Assembly: GCA_030324005.1 (NCBI GenBank)
Contig: JARDVH010000121.1
Location: forward strand, 6,187,715-6,251,714
Reading direction: 5' to 3'
Length of the DNA stretch: 64,000 nucleotides
Source of the DNA: Negaprion brevirostris
Taxonomy: Eukaryota
The position numbers and the translations under genes were made by a program. The notes beneath the pieces are model-generated. The model was not told where the DNA came from. It searched no databases and worked only from the letters and a program-made list of their open reading frames with translations. Shown here piece by piece: positions 1 through 64,000 of the stretch; the stretch's first letter is position 1, and each line of letters begins with the position of its first letter.

Positions 1-80
1 TCTTATTGAATGGCGGGGCAGGCTCGAAGGGCTGGATGGCCTACTCCTGCTCCTATTTCTTATGTTCTTATGTTGTTATG
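1..80 (+). mobile_element. 3' end of young CR1 (HER1-like) LINE
   Basis: GAATGGCGGGGCAGGCTCGAAGGGCTGGATGGCCTACTCCTGCTCCTATTTCTTATGTTCTTATG tail with short tandem terminal repeats; near-identical copies at 4510-4590, 16885-16973 (-) and 63069-63145. Confidence 0.85.
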
Positions 81-1539
81 TAAGTAATACTTCTGACTGT
101 TAGTGAGTCAAAATACAATGGTTTTTATTTCAACATTCTGGGGTTTATTCCAGAATTTTGGGAGAAGTAGGACTACAAACTTCTCATAGAACACAAACAC
201 AAGTGGGCATTTATACATCATGATTCTTAGTACCAATCACGACACAAGTTTCTCATTCTGTCCAGAACTCCGGGTCTTCTTTCCCTCGTCGTGATGCAGC
301 CCCAGATTTAATTACAATTCACAGTCCAGCTGGCAGCTGCAGTCATGACACACGGTCACAATTCAAAACCTTTCTGCAGCAGTACCGACATCCCTGTCTT
401 TGAAGTTACTTGTGCGATCGTGGCTGTCCCAGCAGGACTCTTCCTGAGTAAAGCCGGGATCCTGATCTGCCATGAGCAGCTGTCAAAAGCCGGTATGGTA
501 AACTACCATCTGTGTAACGATGTCCAACTAACACAAATAGGTAAGATTTGCCAAGTCTAGAAAATAACAGCCACATTAAAGTATCTGTCTTTATGAAAAT
601 GAGAGTTAAAGCATGTAACATATGAACAAATAACTTATATTAATGCCAGGAGCGATATAACCTGGAGAAGATCAGTCGTGATGAAGGATTATATTTATGA
701 CATATTCTAGATACAAAATCCATTAACCCTTTCCCTTCAGGTACAGAATGCATTCACTTTTTTCCCTACTTCACTTCCCTTACCTGGAAAAATAGACTGG
801 CCATGTTTGCAAGTCGTTGAACGATCTGCAGTTTGATTTTGAAATTTAAGCTAAAACAATTTAGAAACGTTAGTGAAACAGGAATTCGTCATTATGGAGA
901 GGTTTGGAAATTAGAGTGGTGCTCCGATTTGAATTATCGGCATGTTTGTTCTTGTCGTGTTGTTAGCATGCTCCAGAAGCAAGGACACATAGAATTCTTG
1001 TGAACTGAGAAGGTCGTGGAAGGCCACAAGTGTTGTACCGGCAATAATGGCTAAGGGACAGCCGGGGATGCAATTATATAACTCGAAGCGGCCTGAAGTC
1101 TTGAGTTCACAGTAACGTTGAGGCACTGCAAGTTCATTCAATCTGGCAGTGTGTGAAAAAGTGTGAAAAGTACCCGAATTTACAGATGGGATTGAAATTA
1201 TTCAAATTTATAATGGAATTGAGAGAAAAAATAGAGGAACATAGAGCAGTGATTGTGCATTTTCGAGTCAGTTCGGTTTTGCCTCGCAAAGGAACATATC
1301 CACTCATCGTGTATTTATCAACGATACAGCATTTTAGGGTGCTGTCATTCCCGCTTCATTACTTGTTGCAATGATTTCATCAGCTCGAGTATACCTGCTT
1401 GGTTTTGTATCTGAGAATGTTCGAAAGATAACTTCATGCTGCATTCACTGTGTTAATGCCTCCACAAATCAAACTCCACTTAGTGATCATTCCGAACTAT
1501 CTCCTCATGCAGTATAAATAGTTCACCACTGTATTTGGG

Positions 1540-2170
1540 AAATTTGTTCAAGGGATGTGAAGACTTTGTTGCCCATTGCTACTGCCCCTTGTTCTGAGAG
1601 GTTTGCTAGGTGATTGCCAATCAGCAGTTATAGCATTGCTGTGCGTCTGGATGCAAAAGTAGATCATGCCAATAAAGGATCGCAGTCTTGCTTCCCAAAA
1701 TTCAATCAAATGGCATTTTTAGCAACAGTTGATGGATGGTCGTCATGACCCAACGATGTGTGGTGGTGAAGTGGTTAGTGTCCCCTGCCTGTGAAACAGA
1801 AGCTGCGGGTTAGAGCCTCTCCCCTTGGAAGTAGTGGTTATCAGTGATGGAGGTGCCAAGCCAGTTCACTGTCAAAACCCGTCCAGTACACCAGTGGCAG
1901 GCAGTTTGGTGGCAAAGTTAGTGCTTGTCAACCATGTTTATGTTTGGTTTGTTCCCTTCAGTTTAAAGGCCTGGCGGCTTACGAGCGACCTGTTCCAGGA
2001 CACATCTAGCTACGTAAATACATTAAAGGCTGTCTTGCACAGCATTGGCGCACTAAGCCAAAACAACAAACAACAACCATGACTGAGGCTAGCTTTCAAT
2101 TTCATAATTTCTAAATATAATTAAAATCTCACCAGCTGCCCTGTTTGGATTTGAAACATGGTCCCCTTTC
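1540..2170. mobile_element. old interspersed repeat (Deu-SINE/LINE-tail-like) interrupted by a younger SINE
   Basis: TTGTTGCCCATTGCTACTGCCCCTTG... motif resembles the copy at 39870-40125; the sequence resumes after the insertion at 2078. Confidence 0.4.
1750..2077 (+). mobile_element. tRNA-derived SINE with (ACA)n tail
   Basis: A-box-like GGTGGTGAAGTGGTTAG, degenerate B box, 3' CAAAACAACAAACAACAAC; flanked by direct repeat CATGAC (1744-1749, 2078-2083). Confidence 0.55.
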
Positions 2171-4365
2171 CCAGAGTTATTGCATTTCCTGTCCACGTAC
2201 ATTACCGCTTAAATCAAACTCTTCTACATACATTTCCGAAAACTCTTTGCTCATCATTTTGTGGAAACTGTTGCTGAAAGGTAATATATATGACACGAAG
2301 TGTAGAAGACGAAAAATAATTCGAAAATAATACAGAAAAATTCCACGGAACGAATGTGAACCAGTCACAATGGAATTACTCAATGCTAACCTCCTCTCTC
2401 TCAGCATCAAAATGAAAACAGAAGTTACACCGGATCCTATTTGCCACAACGTCTTTCTTCAGCTGTCAGAGGAGGAGGGTGGCAATTTAAATGCAATGTC
2501 GGTACCAGGCTGCTGAATCAATCTTACCCTTTTCCTCTCCATTGACTGCAATCCGCCTGTCGTTCCTGATTGAGCATTCGTTTTGGGAAATGTGGTGACT
2601 CTGTGATCACAAACGGATATTAAAGCACACAATATCTTTCGCAAGGGAGGAAACATCTGCAGTGTCAGAGATGTTAAAATAAGGGACCAACTAACAGGCG
2701 GCACATTTCCTGTTCACTGCAAATTAGGGAACGGCAGAATTTAACATGGATGTTTTTTGTCAGATGCGGGTCGGGGAATTTGATCAGCGGAATTAATTTG
2801 CAGCTGTTTCAAGACTGTGATGATGGCCCGAATTAAAACCACGTTGATTGGCATCTTGTGCTTTGTCCTTTTTACACGTAAGAACCTGTTTCCATTCAAT
2901 GAAAATTTACCTGATTTTATTGATGTTGTAAATGCCTATGTTGGTAGATCGCACTGTGGCAGCCTCTTTATGTTCATTGTTCAGATTGGTCAATAATACA
3001 GCAACCAATGGCTTGGCTGATGGTTATATCTAAGCAAAGTTCTCTTGAGGCCTTGTGTGTCATCTCTATCGCGATAGTTCAGCACTGATCACCAACACTC
3101 AGCAATGCCGTACCTTAATGGACCTGACAACCCAAATCTGAGTGCGCTATAAAAAAATCTGGAAAGGTGCAAACTTACAGGTCCTATATCTGGAGACAGG
3201 AGCAGAATTAGTATTTCCGGTAGTTTTGCTTTCATCGGTTCTAGGAAGGCTTAATTATCTGAGAGTTTTCCAGCCAGTCGGATGACAGCCAAGAGGAAGA
3301 ACGTGAGAAGGATGAAACCGGAATATACGTGCCTATATGAAATGAAGAAAGGACTAAAGGGGAAAAAAATGCTTAAAAGGGACTGGTCATTTGTTAGGCT
3401 GCCATGCAAATATGTGTCAGGATACGTTTTGGTTGTTCTGTTGTTTCGACCTATTTGACTGCTATCGTAACCTCTTCGAAAAGAAGTCGCTAGCGAATCT
3501 GAAATTTGAATCGATTCTAGCCGTTTTCAATTCAATCTGATCAACCCTGAAGTAGACATTTCAGTTAACGAAGCTAGGTGCCTCTGATTTTTTTCAGTGG
3601 CAGAACAATATGTGACAGAGGGTTTAAAGTTGCCAGCATCGCTTGATTTAATTAACATTTCAACTAATACGTTGATGAAGGATCAGAAGATTTACCGAGC
3701 TATATCTTTAATGCTGTGTTTTGTGGTGAAATGGTTTAAGCGTGTCACCCTGCCTAAGGCCAAATTTCTCATTCTTTTCTTCACATTTCCTTTTGGCGGT
3801 GGGGCTGGGGGAGAGGTGGTAGGCGGGGGAGGTGGGTGGTAGTGGTCATTGGTTCTGTACTCTGAACCCTCTTAGTACATAACTGGTAACAGATGGTTCT
3901 CTGCACATTCGCATTTGCTGCACAAGGGCAGAATTGTTACGCCGCCATATTTAAATCTCACATCATCTTCATTCGCATTCACGGCGACAATCATTATTCA
4001 ATCAGATATTAATTGTTTTTAGATATTATATATTAAAAAAAAACTTCAACTGGCTGTCTCCTCTCTCACTCTCTCTATTCTTCATCTTCTTTCTTCATTA
4101 TTTCGCTGTTTGCATATAACTTCGTTTCAAATTAAGAGTCCACATTTACCGTTACCTGTCCAAATTCTGACGGTTAGAAGCTCAAACTTAGAAGCTGCAT
4201 AGGGGACAGCTTAGTATCGGCGGCCTGTTTAGTTCTTCACCATATATGTTTACCATATAGGTGTTNNNNNNNNNNNNNNNNNNNNNNNNNNNNNNNNNNN
4301 NNNNNNNNNNNNNNNNNNNNNNNNNNNNNNNNNNNNNNNNNNNNNNNNNNNNNNNNNNNNNNNNN

Positions 4366-4592
4366 TGAATCTCTGAAATTCTCTGCCCGTTGAAGTGGCG
4401 GAGGCTACCTCGCTAAATATATTTAAGTCACGGGTAGACAGGTTTTTGACAGACAAGGGAATTAAGAGTTATGGGGAGACAGCGGGAAAGTGGAACTGAT
4501 CCACTTCAGATCGGCCGTGATCTTACTGAATGGCGGGGCAGGCTCGAAGGGATAGATGGCCTAAACCTACTCCTATTTCTTATGGTCTTATA
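4366..4592 (+). mobile_element. CR1 LINE 3' end (end of ORF2 plus 3' UTR)
   Basis: TGAATCTCTGAAATTCTCTGCCC...GTGGCGGAGGCT...TTTAAG...GTAGACAGGTTTTTG, then the same tail as 1-80. Confidence 0.85.
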
Positions 4593-6749
4593 TCAATTTC
4601 TACCCTCTGCGACAGTGGTGAGGAATGATAATGGAACTGACAATGGCGCTGACCCCTCTTGGCTCTGGGGAAATGTCTGCCCATGTTTCAGTCAGCAAGG
4701 ATTTTTCCTTTCCGGAGGATACACAATATTTTCTTTTGGCGAAGGTCCTGCTAGATTCCTGGAAGCCCCGGCACTTCCGCAATAGTGTATTTCTGATTAC
4801 CTCCAAGTCACAGAAGAGAAGCTCAGAGAATTACTGTGCTCAGTTTAAAACGCAATGAACCAAAACCTCATGGTTAGTTCTATGTATAATTTGCTATTTC
4901 AAAATGCAAGGAATTTAACGAGCGCCCTGTCATTAGTGTAAGTAACATAAGGTCCGCAGTTAGTTCTCAGCGTAAATAACTAAAATGTTGGAGAGTTATA
5001 AGCTTAATGAACTGAAATCGTTAGTTTCAAATGCAATAAAGTAATGGATTCTGGCCAGGTGTAAGTGCCATTGTCTGAAAGGATGTGGTAAGGTGCAATC
5101 GTACTTATCGGAAGTTATGCGCTCTATTCTAAGTGTAATTATCATAAATTGAGCTACATTTGAGGTGTAAGATAATTAAAAGTTATGGTTAGTTCAAAGT
5201 GGAATGAACTTCAAATTTTGGTTAGTTCACATCATTATGAATCAAAATGAATCAGTCAGTTCTGACTTCAATTAAGTATCGTCCGTGTTAAATTGTAACT
5301 GAAAAAAAACCGAAAGCCTGTGGCCAGCTACACGTGCAATGAATCTTCTTGCACAATTTGAAAGCTGATTGCAAAATCTAGACCAAGTTAAGAAAAAAAA
5401 AAGATCTTCCACATAACTCGTGCCTTTTACTATCAGAGAATGGTTCAGACTCACAACATTTGTATGTATCATGCTTATCTTGCTATTCTGGGCGTTTTGC
5501 AATCTTGGATTGCTACTGTCGGGATGGTCTCACATTTTCCACTCTCACATGGGCACTACCAAATGATCTGCACAGTGAAACGAAAAACAGTCCACGCTTC
5601 ACTGTAAACCTCACCCAGGAAGAAATTGCGGATAAATGGAGTACCATATATAAGTGTGCGACGGGCCGTCACTCTCTGACTGTTACATTGTTATGTTGGT
5701 CGGGGCGGGTTTAATTGTGTGCGGTATTGTCCAGACTGCAAATGGTCCCACATTCTTCCGCATCTTTCCCAGTTTGTGGGAAGCCTTCCTATTGAGGGGG
5801 TCAGAGTACAGATCATTTCATCATAGAATGATTATGGCGCAGAAGGTATTCATTTCCATGCTTGTTCTCCGTAGAAACACTGACCCGACCTTTCCCATTG
5901 GCTCTTTCTGGCTGACCGAATGTTACACTTTCCCAGCACCAAATTGTTCAGTCAAACTATACTATTGTTTGTCAAAATAGCCCTTCGCAGGAATGTGCTG
6001 ACCTGACTCGTTTTACACTTTCCCTCATTCTCTGTTAACTTGCTTTTGTCTTTGGCTGCTGCAAACCTTCGATTTTACTGTGTAAAATAATCTTTTCCAG
6101 CCCATGAACCTTCAAAGGTTTAATTATTTATCGATTACTGCCTCTTACAAATGTTGGTTATGTGAACTGCGACATTATTTGCTTGCCTTCCGCTCCAATA
6201 GCCAACAGATTCTGCAATCTCATCTTTACACCTGAGACATCTCTACCTCTGTCAGAAACTGCTTCAAAGGTACAGCTTTGATAAAGTTTCTGGTTAACTC
6301 ATTGTATCGAACGTGGCTCATTTAAAGCATTTTTGGAAGTTTTTACGACTTTCAAGGACCGACATTAATACAGCTTTTAGCTGCTTAGCGCGAAATCAGT
6401 TAAATGAACGGACTGTTCATTTGTGCTTAAAGCTGACATGTAATTTTCATTTGATATTGACTTCGATTTTCTTATTATGACTTTTTAAGGAGTAGGACGT
6501 TACATTGGAATAGCTTTCGGCGTTCTTGTACTACTTATTCTTCTGTGCATCCTCCTCATATTAATCTGTGTGGGATGTAACAAACGTAATTTTTCCGAAA
6601 TCGATTGTTTTCTTTTTTNNNNNNNNNNNNNNNNNNNNNNNNNNNNNNNNNNNNNNNNNNNNNNNNNNNNNNNNNNNNNNNNNNNNNNNNNNNNNNNNNN
6701 NNNNNNNNNNNNNNNNNNGTAAGTTTTCCGAAATCGTTTGTTTTCTTTT

Positions 6750-9650
6750 TTAATGTTATTTGCTATCGTTCTCGTCAGTAACGTTCTGACGTTAATTGCT
6801 GTTTTACATTTTTGGGTTGAAGCTCAAATTATGTATTCAAATTTAGTTCAAAGCACTATGATATATCGTTTCTACCAATATTTAACTTTAATTCTTTATT
6901 AATGCAATACGTCTACTCATATAAAAGTACATATTTAAATGATGCGAAGTCTTTTGCAAAGAGAATGGACATGTCCTCACATTGCATTTTGTTTTACTCA
7001 TTAAAATAGGCCCGGGCCATTTTTTGTGCTTTCCATATGACAATGCTTGGTCACTCAGAGTCAACTAGCCTCAAGTTTATTGAATCAAAGCTTGGCATTT
7101 TGGAAAGTTTGGTAGTTTATTCCAAGTTGCCACTGAACTACTGCATTATTTGTAACAGAGTCTCCATCATTCAGCGTCAACTTGCCAAAAACTCCGCTCT
7201 CTGTCCAGACGAACAATTCGTAAAGGTGTATTTTTTGGAAAAAAGTGTACGGAAAAAGTCGATTAATGTTTATATGAACACATGGGCATAACACATTCAA
7301 TAAGATTAAGGCTGATTTGCGAGTAATCTCAAATCTTCAACACCAGGTAACATAAAAAAAAAATCGTTACGAAGAATCAACCTATCTAAGCCTTAAAAAA
7401 TATTCAAAACCTCTCATTCCATTGCCTTCACAGGAAGAGATTTGCAAAGATTCCGACTATCTAAAAAAAAACACAAACAAACGAGGCATTCACCTCTTTT
7501 CCATTTTAACAGATCGACAGCTCTTTTTTTTAAAGTGACCCTAGTTTTTGGAAGAGGAGAAGCAACCTCTCCACGTTCAACTTGTCAAGACGCCATTAAA
7601 CCGTATATCATTGAATCACGTCACCTCTTACGCATCAGAAATGTAGCGGATGGAAGTCTAACCGTTCCTCATTAGAAAACCCTCCATTTCCATACAATAG
7701 CTTCGTAAACCTTCTGTGATCTTCTAAAAAAAATTACATCCTTCCCTTAAAACAGTGATAATTTCTTTTGTTACATGTTTTCATTGAATGACTTATCAGA
7801 CCATTTCAGGAGTCATTCATGCTGCCATGGGTTACGAGAGATATTCACAGGGGATACAAGTTCTACACGCGGCAGCAGTGAACCAGCCCATAATTTCGCT
7901 TTAGTCACTACTGCTACGTGGTTATTCAATCTTGCTTTAATGTGTTAAATAATTACGTCCCCTGATTCAATTGTGAAATTATGAACTAATTTCTCTGGAT
8001 CAGTAGCCGGTGTCCCCGGATTATATTCGTAAAAACATAACGATTACAATGTTGTTCTACCTCCAAAATTGAATTTACTGCTTTGATAAGGATTATTTGT
8101 TTTTTTTTCCTTTAGTGAGGTTGTTCATTTCGATGTATTTTGCAATTTTAGCTTGTGGTAGTATTCAGGGGGACAATTCAGGCTGCGTTTTTAAATGACA
8201 AAGAGGTGGAAATGATCTCCCAAATTAAATGTGTTCCTGTCTCCTTGTTGGGTTGTTCTGTACCGGTGTATAAATATAGAAATGCGTATGCAACGACGGG
8301 GGAAAAATAGGAAATGTCTCTGAAACAATGTATTTTTTTTCTATACAAGTGTGTGAAAAGATGTCAAGATATCGGGATAAAGATGACCAAATCCCTGCTA
8401 CATCTGCAGGTACTGTTTATGATTACCCAACTTTCATCAGTGAACCTGTCCAAGACCTGAAGGCATAGAATGGAATTTTAAAGGACAGATATTTCGAAGG
8501 AAATCGACAAGTTATATATAACAGTGATATTTACTTTATTAATGCTAATAATGCCACTGCCAAAGGGTTAGAGAACAGAACAGACAGGCTGACATGGAGA
8601 ATAGGAAATTGGCTGGTGAAGTAACACCGAGCAAAATCACCATTCTCTCTGTGAAATGAAGACGATGGGGATACCAGTCGGATCACAGATTTTCGTTTCA
8701 AGATGAGTTAAGTGGTGTAAATCAAGCCAGTTTTTTTCCTCTTGCAAAGACACTGGAAATTGTTTCAGGAGGGAAGCGGCATGAATAATTCTGCGCACAA
8801 ATGCTTGAACTGCTCTTAATCAGATCACAACAGGCGACCCGAATCATCACATTACTATGTCTAAATGACAACTTACTCTGTGGTAATTCTGGATAGGAAT
8901 ACACGGCACACGCATTGTATCACATCGCCCATCCGTGCTCTTTTTTTTGCAGAAACATGGTTGAAGCCAAATTTCATTAGCGACAGAGCAATGCCAATTC
9001 CCTCATCCATCACAAATGTTATGTTTGTTTTTCAACACACATGCAGTCTATAAATATTTATTGCTTCATGCTGTTGGAGCACCTCATCTCCACTGAAGAA
9101 CTCATTGCTTCAGTTGCAGCGTCATTCCTGCATGTAGGTGACTAAGAATTTGTCTTCCCATTCTTCATTTGTCCTCGAAAGGCAAAACATTTTCCACCAT
9201 TGATCAACCGGGTGCCTTTAGTATGTCAAAAATCGGCTTCTATAACTCATATATTAAAATATCATTTTATTACCATCGTTCAACGATTTGATCCTTCGTA
9301 CAATTCTTGTAAATATTCACACAGCCAAATTTCTGTACTTTCTAATCCAGCCTCCTTCAGCTGAGCAGGAACATCCCATTACATTTTTGAATTCTAGTAC
9401 CTGTCGTTTAATGATGTGTGCAGTTGGCACGCTTAAATTCCTTATTTTAATTTCAGGCCCCTTTTTAAACCAACTCTCGGCTGTTTTAAGTAATTGCAGA
9501 GAAAGCACGTCTCTGAAAGGGCAATTATTTGTATCGAATAATATTGACATTATCATTGTGCATGTTTAGGCCGATGCAGAATTCTGGATATTTATTAAGA
9601 TTCGCAGAGGCTTAGCACAACGCACATAGTTCTTAAGTTACGTGACACAA
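6750..9650 (-). mobile_element. highly decayed LINE (L2/Crack/Jockey-like)
   Basis: Minus-strand remnants resembling the APE endonuclease (EIWLQ, RKDR..GGV-like near 8900-9000) and RT motifs near 7500-7680; many stops and frameshifts. Confidence 0.3.
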
Positions 9651-10224
9651 ACGTATAGTGCCATTCTCATGACATTAAACTTGATGTAAGTAATAATGAG
9701 ATTGGAAACAAAAGAAATGCCTTTCAGATTGACGTTTACCTGGGTACAATCTGCCCAATAAGCATTTTGTTTGTTCAAATATTGATCAATGTCTTCTCTG
9801 TGCCTGCAAAACAGATTTAATTGATCGTGAGTGTATATTTTCACTATTGTGATACAAAATCGCATTTTGAAAATAATGAATAAGAACAATGTCTTATGAC
9901 TTGTACCTTAATCCACAAGTTATGAAATAAATTGCATTTCATATTATTTTCAAAAGTCAAATATTATTAATGACTTTAATTTCCTGTTTTGATACGCGAG
10001 ATAATTCTTCATTGTGATTCGTTGCTTAGTGTGCTTGATGACATTGTTGTTATTGGTCACTGAAATATACTGGAACTCACTCCAGACTTAAATCTATGGG
10101 TAGAAAATGAAATCCCATCTCGGAACTTTCATGGACGCCTTTCATTCGGTTTACAGTGAATGACATGTCTTCATAGCTAATTGCTCATCTTTGTCAGGTA
10201 TGCAACACTGTCTCAGTGGGATGG

Positions 10225-11580
10225 ACACAGAACATAGAACAGTGAAGCACAGTACAGGCCCTTCGGCCCTCACTGTTGTGCCGAGCTATTGCTAAACCTA
10301 AGATCAAGCTATCACACTCCCTATAATTCTGTGCCTATTTGATAATTGCTTGAAAGTTCCTAAAGTGTCCGAAACCACTATCACAGCAGGCAGTGCATTC
10401 CACACCCCAACCACTCTCTNNNNNNNNNNNNNNNNNNNNNNNNNNNNNNNNNNNNNNNNNNNNNNNNNNNNNNNNNNNNNNNNNNNNNNNNNNNNNNNNN
10501 NNNNNNNNNNNNNNNNNNNNNNNNNNNNNNNNNNNNNNNNNNNNNNNNNNNNNNNNNNNNNNNNNNNNNNNNNNNNNNNNNNNNNNNNNNNNNNNNNNNN
10601 NNNNNNNNNNNNNNNNNNNNNNNNNNNNNNNNNNNNNNNNNNNNNNNNNNNNNNNNNNNNNNNNNNNNNNNNNNNNNNNNNNNNNNNNNNNNNNNNNNNN
10701 NNNNNNNNNNNNNNNNNNNNNNNNNNNNNNNNNNNNNNNNNNNNNNNNNNNNNNNNNNNNNNNNNNNNNNNNNNNNNNNNNNNNNNNNNNNNNNNNNNNN
10801 NNNNNNNNNNNNNNNNNNNNNNNNNNNNNNNNNNNNNNNNNNNNNNNNNNNNNNNNNNNNNNNNNNNNNNNNNNNNNNNNNNNNNNNNNNNNNNNNNNNN
10901 NNNNNNNNNNNNNNNNNNNNNNNNNNNNNNNNNNNNNNNNNNNNNNNNNNNNNNNNNNNNNNNNNNNNNNNNNNNNNNNNNNNNNNNNNNNNNNNNNNNN
11001 NNNNNNNNNNNNNNNNNNNNNNNNNNNNNNNNNNNNNNNNNNNNNNNNNNNNNNNNNNNNNNNNNNNNNNNNNNNNNNNNNNNNNNNNNNNNNNNNNNNN
11101 NNNNNNNNNNNNNNNNNNNNNNNNNNNNNNNNNNNNNNNNNNNNNNNNNNNNNNNNNNNNNNNNNNNNNNNNNNNNNNNNNNNNNNNNNNNNNNNNNNNN
11201 NNNNNNNNNNNNNNNNNNNNNNNNNNNNNNNNNNNNNNNNNNNNNNNNNNNNNNNNNNNNNNNNNNNNNNNNNNNNNNNCCAAAGTTCCTTCTCTCCCAC
11301 GGCTCCTTATCGTCTTCATGAGCCCACGATGGGGAACCTTATCAAACGCCTAACTAAAATCCATGTATACAACATCAAATGCTCTACCTTCGTCTACACG
11401 CTTAGTTACCTCCTCAAACAATTCAATCAAATTTCTGAGACAGGATTTATCCCTCATGAAACCGGGCTGACTATCCCGGATTAAACTGCATCTTTCCAAA
11501 TGGTCATAAATCCTATCTCTCAGGACTCTTTCCATTTACTTATGAATCACCGAAGTAACACTAACTGACCTATAATTACA
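10225..11580 (-). mobile_element. CR1 LINE fragment spanning a gap
   Basis: ORF 11350-11535 (-): LIRDSQPGFMRDKSCLRNLIELFEEVTKRVDEGRAFDVVYMDFS is CR1 RT; CR1 3' tail (ACAGAACATAGAAC) at 10225. Confidence 0.9.
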
Positions 11581-12299
11581 GATCTCCAAACATGGAATTC
11601 TGAAAATGGGTCATTCAGAGGAGGGGTATATTTCTTTTGAATTATAATGCCAAATAGTTACCAAGTTCGTTCGGATGGTGAACAAAATTGATGGGGTTAA
11701 AAGAGAACAACAGTGCCAATTGACAGGTACGAGGCTAAGGATTCATAACTTTATAATCAGAGCCTGATCATTAAAAATTGACATTAGGAATCACTACTAT
11801 AAGCAGGGATGAAATAAATTTCTAATTCCCTCATTTATGAAATGATGATATCTCATAGATAATTCTAAAACAAAATGATGACATGGTCAGCTGAGTGTAT
11901 TATGAAGAATACAACACACCGTTCCCATAAATGCATCATGATCAAATTGAATGGCGAAGCAGCCTTGTTGGACGTCAGGGACTACTGTTTATTTTTTGTA
12001 TTCCTAAAGGTGTTGCCAATAAACCAGCAGCTTCTCTTTCTTCCCCGGACCTTGCCAACGTTTCCAGGCTGAGTATAATCACATTTTGTACGGTGAATCA
12101 CTTAATATGCATCTGTCGATTTATTTCAAAGTTATTGTGCCCTGCAACATTATTCACTTGTATGCAAAAGGTTTGAAAACTTATTATTGTGTCGATTCTT
12201 CCGCCTATTTCTGACAAGCGATTATTGAATCCCGTCAGAAGTTGAGGAACCAGATGATACACCTGGTAATAGATTACGTGAAAACTTGTATCTAAATAT

Positions 12300-13066
12300 T
12301 GATTTGTTGCTGCCTGCAAAGCACCCAGACCTACTGCGTTATCTTCAGCCTGCACCTCAACTCTTTCAAATGCACACACCATTCCCTGCCCTATTGATAA
12401 TTGTGACTTCAGCTATTCAATTTCTCGCTGGCACTTTGAATGATCAACTGTGGAAGCCTACTTTTCATTACTGACTTGGTGTAAAACCTGAAATGCTGCC
12501 TGCTGATTTGTGCATTTCTCTGTTAATACAGACACAGCTTGTTTTCCGCCTCGGTCGTTTTCAATAATAGCTCGCTCCTTTCCATGATAAACGTTTTCAC
12601 ACTGAACCTGAAAGTGAGCCATGTGCAGCATATTAATTTTATTTCTTTGTTCTTGATCTGCCACTTTAACTCCAAGCCCTTCTATTTCTTCCTCCATGCT
12701 ATTCGTTTTAATTTTAACACCCTCTTGCACTTTGTTTACTTCTATATCTACAACATGCTGTAACTCATCTCACATCTTTATTGTTCATCGCAGTAACTCT
12801 GTTTCTAACCTTGCGTTCTCTAGTTCATCATTTAAACAGTTAACTTCCATTTCTTTTCTCTGCAATTGCCCCAAACAAATCGCAATCTCTGTAACTTTAC
12901 TCATTTTATCAATTCACTTCCTTTGGGCTCGACACCTTTTTTTCCAACATTTTTGACTCACGGATCCCAGATCCTCTTCGTTAGTGATACAAAAATCGAC
13001 CCAACATGGTTATTTAGTATGGGGATAACCTCCTACTATTTCTTCCCATTTTGAACACTCTGCCAT
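12300..13066 (-). pseudogene. decayed gag-like coiled-coil ORF of an LTR retroelement
   Basis: From ATG 13066, one frame reads MAECSKWEEIVGGYPHTK*PCWVDFCITNEEDLGSVSQKCWKK...IAICLGQLQRKEMEVNCLNDELENARLETELLR*...STVDHSKCQREIE*LKSQLS with scattered stops; it lies downstream of a PBS and an LTR. Confidence 0.55.
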
Positions 13067-13145
13067 TTTCTCCGTTATATCTAGTTTAAGGTACGGGGGA
13101 AAGGTAAGGAGCTTGACTTGTGTTAAAAATTACTTCCCCTAGCCT

Positions 13146-13490
13146 GGGTGGCACGGTAGCACATTGGTTAACACTGCTGTTTCGCAGCTCCAGGGACCTG
13201 CGTTCGATTCCTGGCTCGGGTCACTGTCTGTGTGCAGTTTGCATGTACTCCTCGTGTCTGTGTGGGTTTTCTCTGCGTGCACCGTTTTCCTCCCACAGTC
13301 CAAAGATGCGAGGGTTAGGTTGATTTGCCATGCTAAAATTGCCCCTTAGTGTGTCCTAAAATGCTGAGATTAGAGGGATTAGTGGGTAATAATATGTAGG
13401 GATATGGGGCTAGGTCCTGGGTGGGATTGTGGTCGGTACAGACTTGAAGGGCCTCTTTCTGCATTGTCGGGCTCTATGATATCTTTATGG
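13146..13490 (+). mobile_element. HE1-like tRNA-derived V-SINE
   Basis: GGTGGCACGGTAGCAC..TGGTTA (A box), GTTCGATTCC (B box), central GTTAGGTTGATTTGCCATGCTAAAATTGCCCCT, CR1-like tail. Confidence 0.9.
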
Positions 13491-13701
13491 TGTGTCATGA
13501 ATGTGAATCAATCCACCAGCAACAATACAACCAAAAGGTAGGTCTTTAATCCATTATCAAGGCCAGCAATCGAGATACTACTGAATGTAAGGTTTCCTGT
13601 ATTGTGTTTATTCACTCAGAGTAAACATTAGGTTTGTTCAAAATCACTTAAAAATTGTAAGAGCCCAACCCAGTGCAGCATTTACAATTACTTCTTATCG
13701 G

Positions 13702-13719
13702 GTCCCCTCTGGGATGCCA
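13702..13719 (-). promoter_or_regulatory. primer-binding site, tRNA-Arg(CCT)-like
   Basis: Minus strand TGGCATCCCAGAGGGGAC, 4 nt after the LTR end ...AACA; resembles the complement of the vertebrate tRNA-Arg(CCT) 3' end (TGGCACCCCAGRTGGGAC, from memory). Confidence 0.6.
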
Positions 13720-13723
13720 TTTA

Positions 13724-14108
13724 TGTTGTTCAACCTGCATGTTTTAATCTCTTTAATGAATAAAGATTAAAAGTGGACTTTAATTTTTTTTTCCTTTATT
13801 CTGTAGCTCCTTAAACAACAGTAAATACTTGCCATGCATAAGCCAAATACTCACTATCTGTTACTTTACTTAATTAAAGGTTGATTTCCACTTTCAATTA
13901 AAGCCTGGGCATGATTAGTTCTTTGTTCTCTTCTCCTTCCAGATGTTGTCTCTCTTTGTGAGATTTGTTCCCTGGTTCCTCATATGGCCTTCCTGAACTT
14001 GCTGTATGTGCTGGCAGAGTCAAAACTCAGAAAAGTGCTTTGGTAATCAGCCAGTGAATTGATCAGAACTCTGATTGCGTTGTTCGATTAGGCCTATCAA
14101 ATACAACA
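13724..14108 (-). mobile_element. LTR (5' LTR of the gag-bearing element)
   Basis: TG...CA termini with inverted ends TGTTGT...ACAACA, minus-strand AATAAA near 13795, immediately followed by the PBS. Confidence 0.55.
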
Positions 14109-15428
14109 ATCTTACCATTGGTCACTTCAGACCGCATCATTTGCTGCCTATTGTTTACATTGCACACCCAGCTAAGGAATACTGGCTTCCAAAAGTCTGT
14201 TCACAACTCATTCCTGCCAAGGACAAGTTGTTGAATCAGTTACCTTCTGTTCTTTGATAAATTCCAGGTCACCAGCCACAAGAAATATCACAGTGAAAAA
14301 AAAACAACTTTAGCCAAAAACCCAGGTTTGCTTGATTGAAGATCTTTCAGCGAATTAAAAGTTAAAACTCCATTGAACCACTCACACCTTAGTCAATGGA
14401 TGAATGGCTTGCCCGAGAACGAAGCCTTTAACATGCACGCCTGATACTTGTTGTGCTTTTAGAAACACCAAACCTCAGCATATATTTTCACATATCATGC
14501 TCATAGGATTCGACAGGATACATAGTGCTAGGATGGTTACACGTGTGAGGAAGACTAGACTATGGGACACAGCTTATCAATCAAAATATTGACGACCAAG
14601 TTGAGGAGATTTGCCTTCCATCAGATGATTCTTAGTCTGTGAACTTCTCTTCCACCAAAAGCATAAATAGATGGGACAANNNNNNNNNNNNNNNNNNNNN
14701 NNNNNNNNNNNNNNNNNNNNNNNNNNNNNNNNNNNNNNNNNNNNNNNNNNNNNNNNNNNNNNNNNNNNNNNNNNNNNNNTGGGACAAGGGATTAAGGCAA
14801 CATTTAAGGAATATGGAGTTCAGGCCTCTTCCAGGTCATAATCCCAGTGAGTGGAGAAGCACACTTGATAGCCATAATTACAACCTCATACTCCCGTGCT
14901 TTATGTCCCTATATTCATACAAAAATAAGGCAGTGTAAACTTTAGATATGGAGACCATGCCCCAAATTTGCTTTTAAACCATTGTTTTTCCAACATGCAA
15001 ATTATTCTCTCCTAGCTAAAAGGCAATAAAGTTTTCCCAGTGTATCCTGGACATTAGACAAACTGCTCAGTAGTTATCCCTCTTTTCATTCATCCACTCA
15101 TCTTTTATCATTCCATACTCCAAGGTGGAGTGAAGAGGCCACTGTCACCACTCTTCCCTCCATGTCCTGCCCTAAGCAAAGTTCAATCATTGCATATATT
15201 GAGGAATTCTGTAACCTACTGCTGGCCATAAATTGTCGGATTGAAAGGTGATAATAACTACGTTTGTCAGTAACATTAATTAATTTTAGTCTCCATGGAC
15301 TATAATTGTGTCACTGGAGGTTCCCAGACTCATTAATAAGGGGCTGCTTTCAGGGTGTTGTGCCGTTGTGTCAGTGGGAGCAGCAGCTCCAGCAACAATA
15401 CAGATCAGAAGCCGAGATATAGTGGAAC

Positions 15429-15603
15429 ATGAGAGATCCGAATTTGAGAACAATAGGATGGAATGGTACGACAATGGAAAGGGGGCTATCATTTTGGTAC
15501 GACCGTCTTACAAAACCTTATCGCTGGACATGGCTGACCTATTATGCACTTCGGTTGATTCAATTCTTTTATTACCCCATCCTTGCTTTTGTTGGTGTCC
15601 CAG
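15429..15603 (+). CDS. GPR139-like GPCR, exon 1 (N-terminus and start of TM1)
   Basis: ATG 15429; MRDPNLRTIGWNGT...LIQFFYYPILAFVGVP; NGT sequon; donor CCAG|GTAAGA, phase 1. Confidence 0.85.
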
Positions 15604-16200
15604 GTAAGACTCTGTAACCACCATTTAAGCCAGTTTTAAGTATCAATTTTCCAATCTTTATCCTTCCCTCCTGGTTGTTTTTGCTTTTCATACTCATTTG
15701 CTTTACCCATCAAAGGGATGCTTCAAGTTGAAGATATGCTGGAGTAAGTCACTACATGCACAATTAGAAGTTTTGTGTGGTGACTTTTGCACTGACTTGT
15801 TTTTCTCTAACTTAAATTTTGATTAATTTTCACCTTTGGACACAGATCGTTGAAGATCCAATTGAGTTAATTAGGCTGATAACAGAGTCTACCTTAGAGC
15901 GGTAGATATCTGCCAATCAGCAAGGGGCAGTTGGTTCAAAACACATTATTACTGTAACAAGAATTAATGATAACCATGAGTTATATTCTAAATATAAGGA
16001 GGTAGATTTGTGATTTTTATTTCAAAAGGCACAGCGTAGGTTGAAGCACATAATGGAGAATGTATTGGGAGGAATCGTATATAACACATCGTTTGATGTT
16101 TGGCTCGGTTAGATATTATTTTGTGGGAACAAATGATCAAATGCACAATGCTGTACATTCTGCTGTAAGGAGGACCCTTTGAAATGTCATAATCTAGGCA

Positions 16201-16328
16201 TTTTCCAGGCTTAAATGTCATTGATATGACAGTAATACGGTACGAGTATAGAACCTGCAGGAAAGTAAACAATTTCCAGGCTTAAATGTCACTGATGTGT
16301 CAGGGATAAGATACGTGTATAGAACTTA
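16201..16328 (+). repeat. tandem duplication, about 71-bp period
   Basis: TTTCCAGGCTTAAATGTCA..GAT.TG.CAG...TAC..GTATAGAAC occurs twice. Confidence 0.7.
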
Positions 16329-16884
16329 ATTGGTTTAATTTTGGAAGTTGCAGCAGGGCTTGATTTTTCAACAATGCATGTTCGGGGTTCTGCTCTGCCC
16401 TTGTGGGGGATACTGTCAGACATTGGACAGCAGGGCTGGGTGGGGCGGCTCGTAGGTCAGTCTTCCTGGGGAGGCTGTATTCACTACTTGTGCTATAGTG
16501 CTGGAGCTTGTGAGCTGTAGTCGTACCTGGCTTCAGTGAGTTTGTTGGTCTTTGGAGGTATCAAGTAGGGTCGTGGCTTGCAGAGTTATAGTAGCCAGGC
16601 CAGTTCAGCCTTTGGGAGAGTGGTGTCAATGGAAGTTGGGAGACGAAAATTGTGGGGTGGGTGTCGGGGACTATTCACAGTTTGGTAGTGCCCCAGGAAT
16701 GGGTGAATCCCGTGCCATGGGTGCATGGGGAGGGGAGGTGGGGGTGGTGTGGATGTGCAGAAAGGGTGACAGATGGAGGAAGGGCAGGGTTCTGAACATG
16801 ATCAAGTCTGAGAATGAGCATTTCGGCATCATTGTTGGTAATTGAATTCTTCATTTTCGAAAACATTTTGTTTGAAATTTTCTG

Positions 16885-16973
16885 TCATAAGAACATAACA
16901 TAAGAACATAAGAAATAGGAGCAGGAGTAGACCATCCAGCCCTTCGAGCCTGCCCCGCCATTCAATAAGATCA
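16885..16973 (-). mobile_element. young CR1 3' end in the GPCR intron
   Basis: Reverse complement of the 1-80 tail with (CATAAGAA)n terminal repeats. Confidence 0.85.
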
Positions 16974-17278
16974 NNNNNNNNNNNNNNNNNNNNNNNNNNN
17001 NNNNNNNNNNNNNNNNNNNNNNNNNNNNNNNNNNNNNNNNNNNNNNNNNNNNNNNNNNNNNNNNNNNNNNNNNATAATGTCATCGAGACCTTCCAGTCCT
17101 GCCACCTTCCCTTCGCTAACACCCGGCAAATTATTCACGTCCTCCTCTGTCCATTCTCATCAACAGATCACTGACTACAGCAAAAAAAAATGGCAAATCA
17201 TAATACAACTTCTGCAAAAGGGGTAATTTTGTTTTCACCCTAATGTTTAATTTCTATGTGTGTTTCCATTCCACACAG

Positions 17279-18177
17279 TAAACTCATTGACGATCAGTAT
17301 CCTTCATCGTGGCAAGTGCGGTCTCTCAAAGTGTGTCACTCGCTACCTAGTGGCCATGGCTGTGGGAGATCTACTGGTCGTTATCTTTGACCTGATTTTG
17401 AGGCAAATTCCAATAGTTTTTGATGATCAGTTTAGTTTCTTGATGTACATCCCTGTGTGCAATATCCATGCTGTCCTGCTTTATGCAGCCACTGATTGTT
17501 CTGTCTGGTTCACCGTCACCTTCACATTTGATCGCTGTGTTGCCATTTGCTGCCAGAAGCTGAAAAATAAATATTGCACTCAAAAAACTGCATCTGTGGT
17601 TCTGGGAACAGTGACTGTCCTAAGCTGTTTAAAGAATACTTTCTGGTATTTTATACTAACAGGTTGGTATTCCCTGGACAACGTCCCCTGGTTCTGTTAT
17701 GCAATCGAAAATGCTCTGGAATCTACAGTATGGGGATCAATTGAGTTCCTCCATTACATTCTAAACCCATGTGTCCCATTTGTCCTCATTCTTGTGCTCA
17801 ACTTTTTCACCATCCGATACATTCTAATCACCAGCAGTGCTCGTAGGAGACTGCGAGTGCACAAGAATGGAGAAAATCCAAGAGACCCAGAGATGGAGAG
17901 TCGGAAGAAATCCATTGTTTTATTATTTGTTTTCTCAGCAAATTTCATTCTGTTATGGTCATTGTTTATGTTTTATTCTATATGGAGGAGAATGTCATTT
18001 TTGGGCTATGAAACTATACATTTAGATTGGTTTGTGCTCGAATTAGGTCTCATGTTGCAACTCCTTAGTTGCTGCACAAACACTTGCATTTATGCAATCA
18101 CACAGTCTAAGTTTCGGGAACAAGTGAAACATGTGCTGAAATATCCCTTTGTTTCAATTTGGAGTTTAACACAGTGA
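17279..18177 (+). CDS. GPR139-like class A GPCR, exon 2 (TM1-TM7 and C-terminus); spliced product 357 aa
   Basis: Acceptor TTCCACACAG|TA restores G+TA = Val in frame; 7TM pattern with LVAMAVGDLL (TM2), SVWFTVTFTFDRCVAIC (TM3), PCVPF (TM5), CCTNTCIY (TM7); no stops. Confidence 0.92.
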
Positions 18178-19819
18178 TGAATAAAGCATTTATGTGTGCT
18201 ACCAGATGACTTTTTCATTTTTCTATGTATCTCCCGTCATCACCTTTCGTAATGTGGCTAAGAGCAAAAATGTAGAACCTTGTGCTAGCTATTCATTGGA
18301 TGGCTCCAACGGCTGCTGGGATTTGAATGGAGCTTGCAGTTGAAGTGTGGAGATCAGGTTTTTGTAGTTTGTGTGGGTGCTCATGTCATCAATAGAACTG
18401 ACAGATTATTCGTTTTGGGATTATGAACAAGGGGGGACTGATTTAGAAAGTGGCAGCTCAGGAGTAGCTAACTCTGGAGTTAATGCCTACATGACAAATA
18501 TTGTGGAGGGTATTGACACTAAAAAAAATACATGTCGTGAAGTCTGGCACCCAGAAATGGCTTTTGTTTCATGGGCACAAGCATCGGTTATGGGGATCTT
18601 AAAAGTCGTTTGACTCCAATGTCTGGAAATGTGTTGGGAGAAAAGTTCTGGTCAGTAATATAACTAAGTTGGTAGCAAGGGCTTTAAGTTAAATTGTGGG
18701 CAAAACTTGGGGAAATGCAGTATCAGAAATGTAACAATGAGATTCTAAAGGATCAGGGGGATTTAGTAATCACAGTCAGACTATCATAGGAAGAATCAGA
18801 GAACCAACTCCAAGAGTCTAATAACAGACNNNNNNNNNNNNNNNNNNNNNNNNNNNNNNNNNNNNNNNNNNNNNNNNNNNNNNNNNNNNNNNNNNNNNNN
18901 NNNNNNNNNNNNNNNNNNNNNNNNNNNNNGACGGTGTAACAGCAGAGGATGACCCGCTCAGAGCTCCGACACGTCACCTGGAGCCGTCTTCGCAGCAGTC
19001 GGCCGGCAGAGCAGCGCGACGCTGAGACAAAACAAAAATTAAATTGAAAATTAAATTAAAGTAGGCAGTGTTAAACAATTTGCATTAGAATTCGCTCATA
19101 ATTCCTAAACTATGAAAGTAATCCCTTCTTAGCACAGATAGACCTGAGTACATGTGAACTGTTTACCATCAAAGATGAATAGACATGGGTGATAAACGCT
19201 GGGACCTTAACATTGCAGCAAATATAGCATTTCTAAAACAAAGATATATGTTGGGATAACTCTGATAATGAGATATATAATTAGTGCTACATTAGGAATG
19301 AGTTTATCAATTATGAAAAAATTGTCCAGCAAATCAATGGAAGGCTAAGAAATTGAAAACATAAATTTGATTGGGATGACAACAGTCTTGGAGCTGATGT
19401 GTGACTGCCCGTCCTGAATATAAATGCTACATTTCACGGGGGGTTTCATCACAGAACACCAGCAAAATTAGAGTCAAGGGGATCCAGCAGGAATACAATC
19501 CTCAAGTTAGATTCATAGCTTTTGTAAACGTTGAGTTTGAGGTCTGTGTCCTAGTTCCAGGTCATCATAGTTGAAGTTGGTCAGGGCAGTATTCTAGGCT
19601 TGAACATCTTCGGTTCTTTTGTCTATGATCTTCTCCCACCATCATAAAGTCAGAAGTGGAGAGCTTTTCTGAAGATTGTAAGAAGTTCAGCATCATTTGT
19701 GGAACTCCTCAAATTTGAAATGGTGTATTCCAGTCTTTGTCTGATATATTACGCATAAAATTAATGCAGAGCACCTGCTAGGGGTTGATCATGTCCAAAG
19801 CAAGGGATAATAACCACTG

Positions 19820-21878
19820 CAGCTCGGTATGCCATGAAGTGAATAACTAGGGAAAGGTTAGGACCCACTATGGGCCAAATTGACAATCTGTGGCTGGAGC
19901 CAGAGGACATTCGTAGAGTGTTGAATAGTTCACTTCCCTCTTCACGCAAGAGAATGAGGACGATGAAGGATAATTCATGGATGGAGACTGTAAGGTTCTT
20001 GAACAGTTTGACTTAAGGAAGGACAACGTATGTAGGTGTTGGCAGCCTCAGAAATGGATAAATCTCCAATTTTAGATAAACTTCAATTTAGATGAACTTT
20101 TTCCTAGGCTGCTATGGGACGCAAGGGAAGAAGTTTCAAGTGAACTGGCCCAAATTTTCAATTCCTGTCTGGCCGTGGAGGAGGTGTCAGTTGACGAGAG
20201 AACAACTAATGTGGTTATTAAGAAGGGTTATAGAGATAAAAATGGGAACTGCAGATGAGGGATTGTCTCATCAGTGGTGGGAAACTATTGGTGAAGTTTC
20301 TGAAGGAGAGCATCCATCTTGTCTTGGAGAGGCAATTGTTGATCAGGAATAGTCAATGTACTTTTGTCAGAGGCAGGTCACGCCAAAAATAAATGAATAT
20401 TTAGAGGAGGTGATCAGGTGGGTAGATAAGTTTAAATTAGAGTAAAGTTTTTTTCTTATTAGCCAGTAGTAAGGCTTACATTAACACTGCAATTAAGTTA
20501 CTGTGAAATTCCCATGCTCGCCACTTTTCAACACCTGTTCAGGTCAATGTAACTAACCAGCACATCTTTCAGAATGTGAGACGAAACTGGAGCACACAGA
20601 GAAAACCTACACAGAGACGGAGAGAACGTGCAAACTGTACACAGTTAGTGACTCAAGCCAGAAATCAAACGTGTGTCCCTGGTGGGATGACCACTGTGCT
20701 ACTGTGGTAGTGCAGCCAATGTAGCTGAGTGGTCTTTAGCAAAGTCTTTGACAAGATCCTACATAAATAAGATAAATGCACATGGGATACAGATTAATTT
20801 GATAAAATGGATTCAGAATTCACTCAGTTGTAGGAGACAGAGGGTGATGACAGAAGGCTACTTTAGAGAAATAAAGCCAATGTCCAGTGATGTACCAAAA
20901 GAATCTGCTCTGGACCCCCTATTATTTGCTTTTTACAAAATTGACCTACATAACTACGTGGGAGTTGGATTAGTAAGATTGCAGATGACACAACAATTCG
21001 TCGGGTGGTTAACAGTGAGACAGAATGCCTTGGGCTATAAGAAGATATTGATGGAATGATCAAATGGCCAGATAAATGGCAGATTGAATATAACCTTGAA
21101 AACTTCTCGGGATGCACTTTGGAATGAGTATTTTGACAAGTAAGTATTCATTTAATGGTAGAACACTCGGAAGTTCTATGGAAAAAAAGGATATTGGTGT
21201 GTTTGTCCACAGCTCCCCGAAGGCAGAAGTGCATTTAGTTGGGTGGCAGAAAAGGCAGATGGGATACTTGCATTTATCAATCGAGGCATCGATTACAAAA
21301 GCAGGGCAGTCATGATGGAGCATTACAGAAATTTGGAGAGGGCCCAGCTAGAGTACTGTGTGCAGCTCTAATTGATGCGTTATCAGAAGGATATGATTGA
21401 ACTGGAGGTATTGCAGAGGAGCTTCAATATGGATGCTGCCTAGGATTGAACATTGTGTGATGAAGTTAGGTCAGGTAGGTTTGAGCTGTATTCATGGAAA
21501 TGGAAAGGTCTGAGGGGCATCCTGATCCAATGGTACAATATAATGAGCGACATGGACAGAGTCAATAAGAAACAGCTGTTCCCCTCAGTTGAAGAGTCAG
21601 TCACGAGAGGATGTTGGGTTAAATGAGGGGCAGGAGGTTTAAAGGAAATGTCAAGAAAACAACTTATACCAGAGCGTGGTGACGTTCTGCAATGCCTGTG
21701 AGTGTGATAGTGGCTTTTTGCCTCACATCATTTTAAATGTACTTGACACACCATTCCATTCAGGGCTATGGCTCCGGTGCTGGCAGAAGAGTTTATGTGC
21801 GAGTTCAGGTGATGCTTATCTGTTTCTGCAAACTCGATGGGCTGAAGGGCCTCTTCTACACTGTATGATTTTCTGATT
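19820..21878 (+). mobile_element. decayed CR1 LINE (RT to 3' end)
   Basis: KINAHGIQINLIKWIQNSLSCRRQRV, DVPKESALDPLLF, KDIGVFVH, ending ...GGCCTCTTCTACACTGTATGATT. Confidence 0.85.
20440..20710 (-). mobile_element. V-SINE nested in the CR1
   Basis: Reverse-complement SINE body (GAAACTGGAGCACAC..GGAGAGAACGTGCAAACT..CACAG); RT sequence resumes after it. Confidence 0.75.
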
Positions 21879-23039
21879 CAATGCCAAACAATTAGCATTG
21901 CCAATGTGACCCCATTATGAACACAGTGAATGCCAACATTGCTGAGAAAGAAGAATTGATATGGAGTGATCATATCAAAGCTATTGCTGCAAGAGCAGGT
22001 CGCATACTTTGACAGGTGGTTGACGTTTTGCATTTGGAATACCATCTGCAAGGCATGAATTAGGAGCCTGTATAATATGTTCCACTTACTTCCAATAGTT
22101 GCAGCATCTATATTGGAATAAAAGAAGCTTGAAAACGTGCCAGACAAAGCCAGCCACTTCTTTGCACCCCATTCAATAAGTTCATCAGTCAGTCCTCTCA
22201 CCAATTTTAAACACAATGTGCAGCATCTGCAAGAAGCATCTGGCAACATACTCATGCTCCTTCGACAGCAGCCTCCAAATCCAACAGACACAAAGGAATA
22301 CCCTCACTTGAACTCGCAAACTCCTCCCAAAACTCCAATCAACACAGGACCCTTAGTTGAAATTTCAAAGCCGCTTCTCCACCATTGCAACAATCTCCCT
22401 CCCTAACAGTCCTGTGTACTGTCACCACGATGATTGCAAGGGTTTAAGCAAACACTTGCCAACCCTTCTTATAGGGCAGATATCGATAACAAATTTTGGA
22501 TGAGTCAACAATGTCCACAACCTGCGAAATAATAAAACAGTTTTATTGTGGTACTGAATATACAGAATAATCAGAAATATATGGTGCATTTAAGCAAGTT
22601 ACTGCAATAATTATGATCAATTAATATACATGCAGATTAGAAAGGTCAGATAGGGAAAGTTAGATTGGATATTTAGTTACACATATGTAGTTGAGACGAT
22701 TTCTTATAGAACAGTTTCTAATGCAAACGAGAGACCAGCTTGATCTACACTTGGTAATGCAAAGGAAGACACGATTAATCAAGACCTTCCGAGCAAAGAT
22801 GTGTCCACGTGAAAGAATCATAATGTGATAGAATTTTGCGTTCAGTTTTTATCTGAGAAACGTGGTATTACGTCTTGTCTTTCAACCCACAATAAAGACA
22901 ATTATTACCGTGTCAAGGCATAGTAGGTTAATACTGGACTGGAAACTGGCTGAAATCTTAGGACTCTAGGGATGCAGTAGAAAACCGTTTAGAAAACATT
23001 CAATAATTCTCAGGAAAGAAATTCTCAGGGCAGAAGTCT

Positions 23040-23300
23040 GAGTAGTGTTGTAGAGCAGAAGGATCTTGGGGTCCGGGTCCACAGGACTCTTAAATCGGCC
23101 TCGNNNNNNNNNNNNNNNNNNNNNNNNNNNNNNNNNNNNNNNNNNNNNNNNNNNNNNNNNNNNNNNNNNNNNNNNNNNNNNNNNNNNNNNNNNNNNNNNN
23201 NNNGTTATAGATAGGTCTGTAGGTTGGTAGGGGTTGTTGTGAGCGGCGCAACTCGTGGGCCGAAGGGCCTGTTTGTGCTGTAGTGTTCTATGTTCTATGA
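23040..23300 (+). mobile_element. CR1 fragment and 3' tail around a gap
   Basis: GAGCAGAAGGATCTTGGGGTCCGGGTCCAC (EQKDLGVRVH) and tail GGGCCGAAGGGCCTG...TTCTATGTTCTATG. Confidence 0.8.
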
Positions 23301-23819
23301 AAGATCTTTCCGGTGAGAAAGAAAGAGAACGGGAGGCAATGGAGGTGCATAGTAAATTTAACAATTGGTGTGTTGATGGGAGATGTTGGAGGCAGCCAAA
23401 TTAATACCGGATTTCAACGTCGTATACTCTGAAATTTCGAATGTTAGTCAGTGGTTTGATCGACATTGTCAAGATATTCAGGGGTATTGACTGAATTTAA
23501 AATATTGATTGTTTTGTTGGAGGCATAGCCAAAGGGTTTTCGACATTCATTAATTCAATAAGGACATTCAATAATAAGATTTAAATAATTTGCATGCAGA
23601 CTTAAAGTTTCATCCCCCAGATTCTTTCAAGTTTTCTCGCTTCCTGAATCTTTTCCCATTTTTCCAGGAAGTGGAAGTGCGCATTCTTCCAATCAGGTTT
23701 CTGCCCCAGTACATTACTAAAACGAGACTGATCAAAGTGTCAAGTTAAATCATGAAGGCCTTTTACAAAGCAAAAGCTATTATTCAATGTTCATGTTGTC
23801 CCGCATATTGTCTGTGGTA

Positions 23820-25200
23820 CAGACTAATGACGTAACAGCCTGACATAGTCATTCTCACGGAATCATACCTTACAGATAATACCCGAGACACCGTCATTGC
23901 CATCTATAGGTATGTGCTGTCCCAACGGCAGGACAGGCCGAACAAAGGTGGCGACACAATGGTATACAGTTGGGAGGGAATTGCCCTCGGATTCCTTAAC
24001 ATCGAACCTGAGCCGTATGAAGTCTCATGGCTTCAGGTAAAATATGGTAAGGAGACCTCTTACTGGTTAGCATGTGCTATCCTCCTTCAGCTGATGAATC
24101 AGCACTACTGCATCCTGAACAATACTTGGAGGAAGCAACGAGGGTGGCATGGGCACAAAATGTACTCTGGGTGGAGGATTTAAATGTCCACGCCAAGAGT
24201 GGCTGGGCAACAACACTACTGATTGAGCTGGTTGGGTCCAAAAAGATATAACTAATAGACAAAGTCTGCAGCAAGTGATGAAGGAGCCAACAAGAGGAAA
24301 ACATCTGCCGACGGCAGATGCATCTGTCCATTGCAGCATTGGTGAAAGTGACCACTGCACAGTTCTTGCAGAGACAGTGTTTCACCTTCACACTGAGAAT
24401 AACCTCTTTCGTGTTGGGTGGCACTATCACCATGATAAATGGGGCAGATATCCAACTGATCTAGCAGATCAAGACTAGGCATCCATAAGGCATTGCGGGT
24501 TACCGTCAGCAGCAGATTTGTACCCCAGCACAAGGTGCAAACTCATAGCACCACATATCCCTCACTCAACCATTACCATCAAGCCCTGAGGTCATCACTA
24601 GTTCTACGGAGAGTTCAGGAGGCAGGGACATGCCAAGGGCAGCACCAGGCATAATGAAAAATGATGTGTCAACCTGGTAAAGCTACCAAATAGGACTACT
24701 TGCATGCTAAACGGCAAAAAACAGCAAGTGGCAGACAACAGTAAGCGATCCCACAACCAACGGATCAGATCCAAGATCTGCAGTCCTTCAACACCTATTG
24801 TGATTGGTGATGGACAATTAAACAACTCACTGCAGGAAGAGGCTTCACAAATACCCTCAACCTCAACGATGGAGGAATCCAACACAGCAGTTCAAATGAT
24901 AAGACTAAAGTATTCTCATCAACCTTCAGCCAGGAATGCCACGTGGATGATCCATCTCAGCCTCTCCCAGTGGTCGACCCCATCTCAGGTGCCAGTCTCC
25001 AACCAATTTGATTATTTCTACGTGATATCAAGAACTGGTTGGCGGTGTTGGATACCACAGAGGCAAGGGGCCCTGATAAAACACCAGCAACTTGCCACTT
25101 CCCTAGACAAGCTCTTCCAATACAGTTACAACATTGGCATCTACCCAAAAATGTGAAACATTGCCCAGGCATGTTCTGTAAACAAAAAAGCAGGGCAAAC
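23820..25200 (+). mobile_element. decayed CR1/L2-group LINE ORF2 5' half (APE endonuclease)
   Basis: QPDIVILTESYL, VLSQRQDRPNKGGDT, DLNVH..EWLG, SDHCTVL endonuclease motifs; frameshifted. Confidence 0.75.
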
Positions 25201-26759
25201 CCAACCCAGCTAATTATCTCCAACTGTTCATACTTTATATTAATGATTTGGAACACGGTACTGAAAGCACCTGATTTAGTTAGAAGACGGGAGCAATTGA
25301 TGAGGCAACAGATAATTGATCTGTTTTGAATTATATGCGTCACACTGCATTGGAGAAGTCCTGTCACTCTAACTCAGAGCTGCCTTGACCTTTTGATGTT
25401 TTCTCTATTGGCAGCTGGTCTAAAAAAGTTACATCTTTAAACTGAGACAATGACTTTGTGAATTTTGTATTGTGTGAATTTCTGACGGTACTGGCCATCT
25501 CAGAAACGCCACCAGATCTGTGGGAAGTGCTGGTAGGCCAACAAGGATAGATTTGCTGCTGGTAACATGGCTATGGTTAGGGCTGTGAACGTTGCGAATT
25601 CAGGACAAGTGTGCACCTACTATTGCAGTTTTGAGGAGGTCGTTAATTTTCTTCCTACATTGCATTGCTTTCCTTCTAGGTCACCTGTTGCTGCTGAAAG
25701 CCTTCTCCTCTGAGCATTCTGCCGTGATATTTTCAGATAGTCTATTGCATACACTGGGAAAGAGGGTGGCTCTTGTCACATTGATTGCGTCCAATACCCG
25801 GTCCAGCTCCATTTAGAAGGAGCGTGGGACTGATCTCCTCCGGTTTTTATTTTCTATACCTTTCATGTTTTTTTTAAAAGAAAACTGGATATGTTTTGAA
25901 TGCCACCATCCCCTTAGAGGAACCTGTTGACTATGAAGTTTTACTACTTCACTTTTAAATAACTTCCGCTTTTTAAATACACATTTAACTGCAATTGGTT
26001 GCTCGTAATTTGTGTTTGCGAAGTCCTGTCTATTGATGTTGAAATCGGGCTGCCCCCAATTTAGGCATTTGGTTTTGGAATATCCTTTCCAGTTCTATGA
26101 TAACTTCGCAGATTTATGGTCACTATTCGTAAACTGATTAGCCGCGACCACTTCAAAACTTGCCTTTAATCACTTCCTTACATTTGGTCAAGTACTGCCT
26201 CATCCTAAGGAGGACAACTTACGTAGAGACACAAATGGCTCTCCTTTAAAAATAAACAGCACATCCAAATCTATCGCACAAAGGGGATTCCAGTCAAGGT
26301 GATGAAGTTTACCTACTCGACCACGACAACCCTATTCCCCTCACACTTCTCTTTTCCGTACGTAGCCGTTCGTCAATCTCCTTCCGACTGTCGTGAGGCC
26401 TGTCCAATAAACACAGCTGAGATACAATTCTTTTTATTGCTACACTCCACTCATTTAGCCTGGTGTGAAGAGCTGTTTAACACGCTGTCCCTCATTCCAC
26501 AGCAATAATTTCCTTTATCGATAACACAATGCCTCCTCCTCTCTCATATCGCAGTCTCCACCCCCGCCACATCAAGCCACAACCTTTATTTTCTAAGGTG
26601 ATGCGTTTATCTTTTATCTTATTCTGCTGATTTTCGTTTTTTGGATTGTGCATGTACTACGCTGAAGATTGTTATGGAAATAACATTTTTGTGATCCAAG
26701 ATCGCAACTGGAAACTTTTTAGTCGAATAATTCAACTATGGATGCAATTCATATGAACC

Positions 26760-27020
26760 TTAGTAGTACTTTGGCAAGGTCGCACCTGCCATGCTAGTAA
26801 ATAATCTAACATCACTTGGAATTCGTGGTGGGTTGGCGAGATGAATGCAGAACTGGTTTGGTCATAGATGACAACGAGCTCTCGTGGAAGGATGTTTTTG
26901 AGAATAGAGATCTGTAGCTAGTGGGTGTTACAGTGATTAGTGTTGGAATATCAATTGCTTGTACTATATATAATGATCTGGAAGGAAATGTGTGGTCTGA
27001 TTAGTAAGTTTATGTATGAA
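26760..27020 (+). mobile_element. old CR1 RT fragment
   Basis: TTTGGCAAGGTC..C, GGAATTCGTGGTGGGTTGGC..ATG.ATGCAGAACTGG, ATAAATGATCTGGA, AGTAAGTTT motifs. Confidence 0.6.
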
Positions 27021-27049
27021 TAGCCTTCGCTATTCCACTGCAGTATGCC

Positions 27050-27712
27050 GAAGAATTATTCAATTGAGAGCCAAGGATATGCTTTGGCTCTGCAGATGGA
27101 ATAATTCAATTGAATTTTGGGTACGTGTTGCATAGTAATAGGATATCTTAGGTTACTGGTCACTTTTGGGCGGATTCAGGTTGATCGGCTGTTCTGAGCC
27201 ATTTGGTAGTTGCAATCACCTACCACTAAATTCTTCCCTGGGCCTTTCCGAGATTTTGCATACAGTAAGTCCCTTTTGATTTCGGGTTTGCTGCTCCAAA
27301 ATCAGATTGGGAGCTTACATTTTTTTTGGATTATGTACGGGTTTGTTCCATCTCATATAACCTATCTTCCCTGCACAGTACCTACTGGTATAGTACTTTC
27401 TGCACATATCTGTGTTGTCAAATGCATGTATATAGTGTCCAGGATGTCTAGTCTTCTGAACTATCTGATCTGTCATTATTAACTCTAGCCATGTCAGCAG
27501 TGTTGGCTTTAAAGGCATTCCTCTTCCCGCATGGATGGGAATATGTGAACCAACCCAACACTTTGGTTAGTCAACGGTGCATATGTATATGTCACATATA
27601 GATGTGTTCACACGTACTTCTCCAAATCAATGAAATATCCCAGATATTGATTCTATTTCAGTCAACGACTGTACATACAATACTAAAAGACTAACGAAAA
27701 ACGCAGTCATTA
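27050..27712 (-). pseudogene. env: ERV env 5' part (signal peptide and SU start)
   Basis: MTAFFVSLLVLYVQSLTE...VNT...KCWVGSHIPIHAGRGMPLKP directly after the integrase; CWVC-like SU motif. Confidence 0.65.
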
Positions 27713-27789
27713 TAACACAACTTTTGTCTTACAATTGGATGCAATTGTTGGACAATGTCAAGGCGTAATGATAAAACGTGTTTGCAAAA

Positions 27790-30700
27790 CGCTCTGGACT
27801 TGACTTGCTTCTGCATTGGGGGCTGTCTGGTTGATCTTGATAGGAGCTGCGCCGTGATTGTACTTGTCATTTTAGAGCTCCCTGTATCTTTGCTAGCATA
27901 TAATCTGTAATAAAATCCAGAATGCTTTGCGGTTTTAAAATTAATCACAACAAAACTTGATCTAATCAGACTTTCTCTACTTCACTTATAGTAATAAGTC
28001 ATGATGTGTAGACTATAATAATAAGTCATCCAATCATTGTGTCAGGTTCGCTGTTTGGAGGTTTCCCACTGGAATAATATTTTAACTGAGTCCAGTGTCT
28101 GCACTTATCAATCAGGGTGCATGTCTGCCTTGTAATCATCACATCAAAAGGTGCTTCCCAGTAGCATGAGAATCCGCTTTTTGTAAGTCATGAGTTTCAT
28201 CATTGTCTTATCTCCTGCAATGGGCAGTTTAGATGTACTCTTTCCTGTCAATTTATCCTAATCTCTCAGCTGCTGTTGCATGAAACTTTTTTTTGAGAAA
28301 ATGCATACAGTCTCTTATAACTCTCAGGCAAGGTATGAGAAACGTTGTTTTATTCCCCACATTCGACAGACCACTTTCAAAACTCTACCTGTGAAATGGG
28401 TAGCCTGATGTGAATGTAACTGAAGAGGCATTCCCCACCTTAGAATTAGCTCATTTGCTAGTGTCAAAGCTATTGTTTTAGCGGTTGCATCTTTACATTG
28501 GAATGCTTCAACCTATCGAGTAAACTGGAATACAGACAGCGATTCTCCCAAAAGTGCTGAATTGGCAGGGAAACTGTTCCAAATTTGACTGTTTTGTCAG
28601 TTCAGTTTCTCACCCAAATCTCTCTACTCGATGCACTGCAGAGTTCCCAATCGTGTATCATTAAAAAACTCAAGGGTTTGGGGTCTATTCGCACGGAGTC
28701 TGGCAGTTCTCGAACTCTGCACATGCCCAGTGGCTCCGATCTGTCAGATTCCGCGTTTGCTGGCTAGCTTAATGGCTGGCTAGTCTGGGACCCACACAAT
28801 GCTATCCCTCCAGACACCTCCCAAGGCCCAATCGCAGGCCCCACAACAAGTCCTGGCGAGCCATGAACCCACGCCCGCGTCCTGGACCTCCCCCCCCGCC
28901 CCCAGACGTGGCAATCCCGCATTCCCCTCTACCCTGCAGAACACCCCCCGCCCCCCATCTCCCCCGGGGTCAGACCCCACCCCAACCCCCGGCGGCAGGC
29001 CCACTCGACAGACCTCACACTCACCAGGCCACGCTACCCTTGCTCCATCCCTGACCAAACGCTATGCAGACTGGCAGGAGGGAACCCCATCCCCACCAAT
29101 TGCCCCTACACCCATTTCAGTGTAGTCCCTCCCCCGTTGGCACTGTCCCATGCCCGCTGGGCAGTGCCAAGGTGCCCTTTGGGCAACGCAGGAGGCATAG
29201 GTCGGCACTGCCAGTCTGCCCATGCCGAGGCGAGGTCTGTCCAGCGAGGTCTGTCCGACGACTTTTTGCAGGCATTGGAAATACGGGAACAAGGCGCAAC
29301 GCGCACCTTCCACCACGACTCGGCAGAAAAGTTGTGAGTCGGGATGACAGAATCGCGGCCACACTTATTAAACATTACGTTTTTCCCTGCACCCGTGGTA
29401 AAGGCCCTGTGAAATCCATTTGTAAATTTACCCACGGCCCTAGGTGACGTAGCCGACATCCCACTTTAATCTTGCAGGCGCGACCAAGTTCCACGACGGC
29501 ACACTGCAAGTACGTCTGACAAAACTTTGCTATATCTGCTTCCCACGCCCCCCCCCAACCCCCCACGCCCATCTCTTTCCATCACAAGGTTTCTTCAATA
29601 AATCAACTATTCTGTCTCTGGCTGTGTGTGGTATTCCGAGATAAATCTTCAAGGGCGAGTGCTGTAAACTTTAGGAGACATTATTTTCCCCGATCTCCTC
29701 CATATTCTATTATGACCTTTCCGTCCTCCATCTTTTTTCCATTGTTCCTTTTCCTTTTCATTTGCTTGTTCCTGCACTTATTTTGCATTAATATCTGGGG
29801 TCCCTCAACTGCTACAGCTGCTAATCATACAGGCTGCGAGCTCTCCTAATTATGTTCACTAAGGTCATTGTTGGCTTGTCGGCTAAATCATTCCCTGGCT
29901 GTACTTTGCCCTGAATTTTCCTGTTAGCTGGGACTTTTATTGCTGCTGCCCCCAAAGTAACATAAGCTACTTGGAATAACTCTTTGGACAACGTTTCGAT
30001 CTGCTCGTGACCCCCCCTCACTTGATGTCACAAAAACACATCTGCCCCAAGCTGCCATTAAATCATGCACAATCCCAAAAAACATTACGGCTGTTTGTAA
30101 AATCGATGACCCTTTTTCCTTTTCTCCACTCCGAAGCTGGAGTTAAAGCTACGAAGTCTGCTCTGTGTGGTGACTTAGTTCATGGGATCTGCTCCCCCGA
30201 AATCACCTCGCCCGCTTTATAAACCACGGCGANNNNNNNNNNNNNNNNNNNNNNNNNNNNNNNNNNNNNNNNNNNNNNNNNNNNNNNNNNNNNNNNNNNN
30301 NNNNNNNNNNNNNNNNNNNNNNNNNNNNNNNNCCTCTTTATTCACCACGGCGATACTATATGCGTTCACATTAACCCCTTTCAATCCGCCCGCTTCTAGG
30401 AGCTGGACTATAGCATTCGGCTTTGGAGAATTATTTTTCTCATCAATGGGAAGGTCTCCGAAGCACTGATCGCCGACCTGGCGCAAGCTAGCACACTCAG
30501 GCATCGATGCATTCCTCTGGCAACTGAATTTCAGAAGTAATACTACACTGGTCTTAATCTGCCCCCATACCGCTGAGCAACTACAGCTGCCTGGATTCCA
30601 TCATTTTCCTCACAGAATGTGTGGAATGGTTTGATGAGATCTGGCAATCCCAGTGCTGAGCCTCTCATGGCTTGTTTTAAATATGAAAGGGCCGATATTT

Positions 30701-30830
30701 CTGTCCCTTTCCACTCTACCTTTTCCCGATTAGCTCTCTCTCCTTTTATCACACCCTATAAGGGCTTTGCCGCTTGGGAGAAATCCTCCACAAAATTCCT
30801 ACAATAGCTGAAGAGATTCCAATGCTTGTC
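27790..30830 (-). pseudogene. pol: ERV pol remnant (RT connection, RNase H, integrase)
   Basis: ALGLPDLIKPFHTFCEENDGIQAAVVAQRYGGRLRPV; AIKVPA...GNDLADK; GPWVNLQMDFTGPLP...*CLISVFQFTR*VEAFQCKDATAKTIALTLANELILRWGMPLQLHSHQATHFTG. Confidence 0.9.
28535..29360. mobile_element. 826-bp GC-rich non-autonomous DNA transposon (MITE-like, possibly PIF/Harbinger)
   Basis: Imperfect TIRs GACAGCGATTCT / AGAATCGCGGCC; 3-bp TSD ACA (28532-28534, 29361-29363); removal restores the integrase frame. Confidence 0.8.
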
Positions 30831-33800
30831 TTACCGCTTTTCTGTTGAGAGGCCTTGAGACACAAAGGATAACCTATTTCTTTAACTGAATTCTATAACA
30901 TTAGAACATCTTTGAAAAAAGGAATCACACCTTTCAATTCGATTTCAGGCAATAGCTTTTTTATTGTTCATTCCTTCTCTTAAATAGCATCATTTTATTA
31001 AAGTAGCTTCCTTACTAAACATTTTCTTATGTCAGAATGATCCCAAACTCAGAAACCAGTGTTGGTGATTTTCAAATGTACATTAGTGTCTATCTTACCT
31101 CTTTTTCTAAAAAAAAATCTTTGTTCCTTCGTTCATCGCTACCACCTGAACTGTCGTTTACTTTTTTAGATTGTCTTCAAAAATCTATTTTCTCGTATCA
31201 CCATTGTTGTTCCCTGTATTCATCAAATGAACCCCACCTTTAATTTTATACCACTCCTGTCCTACCAGCTCGTCTATAACGTCTGTTTCATTACTCTGTT
31301 CACTTCCTATATCTCATCGGTATCTCGCAAACCTGCTCCTTTCCTTGAATGTTCATTTATTGGACTCAATTATTTCCCTCATCTCCAACTATAATAATCG
31401 GTAAATTTAATGGTATTAAGACTTTGACACTTACTTACAATCTCTGCAGTATAGGCTTAACGTTTGGATGTTTAATTATTTCTGCAACTCTCCTCCCAGT
31501 TTCCGAACGACATAAAATCAAATCAACTGTTTCCAAAAATAGTTAACTCTACTTGCAACTTTACGGATGTAATGTAAAGTAATTTCCAAATTGACGCAGT
31601 TCTTAAATTTACTTTTCCAAATGGCAGAGCTCAAATCCCTGTCAAATTGTTATTCTTTCTATTGAAAATTGTCATGAGCACCAACTATTTCCCAGATCAA
31701 AAAAAATTAAGAGTTAATATTTTAAGAATACATATACATTCTAATCTCTTTGATCTTAACTCTGCATCATTCTCACAATTGTAAAATTCCAACTAGGGGT
31801 AAATAATTTATTGAAATTACACAAATAAGCACCAATAGAATTTTTCGTCCAACCTATTATTACATTTCAGACAAGATTGTATTTTCTATCATATCCTAGT
31901 CTACCACAAGATGGCGTCCAACCAGTCTAATCTCACTCCGTAAACAAACAGGTTGTCGGCATTTCTCGCTCTCTCTCTCTATTAACTCCTTGCATCCCGC
32001 TCTCAACACACCCGAAACTTTCACGACTCTCTTACACACACAAAAAGTTGGCTCCCTGCTTTCTTCTTTAATCCCAAACTTCCCTCGCTTGTCTCTCTCT
32101 CTCTCTCTCCCTGACAAGTCTCCTACAGGTTCTCGTACCTTGGGACCTCTCCCTGTCGCCTCCCTCACGTGGCGTCGTCCCCTATTCTTCCGAATCCGTG
32201 AAAGTTGATTGCAACCGCCGGGGCCAGCCGTCTTTGGTTGGACGGTCGAGTCCATTGATACTAGCCTGCAACACAACTCTTCGCTCTGCTGCATGGGGGA
32301 ATCAAATCTCCTGTCCCCTTCCCCTATATTTAAGCATAGCTTCTCTTCAAATGTCCTTTCTGTCCGTTCGGCCCCAATTTTATTACTCTGCTGCTTAGGT
32401 GGGATTCGAGAGTCCATCCTCTGCTCCCTACATTAAACAGGGATTATTTACATGCAAACTGTTTTTGCAACTCTTCCCCAGTCCAAGATATTCAACTTGC
32501 TGCTTCTGACTGCCAAAGATGTGTAAGCCCCTGTCTTCTGCGGCTATTTTAAAGAAATTCACTCACTCACATTTTAGAAATGGGCCTCTCCTCTGGACAC
32601 CGGTGAGTGTCCCTAACACCAGCGCCAAATCTTAAGAGCAATTTTCCACGATATTCCACTGGGGATTCTAGTATTCAACTGAAACCGAACAACACAGAAA
32701 CCACGAAAGACAGCATATAGTTACAGAACAAAAATAAGTTTATTGCTAATGCATCCAACAGGAGAGAAAAAAAAAAACAGTCAGCAAGCATCAGGGGATT
32801 GTTACTGTACCTTCATTGCAGTGTTAGTAAAAGTCGACGCGTGGCAAACAAATAATCTTTAACTTTAACTTGATGTAATCTTTCAAGTTTAACAGTACAC
32901 GTGTCAGATTGATATACTCTTCTGAACGCTTCCATTTCCCCCTCCAGCTTATCATCCAAACTGGAGGTTCTAATTGCAATATTATGCATTATCATATTAG
33001 CCAATAACTCTTTACCTATCAGTTGGATGAGGGGCTCATTATTCTATTGAACCTGAAAGTTCTTCCCTCGTTATTGGAAACATAACTATGCAAATCGGGT
33101 AGATTGCTACGACTTGCAAATTTTAATTGACAAGATGAGTCAATGCCCTCGTTTCAATTTTATGAGGATTTTATGCCCTTTTATATTACCCTCCTTGCGG
33201 CTCCTTCCCATGGAGAAGCACAACGACCTCAGGAACATGAGGAGAAGGACTCCAGACCGGGGCCGTTCAGTTAGAAAACCCTGGTTGTCTCCAGCCCACC
33301 TGACACTCTACTCCCTTTGAGCAAAAATCGTCTGGACGCTGACAGCAAGGAGGGAAGCAGTTACCCTTCTATACTGCGCAAAAGTGTCAGTGGACAGAAC
33401 GTTCCAGGCATGAGACGGTGCCCAAGGAGGTCATTTCAGGCCAAAGGGTTTGGAAACAGTACCCTCTACTTCAGTTGTAGAATTTGAGGAAGTAGCTATC
33501 TGTAGTTGAAATGTCACAAAAATTAAACAAAACACACAAGTTGCTCATTGGGAAAGGGTGAATATTGGCATTCGTGTTGACAGGTCGCCTTTTTTTAATG
33601 TTTGGCAGTGAATTTCAGTTCCTTCTTCTATAGATCCTCCAGTCTGTCTGTTCATGGCAATCACTTTAGGACAACAACTGAAGTCTCCAGACGCCTCATC
33701 CTGTGGAATTTTGCAATGTCAGTGCTATGCCCACTAACCTCGATTCTAGTCCTCATCATGTAGGGAATTCCCTCATCTGTGATATGGATAGGAATCCAGG

Positions 33801-34139
33801 AAGGAGGTGTGACCTATTTGCTAGACTTCGCAACTGCTTCAAAAATGGACACCCCGAATAGTGTCAATGCTCAGGCCTGCGTGTGATTTTTCCAGGTCCC
33901 ACTCCCCAAAATGGTGATTTCGGACCCCATCGGCCTGAGTTGAACTTAGCTTTGTCCCAGAGACCCTTCCCGTGCCCACTGAGTAGAGCACACATTGGAA
34001 ATTGATGCCTGCCTGATGTCTCACCTCCGAATGTACATCTGTCGTAAAAGACTTCGGCAATACGTTACACTTACATTCGCTGAAGTTCTGGTGAGGGCGA
34101 AGACCGACCAGGGCAGAGTGTTACCCAGTGAAGTGATTA

Positions 34140-36050
34140 TGTATTAAAGAGAAGCTTCCTGAGCAGTTGACGTGTTTAATGCAATGAGAAGGGCAGAAAA
34201 TCAAGAGACTAAGTGAGATAAATAGAAATATAGAGTGAAATAAGAGAATAGAAAATGAAGGAGCAGAGGGCGTAGAAAGACGAGAATGGGACAGACTATG
34301 CTGTGAATAGTAGTAGAGGAGAGAAATGTGTGGAAGACAGAGATAGGTAGAATGAGGGAACTGTGAAAAGAACAATCGCGGGGCAGTATATGCCAGAATA
34401 AAGTATTTGAGAATGAGGTGTAGGGTATTGAGGATTTGAGGAGTTTGGGGAGGAGAATGTGAGAGGGGTGAGTGCAGACAAATGACCCATGGCCAGTGAG
34501 GACAAATACTAGACTTGGAATTCAACAATGCCCACTACTTTTTGTAGGGCAATTAGAGCAGAAAAAATGTTAGTGTGTAAGAAAGGGGCAGTATGAAGAT
34601 AACTCATCTAAGAACTGTAAACAACGCATGCATAAATAATAATGCACTATTATAAACAGGTCTTGTTGGACCGGACAAAAAAACGATGTGTCTTTGTGGA
34701 GCAACATACAAACATACAGCAGAGATGAAAGAGGAAGACTAGGTGAGGGGAGGGGGAAGATTCTGGTCAGAAAGAAGGGACAGACTGAGAAAGAGAGAGA
34801 AAGAGGGCAAAATGCTAAAAAGACGAATTGATTATAGTGTCACAAAGAGTGTAGGGCTGTGGAAGCTAATGTCTGGAGAGACAAAGCATAGCGAGAAGAG
34901 AGATCAATGGAAGGAAATGGGTTAAAGAGAGAACAAGATACATGGAGATTGAAAGAGATGGAGAGGCAGAGAGAGAGAGGTAGGTTGCTTGGTAGATAAA
35001 ATAACGTTACATTATTAGAGGGAAGCAGATAAGAGTCTGGAAAGAGGACTGAAATTAGAATGGTAGAAAAGAAAACATGCTGGCGTGAAATCTGAACAGA
35101 GTGAAGACAAATAGTTGGTGAAGAGGCAGGCTGCAATTGATTGGTGGAGAAAGAGAGATACTGTGGAGACAGAAGGTGATTGCGGCCGAGAGAGGATTGG
35201 AAGGGAGCCCTATGGTGGTCGACAAAGAAATCTGGTGGACAGAGATGTGCTTTGGAGATATTTGCGGTAGAGGGATGGGTTATTGGGCTGGGAATTTGTA
35301 CTTTTGCAAAGTAAGAGGGCAGCAGAGCAAGGGAGTGATAATGGTGGAGATAGAGAATCGTTGTGGAGGAGAGAGGGGTGGTAGAGAGAGAGTGGAGAGG
35401 GAGAAAGGATCAGGAGGGAAAACGTGGTGGAAGAGAAGAGAGAGTGTTCGAACGGGAAAGGTTATATATTGAACAAGAGAGGGCTGTGGTGTTGGAGAGA
35501 GAAAGAGGGCGCGGATCGTGCATGGTTCGTGGAGAGAAGTTTTGATGTAGATCAACGGATGGTTTTGNNNNNNNNNNGATGATAGGACGATGAAGCATGA
35601 AGATTCAGAATCTGTGATAAACGAGGGGGCCATTGGAGATAACGGGCGTGGGTGGTAGTAGGAAGGTGATGTGTTGGTGGTGGATAGATCGTTGTGGTGG
35701 ACAAACATATTTGTTGGTAGTGGAGGGGAGTTGTTGAAGAGAAAAAAAATAGAGAAAGAAGGTTGGGCACCACTGAGACAGTTCTAAGTTGATGGAGCGA
35801 GAGAGGAGGTTGATGGATGGGGTCACAGCAGAAGTGGTGGAGCAAGCCTCTGGATATAGTGAAGCGATAGGGATGGGCTGCGAGACAAGGTGAAGGAGAT
35901 AGAGCAGTGGAGAGACTGATCAGTATTTTGTTGAACAGGTGGGCGGTGCTTGAGAGAAACAAAAAATAGATGGCTGAAAGTGAAAGAGAGGTTTATACAG
36001 ATGAGGTCAAGCTGTGATGGAGAGAAAGATGGGGACATGCTCCTGTAGTG
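34140..36050 (+). repeat. purine (GA)-rich low-complexity tract
   Basis: Strong A/G strand bias with GAGAGA runs over about 1.9 kb. Confidence 0.7.
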
Positions 36051-36414
36051 CTACGACCAATAAAGGGGAGGGAATGGAATGTGTTTGGAAGGTGGGATTC
36101 AATGTGCGACCAAGTTGCCTCCGTCAGTCAATGTGTCATTTCTGGACGACAGAGATATGCTCGATTCAGTATGGCATTCAATTAGGAAAGGGTCAAGCAG
36201 TGACGAAGAACATGGTTCTTCCGATGTCCCCATCAGAGAGGTAGAAATCCGTCTTCTCCCGGGTTCAATCGTAACTGAGCTTGGCGAAGTTCGGGGACTT
36301 GTGACGGGCGGTGGGGTGGTAATGGTTCGCAGGCTTCTTAATATCTTGGCGAGAACATCCAATCCTCTGCACAGCACAAAGTAAGAAGTGAATCGATCAT
36401 CAGCGGCTGCATGG

Positions 36415-36540
36415 AACTCTGCACTGCGCGTGCGCGTCCAACACCCCACTGCGGCTCATCGGCCAATTTCTATTCCCAGGGAAGCGGCCGATGCGCTGTC
36501 CTCTGGGAGAAAGCCAATCGGCACATGCGCAACGGCAACA
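36415..36540. promoter_or_regulatory. CpG-rich promoter-like island (two CCAAT boxes, two NRF1-like sites)
   Basis: CTGCGCGTGCGCG (36424), GGCCAAT (36461), AGCCAATC (36512), GCACATGCGCA (36521). Confidence 0.5.
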
Positions 36541-36731
36541 TTTTTGCAAAGTTTGTTTTTCATAAGCTGAAGATTATTACTGACATCGTCTTCCGATCTG
36601 CTTTTGGATCCGTTCCCTTCCCATTTCTTTGAGCCTCTTCTTCTTTGTTTTGTTTCGCCGAGTTTATAATTTTTACTTTTGTTAAAAACGGCAGTATGAA
36701 AGTCATTCAAATTGGGTCCCGGATATTTCCT

Positions 36732-36783
36732 CAGTTGTAGCAACTTCTCCCAGATCTGGCACTGGGAAGAGCTGCTACAACTG
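36732..36783. ncRNA. pre-miRNA-like hairpin (candidate)
   Basis: CAGTTGTAGCAACTTCTCCCAG - 8-nt loop - CTGGGAAGAGCTGCTACAACTG; 21/22 positions pair on the minus strand, 20/22 on plus (counting G-U). Confidence 0.35.
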
Positions 36784-37038
36784 TGGCAAAGTGTGACGGC
36801 CGGGAGGGGAATCATCATCAGGCACAGCCTCTCTTTAAAAAGATCCAGTTTAGCTTTCCGGAGACACCGCAAATCTCTTCAAATTTAAACGGCAGCTTCG
36901 CAATTTATTCACTTATACAGCGAGAATGATTCTCTAATAGCTTCACTCGCATTCCACTGCAGAGTATATTCCACGCAATCTCCTCTCTGACACTTCACCC
37001 GATTATATAATAAATTTGTGACATCATCACGTGTCCAA

Positions 37039-37225
37039 ATTGTTCTCTGTTCAGGTGTGTACGGGTGTATATATTATTGTATGTGTCAAGGTGTACATCA
37101 TACACACAGAAACATACATTGTTCTTTGTTCAGGTGTGTATTGGTGCATACATTATTGTATGTGTCAAGGTGTATATCATACACACAGAAACATAAATTG
37201 TTCTGTGTTCAGGTGTGTACGGGTG
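37039..37225 (+). repeat. 79-bp minisatellite, at least 2.3 copies, running into a gap
   Basis: ATTGTTCT.TGTTCAGGTGTGTA at 37039, 37118 and 37197. Confidence 0.9.
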
Positions 37226-37599
37226 NNNNNNNNNNCAATTTCACTTCCACTCATAGCTTTAGGAATAAATTTACATAATCCAATTTCATAATAGTACACA
37301 CAAAGATTTCTACCTTTACATCGGTTATTCTTCTGATGTCGCGTCCTATGTGAACCAGCTCAGAATTTCATAAACCCTCGATGGTCTTTGTCTTTGTAAG
37401 ATGTTGTGCATTTCTGCGATTATCCCTGTTTTCTCGATCTGTTTCTGTCCTCATGCGACTACGTAATTACGAATCTGTTTCTGTGCAATAAATGCATGTT
37501 TGAAACTAAGTGCGTTTGTTTATAATTTTGCATGTGTGTCAACGTGTTAGTGATTTTGAATCATGTGTGTCCCTTTGTTTGTGAAAGATTCTGAATCTC

Positions 37600-37915
37600 T
37601 GTTTGCGCCTGCATCTGTTTGTGTTGTGCGTGTGTGATTGCATATGTGTAACTGTATGTGCATTATGATTCTGTTTGTGAAACCGCGCAGCTGTGTGCCT
37701 GTGAGCGATTCTATGTCTGTTTATCTATCTGTGTGTGTGTGTGAGTGTGTGTGTGTGCAAGGGGTGCTTGTACGAAAACTTGCCTGTGGTTCTGTGTTTT
37801 TGCATGTGTATGCCCGTGCGTATCCAGTCGTCTTTCTCTGCGTGTGTGTGTGTGTGTGTGTATGTGCGTGTCTTATCTCTATGCGTTTGCGAGCGATTGT
37901 GTGTGCGTGTATGTA
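37600..37915 (+). repeat. degenerate (TG)n microsatellite region
   Basis: Multiple TG runs. Confidence 0.8.
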
Positions 37916-40490
37916 AGAGATGGACAGAGACTGTGTCCGTCTGCAATTATGCATGCCTGTTGGAGATTGAGATTATACAACACAAGCTAATTCACCACCG
38001 AAACAGGATCACCTTCGTCGAGTGCGGAATTTGGATGCTAACAGTTCAGATTTGTTTGAAGTATCATTTAGCCTCTTCGTCTTTCATGTGTCTTAGGAGA
38101 TTGCCCACCTGATTCACCAGAATTAGCACTGAATACTTCCCAAACATTTATGCTTGAATTTCTGTGTATGTGTATAACTGGAGAGCAAATAAGAGGCAGA
38201 CTGAGAAAAATGATCTCAGATTCCAGATCAATTGAACTTTCGGTCAATACGCTTTTTTTTCTCTCTCCCATTCGACTCTCTTATGCTCTTTTGGTCTTAA
38301 CGCCTTTAAAGCAAACCGATCAATTAGCGTTCTGCGATGTAATGCACTAAAATATTCTGGACTGAATAGTTTCTCCTTACAGATAATCTATCTTCAAATT
38401 GGACATTGTCTTAATCTTCAAAAATAATCGATTGCATCGAATAAAATCCTGCTTTCATCATTTCCTCCATGAACTCAGTAGACGAAGGTGAACATTCCAA
38501 ACTTTTTTTGATGTTTTTATCCCGGATTTATTGTGGTGTCTTCAACTAAGTACAGCACAATCAGAAAAATAGAGCGAAAATGAACACACTCGGAACAAAT
38601 GATTACAAGAAGTGCCTCCCCTGGAGTATCAATGATTTTTCTTTTCCTCTATACCGATTTCATGGATGCGCAATTGTATTGGAAGATGAGGTGATAACTT
38701 AATTAATTCGGTAACACATGAATATATTATTAGATACAAAGTCGATGTGAAATATAGAAGATGATTTTGTCAGAAGTTATAAGAAACCATATTCTTTGCC
38801 AAAGGGGTTGATGAGAACCATTAGCTTAAAATCTCAAAACAAAATGCTCAGGGGATCTGAGGAGACGGATTTCTACAGTCAGGGTTGATATTCTTTGGAT
38901 TGTAGAGTCTACATGAGTGACGATATCAGAAAACACTTAGAGGAATCGAGCACAAGCACATAAATGCATGAATTAGCTGCAACATAATGAATGTTGCGTG
39001 TTATCAGTTCAGTGCTGTTATGGGGTTATATCGGTATCGGCGAGCGCAGCTGCGTCATATTATTTTTATATATATTTGAACATTGGGGCGTGGCTTCACA
39101 AAGGATATTCAGCATAACTCCAAAACCCACATACTTCAACATCATTCCTTATGAATTTGTTTATTATCTCTCGATTTTATGGTTCTTCTGTCAGCTTTGC
39201 TTCGCTTGCAAGTGATTTCTACCTGCGAAAATAAACAAAACACATCGTACGATACGCTTGGAGCTAAACTCTTCATTGGTTGCATGAAGTCGAAACTGGG
39301 CAGATTTGAAACTGATCAGCTTTTCAAACTGTGTGGACCTAATTGCTGAAACACAAGTGACCAGCGCCATGGAGAATGCTCAGCAAGTAATGGTGTCCAT
39401 TTCGAAGGCTGCAGGTTTCAAATATCGAGGAATATACGTCTGTGCGTATAGTATGTTGATTGGACCACTTAGAACCACTGTAAGCACGGTTGGTCTCAGA
39501 GACCTTGGTCAGATAGAACTTTGAGCACTGAGAATAGTTTTCAACAACAATTTTTTGGGAACAAAATTGGAATTTTTGGGCCGTTTTTGTCTCGATATTT
39601 TAATGAGGGTATTGAGGTACTGGAGAGGGGCCAAAATATGCGAAGTGATAGCAGAAGCCTGCGCCCCTGAATAAGAAAAAAGTTGAACTTGCTGGGAATT
39701 GATTTTCAGGGGAAACAGGGACACTAATGAACTGCTGGAGATTTTTAATATAATGGAGCTGCGAATTGTATTCATAAGGAAAACTTATTTGCATTTCGTG
39801 GGCAATCCAGAGTCAGCGACCAAGACCATAACATAGTTAGGTGGAGATTTGCAATCTTATTTTATTATTTCAGGGCATGTAGGCGTCGCTTGCAAGGCTA
39901 GTATTTGTTGTCCGTCCCTAATTGTCCTCGCAATGAATGGCTATCTTGCCGATTACTGAAGTCGGTTCAGAGCGAACCACATTTCTTAATGTGCGTAGAC
40001 TTGTCGGGAGGTTAACTAGGCTATGAATGGAAACTTTCCATCACGAAACACTAATTGTTAAGCGGATTTTATTCCGCAACATTTTATAATTTCATTGATA
40101 CCATAACTGAGAGAAAATTCCAGTTNNNNNNNNNNNNNNNNNNNNNNNNNNNNNNNNNNNNNNNNNNNNNNNNNNNNNNNNNNNNNNNNNNNNNNNNNNN
40201 NNNNNNNNNNNNNNNAAATTTGGTGCCTCGATTTCCAATCCAGTGATGATCCGGTAAGATGAAATGAAACTAAATACTTTTCACTGGGCGGAATTCTGGA
40301 AATGCCGCGTTCTACAACATGATTATCTTATAATTGAGAGGTTGAGGCCAATTACATACTTGCAGTCGTGAAATTGAGTGAAAATGAGAGAGACAGAGAG
40401 AGAGAGAGATGCAGAATGGATGAAGGATTGAGTCGATCATAGCAACATGCATAATATCGACTGATTTTTTCAATGATCAATGTCTCCGAT

Positions 40491-41005
40491 CTAAACTAGG
40501 GTTAAGGTGCCATCAGGGCTCGTGGTGACCCAGAGTTTGAAGACAGGGTAAACTTTGCCTGTGAGTTTGGCATTGAAGGTATACACATGGGCTCCGTTCT
40601 CCGGGTTGTAGAAGGACACCCGTCCTTCCTTGTTGTCCACGTAGACCCCCAGTTTGCTCAGATGGGCCATTAAGACTGAAGTGCCCAGCGATCTTACATT
40701 TTCCTTGTTGCCTTCGATGTTCCACATCATCAGGGCCCAGTAACTGTCCTTGGAAAACGGCCTGCTCCATCTGTTCATAGGTCGGACATTCTGGGAGACT
40801 CCTACGCTCCAGACTGTCCCTGGGCTGGCTGACACCTCCCAGTATTGCTTGCCAAGAGGAACACCGTCGCTTGCCCAGATTGTCCAACTGTCCGCAAATT
40901 GTAGCTCCTTGCTTGCTGCTACTGTGTCATTCCAGCCGACGCTTTTGTTGTCTTTGCCAAAGGCGAACCGTGGATCAGCATTTTCATTATCGAATACAAT
41001 CGGAA
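40491..41005 (-). CDS. terminal exon encoding a B30.2 (PRY-SPRY) domain
   Basis: Acceptor TTCTCTCTTTGTTTACCAG|; VPIVFDNENADPRFAFGKDNKSV...GKQYWEV...WSVGVS...YWAL...KLGVYVDNKEGRVSFYN...HVYTFN...VYPVF; intact to TAG. Confidence 0.92.
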
Positions 41006-41895
41006 CTGGTAAACAAAGAGAGAAGAAAAGTAAGCATTGTATTCATGCAATTGTGCACAGTTCACAAATTAAATAATCAGCCCCTTTAAAGCAGCAGCAA
41101 CAATGTGCAAAATTTCTGAAGTACTTTGACCTGTCGCCTTTTGTTCTTTCCCCTGAATCATTGCTAAATTACAACGCATATACTTTATCCATAAAATATC
41201 CAGTATAACTTTGCAAAATATTTCCAAATGTTCATCAAAGGAAGTGCAAGGAGATACAAATATCTCCATTATTGTTGTTTTAGGAGCTCCAAATTGATAA
41301 AATTAACATTGCAAATATTTTCAAATATATTCGCTGTATTAAATACAACGATGTTTACATTAGCTGCATGGCCCTTTTTCCAATATAAGGAACTTCCAAT
41401 CATTAATAGTAACATCACATGCACATTTAAATGTTAATTGGAAAAATTATGCCCCACCCCCCACCCACCCCAGACAGTACACAGCTCCACATTCTCCAGT
41501 CTGAGGCTCAAGCGGCTGGTGCTGCACCATATTTATGACAAAAAGTTGTTTCCGCCTCTGGAGCTTCACCCAGCTGGCTACTTTGTCTGATTGACTCGTT
41601 CAAAGAATCTTCCCATCTCTACTAGTGCCTCTCGGAGACCATCAAAAAACCCCAGGAGGTTAAAAAAACTACANNNNNNNNNNNNNNNNNNNNNNNNNNN
41701 NNNNNNNNNNNNNNNNNNNNNNNNNNNNNNNNNNNNNNNNNNNNNNNNNNNNNNNNNNNNNNNNNNNNNAGACATTTAGAAGGAGATGTGGCTCTCCTAA
41801 GGAAAGTAAAAGGGCGGGGGTGGGGTGGGGGGGTGGGGGGGTTGGTGGGGAGGGGGCGGGCTGCGGACTGTGAAGCAGAATTCATGATGGCTTAC

Positions 41896-41922
41896 CTTTA
41901 TGCTTCGTTAGAACTTTCCATT
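41896..41922 (-). CDS. 27-nt microexon of the B30.2 gene (EWKVLTKHK)
   Basis: TTACTAG|AATGG...AAAG|GTAAGC, phase 1-1; similar to the 27-nt W-containing exon preceding B30.2 in butyrophilins. Confidence 0.75.
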
Positions 41923-42084
41923 CTAGTAATAGTCATGTGGATAGCAGAGAAGAGAGGACAGTGAAACATCCCCAAAATCCATACTTACGACATCAGAGCT
42001 CTATTGCATTAATACTCTGCCGGTAAGTGGAAATCACTCTGCCATCTTTAGGACTTAAGATCCTGAGCTTAATGGAGTTCAAAC

Positions 42085-42352
42085 GATCATAGAATCCCTA
42101 CAGTGTAGATAGATGTCATTCGGCCCATCGAACCGCACTGTTCACAATCCCACCCAGGCCCTATTTCTATAACGCCCCACATTTATCCTGCTAATTTCCC
42201 TGATACTAAGGGTTAATTTATCGTGGCCAATCAACCTAACCCGCATACATTTAGACTGTGGGAGGAAACCGGAGCACGCAGACACGGGGAAAACGTGCAA
42301 ACTCTTCACAGAAGTTACCCGAGGTAATAGTGCAAAACACTGTGCCACCTTT
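42085..42352 (-). mobile_element. HE1-like V-SINE (internally deleted)
   Basis: CATAGAATCCCTACAGTG tail; GGCCAATCAACCTAACC; GACTGTGGGAGGAAACCGGAGCAC. Confidence 0.85.
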
Positions 42353-43149
42353 CTGGGCATTCGATTGAAAGGATACAAACTTTGACCAACCCCATAAAGT
42401 GGAAACACTGAGGGAACGCTGTCTTTTAGTAAAATATTAAACCGAGGACCTTTTCAACCTGTCCTCGCGGATCTGCTAAGCGAGAGTGTAGAACATCCCT
42501 CAGAATATCACTGCCCAAAAAAAATCTATAGGAGTTTTGATTAAAACCAACCGTCATCAAACAATATCCTACCAAATAAACACAGCGGGACACAAATTGT
42601 CGGGGCAGAGAAAAATTAAGTGCACCACTGATTGACCCATTATCAACTAAGCACAGTCCACTTGGAGTAATGATCTGGGTCAGGTTTTTGACTGTTTTTA
42701 TCCAAAAACCTGATGCAGTCTTGGCTTTTCCAGTATTGATCTCCACCTCCCATTTCCAAAATCAATGCTAATTGAACACCACTAGTTGGGGGGGTGGGGG
42801 GGGGGGGGCGGAGGTGGGTACTTGCTACTGATGGTATCATGACTAATTCCACCGCTGCACTAGAACAAAACGGANNNNNNNNNNAAAGGTGGTGTCACTC
42901 ATATAACTAATGAAACTGAGTTTTTTGTTAATTTTGTTGTGCTGATTAATCATGAATTTATATTGAGGGTACAGTTTCACCGGCCTTATATTCCAGGAAC
43001 GGTGAATGAAGAAAAATACCCCTTTGCATTTTATGTGACCATCCTTCATGTATTTACATGACTAACCAGCACACATTTTTGTTAGTTTACAGATTGATGA
43101 ATATGTTGTGTATTTTCAAAATTATTGACAGGGGAGATTTAAAAAAAAA

Positions 43150-44760
43150 ATTCAGATATGGAAGTTGCTTTCATATTCATGTATATGTGAGATGTGACTA
43201 TATAAATAGATCTGTGGAGGCTTTTTTAACCCACAGTGATTAGTGGTCGATTTTCATATTTATGTCCATTGGAGATTTCACACTAGTTGCTTGCTCTTGT
43301 TACATATTATGGTTCATGTAGATTGATTGAGAGATGTTGGAATGGATGCAGAAGATATTTCCTGTGCTGACAAATAGGGGAAATGATTTCTTAATTTATG
43401 ACAACGGAAATCTTTCCATGCTCATGCATATCTACACCATATTCATACTGATGGAGATGAGAGGGGTTTTTGGATGTGACAGGTATTTTCTGCACTGATA
43501 GATGGGGAAGATATTTCTCAGACTGATGGTTACGTGAGCTATTTCACACCAATGGATGCAAGATCATTTTTCAAACTATTGAGTATTTCCCACGTTTTCA
43601 TTATCATGCAATTTTCATCATGAAATATATGGGAAAAAATCATTCTAAAGGATATGGGAGATGTTGTTTCACGAATGGGAATGGATGATAACTTTGTGTC
43701 AAAGGGTCGGGCTGACATTTTATAATGATATATATTGGTGGCATTTGAGTGTTGATCGTAGTATGGAATGGCTTCATACTCCTGGATATGGGCGATTCTT
43801 TCATAATGATGGAGCTGGGCGATGCCTTCAATACTGTTGCATATGGGCAAAATTTTCACACTGGTGGATATGGTACACATTTTCACTCAGGTGGATGGAT
43901 TGCTAGTTAAGCGAAGTGTTTTCATGATGTTGGTCATGACGATGGAAATCCACAATTCTTTGCATTGATGGGCACTTGAGATGCTTTCATTCTCACATGG
44001 GCCAGATTTTCAAGCTGATATATATGGCTAATTATTACATATTCATTGACAAAGACAATATTTCCATGCTGATGGATATGGGCGATGTTTTTTCTCTGAT
44101 AGATGTGGACGTTTTTATGTGATGATCTATATGAGCATGTGCTCATACTGATTGGTATGTAGGAGATTCATTAGCACTAATGCACCTGGGTTATACTAAT
44201 GCACATGCAGAATTTCGTCACAATGATGGTCAAGGTATATATTTATTCCTGATGTTTATGACCATGTTTTCATACTGGTGGATGTGGCTGATGTTTTCAC
44301 ACATCAATATGGGCGAAGTTCCCATGCTGACGGATATCAACATTGCTTTCATATCAATGAATGTACAACATTTTTCAACCTAATGGATATAGGCGACGGT
44401 TTCATATTCATTGATAGGGGCAATGCTTCCATGCAAATGTAAATGGCTGAATTGTTAAATCTCATATATAAGGAATATGATTCGATTTCCATAGATCTGG
44501 GCTGTATTGTCGTAAAGACTAAATGGATGAGGCTTTCATGATATTGGATATGGGTGGTGACTTCATTCGTAGAGAATGGGAAGAGGTTTTCATCCAAATT
44601 AACATGGTTAATATAATTCTACTGACATTTATGGGCCACATCTTTGTATTGATGCATGTGGTCAAAGTTTGATGGACATGGGCAATCTTACAACTGATAG
44701 ATTGAGAAGAGTTTTCAGACTGATGGGTGTGGAGATATTTTAAGCAGGTCAATAAGCACA
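43150..44760 (+). repeat. degenerate minisatellite, unit about 27-28 bp
   Basis: Recurrent TGATGGATATGGGCGATGTTTTCATAC-like unit over about 1.6 kb. Confidence 0.75.
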
Positions 44761-45474
44761 TTTTTCGAGCGAGCCATAATGACTACACATCGAAANNNNN
44801 NNNNNNNNNNNNNNNNNNNNNNNNNNNNNNNNNNNNNNNNNNNNNNNNNNNNNNNNNNNNNNNNNNNNNNNNNNNNNNNNNNNNNNNNNNNNNNNCACAT
44901 CGAAAACCCCATCATTTTTTGTCCTACTTCAGGAGACTTACTAGGCTTCATGAACCACATTTTAGAACTCCACACTCTTCGTCATTCAGCTTGTAGTAGC
45001 TGAACACATCAGAACAGGACAATCCAGATCACAGTTATCAAATTGTGTTGTTCCCAGATTGCGACTGAATTAGATATAATTCAGATGTTTGACTGAAGTC
45101 GAGAATACTCATAATTTGGCGTTTGGTTTTGAAATTCAAGAGTGGACCTTCTGACGATTATTAGATATAAATGTAATGTTGGAGGGCCTGTTGCATGAGG
45201 AATGCTGCGTTGAACAATGACACAAAGCGAGGAAACATCTTAAAATGGCAAATTAATGATATCCCTGCCTGAACAATATCCTCCACATAACCAAATATTA
45301 TAAGGTTTGAAGCAGTCTATCTCCATGACTAAAAGGCAGTGGCACCTTATACCTGTAACCAAACGGAAAATTGTCGCACCTTTGGCGGGATCCACGCAAC
45401 CTGTGTGGGAGTTAAGAAGGGAGTTATTGTTGTGATTGTGATTATAGTCGTCGGGCCAAATGTTAAGACCATAA

Positions 45475-46400
45475 TACCTCGGAGCAAAAGTAGGTAATTC
45501 GGCCATTCATATCTGCTACAACATTCAATGATATCTTGGGAGAATTTGAAATGAAATTTCCTAGTCCACTTTCCGACTTCGATTCAAGGGAGAAATCCCT
45601 TGATTCCTTTACTGATAAAAATGCATTTGCCTCAGCCCTTAGCAGGCTTACTAGCCCAGACACCACAGCCATCTGTGGTAAATAATTCAACAGATTCAAT
45701 ATTCCTGCCATAGTAACATTCTCATTGTTTCTCTCAACGTAGGCGACAATTGACTGAGAATATGTCCTTGGAACATTGACAATACCGCAGTGGGAACCAA
45801 TCTTCCCACATCTAAACTTCCAAGCATCCATGGATATGCGATACATCTCAGACAAGTCATCTCCCAATCTTCTGTACTCGAGTGAATGGAGAACAAACCT
45901 ACTCAACGCCTTGAAAATCTATCTGCACCCAAGTTCACCTTGTGAACTTTGTCGAAACTGCCTTGAATATCAATATATATTTTGTTAGAAAACGGAAGCA
46001 CAGCTATTTGCAATATTTCAAGCGTGGCATAACAGGAGCTTTGTGTAGAAATGTGAGTCTTCTTGGAATGCGGACCTCATTCCCTTTGACATAACGGCAA
46101 ACATGCTATTTACTTTCATTTAGACTTTTTAAGACTGCCGGCTACGTTTTTGTTTTGCGTTTAATGCACAAAGATCCCCAAAAATATTTGTGTTGCATCT
46201 TTTTGCAGCTTTTTAATCAATTTCGATTATATTTACCTTCTTTGTTCTTCCTGCCACATTTCAAAATTGCACATTTGATACGTCATGTAGTTTCTGCCTA
46301 CTTTTTGGTGACTCACGTAATCTGTCTACAAACAGTTTTAAATCCAACTATCAACGTTAGCACTTGTCATCCCAATTGTTTAGAGACCAGAATCTTGGCA
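45475..46400 (-). mobile_element. old CR1 3' half
   Basis: Minus ORF LHSLEYRRLGDDLSEMYRI matches the CR1 ORF2 C-terminus (SLExRRLRGDLIEVYKI); tail near 45480. Confidence 0.7.
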
Positions 46401-47659
46401 ATATATATACAAATCTTTTCCCGCATCAGACCGGAGTAACCGTGTTTAGAATTCAGCATGATGACCCCAAAAAGCATATTTTTATTTTCCTTTGACACTT
46501 AGTAGATGGGTCAATCTTGTTCTTGAAAGCGATTATTGTTCTACCTCAAACAGTCGAATCCAAGATCAAGCACCGGTTTTATTTTATAAATTATTAATTA
46601 TTACAAGCTTTTTGTTTTGCTAAAGCTTCAAGATTAGTGCTTGGTGTTGGGACATTTTCGATTTTATAGCGCCCTCTAATTAATAAGGATTCTAGAAAAG
46701 ATGTTTGAGAAAAACTTGTTTTGCTTATGAAAGATAAATAACTGGGGGTGTCGTTAATCAATTCCAAATGATTGTTAAAACAAAACATTGACATAAATAA
46801 TGAACGCGGATGGTTTTGTGGCCTCTGATTTCCATTTGGAATATATATTGATTAGCGGATGATGGAAGTCACATGGAATGTTACTTTTTGTATAATTGAC
46901 CCAATTCACAGAGTTACCTAGTAACAAACGGGTATTGGAGAATGGATGTATTGGTCCTGCAGAGAGCCAGAGAGAACCTGAGGTGCTGAAAGACCTCTTC
47001 TGCGAAGAGAGGAGTAACTTTATTCCATGTATTGGCCTGGAGATCAGGTAATAACATATTCCTCTGTATTGGGGCAAAGCTTCCCAACATTAAACGCCCA
47101 GAGGAGATTGTAGATGCTCATTTGTGTCTTGCAGCATCTTATGTTGTCTGAACAATGTAATAGTTAATTTATGGACGAACAGTTGACATATAAAAAATAA
47201 ACAATAAAAGAAGAATAAAAAGAAAAAAAATGATGATATAAAAATATTAATTAATTATCGGTGGTAACATTTTAACATTCACTTTCCCGATGTTTGACCA
47301 GGGAGTTAGATTTTTTTTTCTTATGACTGAACAGATTTGCTATAATACTTTTAGAATGGGTCGATGACAGTGGGGTACAATGGCACCAACCATAAATTAA
47401 TTATGCTTTGCGGCCTAGTACTATTCTGTACGCATGTTCGTAATTCTGTATAATAAAATCTTCAAACTCGAAAGTGATAGCTCTTTTATTAGACAACATT
47501 AAATAGGATGTGCTTCCATCTGAGACACAGATAGGGTTCAGGTGGGAATTCTTGAATTTCAGTGCTGGAGTAGACTTGAGAAGTTAAAAGACGGTATCTT
47601 CCCTTCCTATAACATAAACAGTGGGTTTTGAGTGAAAGTTGAAAGCAGATCAGTCTTAC

Positions 47660-47695
47660 CTTCATCACTTGCATCTTGAAGCTTACTCTCGAGTT
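47660..47695 (-). CDS. 36-nt microexon of the B30.2 gene (ELESKLQDASDE)
   Basis: GTCCCTTCCAG|AACTC...GAAG|GTAAGA, phase 1-1. Confidence 0.7.
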
Positions 47696-49043
47696 CTGGA
47701 AGGGACAGGCGTTAATGCTTGTGTTGCGTATTAACTGCAAGGCTTCCCCCTATTCGTACCCAAAGTTTCATGTTCATGAACTTCCAAACTTTATTCCCAC
47801 TATGTCTATTTTCAGAAACAATGTGCAGCAGAACTGTGCAGGTCGTACAGCCATCACAAATTTGGTGCTTAGTGAATCAAGATAATAGAAAGATAAAGTG
47901 ATGGAAATACTCAATGATCATGCAAGCTTTTCCTCATATATGGACATTGGTTATTTTCCCGCAGATGCTGCCAGATCTGCTAACCATTTCTGGGTGAATT
48001 GTTGATATTTACAATTTGAACTATACACCATCTCTATGTCCTATATTCATGTCTGATATCTAACCCATTGTCATCAGTGCAACAAAACAATCAGCGATAA
48101 GAATGTGTAAAATAAAGCTCAACTGCTCGGTTCTTGTTGATCATTTTGAATTTGGAATGGATGGGATGAAGGCTGATCTTTGTGTCTCCACGTGCCATTG
48201 GGAGTTGTATGTTTACTTCCCCGTCTATTCTATGAGGGCTTTATCAGTTTCAGATTCAGAAAACTGTGCATTCCTGTACGATTACATAGCTTAAGTACTA
48301 AACCCTTTGACTGTCTCTGCTGCTCAATGATTATTGAATTTTCGGATATGAAATCATTCATTGCTTTTTTTTTAATCCATGCCCCCACTGCAGGAAATAC
48401 CTATTATTCCTGAATATGTCGGGGTGGTGGTGGTAGTGGGGGGGGAGGGGGGGGGAATCTAAGCTCGTTAATAATGCATATTTTTACCTCAACAAAAATC
48501 GTTAAGTGGAATTAAATCAAAATACATTGAAATATTCATCCACATGGTAGAGAGCAATTTGGACAGGATATGCCAAAAGATTGTCACGCCGTCCACTAAG
48601 ATTTGCCTGAAGCAAAGGGAGCTGGTGACCCCCAGGTAGTGGAAAAGAGCCAAGCAACCAATGCATCCTGTGACCATTTCCCTGCCAAAAAAAAAATCAT
48701 CGCTTAGGATATTGTTGAAAGGAATGATCTCGCAGTGGATAAAGGTTGCAGACAAATCTGAAGGACCACGGCTGTTTCTCCTGCAGAGCAGAGGATAAAA
48801 ACGTACCAACATGAAATAGTATAGGGAATTCAATTATAATGAGAATAGACGGGCGTTTCTGTGGCCACAAAGGAGACTCCAGTTTGGTGTGTTGCCCCCT
48901 TTCTCCACGGAACCCACCTCATCACCAGTTCCAACCCCCCCCCCCCAATCNNNNNNNNNNNNNNNNNNNNNNNNNNNNNNNNNNNNNNNNNNNNNNNNNN
49001 NNNNNNNNNNNNNNNNNNNNNNNNNNNNNNNNNNNNNNNNNNN

Positions 49044-51720
49044 ACAAATTAAAAATAGAACAAGTGATCTTAAAAACCCAGTTGGGAAGAAAGTTGAGAG
49101 GTCAGAACTCAATGATAGAGATCGCAGGATTACGGCCAGGGTCACGTAATAATTAAATTAGAAATTGTAGGACATGTCGGATGAAGAGATGGTGTGAAGT
49201 GGAGGAGACCCAATTTCTGTGACTTTGGCACTGGTTCTGGTGGACTTGGGAATGCTGCAAACTGGACAGATTACACGTGGTCAGGACGAGGTCTGAGGTC
49301 CTCAGGGTTATATTTCAAAGTATGATTGAGAACGAGTTAACTTAAAATGGCAACATAGTGGGAACCTGTGCCAGGAATAAATCGAGGGAGAATCAAGGAC
49401 AAACATCAAAGCCAGAAAGGGAAAGAAAAACAGTAAAAGCAGAGAAACTAAGGGCCAAATCAAACGGGACCTCAGTGAAAATAATGGGAACAGGACCAAT
49501 AATTTAAATAACTTTCTCCCTGAAGGCTTTGTGCGTTAATGCACATTATTTTTATAATACAATGGGTGGATGAACCGATATGATGTAGTCGGGATTTTGG
49601 GCATGTGGCTATAGGGTGACCAAAGCTGGAAACTGATCATGCAGGTATATTTAGAAATTAAAAACAAAAAAAGGCCTGGTTGCACTGATGCTTGAGGATG
49701 AATTTAATACCATGCTAAGGAAGAGTATTACGTCCAAAAAATGTGGAACTTATATGGTAGTGCTATGAAGCACCAAAGATCAAAAGTGTGAGTGAGTATT
49801 GTACACCAACTCCCAAGCTGCCGTTGTGAAGCTGGTGATGACATTTAACCGGAAATTAGAGATGCATGCGCAGAAACAGTATCTGAAGTTATGAGTTCTT
49901 TTAATCTGTATATACATTGTGTAAAAGAAAATAATAACACTACTATAGGCGAGGAATTCCTGCAGTGTATACATGATAGTTTTCTGGACCAATAAGTTGT
50001 GGAACCTATTGGAGAACATGCAATACAAGGCTTGGCATTATGTAATGAGAGATGAAAGTTTGGCAATCTACTTACGCAAGACCCTTTTAAGGATGGACAA
50101 TCATTACATGATGGATTTTTGTAATGAATATGGATTGTGATTCTCAGACAACACTATAGAATGGTAATAAAAGAAATTATGATGATGTAAGGTGCGAGTT
50201 GGCTATAATGGTTTTGGAAACGTTACGTAAAACTACCGCGATGGATACACAATGGCAAACATTCAAATAGCTTGTGGGTGAACTAAAACAATTCTTTATT
50301 CCTGCCTGTCACAAAAGTCAAAGTGGAAAAGTAGCCAAAACATCGTTATAGTTTGCATTGTATCTGAGGAAGAGGTATTATAGTTGGTGAAGAAAGAGCG
50401 ACAGACCTGAGCATTGGGAGCAGTTTGGAATTCAGCAAAGGAAGACAAAAGGAGTGATTACAAATGAGAAAAGAAAGTACAGAGCAAGCTTGCAGGAAAG
50501 GTTAAAAAAAAGACCATGGAATTTCCTATAGGTATTTGAAGAAAATAGCAAGATTGTTCAAGATTGATGAAGTCATACAATGAGAAATACGAAATTTTGC
50601 ATGGCAAAATATTAATGGATGGCCATCTGAATGCATACTTTGGTTATGTTTTCACAATGGAGGTCACAAAAAAGATACCAGAAATGTTAGGAACCATGGG
50701 GCTTCACTGAACGGGAGAAACTGTAGGAGATTAATATTCGTCAAGAAATGGTGAAGAATAAACTGATGGGGCTGAAGCCCGGTACACTGCTAAGGCCTGC
50801 TAACCTACGGCTGAGAGTAAGTAACGAAGTAGCCCCAAAAATCTCTAGATGCATTTGTGGTCATTTTTATGTTTCTTATATACTGTGGAACAGATCCTAA
50901 AGATTACAAGTTAGCCAATGTAACCTCACTATTTTAGAAGCTGGATAAGACAAAAAATAAGGAATTATAAACCAGTAAGACTGACGAGGTAATCGAAAAA
51001 TAACTAGAATCGACTATCAAAGATTTCTTTTCAAAGTACATGAAAGACAATGGTAGAATTGGACAGAGTCGGCATGGATGCGTGGCAAAGGAAGCAATAT
51101 TTGACACATTTGCGAGAGTTCTTCGAGGATTTAACTAGCAGAGATGATGAGGGGAACCAGTGTTTGTGATTGATTTAGACTTGCAGAAGCTTTTCAACAT
51201 GTCACACATCAGAGATTAGTAGGCAAGTCTAAAGCACATGTGATTGGGTGCACTTTTTTTTTAGATGAACAGAAAACTGTTCGGCAGACAGGGAACAAAG
51301 AGTCGGAACAAATGGATATTTTTCAAAATGGCAGGCAGTGGCTCCTGGATTAATGCAGGATTTAATGCCGGAAGCCTAGCTATTCGCTATATGCATTCAT
51401 GATTAGATATGGGACGTAAATGTAATATTTCCACGTTTTCAGATTGAGTTGGGTGTTGGATGGTAAGGTGAGCTTTGAGAAGGATACAGAGAAACCTCAA
51501 GTGAAATTTGTTCTTTGACTGAACAAATTGAATGCAGTTGTACTACAATTTGAATAAATGTAAGGTCACTCTCCTCGTTAGCTAAAACTATTTGAACAAC
51601 TACTGTCCAAATGCCCAAAATTGGGAGAGCAGAAATTGAATGAAGCATGCTTTCGTGCATTAGTCACTGAAGATAAGAATGCATGTGCAGCAGGCCATGA
51701 AATAAAATGCAAATTCTATG
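49044..51720 (+). mobile_element. long decayed CR1 LINE (ORF1 esterase end, APE, RT)
   Basis: ORF1-like W-C..F..HWF segment near 49190; YDVVGI..WL*GDQSW at 49580; NYKPVRLT, QSRHG, DLQKLF RT motifs at 50960-51200. Confidence 0.8.
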
Positions 51721-51994
51721 CGAGTCTACACAGGATTAAGACAGGAGTTAAAATATCAGAAATGTTTGAAATAATTCAAAAACCTATGGAACTTCATATC
51801 ATCATGACAAATTTTGAAATTTAACAAACATTATATTGATTTGTCAGGGCCTACGGGATTGTTAAACAATAATTATGTATTTTGCATACTGCTGGATTCC
51901 AGTTACACCTTATTCACGAAAGCATCATCTTTTCAAGGGTTTTTGTTACAGTGAAATTCATAGATGTGAAAGTTTACAACAAATCAAGGGACAG

Positions 51995-52288
51995 GATGTT
52001 GGCACTGCTACCCCACAGCACCAGGAACCCAGCTTGAAATTCCAGCTTGTGTCACTATGTGGAGTTTACACATTCTCCCGATATCTGCGTGGGTTTCTTC
52101 CGTGTAGACCCATTTCTCCCCACATTCCAAAGATGTGCGGGTTAGGTGCATTGACCACGCTAAATTGCCCCTTAATCAGGGAGATTAGCTTGGGTATTGG
52201 GATAGTGTCTGGATGGTATTGTGGTCAACGCCAATTCGATGGATCGAAATGCCTCCTTCTGCACTGTAGGATTCTATGATTCTATGAC
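51995..52288 (+). mobile_element. HE1-like V-SINE
   Basis: GGCACTGCTACCCCACAGCACCAGGAACCC...GTTAGGTGCATTGACCACGCTAAATTGCCCC...GATTCTATGATTCTATG. Confidence 0.85.
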
Positions 52289-52372
52289 TGTGGTGTCAAG
52301 TGCTAGTTAACAGAGTGAAGCAATATTCTTACTTGTGAATAATAGCATGCATTCGACTTGGACCAGACTTAC

Positions 52373-52399
52373 CCAGGAGTCTGGAACGGGCATTAACTG
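52373..52399 (-). CDS. 27-nt microexon of the B30.2 gene (AVNARSRLL)
   Basis: poly-T...CCATCTCAG|CAG...CTGG|GTAAGT, phase 1-1; tandem CAGCAG acceptor. Confidence 0.65.
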
Positions 52400-54369
52400 C
52401 TGAGATGGACATCAATAGAAAAAAAAAAGTAATCTGTCAGTAACGAAATTGATGCAATTCAAACAAACAACATCTCAATTTATTCTCCTGTTCTCCTCGC
52501 TAATGTAGGACTTTCCGAGGGGCGTTCAGCAAATTAGATGAACCATACAGATTTCCATTTCCTTGAGCCCACACTTCCAATCTTGGGCTTGTGCATCTGC
52601 AAACATGGATGTTTGGTTCAAATAAAGTGTTGGTGGCAGCTAATATATACCATTAGAGTTTCAGCTGCGTTTGATAGTGTAGATCTAATTGAACATAAGA
52701 GGTTCTTTGTTGCACTCCAATTTGTTGTTTTCCACTTGCTAAGTATTGTCCCAGAGCGAACGTTGAAGACTGGGATTTTGCAATGTCCTGGCCTATGGTT
52801 TGAGGACCATGGGGCAGTGGCTGCAGAGGTGAAGTGGTGGAAATGTCATTGTCTAAGGTTCTCCAAGCATAGAATATGGAGAAACGTCTCATTCTGCATA
52901 ACCCATTGCCACTGTCTGCCCGATATGAATTATATGTTGTAAATTGCCAGGAGTTTTACAATTGCAATGCAGGCAATCCAGCATGATATACTTTCCACAG
53001 CTGAATTTAATTACACTTTCTTTGATCTGCCATTTCCATTCCACTGCCGTCCAGCTGCGTTCCAGGCACACATTTTAAACTGCATATGCCAACGGTTTTA
53101 ATATTGGAAATGGGGTCTACTCCCGTATTGCAGTATATAATGTCCCAGCGTCTCAACACGAGGTTCCGGCTTTGGATTATTACAACGGGATGGGGATCAA
53201 GAAGGTGCCTTTGCAACGTTGGAGACACTCCTCGTCTAGAATTATTAGCTATGGTAACAGCCGAAACATTGTCATGGTGCTCGCTTAGTTATGTCAGAGA
53301 ATTGGGATCCAAGAGTCATTCTTGGAGACAAGCACGTTTTTGTAACCCACATGATGAGGGGAAATAAATGGAAAGACATAACGTCCAGTTGTTCAGGAGT
53401 CCAGGACGAACGCATTTGAACATGAGTTATATTGTATCAACACCAGCGGGAACTCAGAAGAAAGGATTTACAGAAGATGGCCAGAATGTGCAATGCGTTA
53501 CCCTATGAAGCATTGGGAGATTTTTTTCGCACGTTTGAGAGAAAAAAAATAACACGTTTAGAAACATACGGGGATTATGGTATGGTATTGAGATTGGTGA
53601 GATGCAAATGATTGTCTGGAAGTTCGTGTAGAGTATGTGACAGTGAGCAAGTTAATGTTTCCGTCAGGAGTGAAAACGGAATACATTGTCTCATGCAGTT
53701 TTGAGGATGCGATCCTCAAGGCAATTTAGGGCTGATTTGCAGCGAAGGCCAGTCATTGAAAACAAGCTGTGTCCACTCAGTTATCTGTGGTACTCCTTGC
53801 CCGTGTCTCTCTCCCATTTAAGTCAGTGCAACTTCATTTTGCCATTCGCTGAAGTGGGCGGCAAAAACACAATTAGTCCGTCTCTCACAGTTGTGACTCA
53901 GGACTCTTGAATCCGAAGTTCATCGACGATGCATTTTGTTGAATGTCAGTAATTTCTGCGTCATATGATTGGCATGCAGGTGTCTTCTCACTGTTCCTCC
54001 ATTAGCACACCATTACTCACGCAGTGACTCAGTCACTCACTAACACATTCTGACAATTCAGTTGGTTCCTTTAATAAGATTTATTGGACAAGGCTCCGAT
54101 TGAGTGTTATAAGACATACCAGAACCTATCCTCAATCCAACTATATTCTGGTTCCCTGACTGGGGTTTACATCTTCAGGGACTATTACAGCAATTTTACA
54201 GGAGCAACCCACTAGTATCGTTTAACATCACTGCGTTTTTGTTGGGGGAATCTCAAATTTTGGAAGATAAAGGGAAGAAAACCTCCACAAAACATATCCT
54301 TCTTAATTGCCATAGATTCCGATTAATTAAACTATGATTATAGATCATAGAGTCATCAGATATCTTATT

Positions 54370-54627
54370 GCTATTGGCGTCACATGTCGGCTTACATTAG
54401 CACTGCAATTAAGTTACTGTGAAACTCCCCTATGCGCCCAACCCTGGCGCCTGTCTGGGTGCAGAAAGAGAAATTTGGCATGGACAATGCACCTAACCAG
54501 CACGTCTTTAGGATTGTGAGACGAAACTGGAACACCTGGATGGAAAGCACAGAGACACGTATTGAACATGCTGACTTCACATAGACAGTAACCCAAGCCG
54601 ATTATCCAACCTGGTCCGTGGACTGTG
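54370..54627 (-). mobile_element. V-SINE split by the Penelope insertion (5' head resumes at 56273-56310)
   Basis: Same body as 20440-20710; continues as CTACTGTATCGCCATGCCGCC after the Penelope. Confidence 0.7.
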
Positions 54628-56272
54628 ATGATGTAGAGATGCCGGCGTTGGACTGGGATAAACACAGTAAGAAGCCTCATAACGCCAGGTTAAAGTTCAA
54701 CAAGTTTATTTGGCAGCAAATACCAGTCGCTTTCGGAGTGCTGCTCCTTCGTCAGGTGAGTGGGGAGTTCTGATCACAAAAAGGGCATAAGTACGCACAC
54801 ACTCAGTTTACAGAATACGGATAAGTGTATCTTCAAGCATAGGCTCGAACAAGATTTCTTCACTGCACAGGACCGTCAACCGATGCTTTACACTAGATAT
54901 ATCGATGATATTTTCTTCCTTTGGACTCATGGTGAACAATCACTTAAAAAACTGTATGACGACATCAACAAGTTCCATCCCACCATCAGACTCACCATGG
55001 ACTACTCTCTGGAATCCGTTGCATTCTTGGACACACGCATCTCCATTAAGGACGGTAACTTCAGCATCTCACTGTACCACCAGTCCACGGATAACCTCAC
55101 GATGCTCCACTTCTCCAGCTTCCACCCTAAACACATTAAAGAAACTATCCCCTATGGACAAGCCCTCCATATACACAGGATCTGCTCAGATGAGGAGGAT
55201 TACAATAGACATCTCCAGAAGATGAAAGATGCTATCATAAGAGCAAGGTATGGCATTCCACTAATCAATCGACAGTTCCGACGTGTCACATCGAAAAACC
55301 GCACTGATCTCCTCAGAAGACAAACATGGGACACAGTGGACAGAGTACCCTTCGTCACCCAGTACTTCCCCGTAACTGAGAAGCCACGACATCTTCTCTG
55401 GAGTCTTCAAAATGTCATTGATGAAGACGAACATCTCGTCAAGACCATCCTGACACCCCACTTTTTGCCTTCGAACAACCACACAACCTCAAACAGAACA
55501 CCGTCCACAGCAAACCACCCAGCCTTCAGGCGAACACCACGACACCACACAACTGTGTCACAGCAACCTCTGCAAGACATGCCAGATCATCGACACGGAT
55601 GCCATCATCTCATATGAGAATACCATCCATGAGCTACACGGCACATAGTCTTGCAACTCGGCCAACGTTGTCCACCTGATACGCTGCAGGAAAGGATGTC
55701 CCAAGGCATGTTAAACTGGGGAGACCATGCAGACGCTACGACACGGATGAATGAACACTGATCGACAATCACCTGGCAAGATTATTCTCTTCCTGTTGGC
55801 GAACACTTCAGCAGTCACGGGCCTTCGGCCTCTGATCTTCGGGTAAACGTTCTCTAAGGCGGCCTTCACAACACACGATAACGCAGAGTTGCTGAGCAGA
55901 AACTGATAGCCAAGCTCCACACATGAGGACGGCCTTAAGCGGGATCTTGGGTTCATGTCACATTATTTGTAACACCCATAACTTGCCTGGGCTTGAACAT
56001 CTCACTTCCTGTCCTGCCTGGAGACAATACACAACACTTTAACCTAAGCTTAATGCTATCTCCACTCACATTGTCTGCACCTTAAGACTTGACGAGCTAT
56101 AAGGACTCACATTCTAATCAGTATTTTGTAAACTGAGTGTGTGCCTTTATATGTCCTCTTTGTGACCAGAACTCCCCACTCACCTGACGAAGGAGCAGCG
56201 CTCTGAAAGCTAGTGGCGTTTGCTTTCAAATAAACCTGATAAACTTTAACCTGGTGTTGTGAGTATTCTTAT
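54628..56272 (+). mobile_element. Penelope-like retroelement (5'-truncated RT and GIY-YIG endonuclease) with inverted pseudo-LTRs
   Basis: YTRYIDDIFFLW, VAFLDT, FHPKHIKETIPYGQALHIHRICS; downstream CNSANVVHLIRC...GETMQTLRHG GIY-YIG remnant; 54665-54790 is an inverted copy of 56150-56272; 11-bp flanking repeat CG(T/C)GGACTGTG. Confidence 0.93.
56181..56215 (+). ncRNA. minimal hammerhead ribozyme motif in the Penelope pLTR (inverted copy near 54725-54760)
   Basis: CAC-CTGACGA-A-GGAGC AGC GCTCT-GAAA-GC-TA-GTG: conserved core, stem II, palindromic stem III, CAC/GTG stem I. Confidence 0.7.
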
Positions 56273-57382
56273 CGCGGACTGTGCCAACTACTGTATCGCC
56301 ATGCCGCCTGGTTATATGAGCATCAATTAGGAGTGAGAACATTGAATCAAAGGATAAAGAACATTAATGTGTCGACGACTGAAAATAATTGTGAAAAGCA
56401 GCCATCACTCAAGTCAGATAGATCGTGTCCATTTTAGGAAACTCAAAATCAGTTCTGCTCAGTTGTGAACTCCTTACCGAGCAATGGTTAACCCAAGAGC
56501 GGCTTTTCTCATGTTGTTGGACGCTTCAAGTCCCACTGGATATCTGGACGTGAAACTGGGAAATTTCCCGTGCGCACTCTTCCACTGTGTCTCTGTGGGC
56601 AATAAGTCAATAAAGGTCCCAAGTACCCATTCTCATATTGCCGCTGTTTCAAAATTCACTCTGATAATACATCATTGAATGTACTTGCGTAATAGACGTT
56701 GTTCCAAGATGCTATTGCATCAGCAAGCTCGTATTAGCACCCGACCCTCACACAACTCTGTGCGACTTCCAGGGTTTTTATCCAGCAGCATTAATTGGAC
56801 GGCGATCTTATGCCAATCTTTGAATGGCTTGGCGGGCAACTTGGAGATGATTTTTTTCCCCCCTAGGTACCTGGTGCTTTTGCCCTCCTAGATACGAGTG
56901 CCCTGGATTTGGACGGCATTGTCTAATACTGCCTGATGTCTTATTACCGTGCATCGTGCAGGTATGCACAATTCTGTCATTATGCACTGGTGGTGACGGC
57001 AGTGAATATTTATGGATAGGTTTCGAATCAAACGGCTATCTTTCTCCTGGACTGTTTCGAGCTTATGGGTATCCTTGGAGTTGCAGTCATCCATCCAATA
57101 ACAGAGAATTCCAGAAAACGCTTTGCACATTGTGGACGGGCGTTTGGGTGTCAAAACGTAAGTTATTTGCAACAGTACTCAGCTTTGCTCTGGCATTGAC
57201 AACAGATAAGTGGTTTGTATAGTTAAGTTTCTTATTAATTGAAAGGGCCAGGATTTTGAAACGATTCTAATGTATGATGATCAGTACTTTGCTTGTTTAA
57301 TGATGGGGCATGCTCGAGAAGCTGACTTGTTTGATCCTCTTCTTCACTTAACTCTGTGTTTTACTGATCATCTTAAACTAAC

Positions 57383-57418
57383 CTTTATTTTTGCCCGCGT
57401 ACTTCAGCTTCTGGAGTT
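57383..57418 (-). CDS. 36-nt microexon of the B30.2 gene (QLQKLKYAGKNK)
   Basis: TTTCTCCACTAG|AACTC...AAAG|GTTAGT, phase 1-1. Confidence 0.65.
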
Positions 57419-58149
57419 CTAGTGGAGAAACCACAGACAAATTACTAGGTGCCGGTGTACAGCAGATTAGATTAACTATTCTGTCCTATACTTCATATAA
57501 AATTAAAGTTTAGTCTTTGAAAAAGAAATGCATCAGCCGTTTTTTGTTTAATTACCCAAGATTGTTTCTTCCAAATCTTTTTCTAAAGGAGGAAGAACAA
57601 AATTTCATTCGACCTGCACTGTAAGTATTAATTATTTGCTCGTCGTGCCTGACAGCTAATCAAAAAATAAACAAACAGAACTTGTAACCTGATGCAGGAC
57701 CAAATTTGCACAAAATATGAATTAGGTGTAACTTAAAGCTTTTTGAGCGTTTTTTTGGTTATCTGAATGTCTTGGATAGATAGCCAGAGACAAAATATAC
57801 AGATCTTGAAACCAAATGTCTTGATGAAAAACGTTTCGAACGCTCTGTAGTAGTCAGGGTGATACACATGAGACAAAATTAGGGAACTACGTACATCTTT
57901 CTGATTTTCATGCAGATTGGGTAAAACATATTAAACACAGAAGCACATTCTCCTCTCAATATTAGAGTCATAGATTTCGATACCTCCACGTAGAGTGTTC
58001 TGGTGAATTAGCTAACATTTAGTGCACTGTACCCAGGTTTGTCCTCCATTTTACCCTGACAAATCAATCCCTGGAATTTTAGAATACCTCACAACGTTCG
58101 CCATTTATATTATGTACAAATTGTGTCACCCAGACACGTAAGCTAAACT

Positions 58150-58340
58150 GGAGTCAGGTCATTGAATGTCTTTAAGACAGAGATAGCTAGGTTCTTGATC
58201 AATAAGGGGATCAGGGATTATGGTGATAAGACAGGAGAATGAGGATGAGAAAAAAAGAAACAGTCATGATTGAATGGCAGAGCAGACTCGATGGGCCGAG
58301 TGGTCTAATTCTGCTCCTATGTATTATTGTTTTATAGCCT
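58150..58340 (+). mobile_element. CR1 3' end
   Basis: TTTAAGACAGAGATAG.TAGGTTCTTGAT...GAATGGCAGAGCAGACTCGATGGGCCGA. Confidence 0.85.
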
Positions 58341-58966
58341 TACGGAAAAGCTGCACACAATTCTTCTCTGGGCACAACTGGCTTAATTCTGCTCTCATTA
58401 CCATGGACAATGTTGATGCCTGCATGTATTGCTGAAAGGGCATGTGGATGTGTGCAAACAGATATGGGCTGAAACTCACAATTTGTGACTCGAGGCGTCA
58501 ATGAGTGCGCCAAATCAGTTTAAAATAACAATATCTAAATGAAGCGAGTGGCAGCACTAACGTGCAAGAGGCTGTTCGCCATGGAAAACTGATTGAAACA
58601 TGTTGCTTCTTCGCATTAAATGTTGTTTTGCGCTGTCAGTTCCAAAGGATTATGATTATCTATAGAACAATATACTCAGAGCAGATGTCTTCCCGCGGTG
58701 TAACAATAAAACTATGTTCACCCAAATGATGTAACAAGCTAGGTAAAGCGGCAGATACCCGCCCCGCTACCCACTGCCCCCCCCAAAAAAACAGTGAAAC
58801 AGGTCGGCTTGATCAATGATAAACACTGGTTCCATGCTCACTATCAGTGTGGCAGATTTCACCTTCAAAACGTAACAATTTACTTGAAATCGCTGGACGT
58901 CTGGAATCCTCGTCCAGTGATAATATCAAGTCCACCCCTCCCGCTATTCCGACACGCGTTACTTAC

Positions 58967-58993
58967 GGCACTTTGCATTGATGTTTTCAAGTT
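58967..58993 (-). CDS. 27-nt microexon of the B30.2 gene (ELENINAKC)
   Basis: TTCTACATGTAG|AACTT...TGCC|GTAAGT, phase 1-1. Confidence 0.65.
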
Positions 58994-59529
58994 CTACATG
59001 TAGAATGCAAATTTGAAATTACGGTCAAATTGTACTGGCTGCTAATGCGATTATAGCACATACTGTTGATATGCGGACCCTCACAGCTTAATTAAGTGAA
59101 GGTGCAACACGTCAGTGGCATTTATAACTTAAGACTCCCCAGGTAACATCTGGATGCCTTTCTCTAAAGTTGTGCTGTTATAACTGCACGTCATGCTACA
59201 ATAGTGGTATCAAATGATCGATTGACACAACTTTTCTAATTGTGTTCCAGCCTCCCTTATTTGTACGACATCTGCAGCTCTGACAGGTCGCAGTTCCCGT
59301 CCGAACTTTTCACTCATTGTTCGCTTGTACTCAATGCTCCACACTGCCATCTTAATGACATTCAAAATGTCATTGCCTCCCTACTTTCCATGTTGTTACG
59401 TGGCTCCAGCATTGATACCTTCGACTTTACTCTGAAATCTGCGGTGACTTCAAGATCTGACATCCAGTGCATGTTAACTTTCTTTCATACTACATTCCGA
59501 GGTGCATTATTTCCAAACTGGACATGTGT

Positions 59530-59840
59530 CATGGCACAGTGACACAGTGGTTAGCACTTTTACCTCACAGCTCCAGGGATTTGGGTTTGATTCCTGGCTT
59601 GGATCACTGTCTGTGTGGAGTTTGCACGTTCTCCCCCTGTCTAAATGGGTATCTGTCGGTTTCCTCTCACAGTCCAAAGATATGCGGGCTAGGTGCATTG
59701 GCCATGATCCTGGGATGCATAGGTTAGAGGGATAACTATGTGGGGTTACAGGGATACGGCCTAAGTGGGATTGTTGTCGGTGGAGGCCCTGACGGCTGAA
59801 TTACCTCCTCCTGCACTGTAGGGATTCGATATCTATATCC
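59530..59840 (+). mobile_element. HE1-like V-SINE
   Basis: GGCACAGTGACACAGTGGTTAGCAC...GGTTTGATTCC...GGAGTTTGCACGTTCTCCCC. Confidence 0.85.
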
Positions 59841-61134
59841 ATGTTTAAAGGGACCATAACACTCTATGTGGATTCCTTTCAAAAATTTGCCAGAGTGCGT
59901 TCACAAAGAAGGCTTCTAATATTTATTGCTATTTTTCTAAAATGCGTACCAATCTCAATGCAATGCAAGGCTGAAACCTTGGGCTGGTTATTTCTCTTTA
60001 CCTGACAATGGGAAATCTCAAGATTGGGGAAATACGTGTTTGTGAGACAGAGACACATCAGATTTATCCAGAAGAAAATTGTGAAAAAAATTCCCGTTGG
60101 AAACTGGCCACTCACGGGGGATATTTGCAGGAAAATGAATTATTTGCAGCATTCTAAGATTATCAGAAGTAATAATTACTGGCACTGTTTGAATCCAGAT
60201 ATAAGTAAGCATTTTTAAAACTCCACAAGCCAAATAATGTAAACATACAAATAGACTTGTCTTAGGACAATTTGGGATTGCTGATCACAATCTTGGAGCA
60301 CTGCAGACAAATGCATAGCATGCACTACAAAAATGTTTTTTTTCCAAGGTGTTGCTTAATGTGTGCATTTTAAATACAACAAATTATCACCACTTAAGAA
60401 GCAATGCAAAGAATGTTGGCTTATCTTTGATGAATGAGGCATACTTCTTGCTCTGGAACCTGCCTTGTGCGGCTGTCCTCTGCTCTGGCCTTAGGATTCA
60501 TTTTACAATCTTCATAAAAATGCAGACAGTGTGATTAAAGGGGTGTCTCAAGGAACTATTAAGACTCCTTAATATATTTCATACTTGGGCAGTCTGAATG
60601 TGATGCCTAATGAACAATTCTCCACACCACAAAATTGCCCTTGAATCCACTTCAATTAATACTCGTTCTGCAATCTCCCTCAGAGACCTCAGTGATGGAC
60701 AACACTGGAAACTAATCGGTCACATTGGTGCAACTGGAGGTTGCGGTTGAAATACACTGATAGGAAAATGGAAAGAGTCCTTTATTTTGCTGACACTATG
60801 CTTCACCTGAAAGTACCTCATGTTCTGCTTCCTGAAGAGTAATCCATTATCCCAAGGATCAGAAAAAGGTCATCCTTTTCTCAAACTACGGTCTCTCGTG
60901 TAGAAGATTCTATCTCTACAGACCGTGAAAGTTTAAGTGTTTTGCATTCAACGAAAGAAAAATATCTTTAAAAGGAATTCTTTGTCGGGTCATTTCTCCA
61001 TGAAAGAGCATTCTACATGATTTCACGTGAATTTTCACACTAGAGAACTTATAGAGATAGAAACAGCGTGAATTTTATTTCACATTGTGAACACTTAATC
61101 TGCAGAATTGTCTCTTACTTTTTTCTACTTCATT

Positions 61135-61378
61135 GACATTATCCCTGTAAACCTAGTTATTTATCCTTATATTCCCCCTAATCTACACATCTAGGGGCAC
61201 AGAGGGGCAATTTAGCATGGCCAATTCACCTAACTTGCACATCTTTGGACTGTAGGGGGAAACTGGAACATGCAGACATAGGTAGGATGTGCAAACTCCA
61301 CACAGGCAGTTACCCAGAATTGAACTTGATCCCTAGTGCTGTGAGGGAGCAGTGCTAAGTACTGTGCCACCCTTGCCA
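61135..61378 (-). mobile_element. V-SINE
   Basis: GGGGCAATTTAGCATGGCCAATTCACCTAAC...TGCAAACTCCACAC...ACTGTGCCACC. Confidence 0.85.
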
Positions 61379-62497
61379 CTCTAATTCTTAGGAGACATGG
61401 GTTCAAAACCCAAGTACATCAGTATCAATTGAATTCAATTAATAAATCTGGAATATAAAATCAGTCTCAGTAATTCACAGTGCAGAAAGAGGCCATTTAG
61501 CCCGTTGAATCTGCACTGACTCTCTGAAAAAGTACCTTACCCAGGTCCACCCCATGCCCTATCCCCTTAACCACACGCATTTACACTATGGATACTAATT
61601 TGAAAGAGGGGTTTAAGTCTATAAGAGAAATGTTGCTTGATTGGAATGTATAGTGACAGATTAGCAGTTGAGAAGTGCATCTTGCCATGTTCAAGTATTG
61701 TTCAATTGTTAAAAGTTAAGCTAATTCATTTGTTACAGTTAAACTGTATTGTTAAATAAAGTTTGTTTTGATANNNNNNNNNNNNNNNNNNNNNNNNNNN
61801 NNNNNNNNNNNNNNNNNNNNNNNNNNNNNNNNNNNNNNNNNNNNNNNNNNNNNNNNNNNNNNNNNNNNNNNNNCAAACGTATGGATCAATAAGAATTAGC
61901 ATGATGGATAATTGTGTCGTCTGGAGGAGACGAATTTGCGAATAAATAATGCTCGATAGACTCAAGTAGGTGATTCCATTCACAGTGTATGATGGGCCAA
62001 CGAAGCAAGCTGTGGATTGAATTTGATCGCTGGAGTCGTCTCAAGCCAGAGGTATTGTTAGGTGTGTTTTTTTTTGTGTGTGTGTTTCTGGAGTACCAAG
62101 TTTTGTGTAACGCATTTCAAGTGATGCTAGAGCATTTTACTCTTCAGGGAAATTGTCTGTACCTATATACTTCACTGTGATATTTCCCGCAATTTCTGTC
62201 CACAAATGAATGTTGCTTGTGTCTTTTTTTCTACTCAAATCAAAAGCGGTCAAAGTCTAACTCTGAGATTTGTAATAACGGATGAAGTGATAAATATGAT
62301 TTTGGAAAACTGTATTACATGCCGTGTAGAGTTTGGTGTTCTGAACTCTATAAATCTTTCAGTTCCTTTAAGCTGCTTGTACGTTTACACAAAATCCAGT
62401 ATCATTCAAGCTTTCAGGTAATTAAACAAATCATTTTGCGTCAACGCATTCAATAGAAAATAAGAGGAAATGATAAATATACTTTGTGGAATCTTAC

Positions 62498-62524
62498 CAA
62501 TCGTTTTTTGTCGTAACTGTTCCT
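62498..62524 (-). CDS. 27-nt microexon of the B30.2 gene (EEQLRQKTI)
   Basis: CTTCCTACTCTTATAG|AGG...ATTG|GTAAGA, phase 1-1. Confidence 0.7.
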
Positions 62525-62824
62525 CTATAAGAGTAGGAAGACTTTTCATTGTTTGTTGGAAACGAATCAGAGAGATTCAACGTCCAAATCCAAATTTACT
62601 GTGACAGTGCATGACCCTGCATGCTGTTACTTTATAATTCTGAAGTATACTACTTCTATGCTTTCAGGCAATTCAAGGTCAATAGATATCCCACCTGAAA
62701 TGAGGATAAAATTTCATGATTTTCCCAATTGCATCAATAGAAAAATGACATTTTATAGGCTAAGAAGACATAATTTTGAGTCACAGGACGATCCCATACT
62801 TAAAAGGAATAAAATCGGATAGAT

Positions 62825-62968
62825 TTGGGACCTTGTCAAACGCCTTCTGAAAATCAAGAAAGACCACATCCACCGGCTGTCCTCTATCCATCGCCCGAGA
62901 CACATCCTCATAGAACTCCAATAAATTTGTCAGACACGACTTCCCCTTAACGAAACCGTGCTGCGTCT
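62825..62968 (-). mobile_element. young CR1 RT fragment
   Basis: TQHGFVKGKSCLTNLLEFYEDVSRAMDRGQPVDVVFLDFQKAFDKVP, intact with CpGs retained. Confidence 0.92.
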
Positions 62969-63068
62969 NNNNNNNNNNNNNNNNNNNNNNNNNNNNNNNN
63001 NNNNNNNNNNNNNNNNNNNNNNNNNNNNNNNNNNNNNNNNNNNNNNNNNNNNNNNNNNNNNNNNNNNN

Positions 63069-63145
63069 TCTTATTGAATAGCGGGGCAGGCTCGAAGGGC
63101 TGGATGGCCTACTCCTGCTCCTATTTCTTATGTTCTTATGTTCTT
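63069..63145 (+). mobile_element. young CR1 3' end
   Basis: Nearly identical to 1-75. Confidence 0.85.
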
Positions 63146-63852
63146 GTGATTGATACAACTTTAAAAAACATTGGGTATGGACTCGAATTGATTTATGGTA
63201 CGTCCGCAATGGATTGAATCATGCGGCTCTGAGAATGGAATATAATTGTTCTAAACGGCCGTCATTTAGCAGTGAGTTTTCTGACGAAACCTCGACAAAA
63301 CCATTCTTAGACGTCAAGTTTTACATTGGAATGTACCTGCAATTGCCTTTGAAAACACATATCGTCAGGCTCGGACTACTTTACCATTCCGTGGTGTTTT
63401 CAGCATTGCTCAGCTACGTTCCAAGTGCTCGAATTGATTACTTAACAGCCAACTCAAATTACAAACCAAACCTGTCAATCCATGCGCAATTAATCGATCA
63501 ACTTTTTGGTTAGCTGAAAAATTTAGGAACCATTTTTGTGAAGTATGCTTCCTGACATCATCCTTGAGCAAACTTATTGAATTCTTAACTTCCCAAATTC
63601 GCGTTTTGACTCCACATGTAACAATATTTCTTCAACTGCTGGAGAAAATATTTTATCAAATGCACGCTTATATTCAGCATTCAAAGCAACACAATAGAGC
63701 CATATTCAGTCGCTGCTGCTCATTTCAACCTTCATTTGGATGATTCCCAATTGCACTTAAGGGAAGCCTCCTGGATTTGTGTTGTCTAGAAATACATTAG
63801 AAATGTTCAAAACGTACTTAGCGACAGTATGCTAGACATTCGGTTTACATAC

Positions 63853-63876
63853 CTGTTTTACTATTTGAGCTTTCGC
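63853..63876 (-). CDS. 24-nt microexon of the B30.2 gene (xESSNSKT)
   Basis: CTTTTGCCACTTTCAG|GCG...ACAG|GTATGT, phase 1-1. Confidence 0.6.
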
Positions 63877-64000
63877 CTGAAAGTGGCAAAAGCAGGCCAA
63901 TGAAATCCAAATAAATTATTCACTTCGCAAGACGACAGTTGGCATTTTTTTTAACAGTGACTGTGATAATTGAAATAAAAGGGTTACGACACTCTGTATT

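Follow-up and report, generated by a model that had tools for sequence, protein, structure and literature searches.

Exons at the probable 3' end of the gene

The window, a 64,000-nt stretch of contig JARDVH010000121.1 of Negaprion brevirostris, carries on its minus strand a terminal B30.2 exon preceded by a series of microexons. Listed in the direction of transcription, with exon scores from a model trained outside the window, its features are:

63877..64000, minus strand: intron leaving the window edge; the array goes on beyond it with about 164 further predicted exons
63853..63876, minus strand: 24-nt phase-1 microexon, the weakest of the set (score 12.7)
62498..62524, minus strand: 27-nt phase-1 microexon (score 21.4), with a counterpart at the equivalent series position in paralog L003
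58967..58993, minus strand: 27-nt phase-1 microexon (score 15.2); its top match in paralog L002 is 33 (null maximum 16)
57556..57582, minus strand: 27-nt phase-1 microexon (score 22.2), overlooked in the original prediction
57383..57418, minus strand: 36-nt phase-1 microexon (score 20.8), with 36-nt counterparts in paralogs L003 and L007
52373..52399, minus strand: 27-nt phase-1 microexon (score 14.4), with a tandem (NAGNAG) acceptor that would give a 24-nt alternative
47660..47695, minus strand: 36-nt phase-1 microexon (score 27.3); its top match in L002 is 26 (null maximum 14)
41896..41922, minus strand: final 27-nt microexon (score 13.6) with Trp at position 2, immediately 5' of B30.2
40491..41005, minus strand: terminal exon with a complete, intact B30.2 (PRY-SPRY) domain and stop codon (Pfam, structure model)
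40068..40073, minus strand: first AATAAA past the stop codon, a candidate poly(A) signal

All seven microexons of the original prediction (24, 27, 27, 36, 27, 36 and 27 nt) were recovered at their coordinates on the minus strand, each with AG/GT boundaries and a stop-free phase-1 peptide. Their count was too low; with the additional 27-nt exon at 57582-57556 the window holds at least eight. The counterpart of this exon in L003 is followed by an intron of identical length (137 nt). For a chance test, the exon model was retrained on 129 exons from outside the window and applied to 246 window candidates and 1,120 controls. The nine top-scoring window candidates were the seven predicted exons, 57582-57556 and a shorter-donor variant of the exon at 47695. 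Scores of at least 15 were reached by six of the 246 candidates and by none of the controls, scores of at least 12 by ten and three, respectively, and the three weakest exons (52399, 41922 and 63876; 14.4, 13.6 and 12.7) overlap the best controls (13.8, 12.7 and 12.3). A generic splice scorer recovered only three of the seven exons. In four sequencing runs compared with part of the gene, introns were covered as by genomic DNA and no informative junctions were found. A Trp-bearing last exon of the same type is also present in L003 and in skate and chimaera models, and the skate Trp aligns with that preceding the B30.2 domain of BTN3A1.

The B30.2 domain expected downstream of the microexons is encoded by an exon running from 41005, where a pyrimidine tract and AG precede it, to the stop codon TAG at 40493-40491 (Pfam SPRY, E 4e-12). 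Its structure model (pLDDT 80.2) resembles PRY-SPRY structures, with Foldseek TM values of approximately 0.72-0.76 to the B30.2 domains of TRIM7 and BTN3A1. The domain is about 25% identical to that of BTN3A1 and sits in a separate long-branch group. In the B30.2 tree, the domains of the family form one cartilaginous-fish group on one side of a branch with 100/99 support, and the subgroup of the window's gene includes skate and chimaera models (support 97/80). With BTN and TRIM domains intermixed, the tree gives no grouping of the family with butyrophilins and leaves the ancestry of its B30.2 domain ambiguous.

The upstream array and its heptad register

Further microexons had been suspected in the gaps between the predicted ones, and this holds both inside and beyond the window. 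The same-strand array reaches about 830 kb upstream, approximately 25 times longer than seen in the window, and ends at G000:C121:7,060,009 (window-extended position 872,295). On the gene strand, 172 phase-1 exons were predicted (95 of 27 nt, 66 of 36 nt, 10 of 21 nt and one of 24 nt), with almost none on the opposite strand. When lengths were left free, 68 27-nt and 58 36-nt exons were among 232 gene-strand calls, compared to none of either among 40 opposite calls; the out-of-sample strand control gave 26 (27 nt) and 18 (36 nt) versus none of either. The last letter of the calls is G in 149 of 172 and T in only one. A single 21-nt block at the 5' end is followed by a single 27/36 block, the 21-nt calls (score of at least 15) being confined to the former (10, versus one on the other strand). 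Introns between microexons are about 3 kb long. Recent tandem duplication of exons was rejected (mean pairwise identity 0.38-0.42; one of 6,610 pairs of equal length reaches at least 0.8). A neighbouring array on the plus strand starts within approximately 50 kb of the last exon call and has a second 21-nt block behind a 27/36 block, as if two tandem genes were present.

Joined, the calls would encode a coiled coil of heptads, about 1,725 aa long and rich in K, E and L (K 16.9%, E 15.3%, L 13.7%, P 0.3%), and its coiled-coil character stays strong over the entire span. The exon list has errors or omissions, since the joined calls contain one stop, at a weak call, and the periodicity drifts from 3.0 to 3.9. 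The proposed three-heptad module of 27+36 nt was borne out: the 36+27-nt pair corresponds to three in-register heptads, with hydrophobic fractions of 0.84, 0.84, 0.80, 0.36, 0.82 and 0.26 at positions 2, 5, 9, 12, 16 and 19 (50 adjacent pairs). The claim that any exon could be skipped in frame is correct for the reading frame, as only 60 of 14,706 ordered exon pairs would create a stop and the isoforms that RefSeq lists for relatives differ from each other by single units of 9 aa, but not for the heptad register, which is broken by the loss of a single 27- or 36-nt exon. Register-neutral skipping is limited to 21-nt exons and 27+36 pairs. N-glycosylation sequons occur at chance level (4 versus 6.5 in position-aware shuffles). 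In one chimaera model, 2 sequons were counted versus 9.6 under a plain shuffle, a figure not relied on here.

To the right of position 64000, where ectodomain or TRIM exons had been envisaged, the microexon array continues, and no match to Ig, RING, B-box or a second B30.2 was obtained in the sequenced part of 1.12 Mb at the locus. Hydrophobicity scans for a transmembrane (TM) exon gave unconvincing candidates only, in a locus where gaps remain. Since 14.6% of the span is N, the 46 gaps of at least 500 nt could conceal an Ig, TM or second B30.2 exon. A first coding exon was not found by TM and leader scans or by short tblastn with the N-termini of relatives, and a genome search with the skate N-terminus returned nothing. 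Head-to-head 5' regions shared only repeats in DNA, with no same-strand protein match among the matches listed. Upstream of the 21-nt block, a candidate 120-nt phase-1 exon (C121:7,081,664-7,081,545) begins with hydrophobic residues, after which acidic ones follow. Of 17 family protein models, 14 have no hydrophobic stretch ahead of B30.2; these 14 include multi-isoform models whose alternative starts are hydrophilic. The full-length models nearest in the tree, skate XP_055510696 and chimaera XP_042192744, each open with a 13-residue hydrophobic stretch.

Relatives and comparable gene systems

Arrays of matching design are present at all eight family loci examined, namely the window's gene and seven sister loci in the same genome. 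With length and phase left free, the catshark protein XP_038671249 (stalk period 3.51) is collinear with 43 exons at sister locus C84 (chain score 1,142 versus 155); 42 of these exons are phase 1 and 39 are 24, 27 or 36 nt long. The C84 array extends at least 110 kb beyond the start of the catshark model, which indicates that RefSeq starts can be truncated. The RefSeq models of relatives, named 'TRIM39-like', 'TRIM69-like' or 'A33-like', are mostly 200-950 aa long, while chimaera models reach 1,697-1,722 aa. A close orthologue model of the window's gene was not found in word-based searches (0 of 648 candidates, 10 matches and 2 matches), which is weak evidence because the candidates are crowded. 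No paper on a cartilaginous-fish B30.2 family with a microexon-encoded rod was found in the literature searched, subscription journals and supplements being outside its reach.

As in butyrophilins (BTN3A1 and a shark butyrophilin), a single-exon B30.2 is preceded in the window's gene by short, symmetric heptad exons in phase 1 (21 and 27 nt) and, in register, by a Trp-bearing last segment. The shark butyrophilin used as control (G000:C84:98.87 Mb) has phase-1 exons of 21, 21, 27 and 27 nt from TM to B30.2. The window's gene differs in its approximately 170 exons, compared to four, in the 36-nt class and 36+27 module, and in that no IgV, IgC or TM exon was found in its sequenced part, where gaps remain. 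Skipping of heptad exons is described for macaque BTN3A in PMC6790196. According to PMC4046983, the chicken BG tail is a coiled coil from 13-36 exons of 21 (sometimes 24) nt. BG genes and the BG-derived zipper protein share with the window's gene the long coiled-coil tail from many tiny exons and the organization as a multigene family, although 21-nt heptad exons are found here only in the 5' block. BG proteins consist of IgV and TM without B30.2, whereas the window's gene has an intact B30.2, five times more exons, chiefly of 27/36 nt, and a span of about 830 kb. Binding of orphan B30.2 domains to BG tails appears as speculation only in PMC8813856.

With TRIM7, TRIM21, TRIM39 and TRIM58 the window's gene shares a C-terminal PRY-SPRY domain, of equal similarity. 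Unlike in TRIM-B30.2 proteins, no RING or B-box was found at the locus (with its gaps) or in family models, and the models are also devoid of TRIM_CC. The rod is predicted to be encoded by many microexons, whereas the TRIM coiled coil lies on few long exons; the TRIM control had long exons and gave no microexon calls. TRIM membership was rejected. Of the identity proposed originally, butyrophilin-like or otherwise non-TRIM, a non-TRIM B30.2 gene with a microexon-encoded coiled-coil stalk and butyrophilin-like exon grammar stands, while butyrophilin membership is only a possibility, no IgV, IgC or TM exon having been found between the gaps.

Enterophilins of the guinea pig combine a long leucine-zipper heptad region with a C-terminal B30.2 and are not known to have Ig or RING, but are mammalian and much shorter. 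This likeness is one of domain layout. Binding of enterophilin-1 to sorting nexin 1 is cited in PMC13749957. The micro-exon genes (MEGs) of Schistosoma, as described in 10.1101/2023.06.21.545858, have very short exons between long introns and generate diversity by alternative splicing. They resemble the window's gene in this series of very short exons, but are unrelated, with 10-20 exons and secreted proteins of at most 189 aa without heptad rod or B30.2.

Nature and significance of the gene product

On balance, the window exons probably lie at the 3' end of a single gene some 830 kb long, in which approximately 170 predicted symmetric exons would encode a rod of about 1,700 residues followed by B30.2; a tail of butyrophilin-type origin, a cytoplasmic location and the lack of an Ig ectodomain are likewise probable. 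The array exons are predicted from sequence to be spliced together, and the best reading of the product is an ectodomain-less, butyrophilin-tail-like rod with B30.2 heads.

With the same gene structure, it is possible, if unlikely, that the protein is secreted or N-terminally anchored and that rod and B30.2 head form an extracellular, long-stalked recognition molecule. The hydrophobic leaders of the skate and chimaera models in the gene's subgroup and the hydrophobic start of the candidate 120-nt exon would fit, as would the preference of Cys for core positions (17% at position 5 of 36-nt exons) and the leader- or type-II-anchored coiled-coil B30.2 proteins of ray-finned fishes, which belong to another B30.2 group. 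However, hydrophobic starts of predicted models can be pyrimidine-tract read-through, as in the window's own ORF, and the candidate exon has an ATG in good context downstream of its hydrophobic part and only a self match in the genome; moreover, sequons are at chance level and other family models start hydrophilic. A true membrane receptor of the butyrophilin/BG type (IgV, optionally IgC, followed by TM), whose cytoplasmic tail is extreme and whose ectodomain exons lie in assembly gaps, is improbable. In its favour, the array begins at the 5' side with 21-nt heptad exons of the kind seen in BG and butyrophilins (PMC4046983), the last microexon is similar to the segment ahead of B30.2 in BTN3A1, the assembly has gaps of 0.8, 1.8 and 3.0 kb at 7.058-7.102 Mb, and two family loci are situated within the C84 butyrophilin/TRIM cluster. 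Against this, none of the family models scanned or the nearest long Atlas clusters contains V-set or C2, among 23 matches no IgV match fell on C121 between 6.2 and 11 Mb, and the opposite-strand array begins close to the last exon call.

The array might also comprise several transcripts, owing to tandemly arranged genes, promoters inside the array or partial decay of exons; the window's B30.2 would then be joined to no more than the final few hundred residues. The modest length of most relatives' RefSeq models, the block order of the plus-strand neighbour and the 46 large gaps speak for this; the near absence of calls ending in T, the persistent coiled-coil character, the one 21-nt block before one 27/36 block, the long chimaera models and the lack of a second B30.2 match in the sequenced part make it very improbable. 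Chance splice-like motifs next to a B30.2 exon that is an orphan or part of a conventional TRIM gene were rejected as an extremely improbable explanation: single sites are weak under the generic splice scorer, but strand controls, cross-species collinear mapping and the conservation of exon order and intron length in paralogs argue against it, and no TRIM exons were found in the sequenced part of the locus.

In the favoured cytoplasmic rod, chains would pair via the coiled coil, about 250 nm long by the textbook helix rise, and hold their B30.2 heads side by side, possibly acting as a module for ligand binding or scaffolding. The array may have grown by old tandem exon duplication, from the 21-nt heptad exons of the 5' block to 36+27-nt three-heptad units. 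Skipping of 21-nt exons or 36+27 pairs would yield isoforms differing in length, while skipping of a single 27- or 36-nt exon would break the register and could serve as a hinge or partner filter. An immune role, or one linked to the cytoskeleton, may be considered by analogy with butyrophilins and the BG tails of chickens. More far-reaching, and quite unlikely, is the idea that cartilaginous fishes possess an undescribed megabase-scale gene family whose hundreds of freely skippable 21/27/36-nt exons form a combinatorial kit, giving rods that are tunable in length and register and carry a B30.2 head, possibly extracellular; this would be an immune or adhesion system in its own right, diversified by splicing and hidden by annotation pipelines that drop exons.

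If spliced as predicted, a single gene with approximately 170 exons shorter than 40 nt would stand at an extreme among vertebrate gene architectures and offer a natural test of microexon-chain splicing over introns of about 3 kb. The relatives, catalogued as short 'TRIM39-like' or 'A33-like' proteins of which at least one is likely truncated, point to an annotation blind spot. The butyrophilin heptad-exon tail would have expanded independently, together with B30.2 in cartilaginous fishes and without it in the BG genes of chickens, which would bear on the origin of butyrophilin-like genes and on the role of long heptad tails.

Microexons and B30.2 exon within the window

The seven minus-strand microexons of the original prediction (24, 27, 27, 36, 27, 36 and 27 nt) were borne out, all with AG/GT flanks and joined in phase 1 without stops. 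A generic splice scorer recovered just three of them, so that the individual splice sites are unconvincing taken singly. The window was rescored with a model retrained on 129 exons, all from outside the window. The top nine of 246 window candidates were the seven microexons, one of them also in a shorter form, and an overlooked 27-nt exon; scores of at least 15 were reached by six of the 246 candidates versus none of 1,120 controls. The terminal exon series is matched in the paralogous locus L003, including a counterpart of the overlooked exon, which is followed by a 137-nt intron in both.

Window 57582-57556, minus strand: 27-nt microexon overlooked in the original prediction
Window 41005-40491, minus strand: terminal B30.2 exon, ending with the stop at 40491 (Pfam SPRY, E 4e-12)

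The predicted structure of the B30.2 exon (pLDDT 80.2) matches the PRY-SPRY structures of TRIM7, TRIM58 and BTN3A1 (TM about 0.72-0.76). An intronless rhodopsin-family GPCR ORF (window 17251-18177, plus strand, 308 codons, Pfam 7tm_1 E 4e-13) faces the B30.2 gene from a position 22 kb downstream. A retroelement-like ORF (window 54760-55617, plus strand) is intronic and lies in a very high-depth repeat region; it has a reverse-transcriptase-like motif by eye and no Pfam match at E 0.01.

Extent and design of the array

The suspicion that more microexons may be hidden proved right both within the window (57582-57556) and upstream of it, where a long array was found in 1.06 Mb of sequence fetched without a break. 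In the first 664 kb, searched with exon length free from 9 to 120 nt at a score cut-off of 16, 232 exons were called on the gene strand (68 of 27 nt, 58 of 36 nt) versus 40 on the opposite strand, none of 27 or 36 nt, by a model trained on 73 of those exons. In an untrained stretch, the counts were 26 versus 0 (27 nt) and 18 versus 0 (36 nt). On the window's contig (C121, the window being 6,187,715-6,251,714), the 27/36-nt class stops at position 6,933,554, and a block of 21-nt exons 5' of it reaches 7,060,009 (10 calls versus 1 on the other strand, score 15). The working list, into which two of the original exons were entered by hand, contains 172 predicted exons (95 of 27, 66 of 36, 10 of 21 and 1 of 24 nt) at a median spacing of 2,779 nt, encoding some 1,725 residues, of which 16.9% are K, 15.3% E, 13.7% L and 0.3% P. 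One stop arises at the junction following a weak call, and the array span holds 14.6% N with 46 gaps of at least 500 nt; the list therefore contains errors and omissions.

Exon length alternates at 101 of the 160 steps, more often than expected by chance (mean of 77.9 after shuffling; 101 reached in none of 10,000 shuffles). Hydrophobic residues occupy positions 2, 5 and 9 in 36-nt exons and 4 in most 27-nt exons, and over 50 adjacent 36+27 pairs hydrophobicity peaks at 2, 5, 9, 12, 16 and 19, in agreement with the proposed 27+36-nt module of three heptads, in register. With a mean identity between exons of 0.38-0.42, the array exons are old duplicates. Since 149 of the 172 predicted exons end in G, joining creates a stop in just 60 of 14,706 ordered pairs, and the postulated possibility of skipping any exon in frame holds for the predicted exons to that extent. 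If a single exon of 9 or 12 residues is lost, the frame persists and the register shifts as after a 5- or 2-residue insertion, respectively. In coiled coils, 5-residue insertions require delocalisation and nine-residue nonads are a local helix break (excerpts of PMC4786415); single-exon skips could form hinges in this rod.

The family in cartilaginous fishes

The closest named relatives all belong to cartilaginous fishes (skate, catshark, electric ray, basking shark, chimaera), and no Ig, RING or B-box domain was found in any of those scanned. A tree was built from 71 B30.2 domains, hand-picked from hits and excluding locus L007 with its split exon. A branch with 100/99 support separates the 16 family rows from all others, and the 15 butyrophilin rows are interspersed with the 28 TRIM rows. 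Microexon arrays were present at all eight family loci examined, the weakest being L005 (6 calls versus 3). With exon length and phase both left free, the stalk of catshark XP_038671249 (coherent period 3.51) was collinear over 43 exons on another Negaprion contig (C84:91.21-91.39 Mb; chain score 1,142 versus 155 on the other strand). Of the 43, 42 are in phase 1; by length, 22 have 27 nt, 11 have 36 nt and 6 have 24 nt. XP_038672306 mapped more poorly (12 exons, 202 versus 68). Internal units of 9 residues distinguish RefSeq isoforms, which are predicted models, in catshark, electric ray and chimaera; in electric ray a 6-residue unit does so as well. As a lead, the catshark protein's neighbours in the Atlas are long proteins with SPRY and otherwise coiled-coil families only; one of them is titled isoform X51. 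No description of the microexon family was found in the literature searched; the available part of PMC6795676 names B30.2 solely for teleost NLRs.

A plus-strand mirror-image array, head to head with the window's gene, begins near C121:7.11 Mb and was sampled as far as a paralogous B30.2 at 8.31 Mb. Within it, a 27-nt exon of the Trp type lies at 7,191,941 and another block of 21-nt exons starts at 7,269,122, which suggests two tandem genes; no B30.2 exon was found in C121:7.19-7.31 Mb, an interval with gaps. At L007 (C121:10,360,671-10,361,187), the B30.2 exon lies in two different frames and two stalk exons have an inverted copy nearby (10,331,277-10,332,872), so that it is either a broken gene or an assembly artefact. 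Conserved Cys pairs and recurring Cys-bearing 27-nt exons occur in the stalks of proteins P0153 and P0165 and in the C84 arrays; they might serve in disulfides or metal binding. At C84:85-101 Mb, dozens of B30.2 exons are densely clustered together with butyrophilin IgV exons and TRIM genes, and two microexon-family members lie among them.

Location of the product and ancestry of the gene

Ig, RING, B-box or second B30.2 exons were not found in 1.12 Mb searched by tblastn with 173 protein queries, and a butyrophilin IgV query gave no match on C121 from 6.2 to 11 Mb. The suggested inspection beyond position 64000 for signal, IgV/IgC/TM or RING/B-box exons yielded none of the Ig, RING or B-box types, and no firm candidate in scans for a leader or TM. 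The following candidate has strong sites, an ATG in good context and a hydrophobic start, and occurs once in the genome.

C121:7,081,664-7,081,545, minus strand: candidate 120-nt exon

From these domain searches, the hydrophobicity of protein starts, possible truncation of models and the sequons, we lean towards a cytosolic protein: in 14 of the 17 family models no hydrophobic stretch precedes B30.2, and sequons are at chance level. Secretion or anchoring seems rather unlikely, although the models nearest the window's gene, one from skate and two versions of a single chimaera model, do have a hydrophobic start. RefSeq starts are perhaps truncated, since the C84 array extends at least 110 kb past the catshark protein start. 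A hidden ectodomain is improbable. That the array comprises several genes is slightly more doubtful still, and that it is an artefact scarcely credible. The ray-finned fish proteins P0065 (bowfin), P0106 (gar) and P0120 (tarpon) each have a coiled coil between a leader or type II anchor and a B30.2 at the C-terminus, an architecture that implies a stalked B30.2 outside the cell; their B30.2 domains fall outside the microexon family in the tree.

In a shark butyrophilin control (C84; IgV, IgC and TM located), four phase-1 exons of 21, 21, 27 and 27 nt precede B30.2, and the array model scores them up to 25. The Trp preceding B30.2 in the skate protein aligns with that of BTN3A1, the window's last microexon carries it at the equivalent position, and two family loci lie within the C84 cluster containing butyrophilin IgV exons. 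Control exon structures, shared Trp and cluster location favour a butyrophilin-type origin of the stalk, which the B30.2 tree does not itself show. TRIM identity was rejected, with no RING or B-box exon found in the 1.12 Mb and no microexon call in 20 kb of a TRIM control locus (one third N). Of the supposed butyrophilin-like, non-TRIM nature, the exon design and the exclusion of TRIM stand; IgV/IgC exons were not found, and butyrophilins and TRIMs are intermixed in the tree. Membership in the butyrophilins proper is unproven, and the function of the product is something we infer. Butyrophilins have few heptads (excerpts of PMC8813856 and PMC12841164), one of which can be skipped (excerpt of PMC6790196). 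Chicken BG tails lack B30.2 and comprise 13-36 exons, each 21 or 24 nt long, in the available part of PMC4046983, whereas the window's gene ends in B30.2. The gene is not a TRIM; it is genuine, and takes the heptad-exon design of butyrophilins and BG to an extreme.
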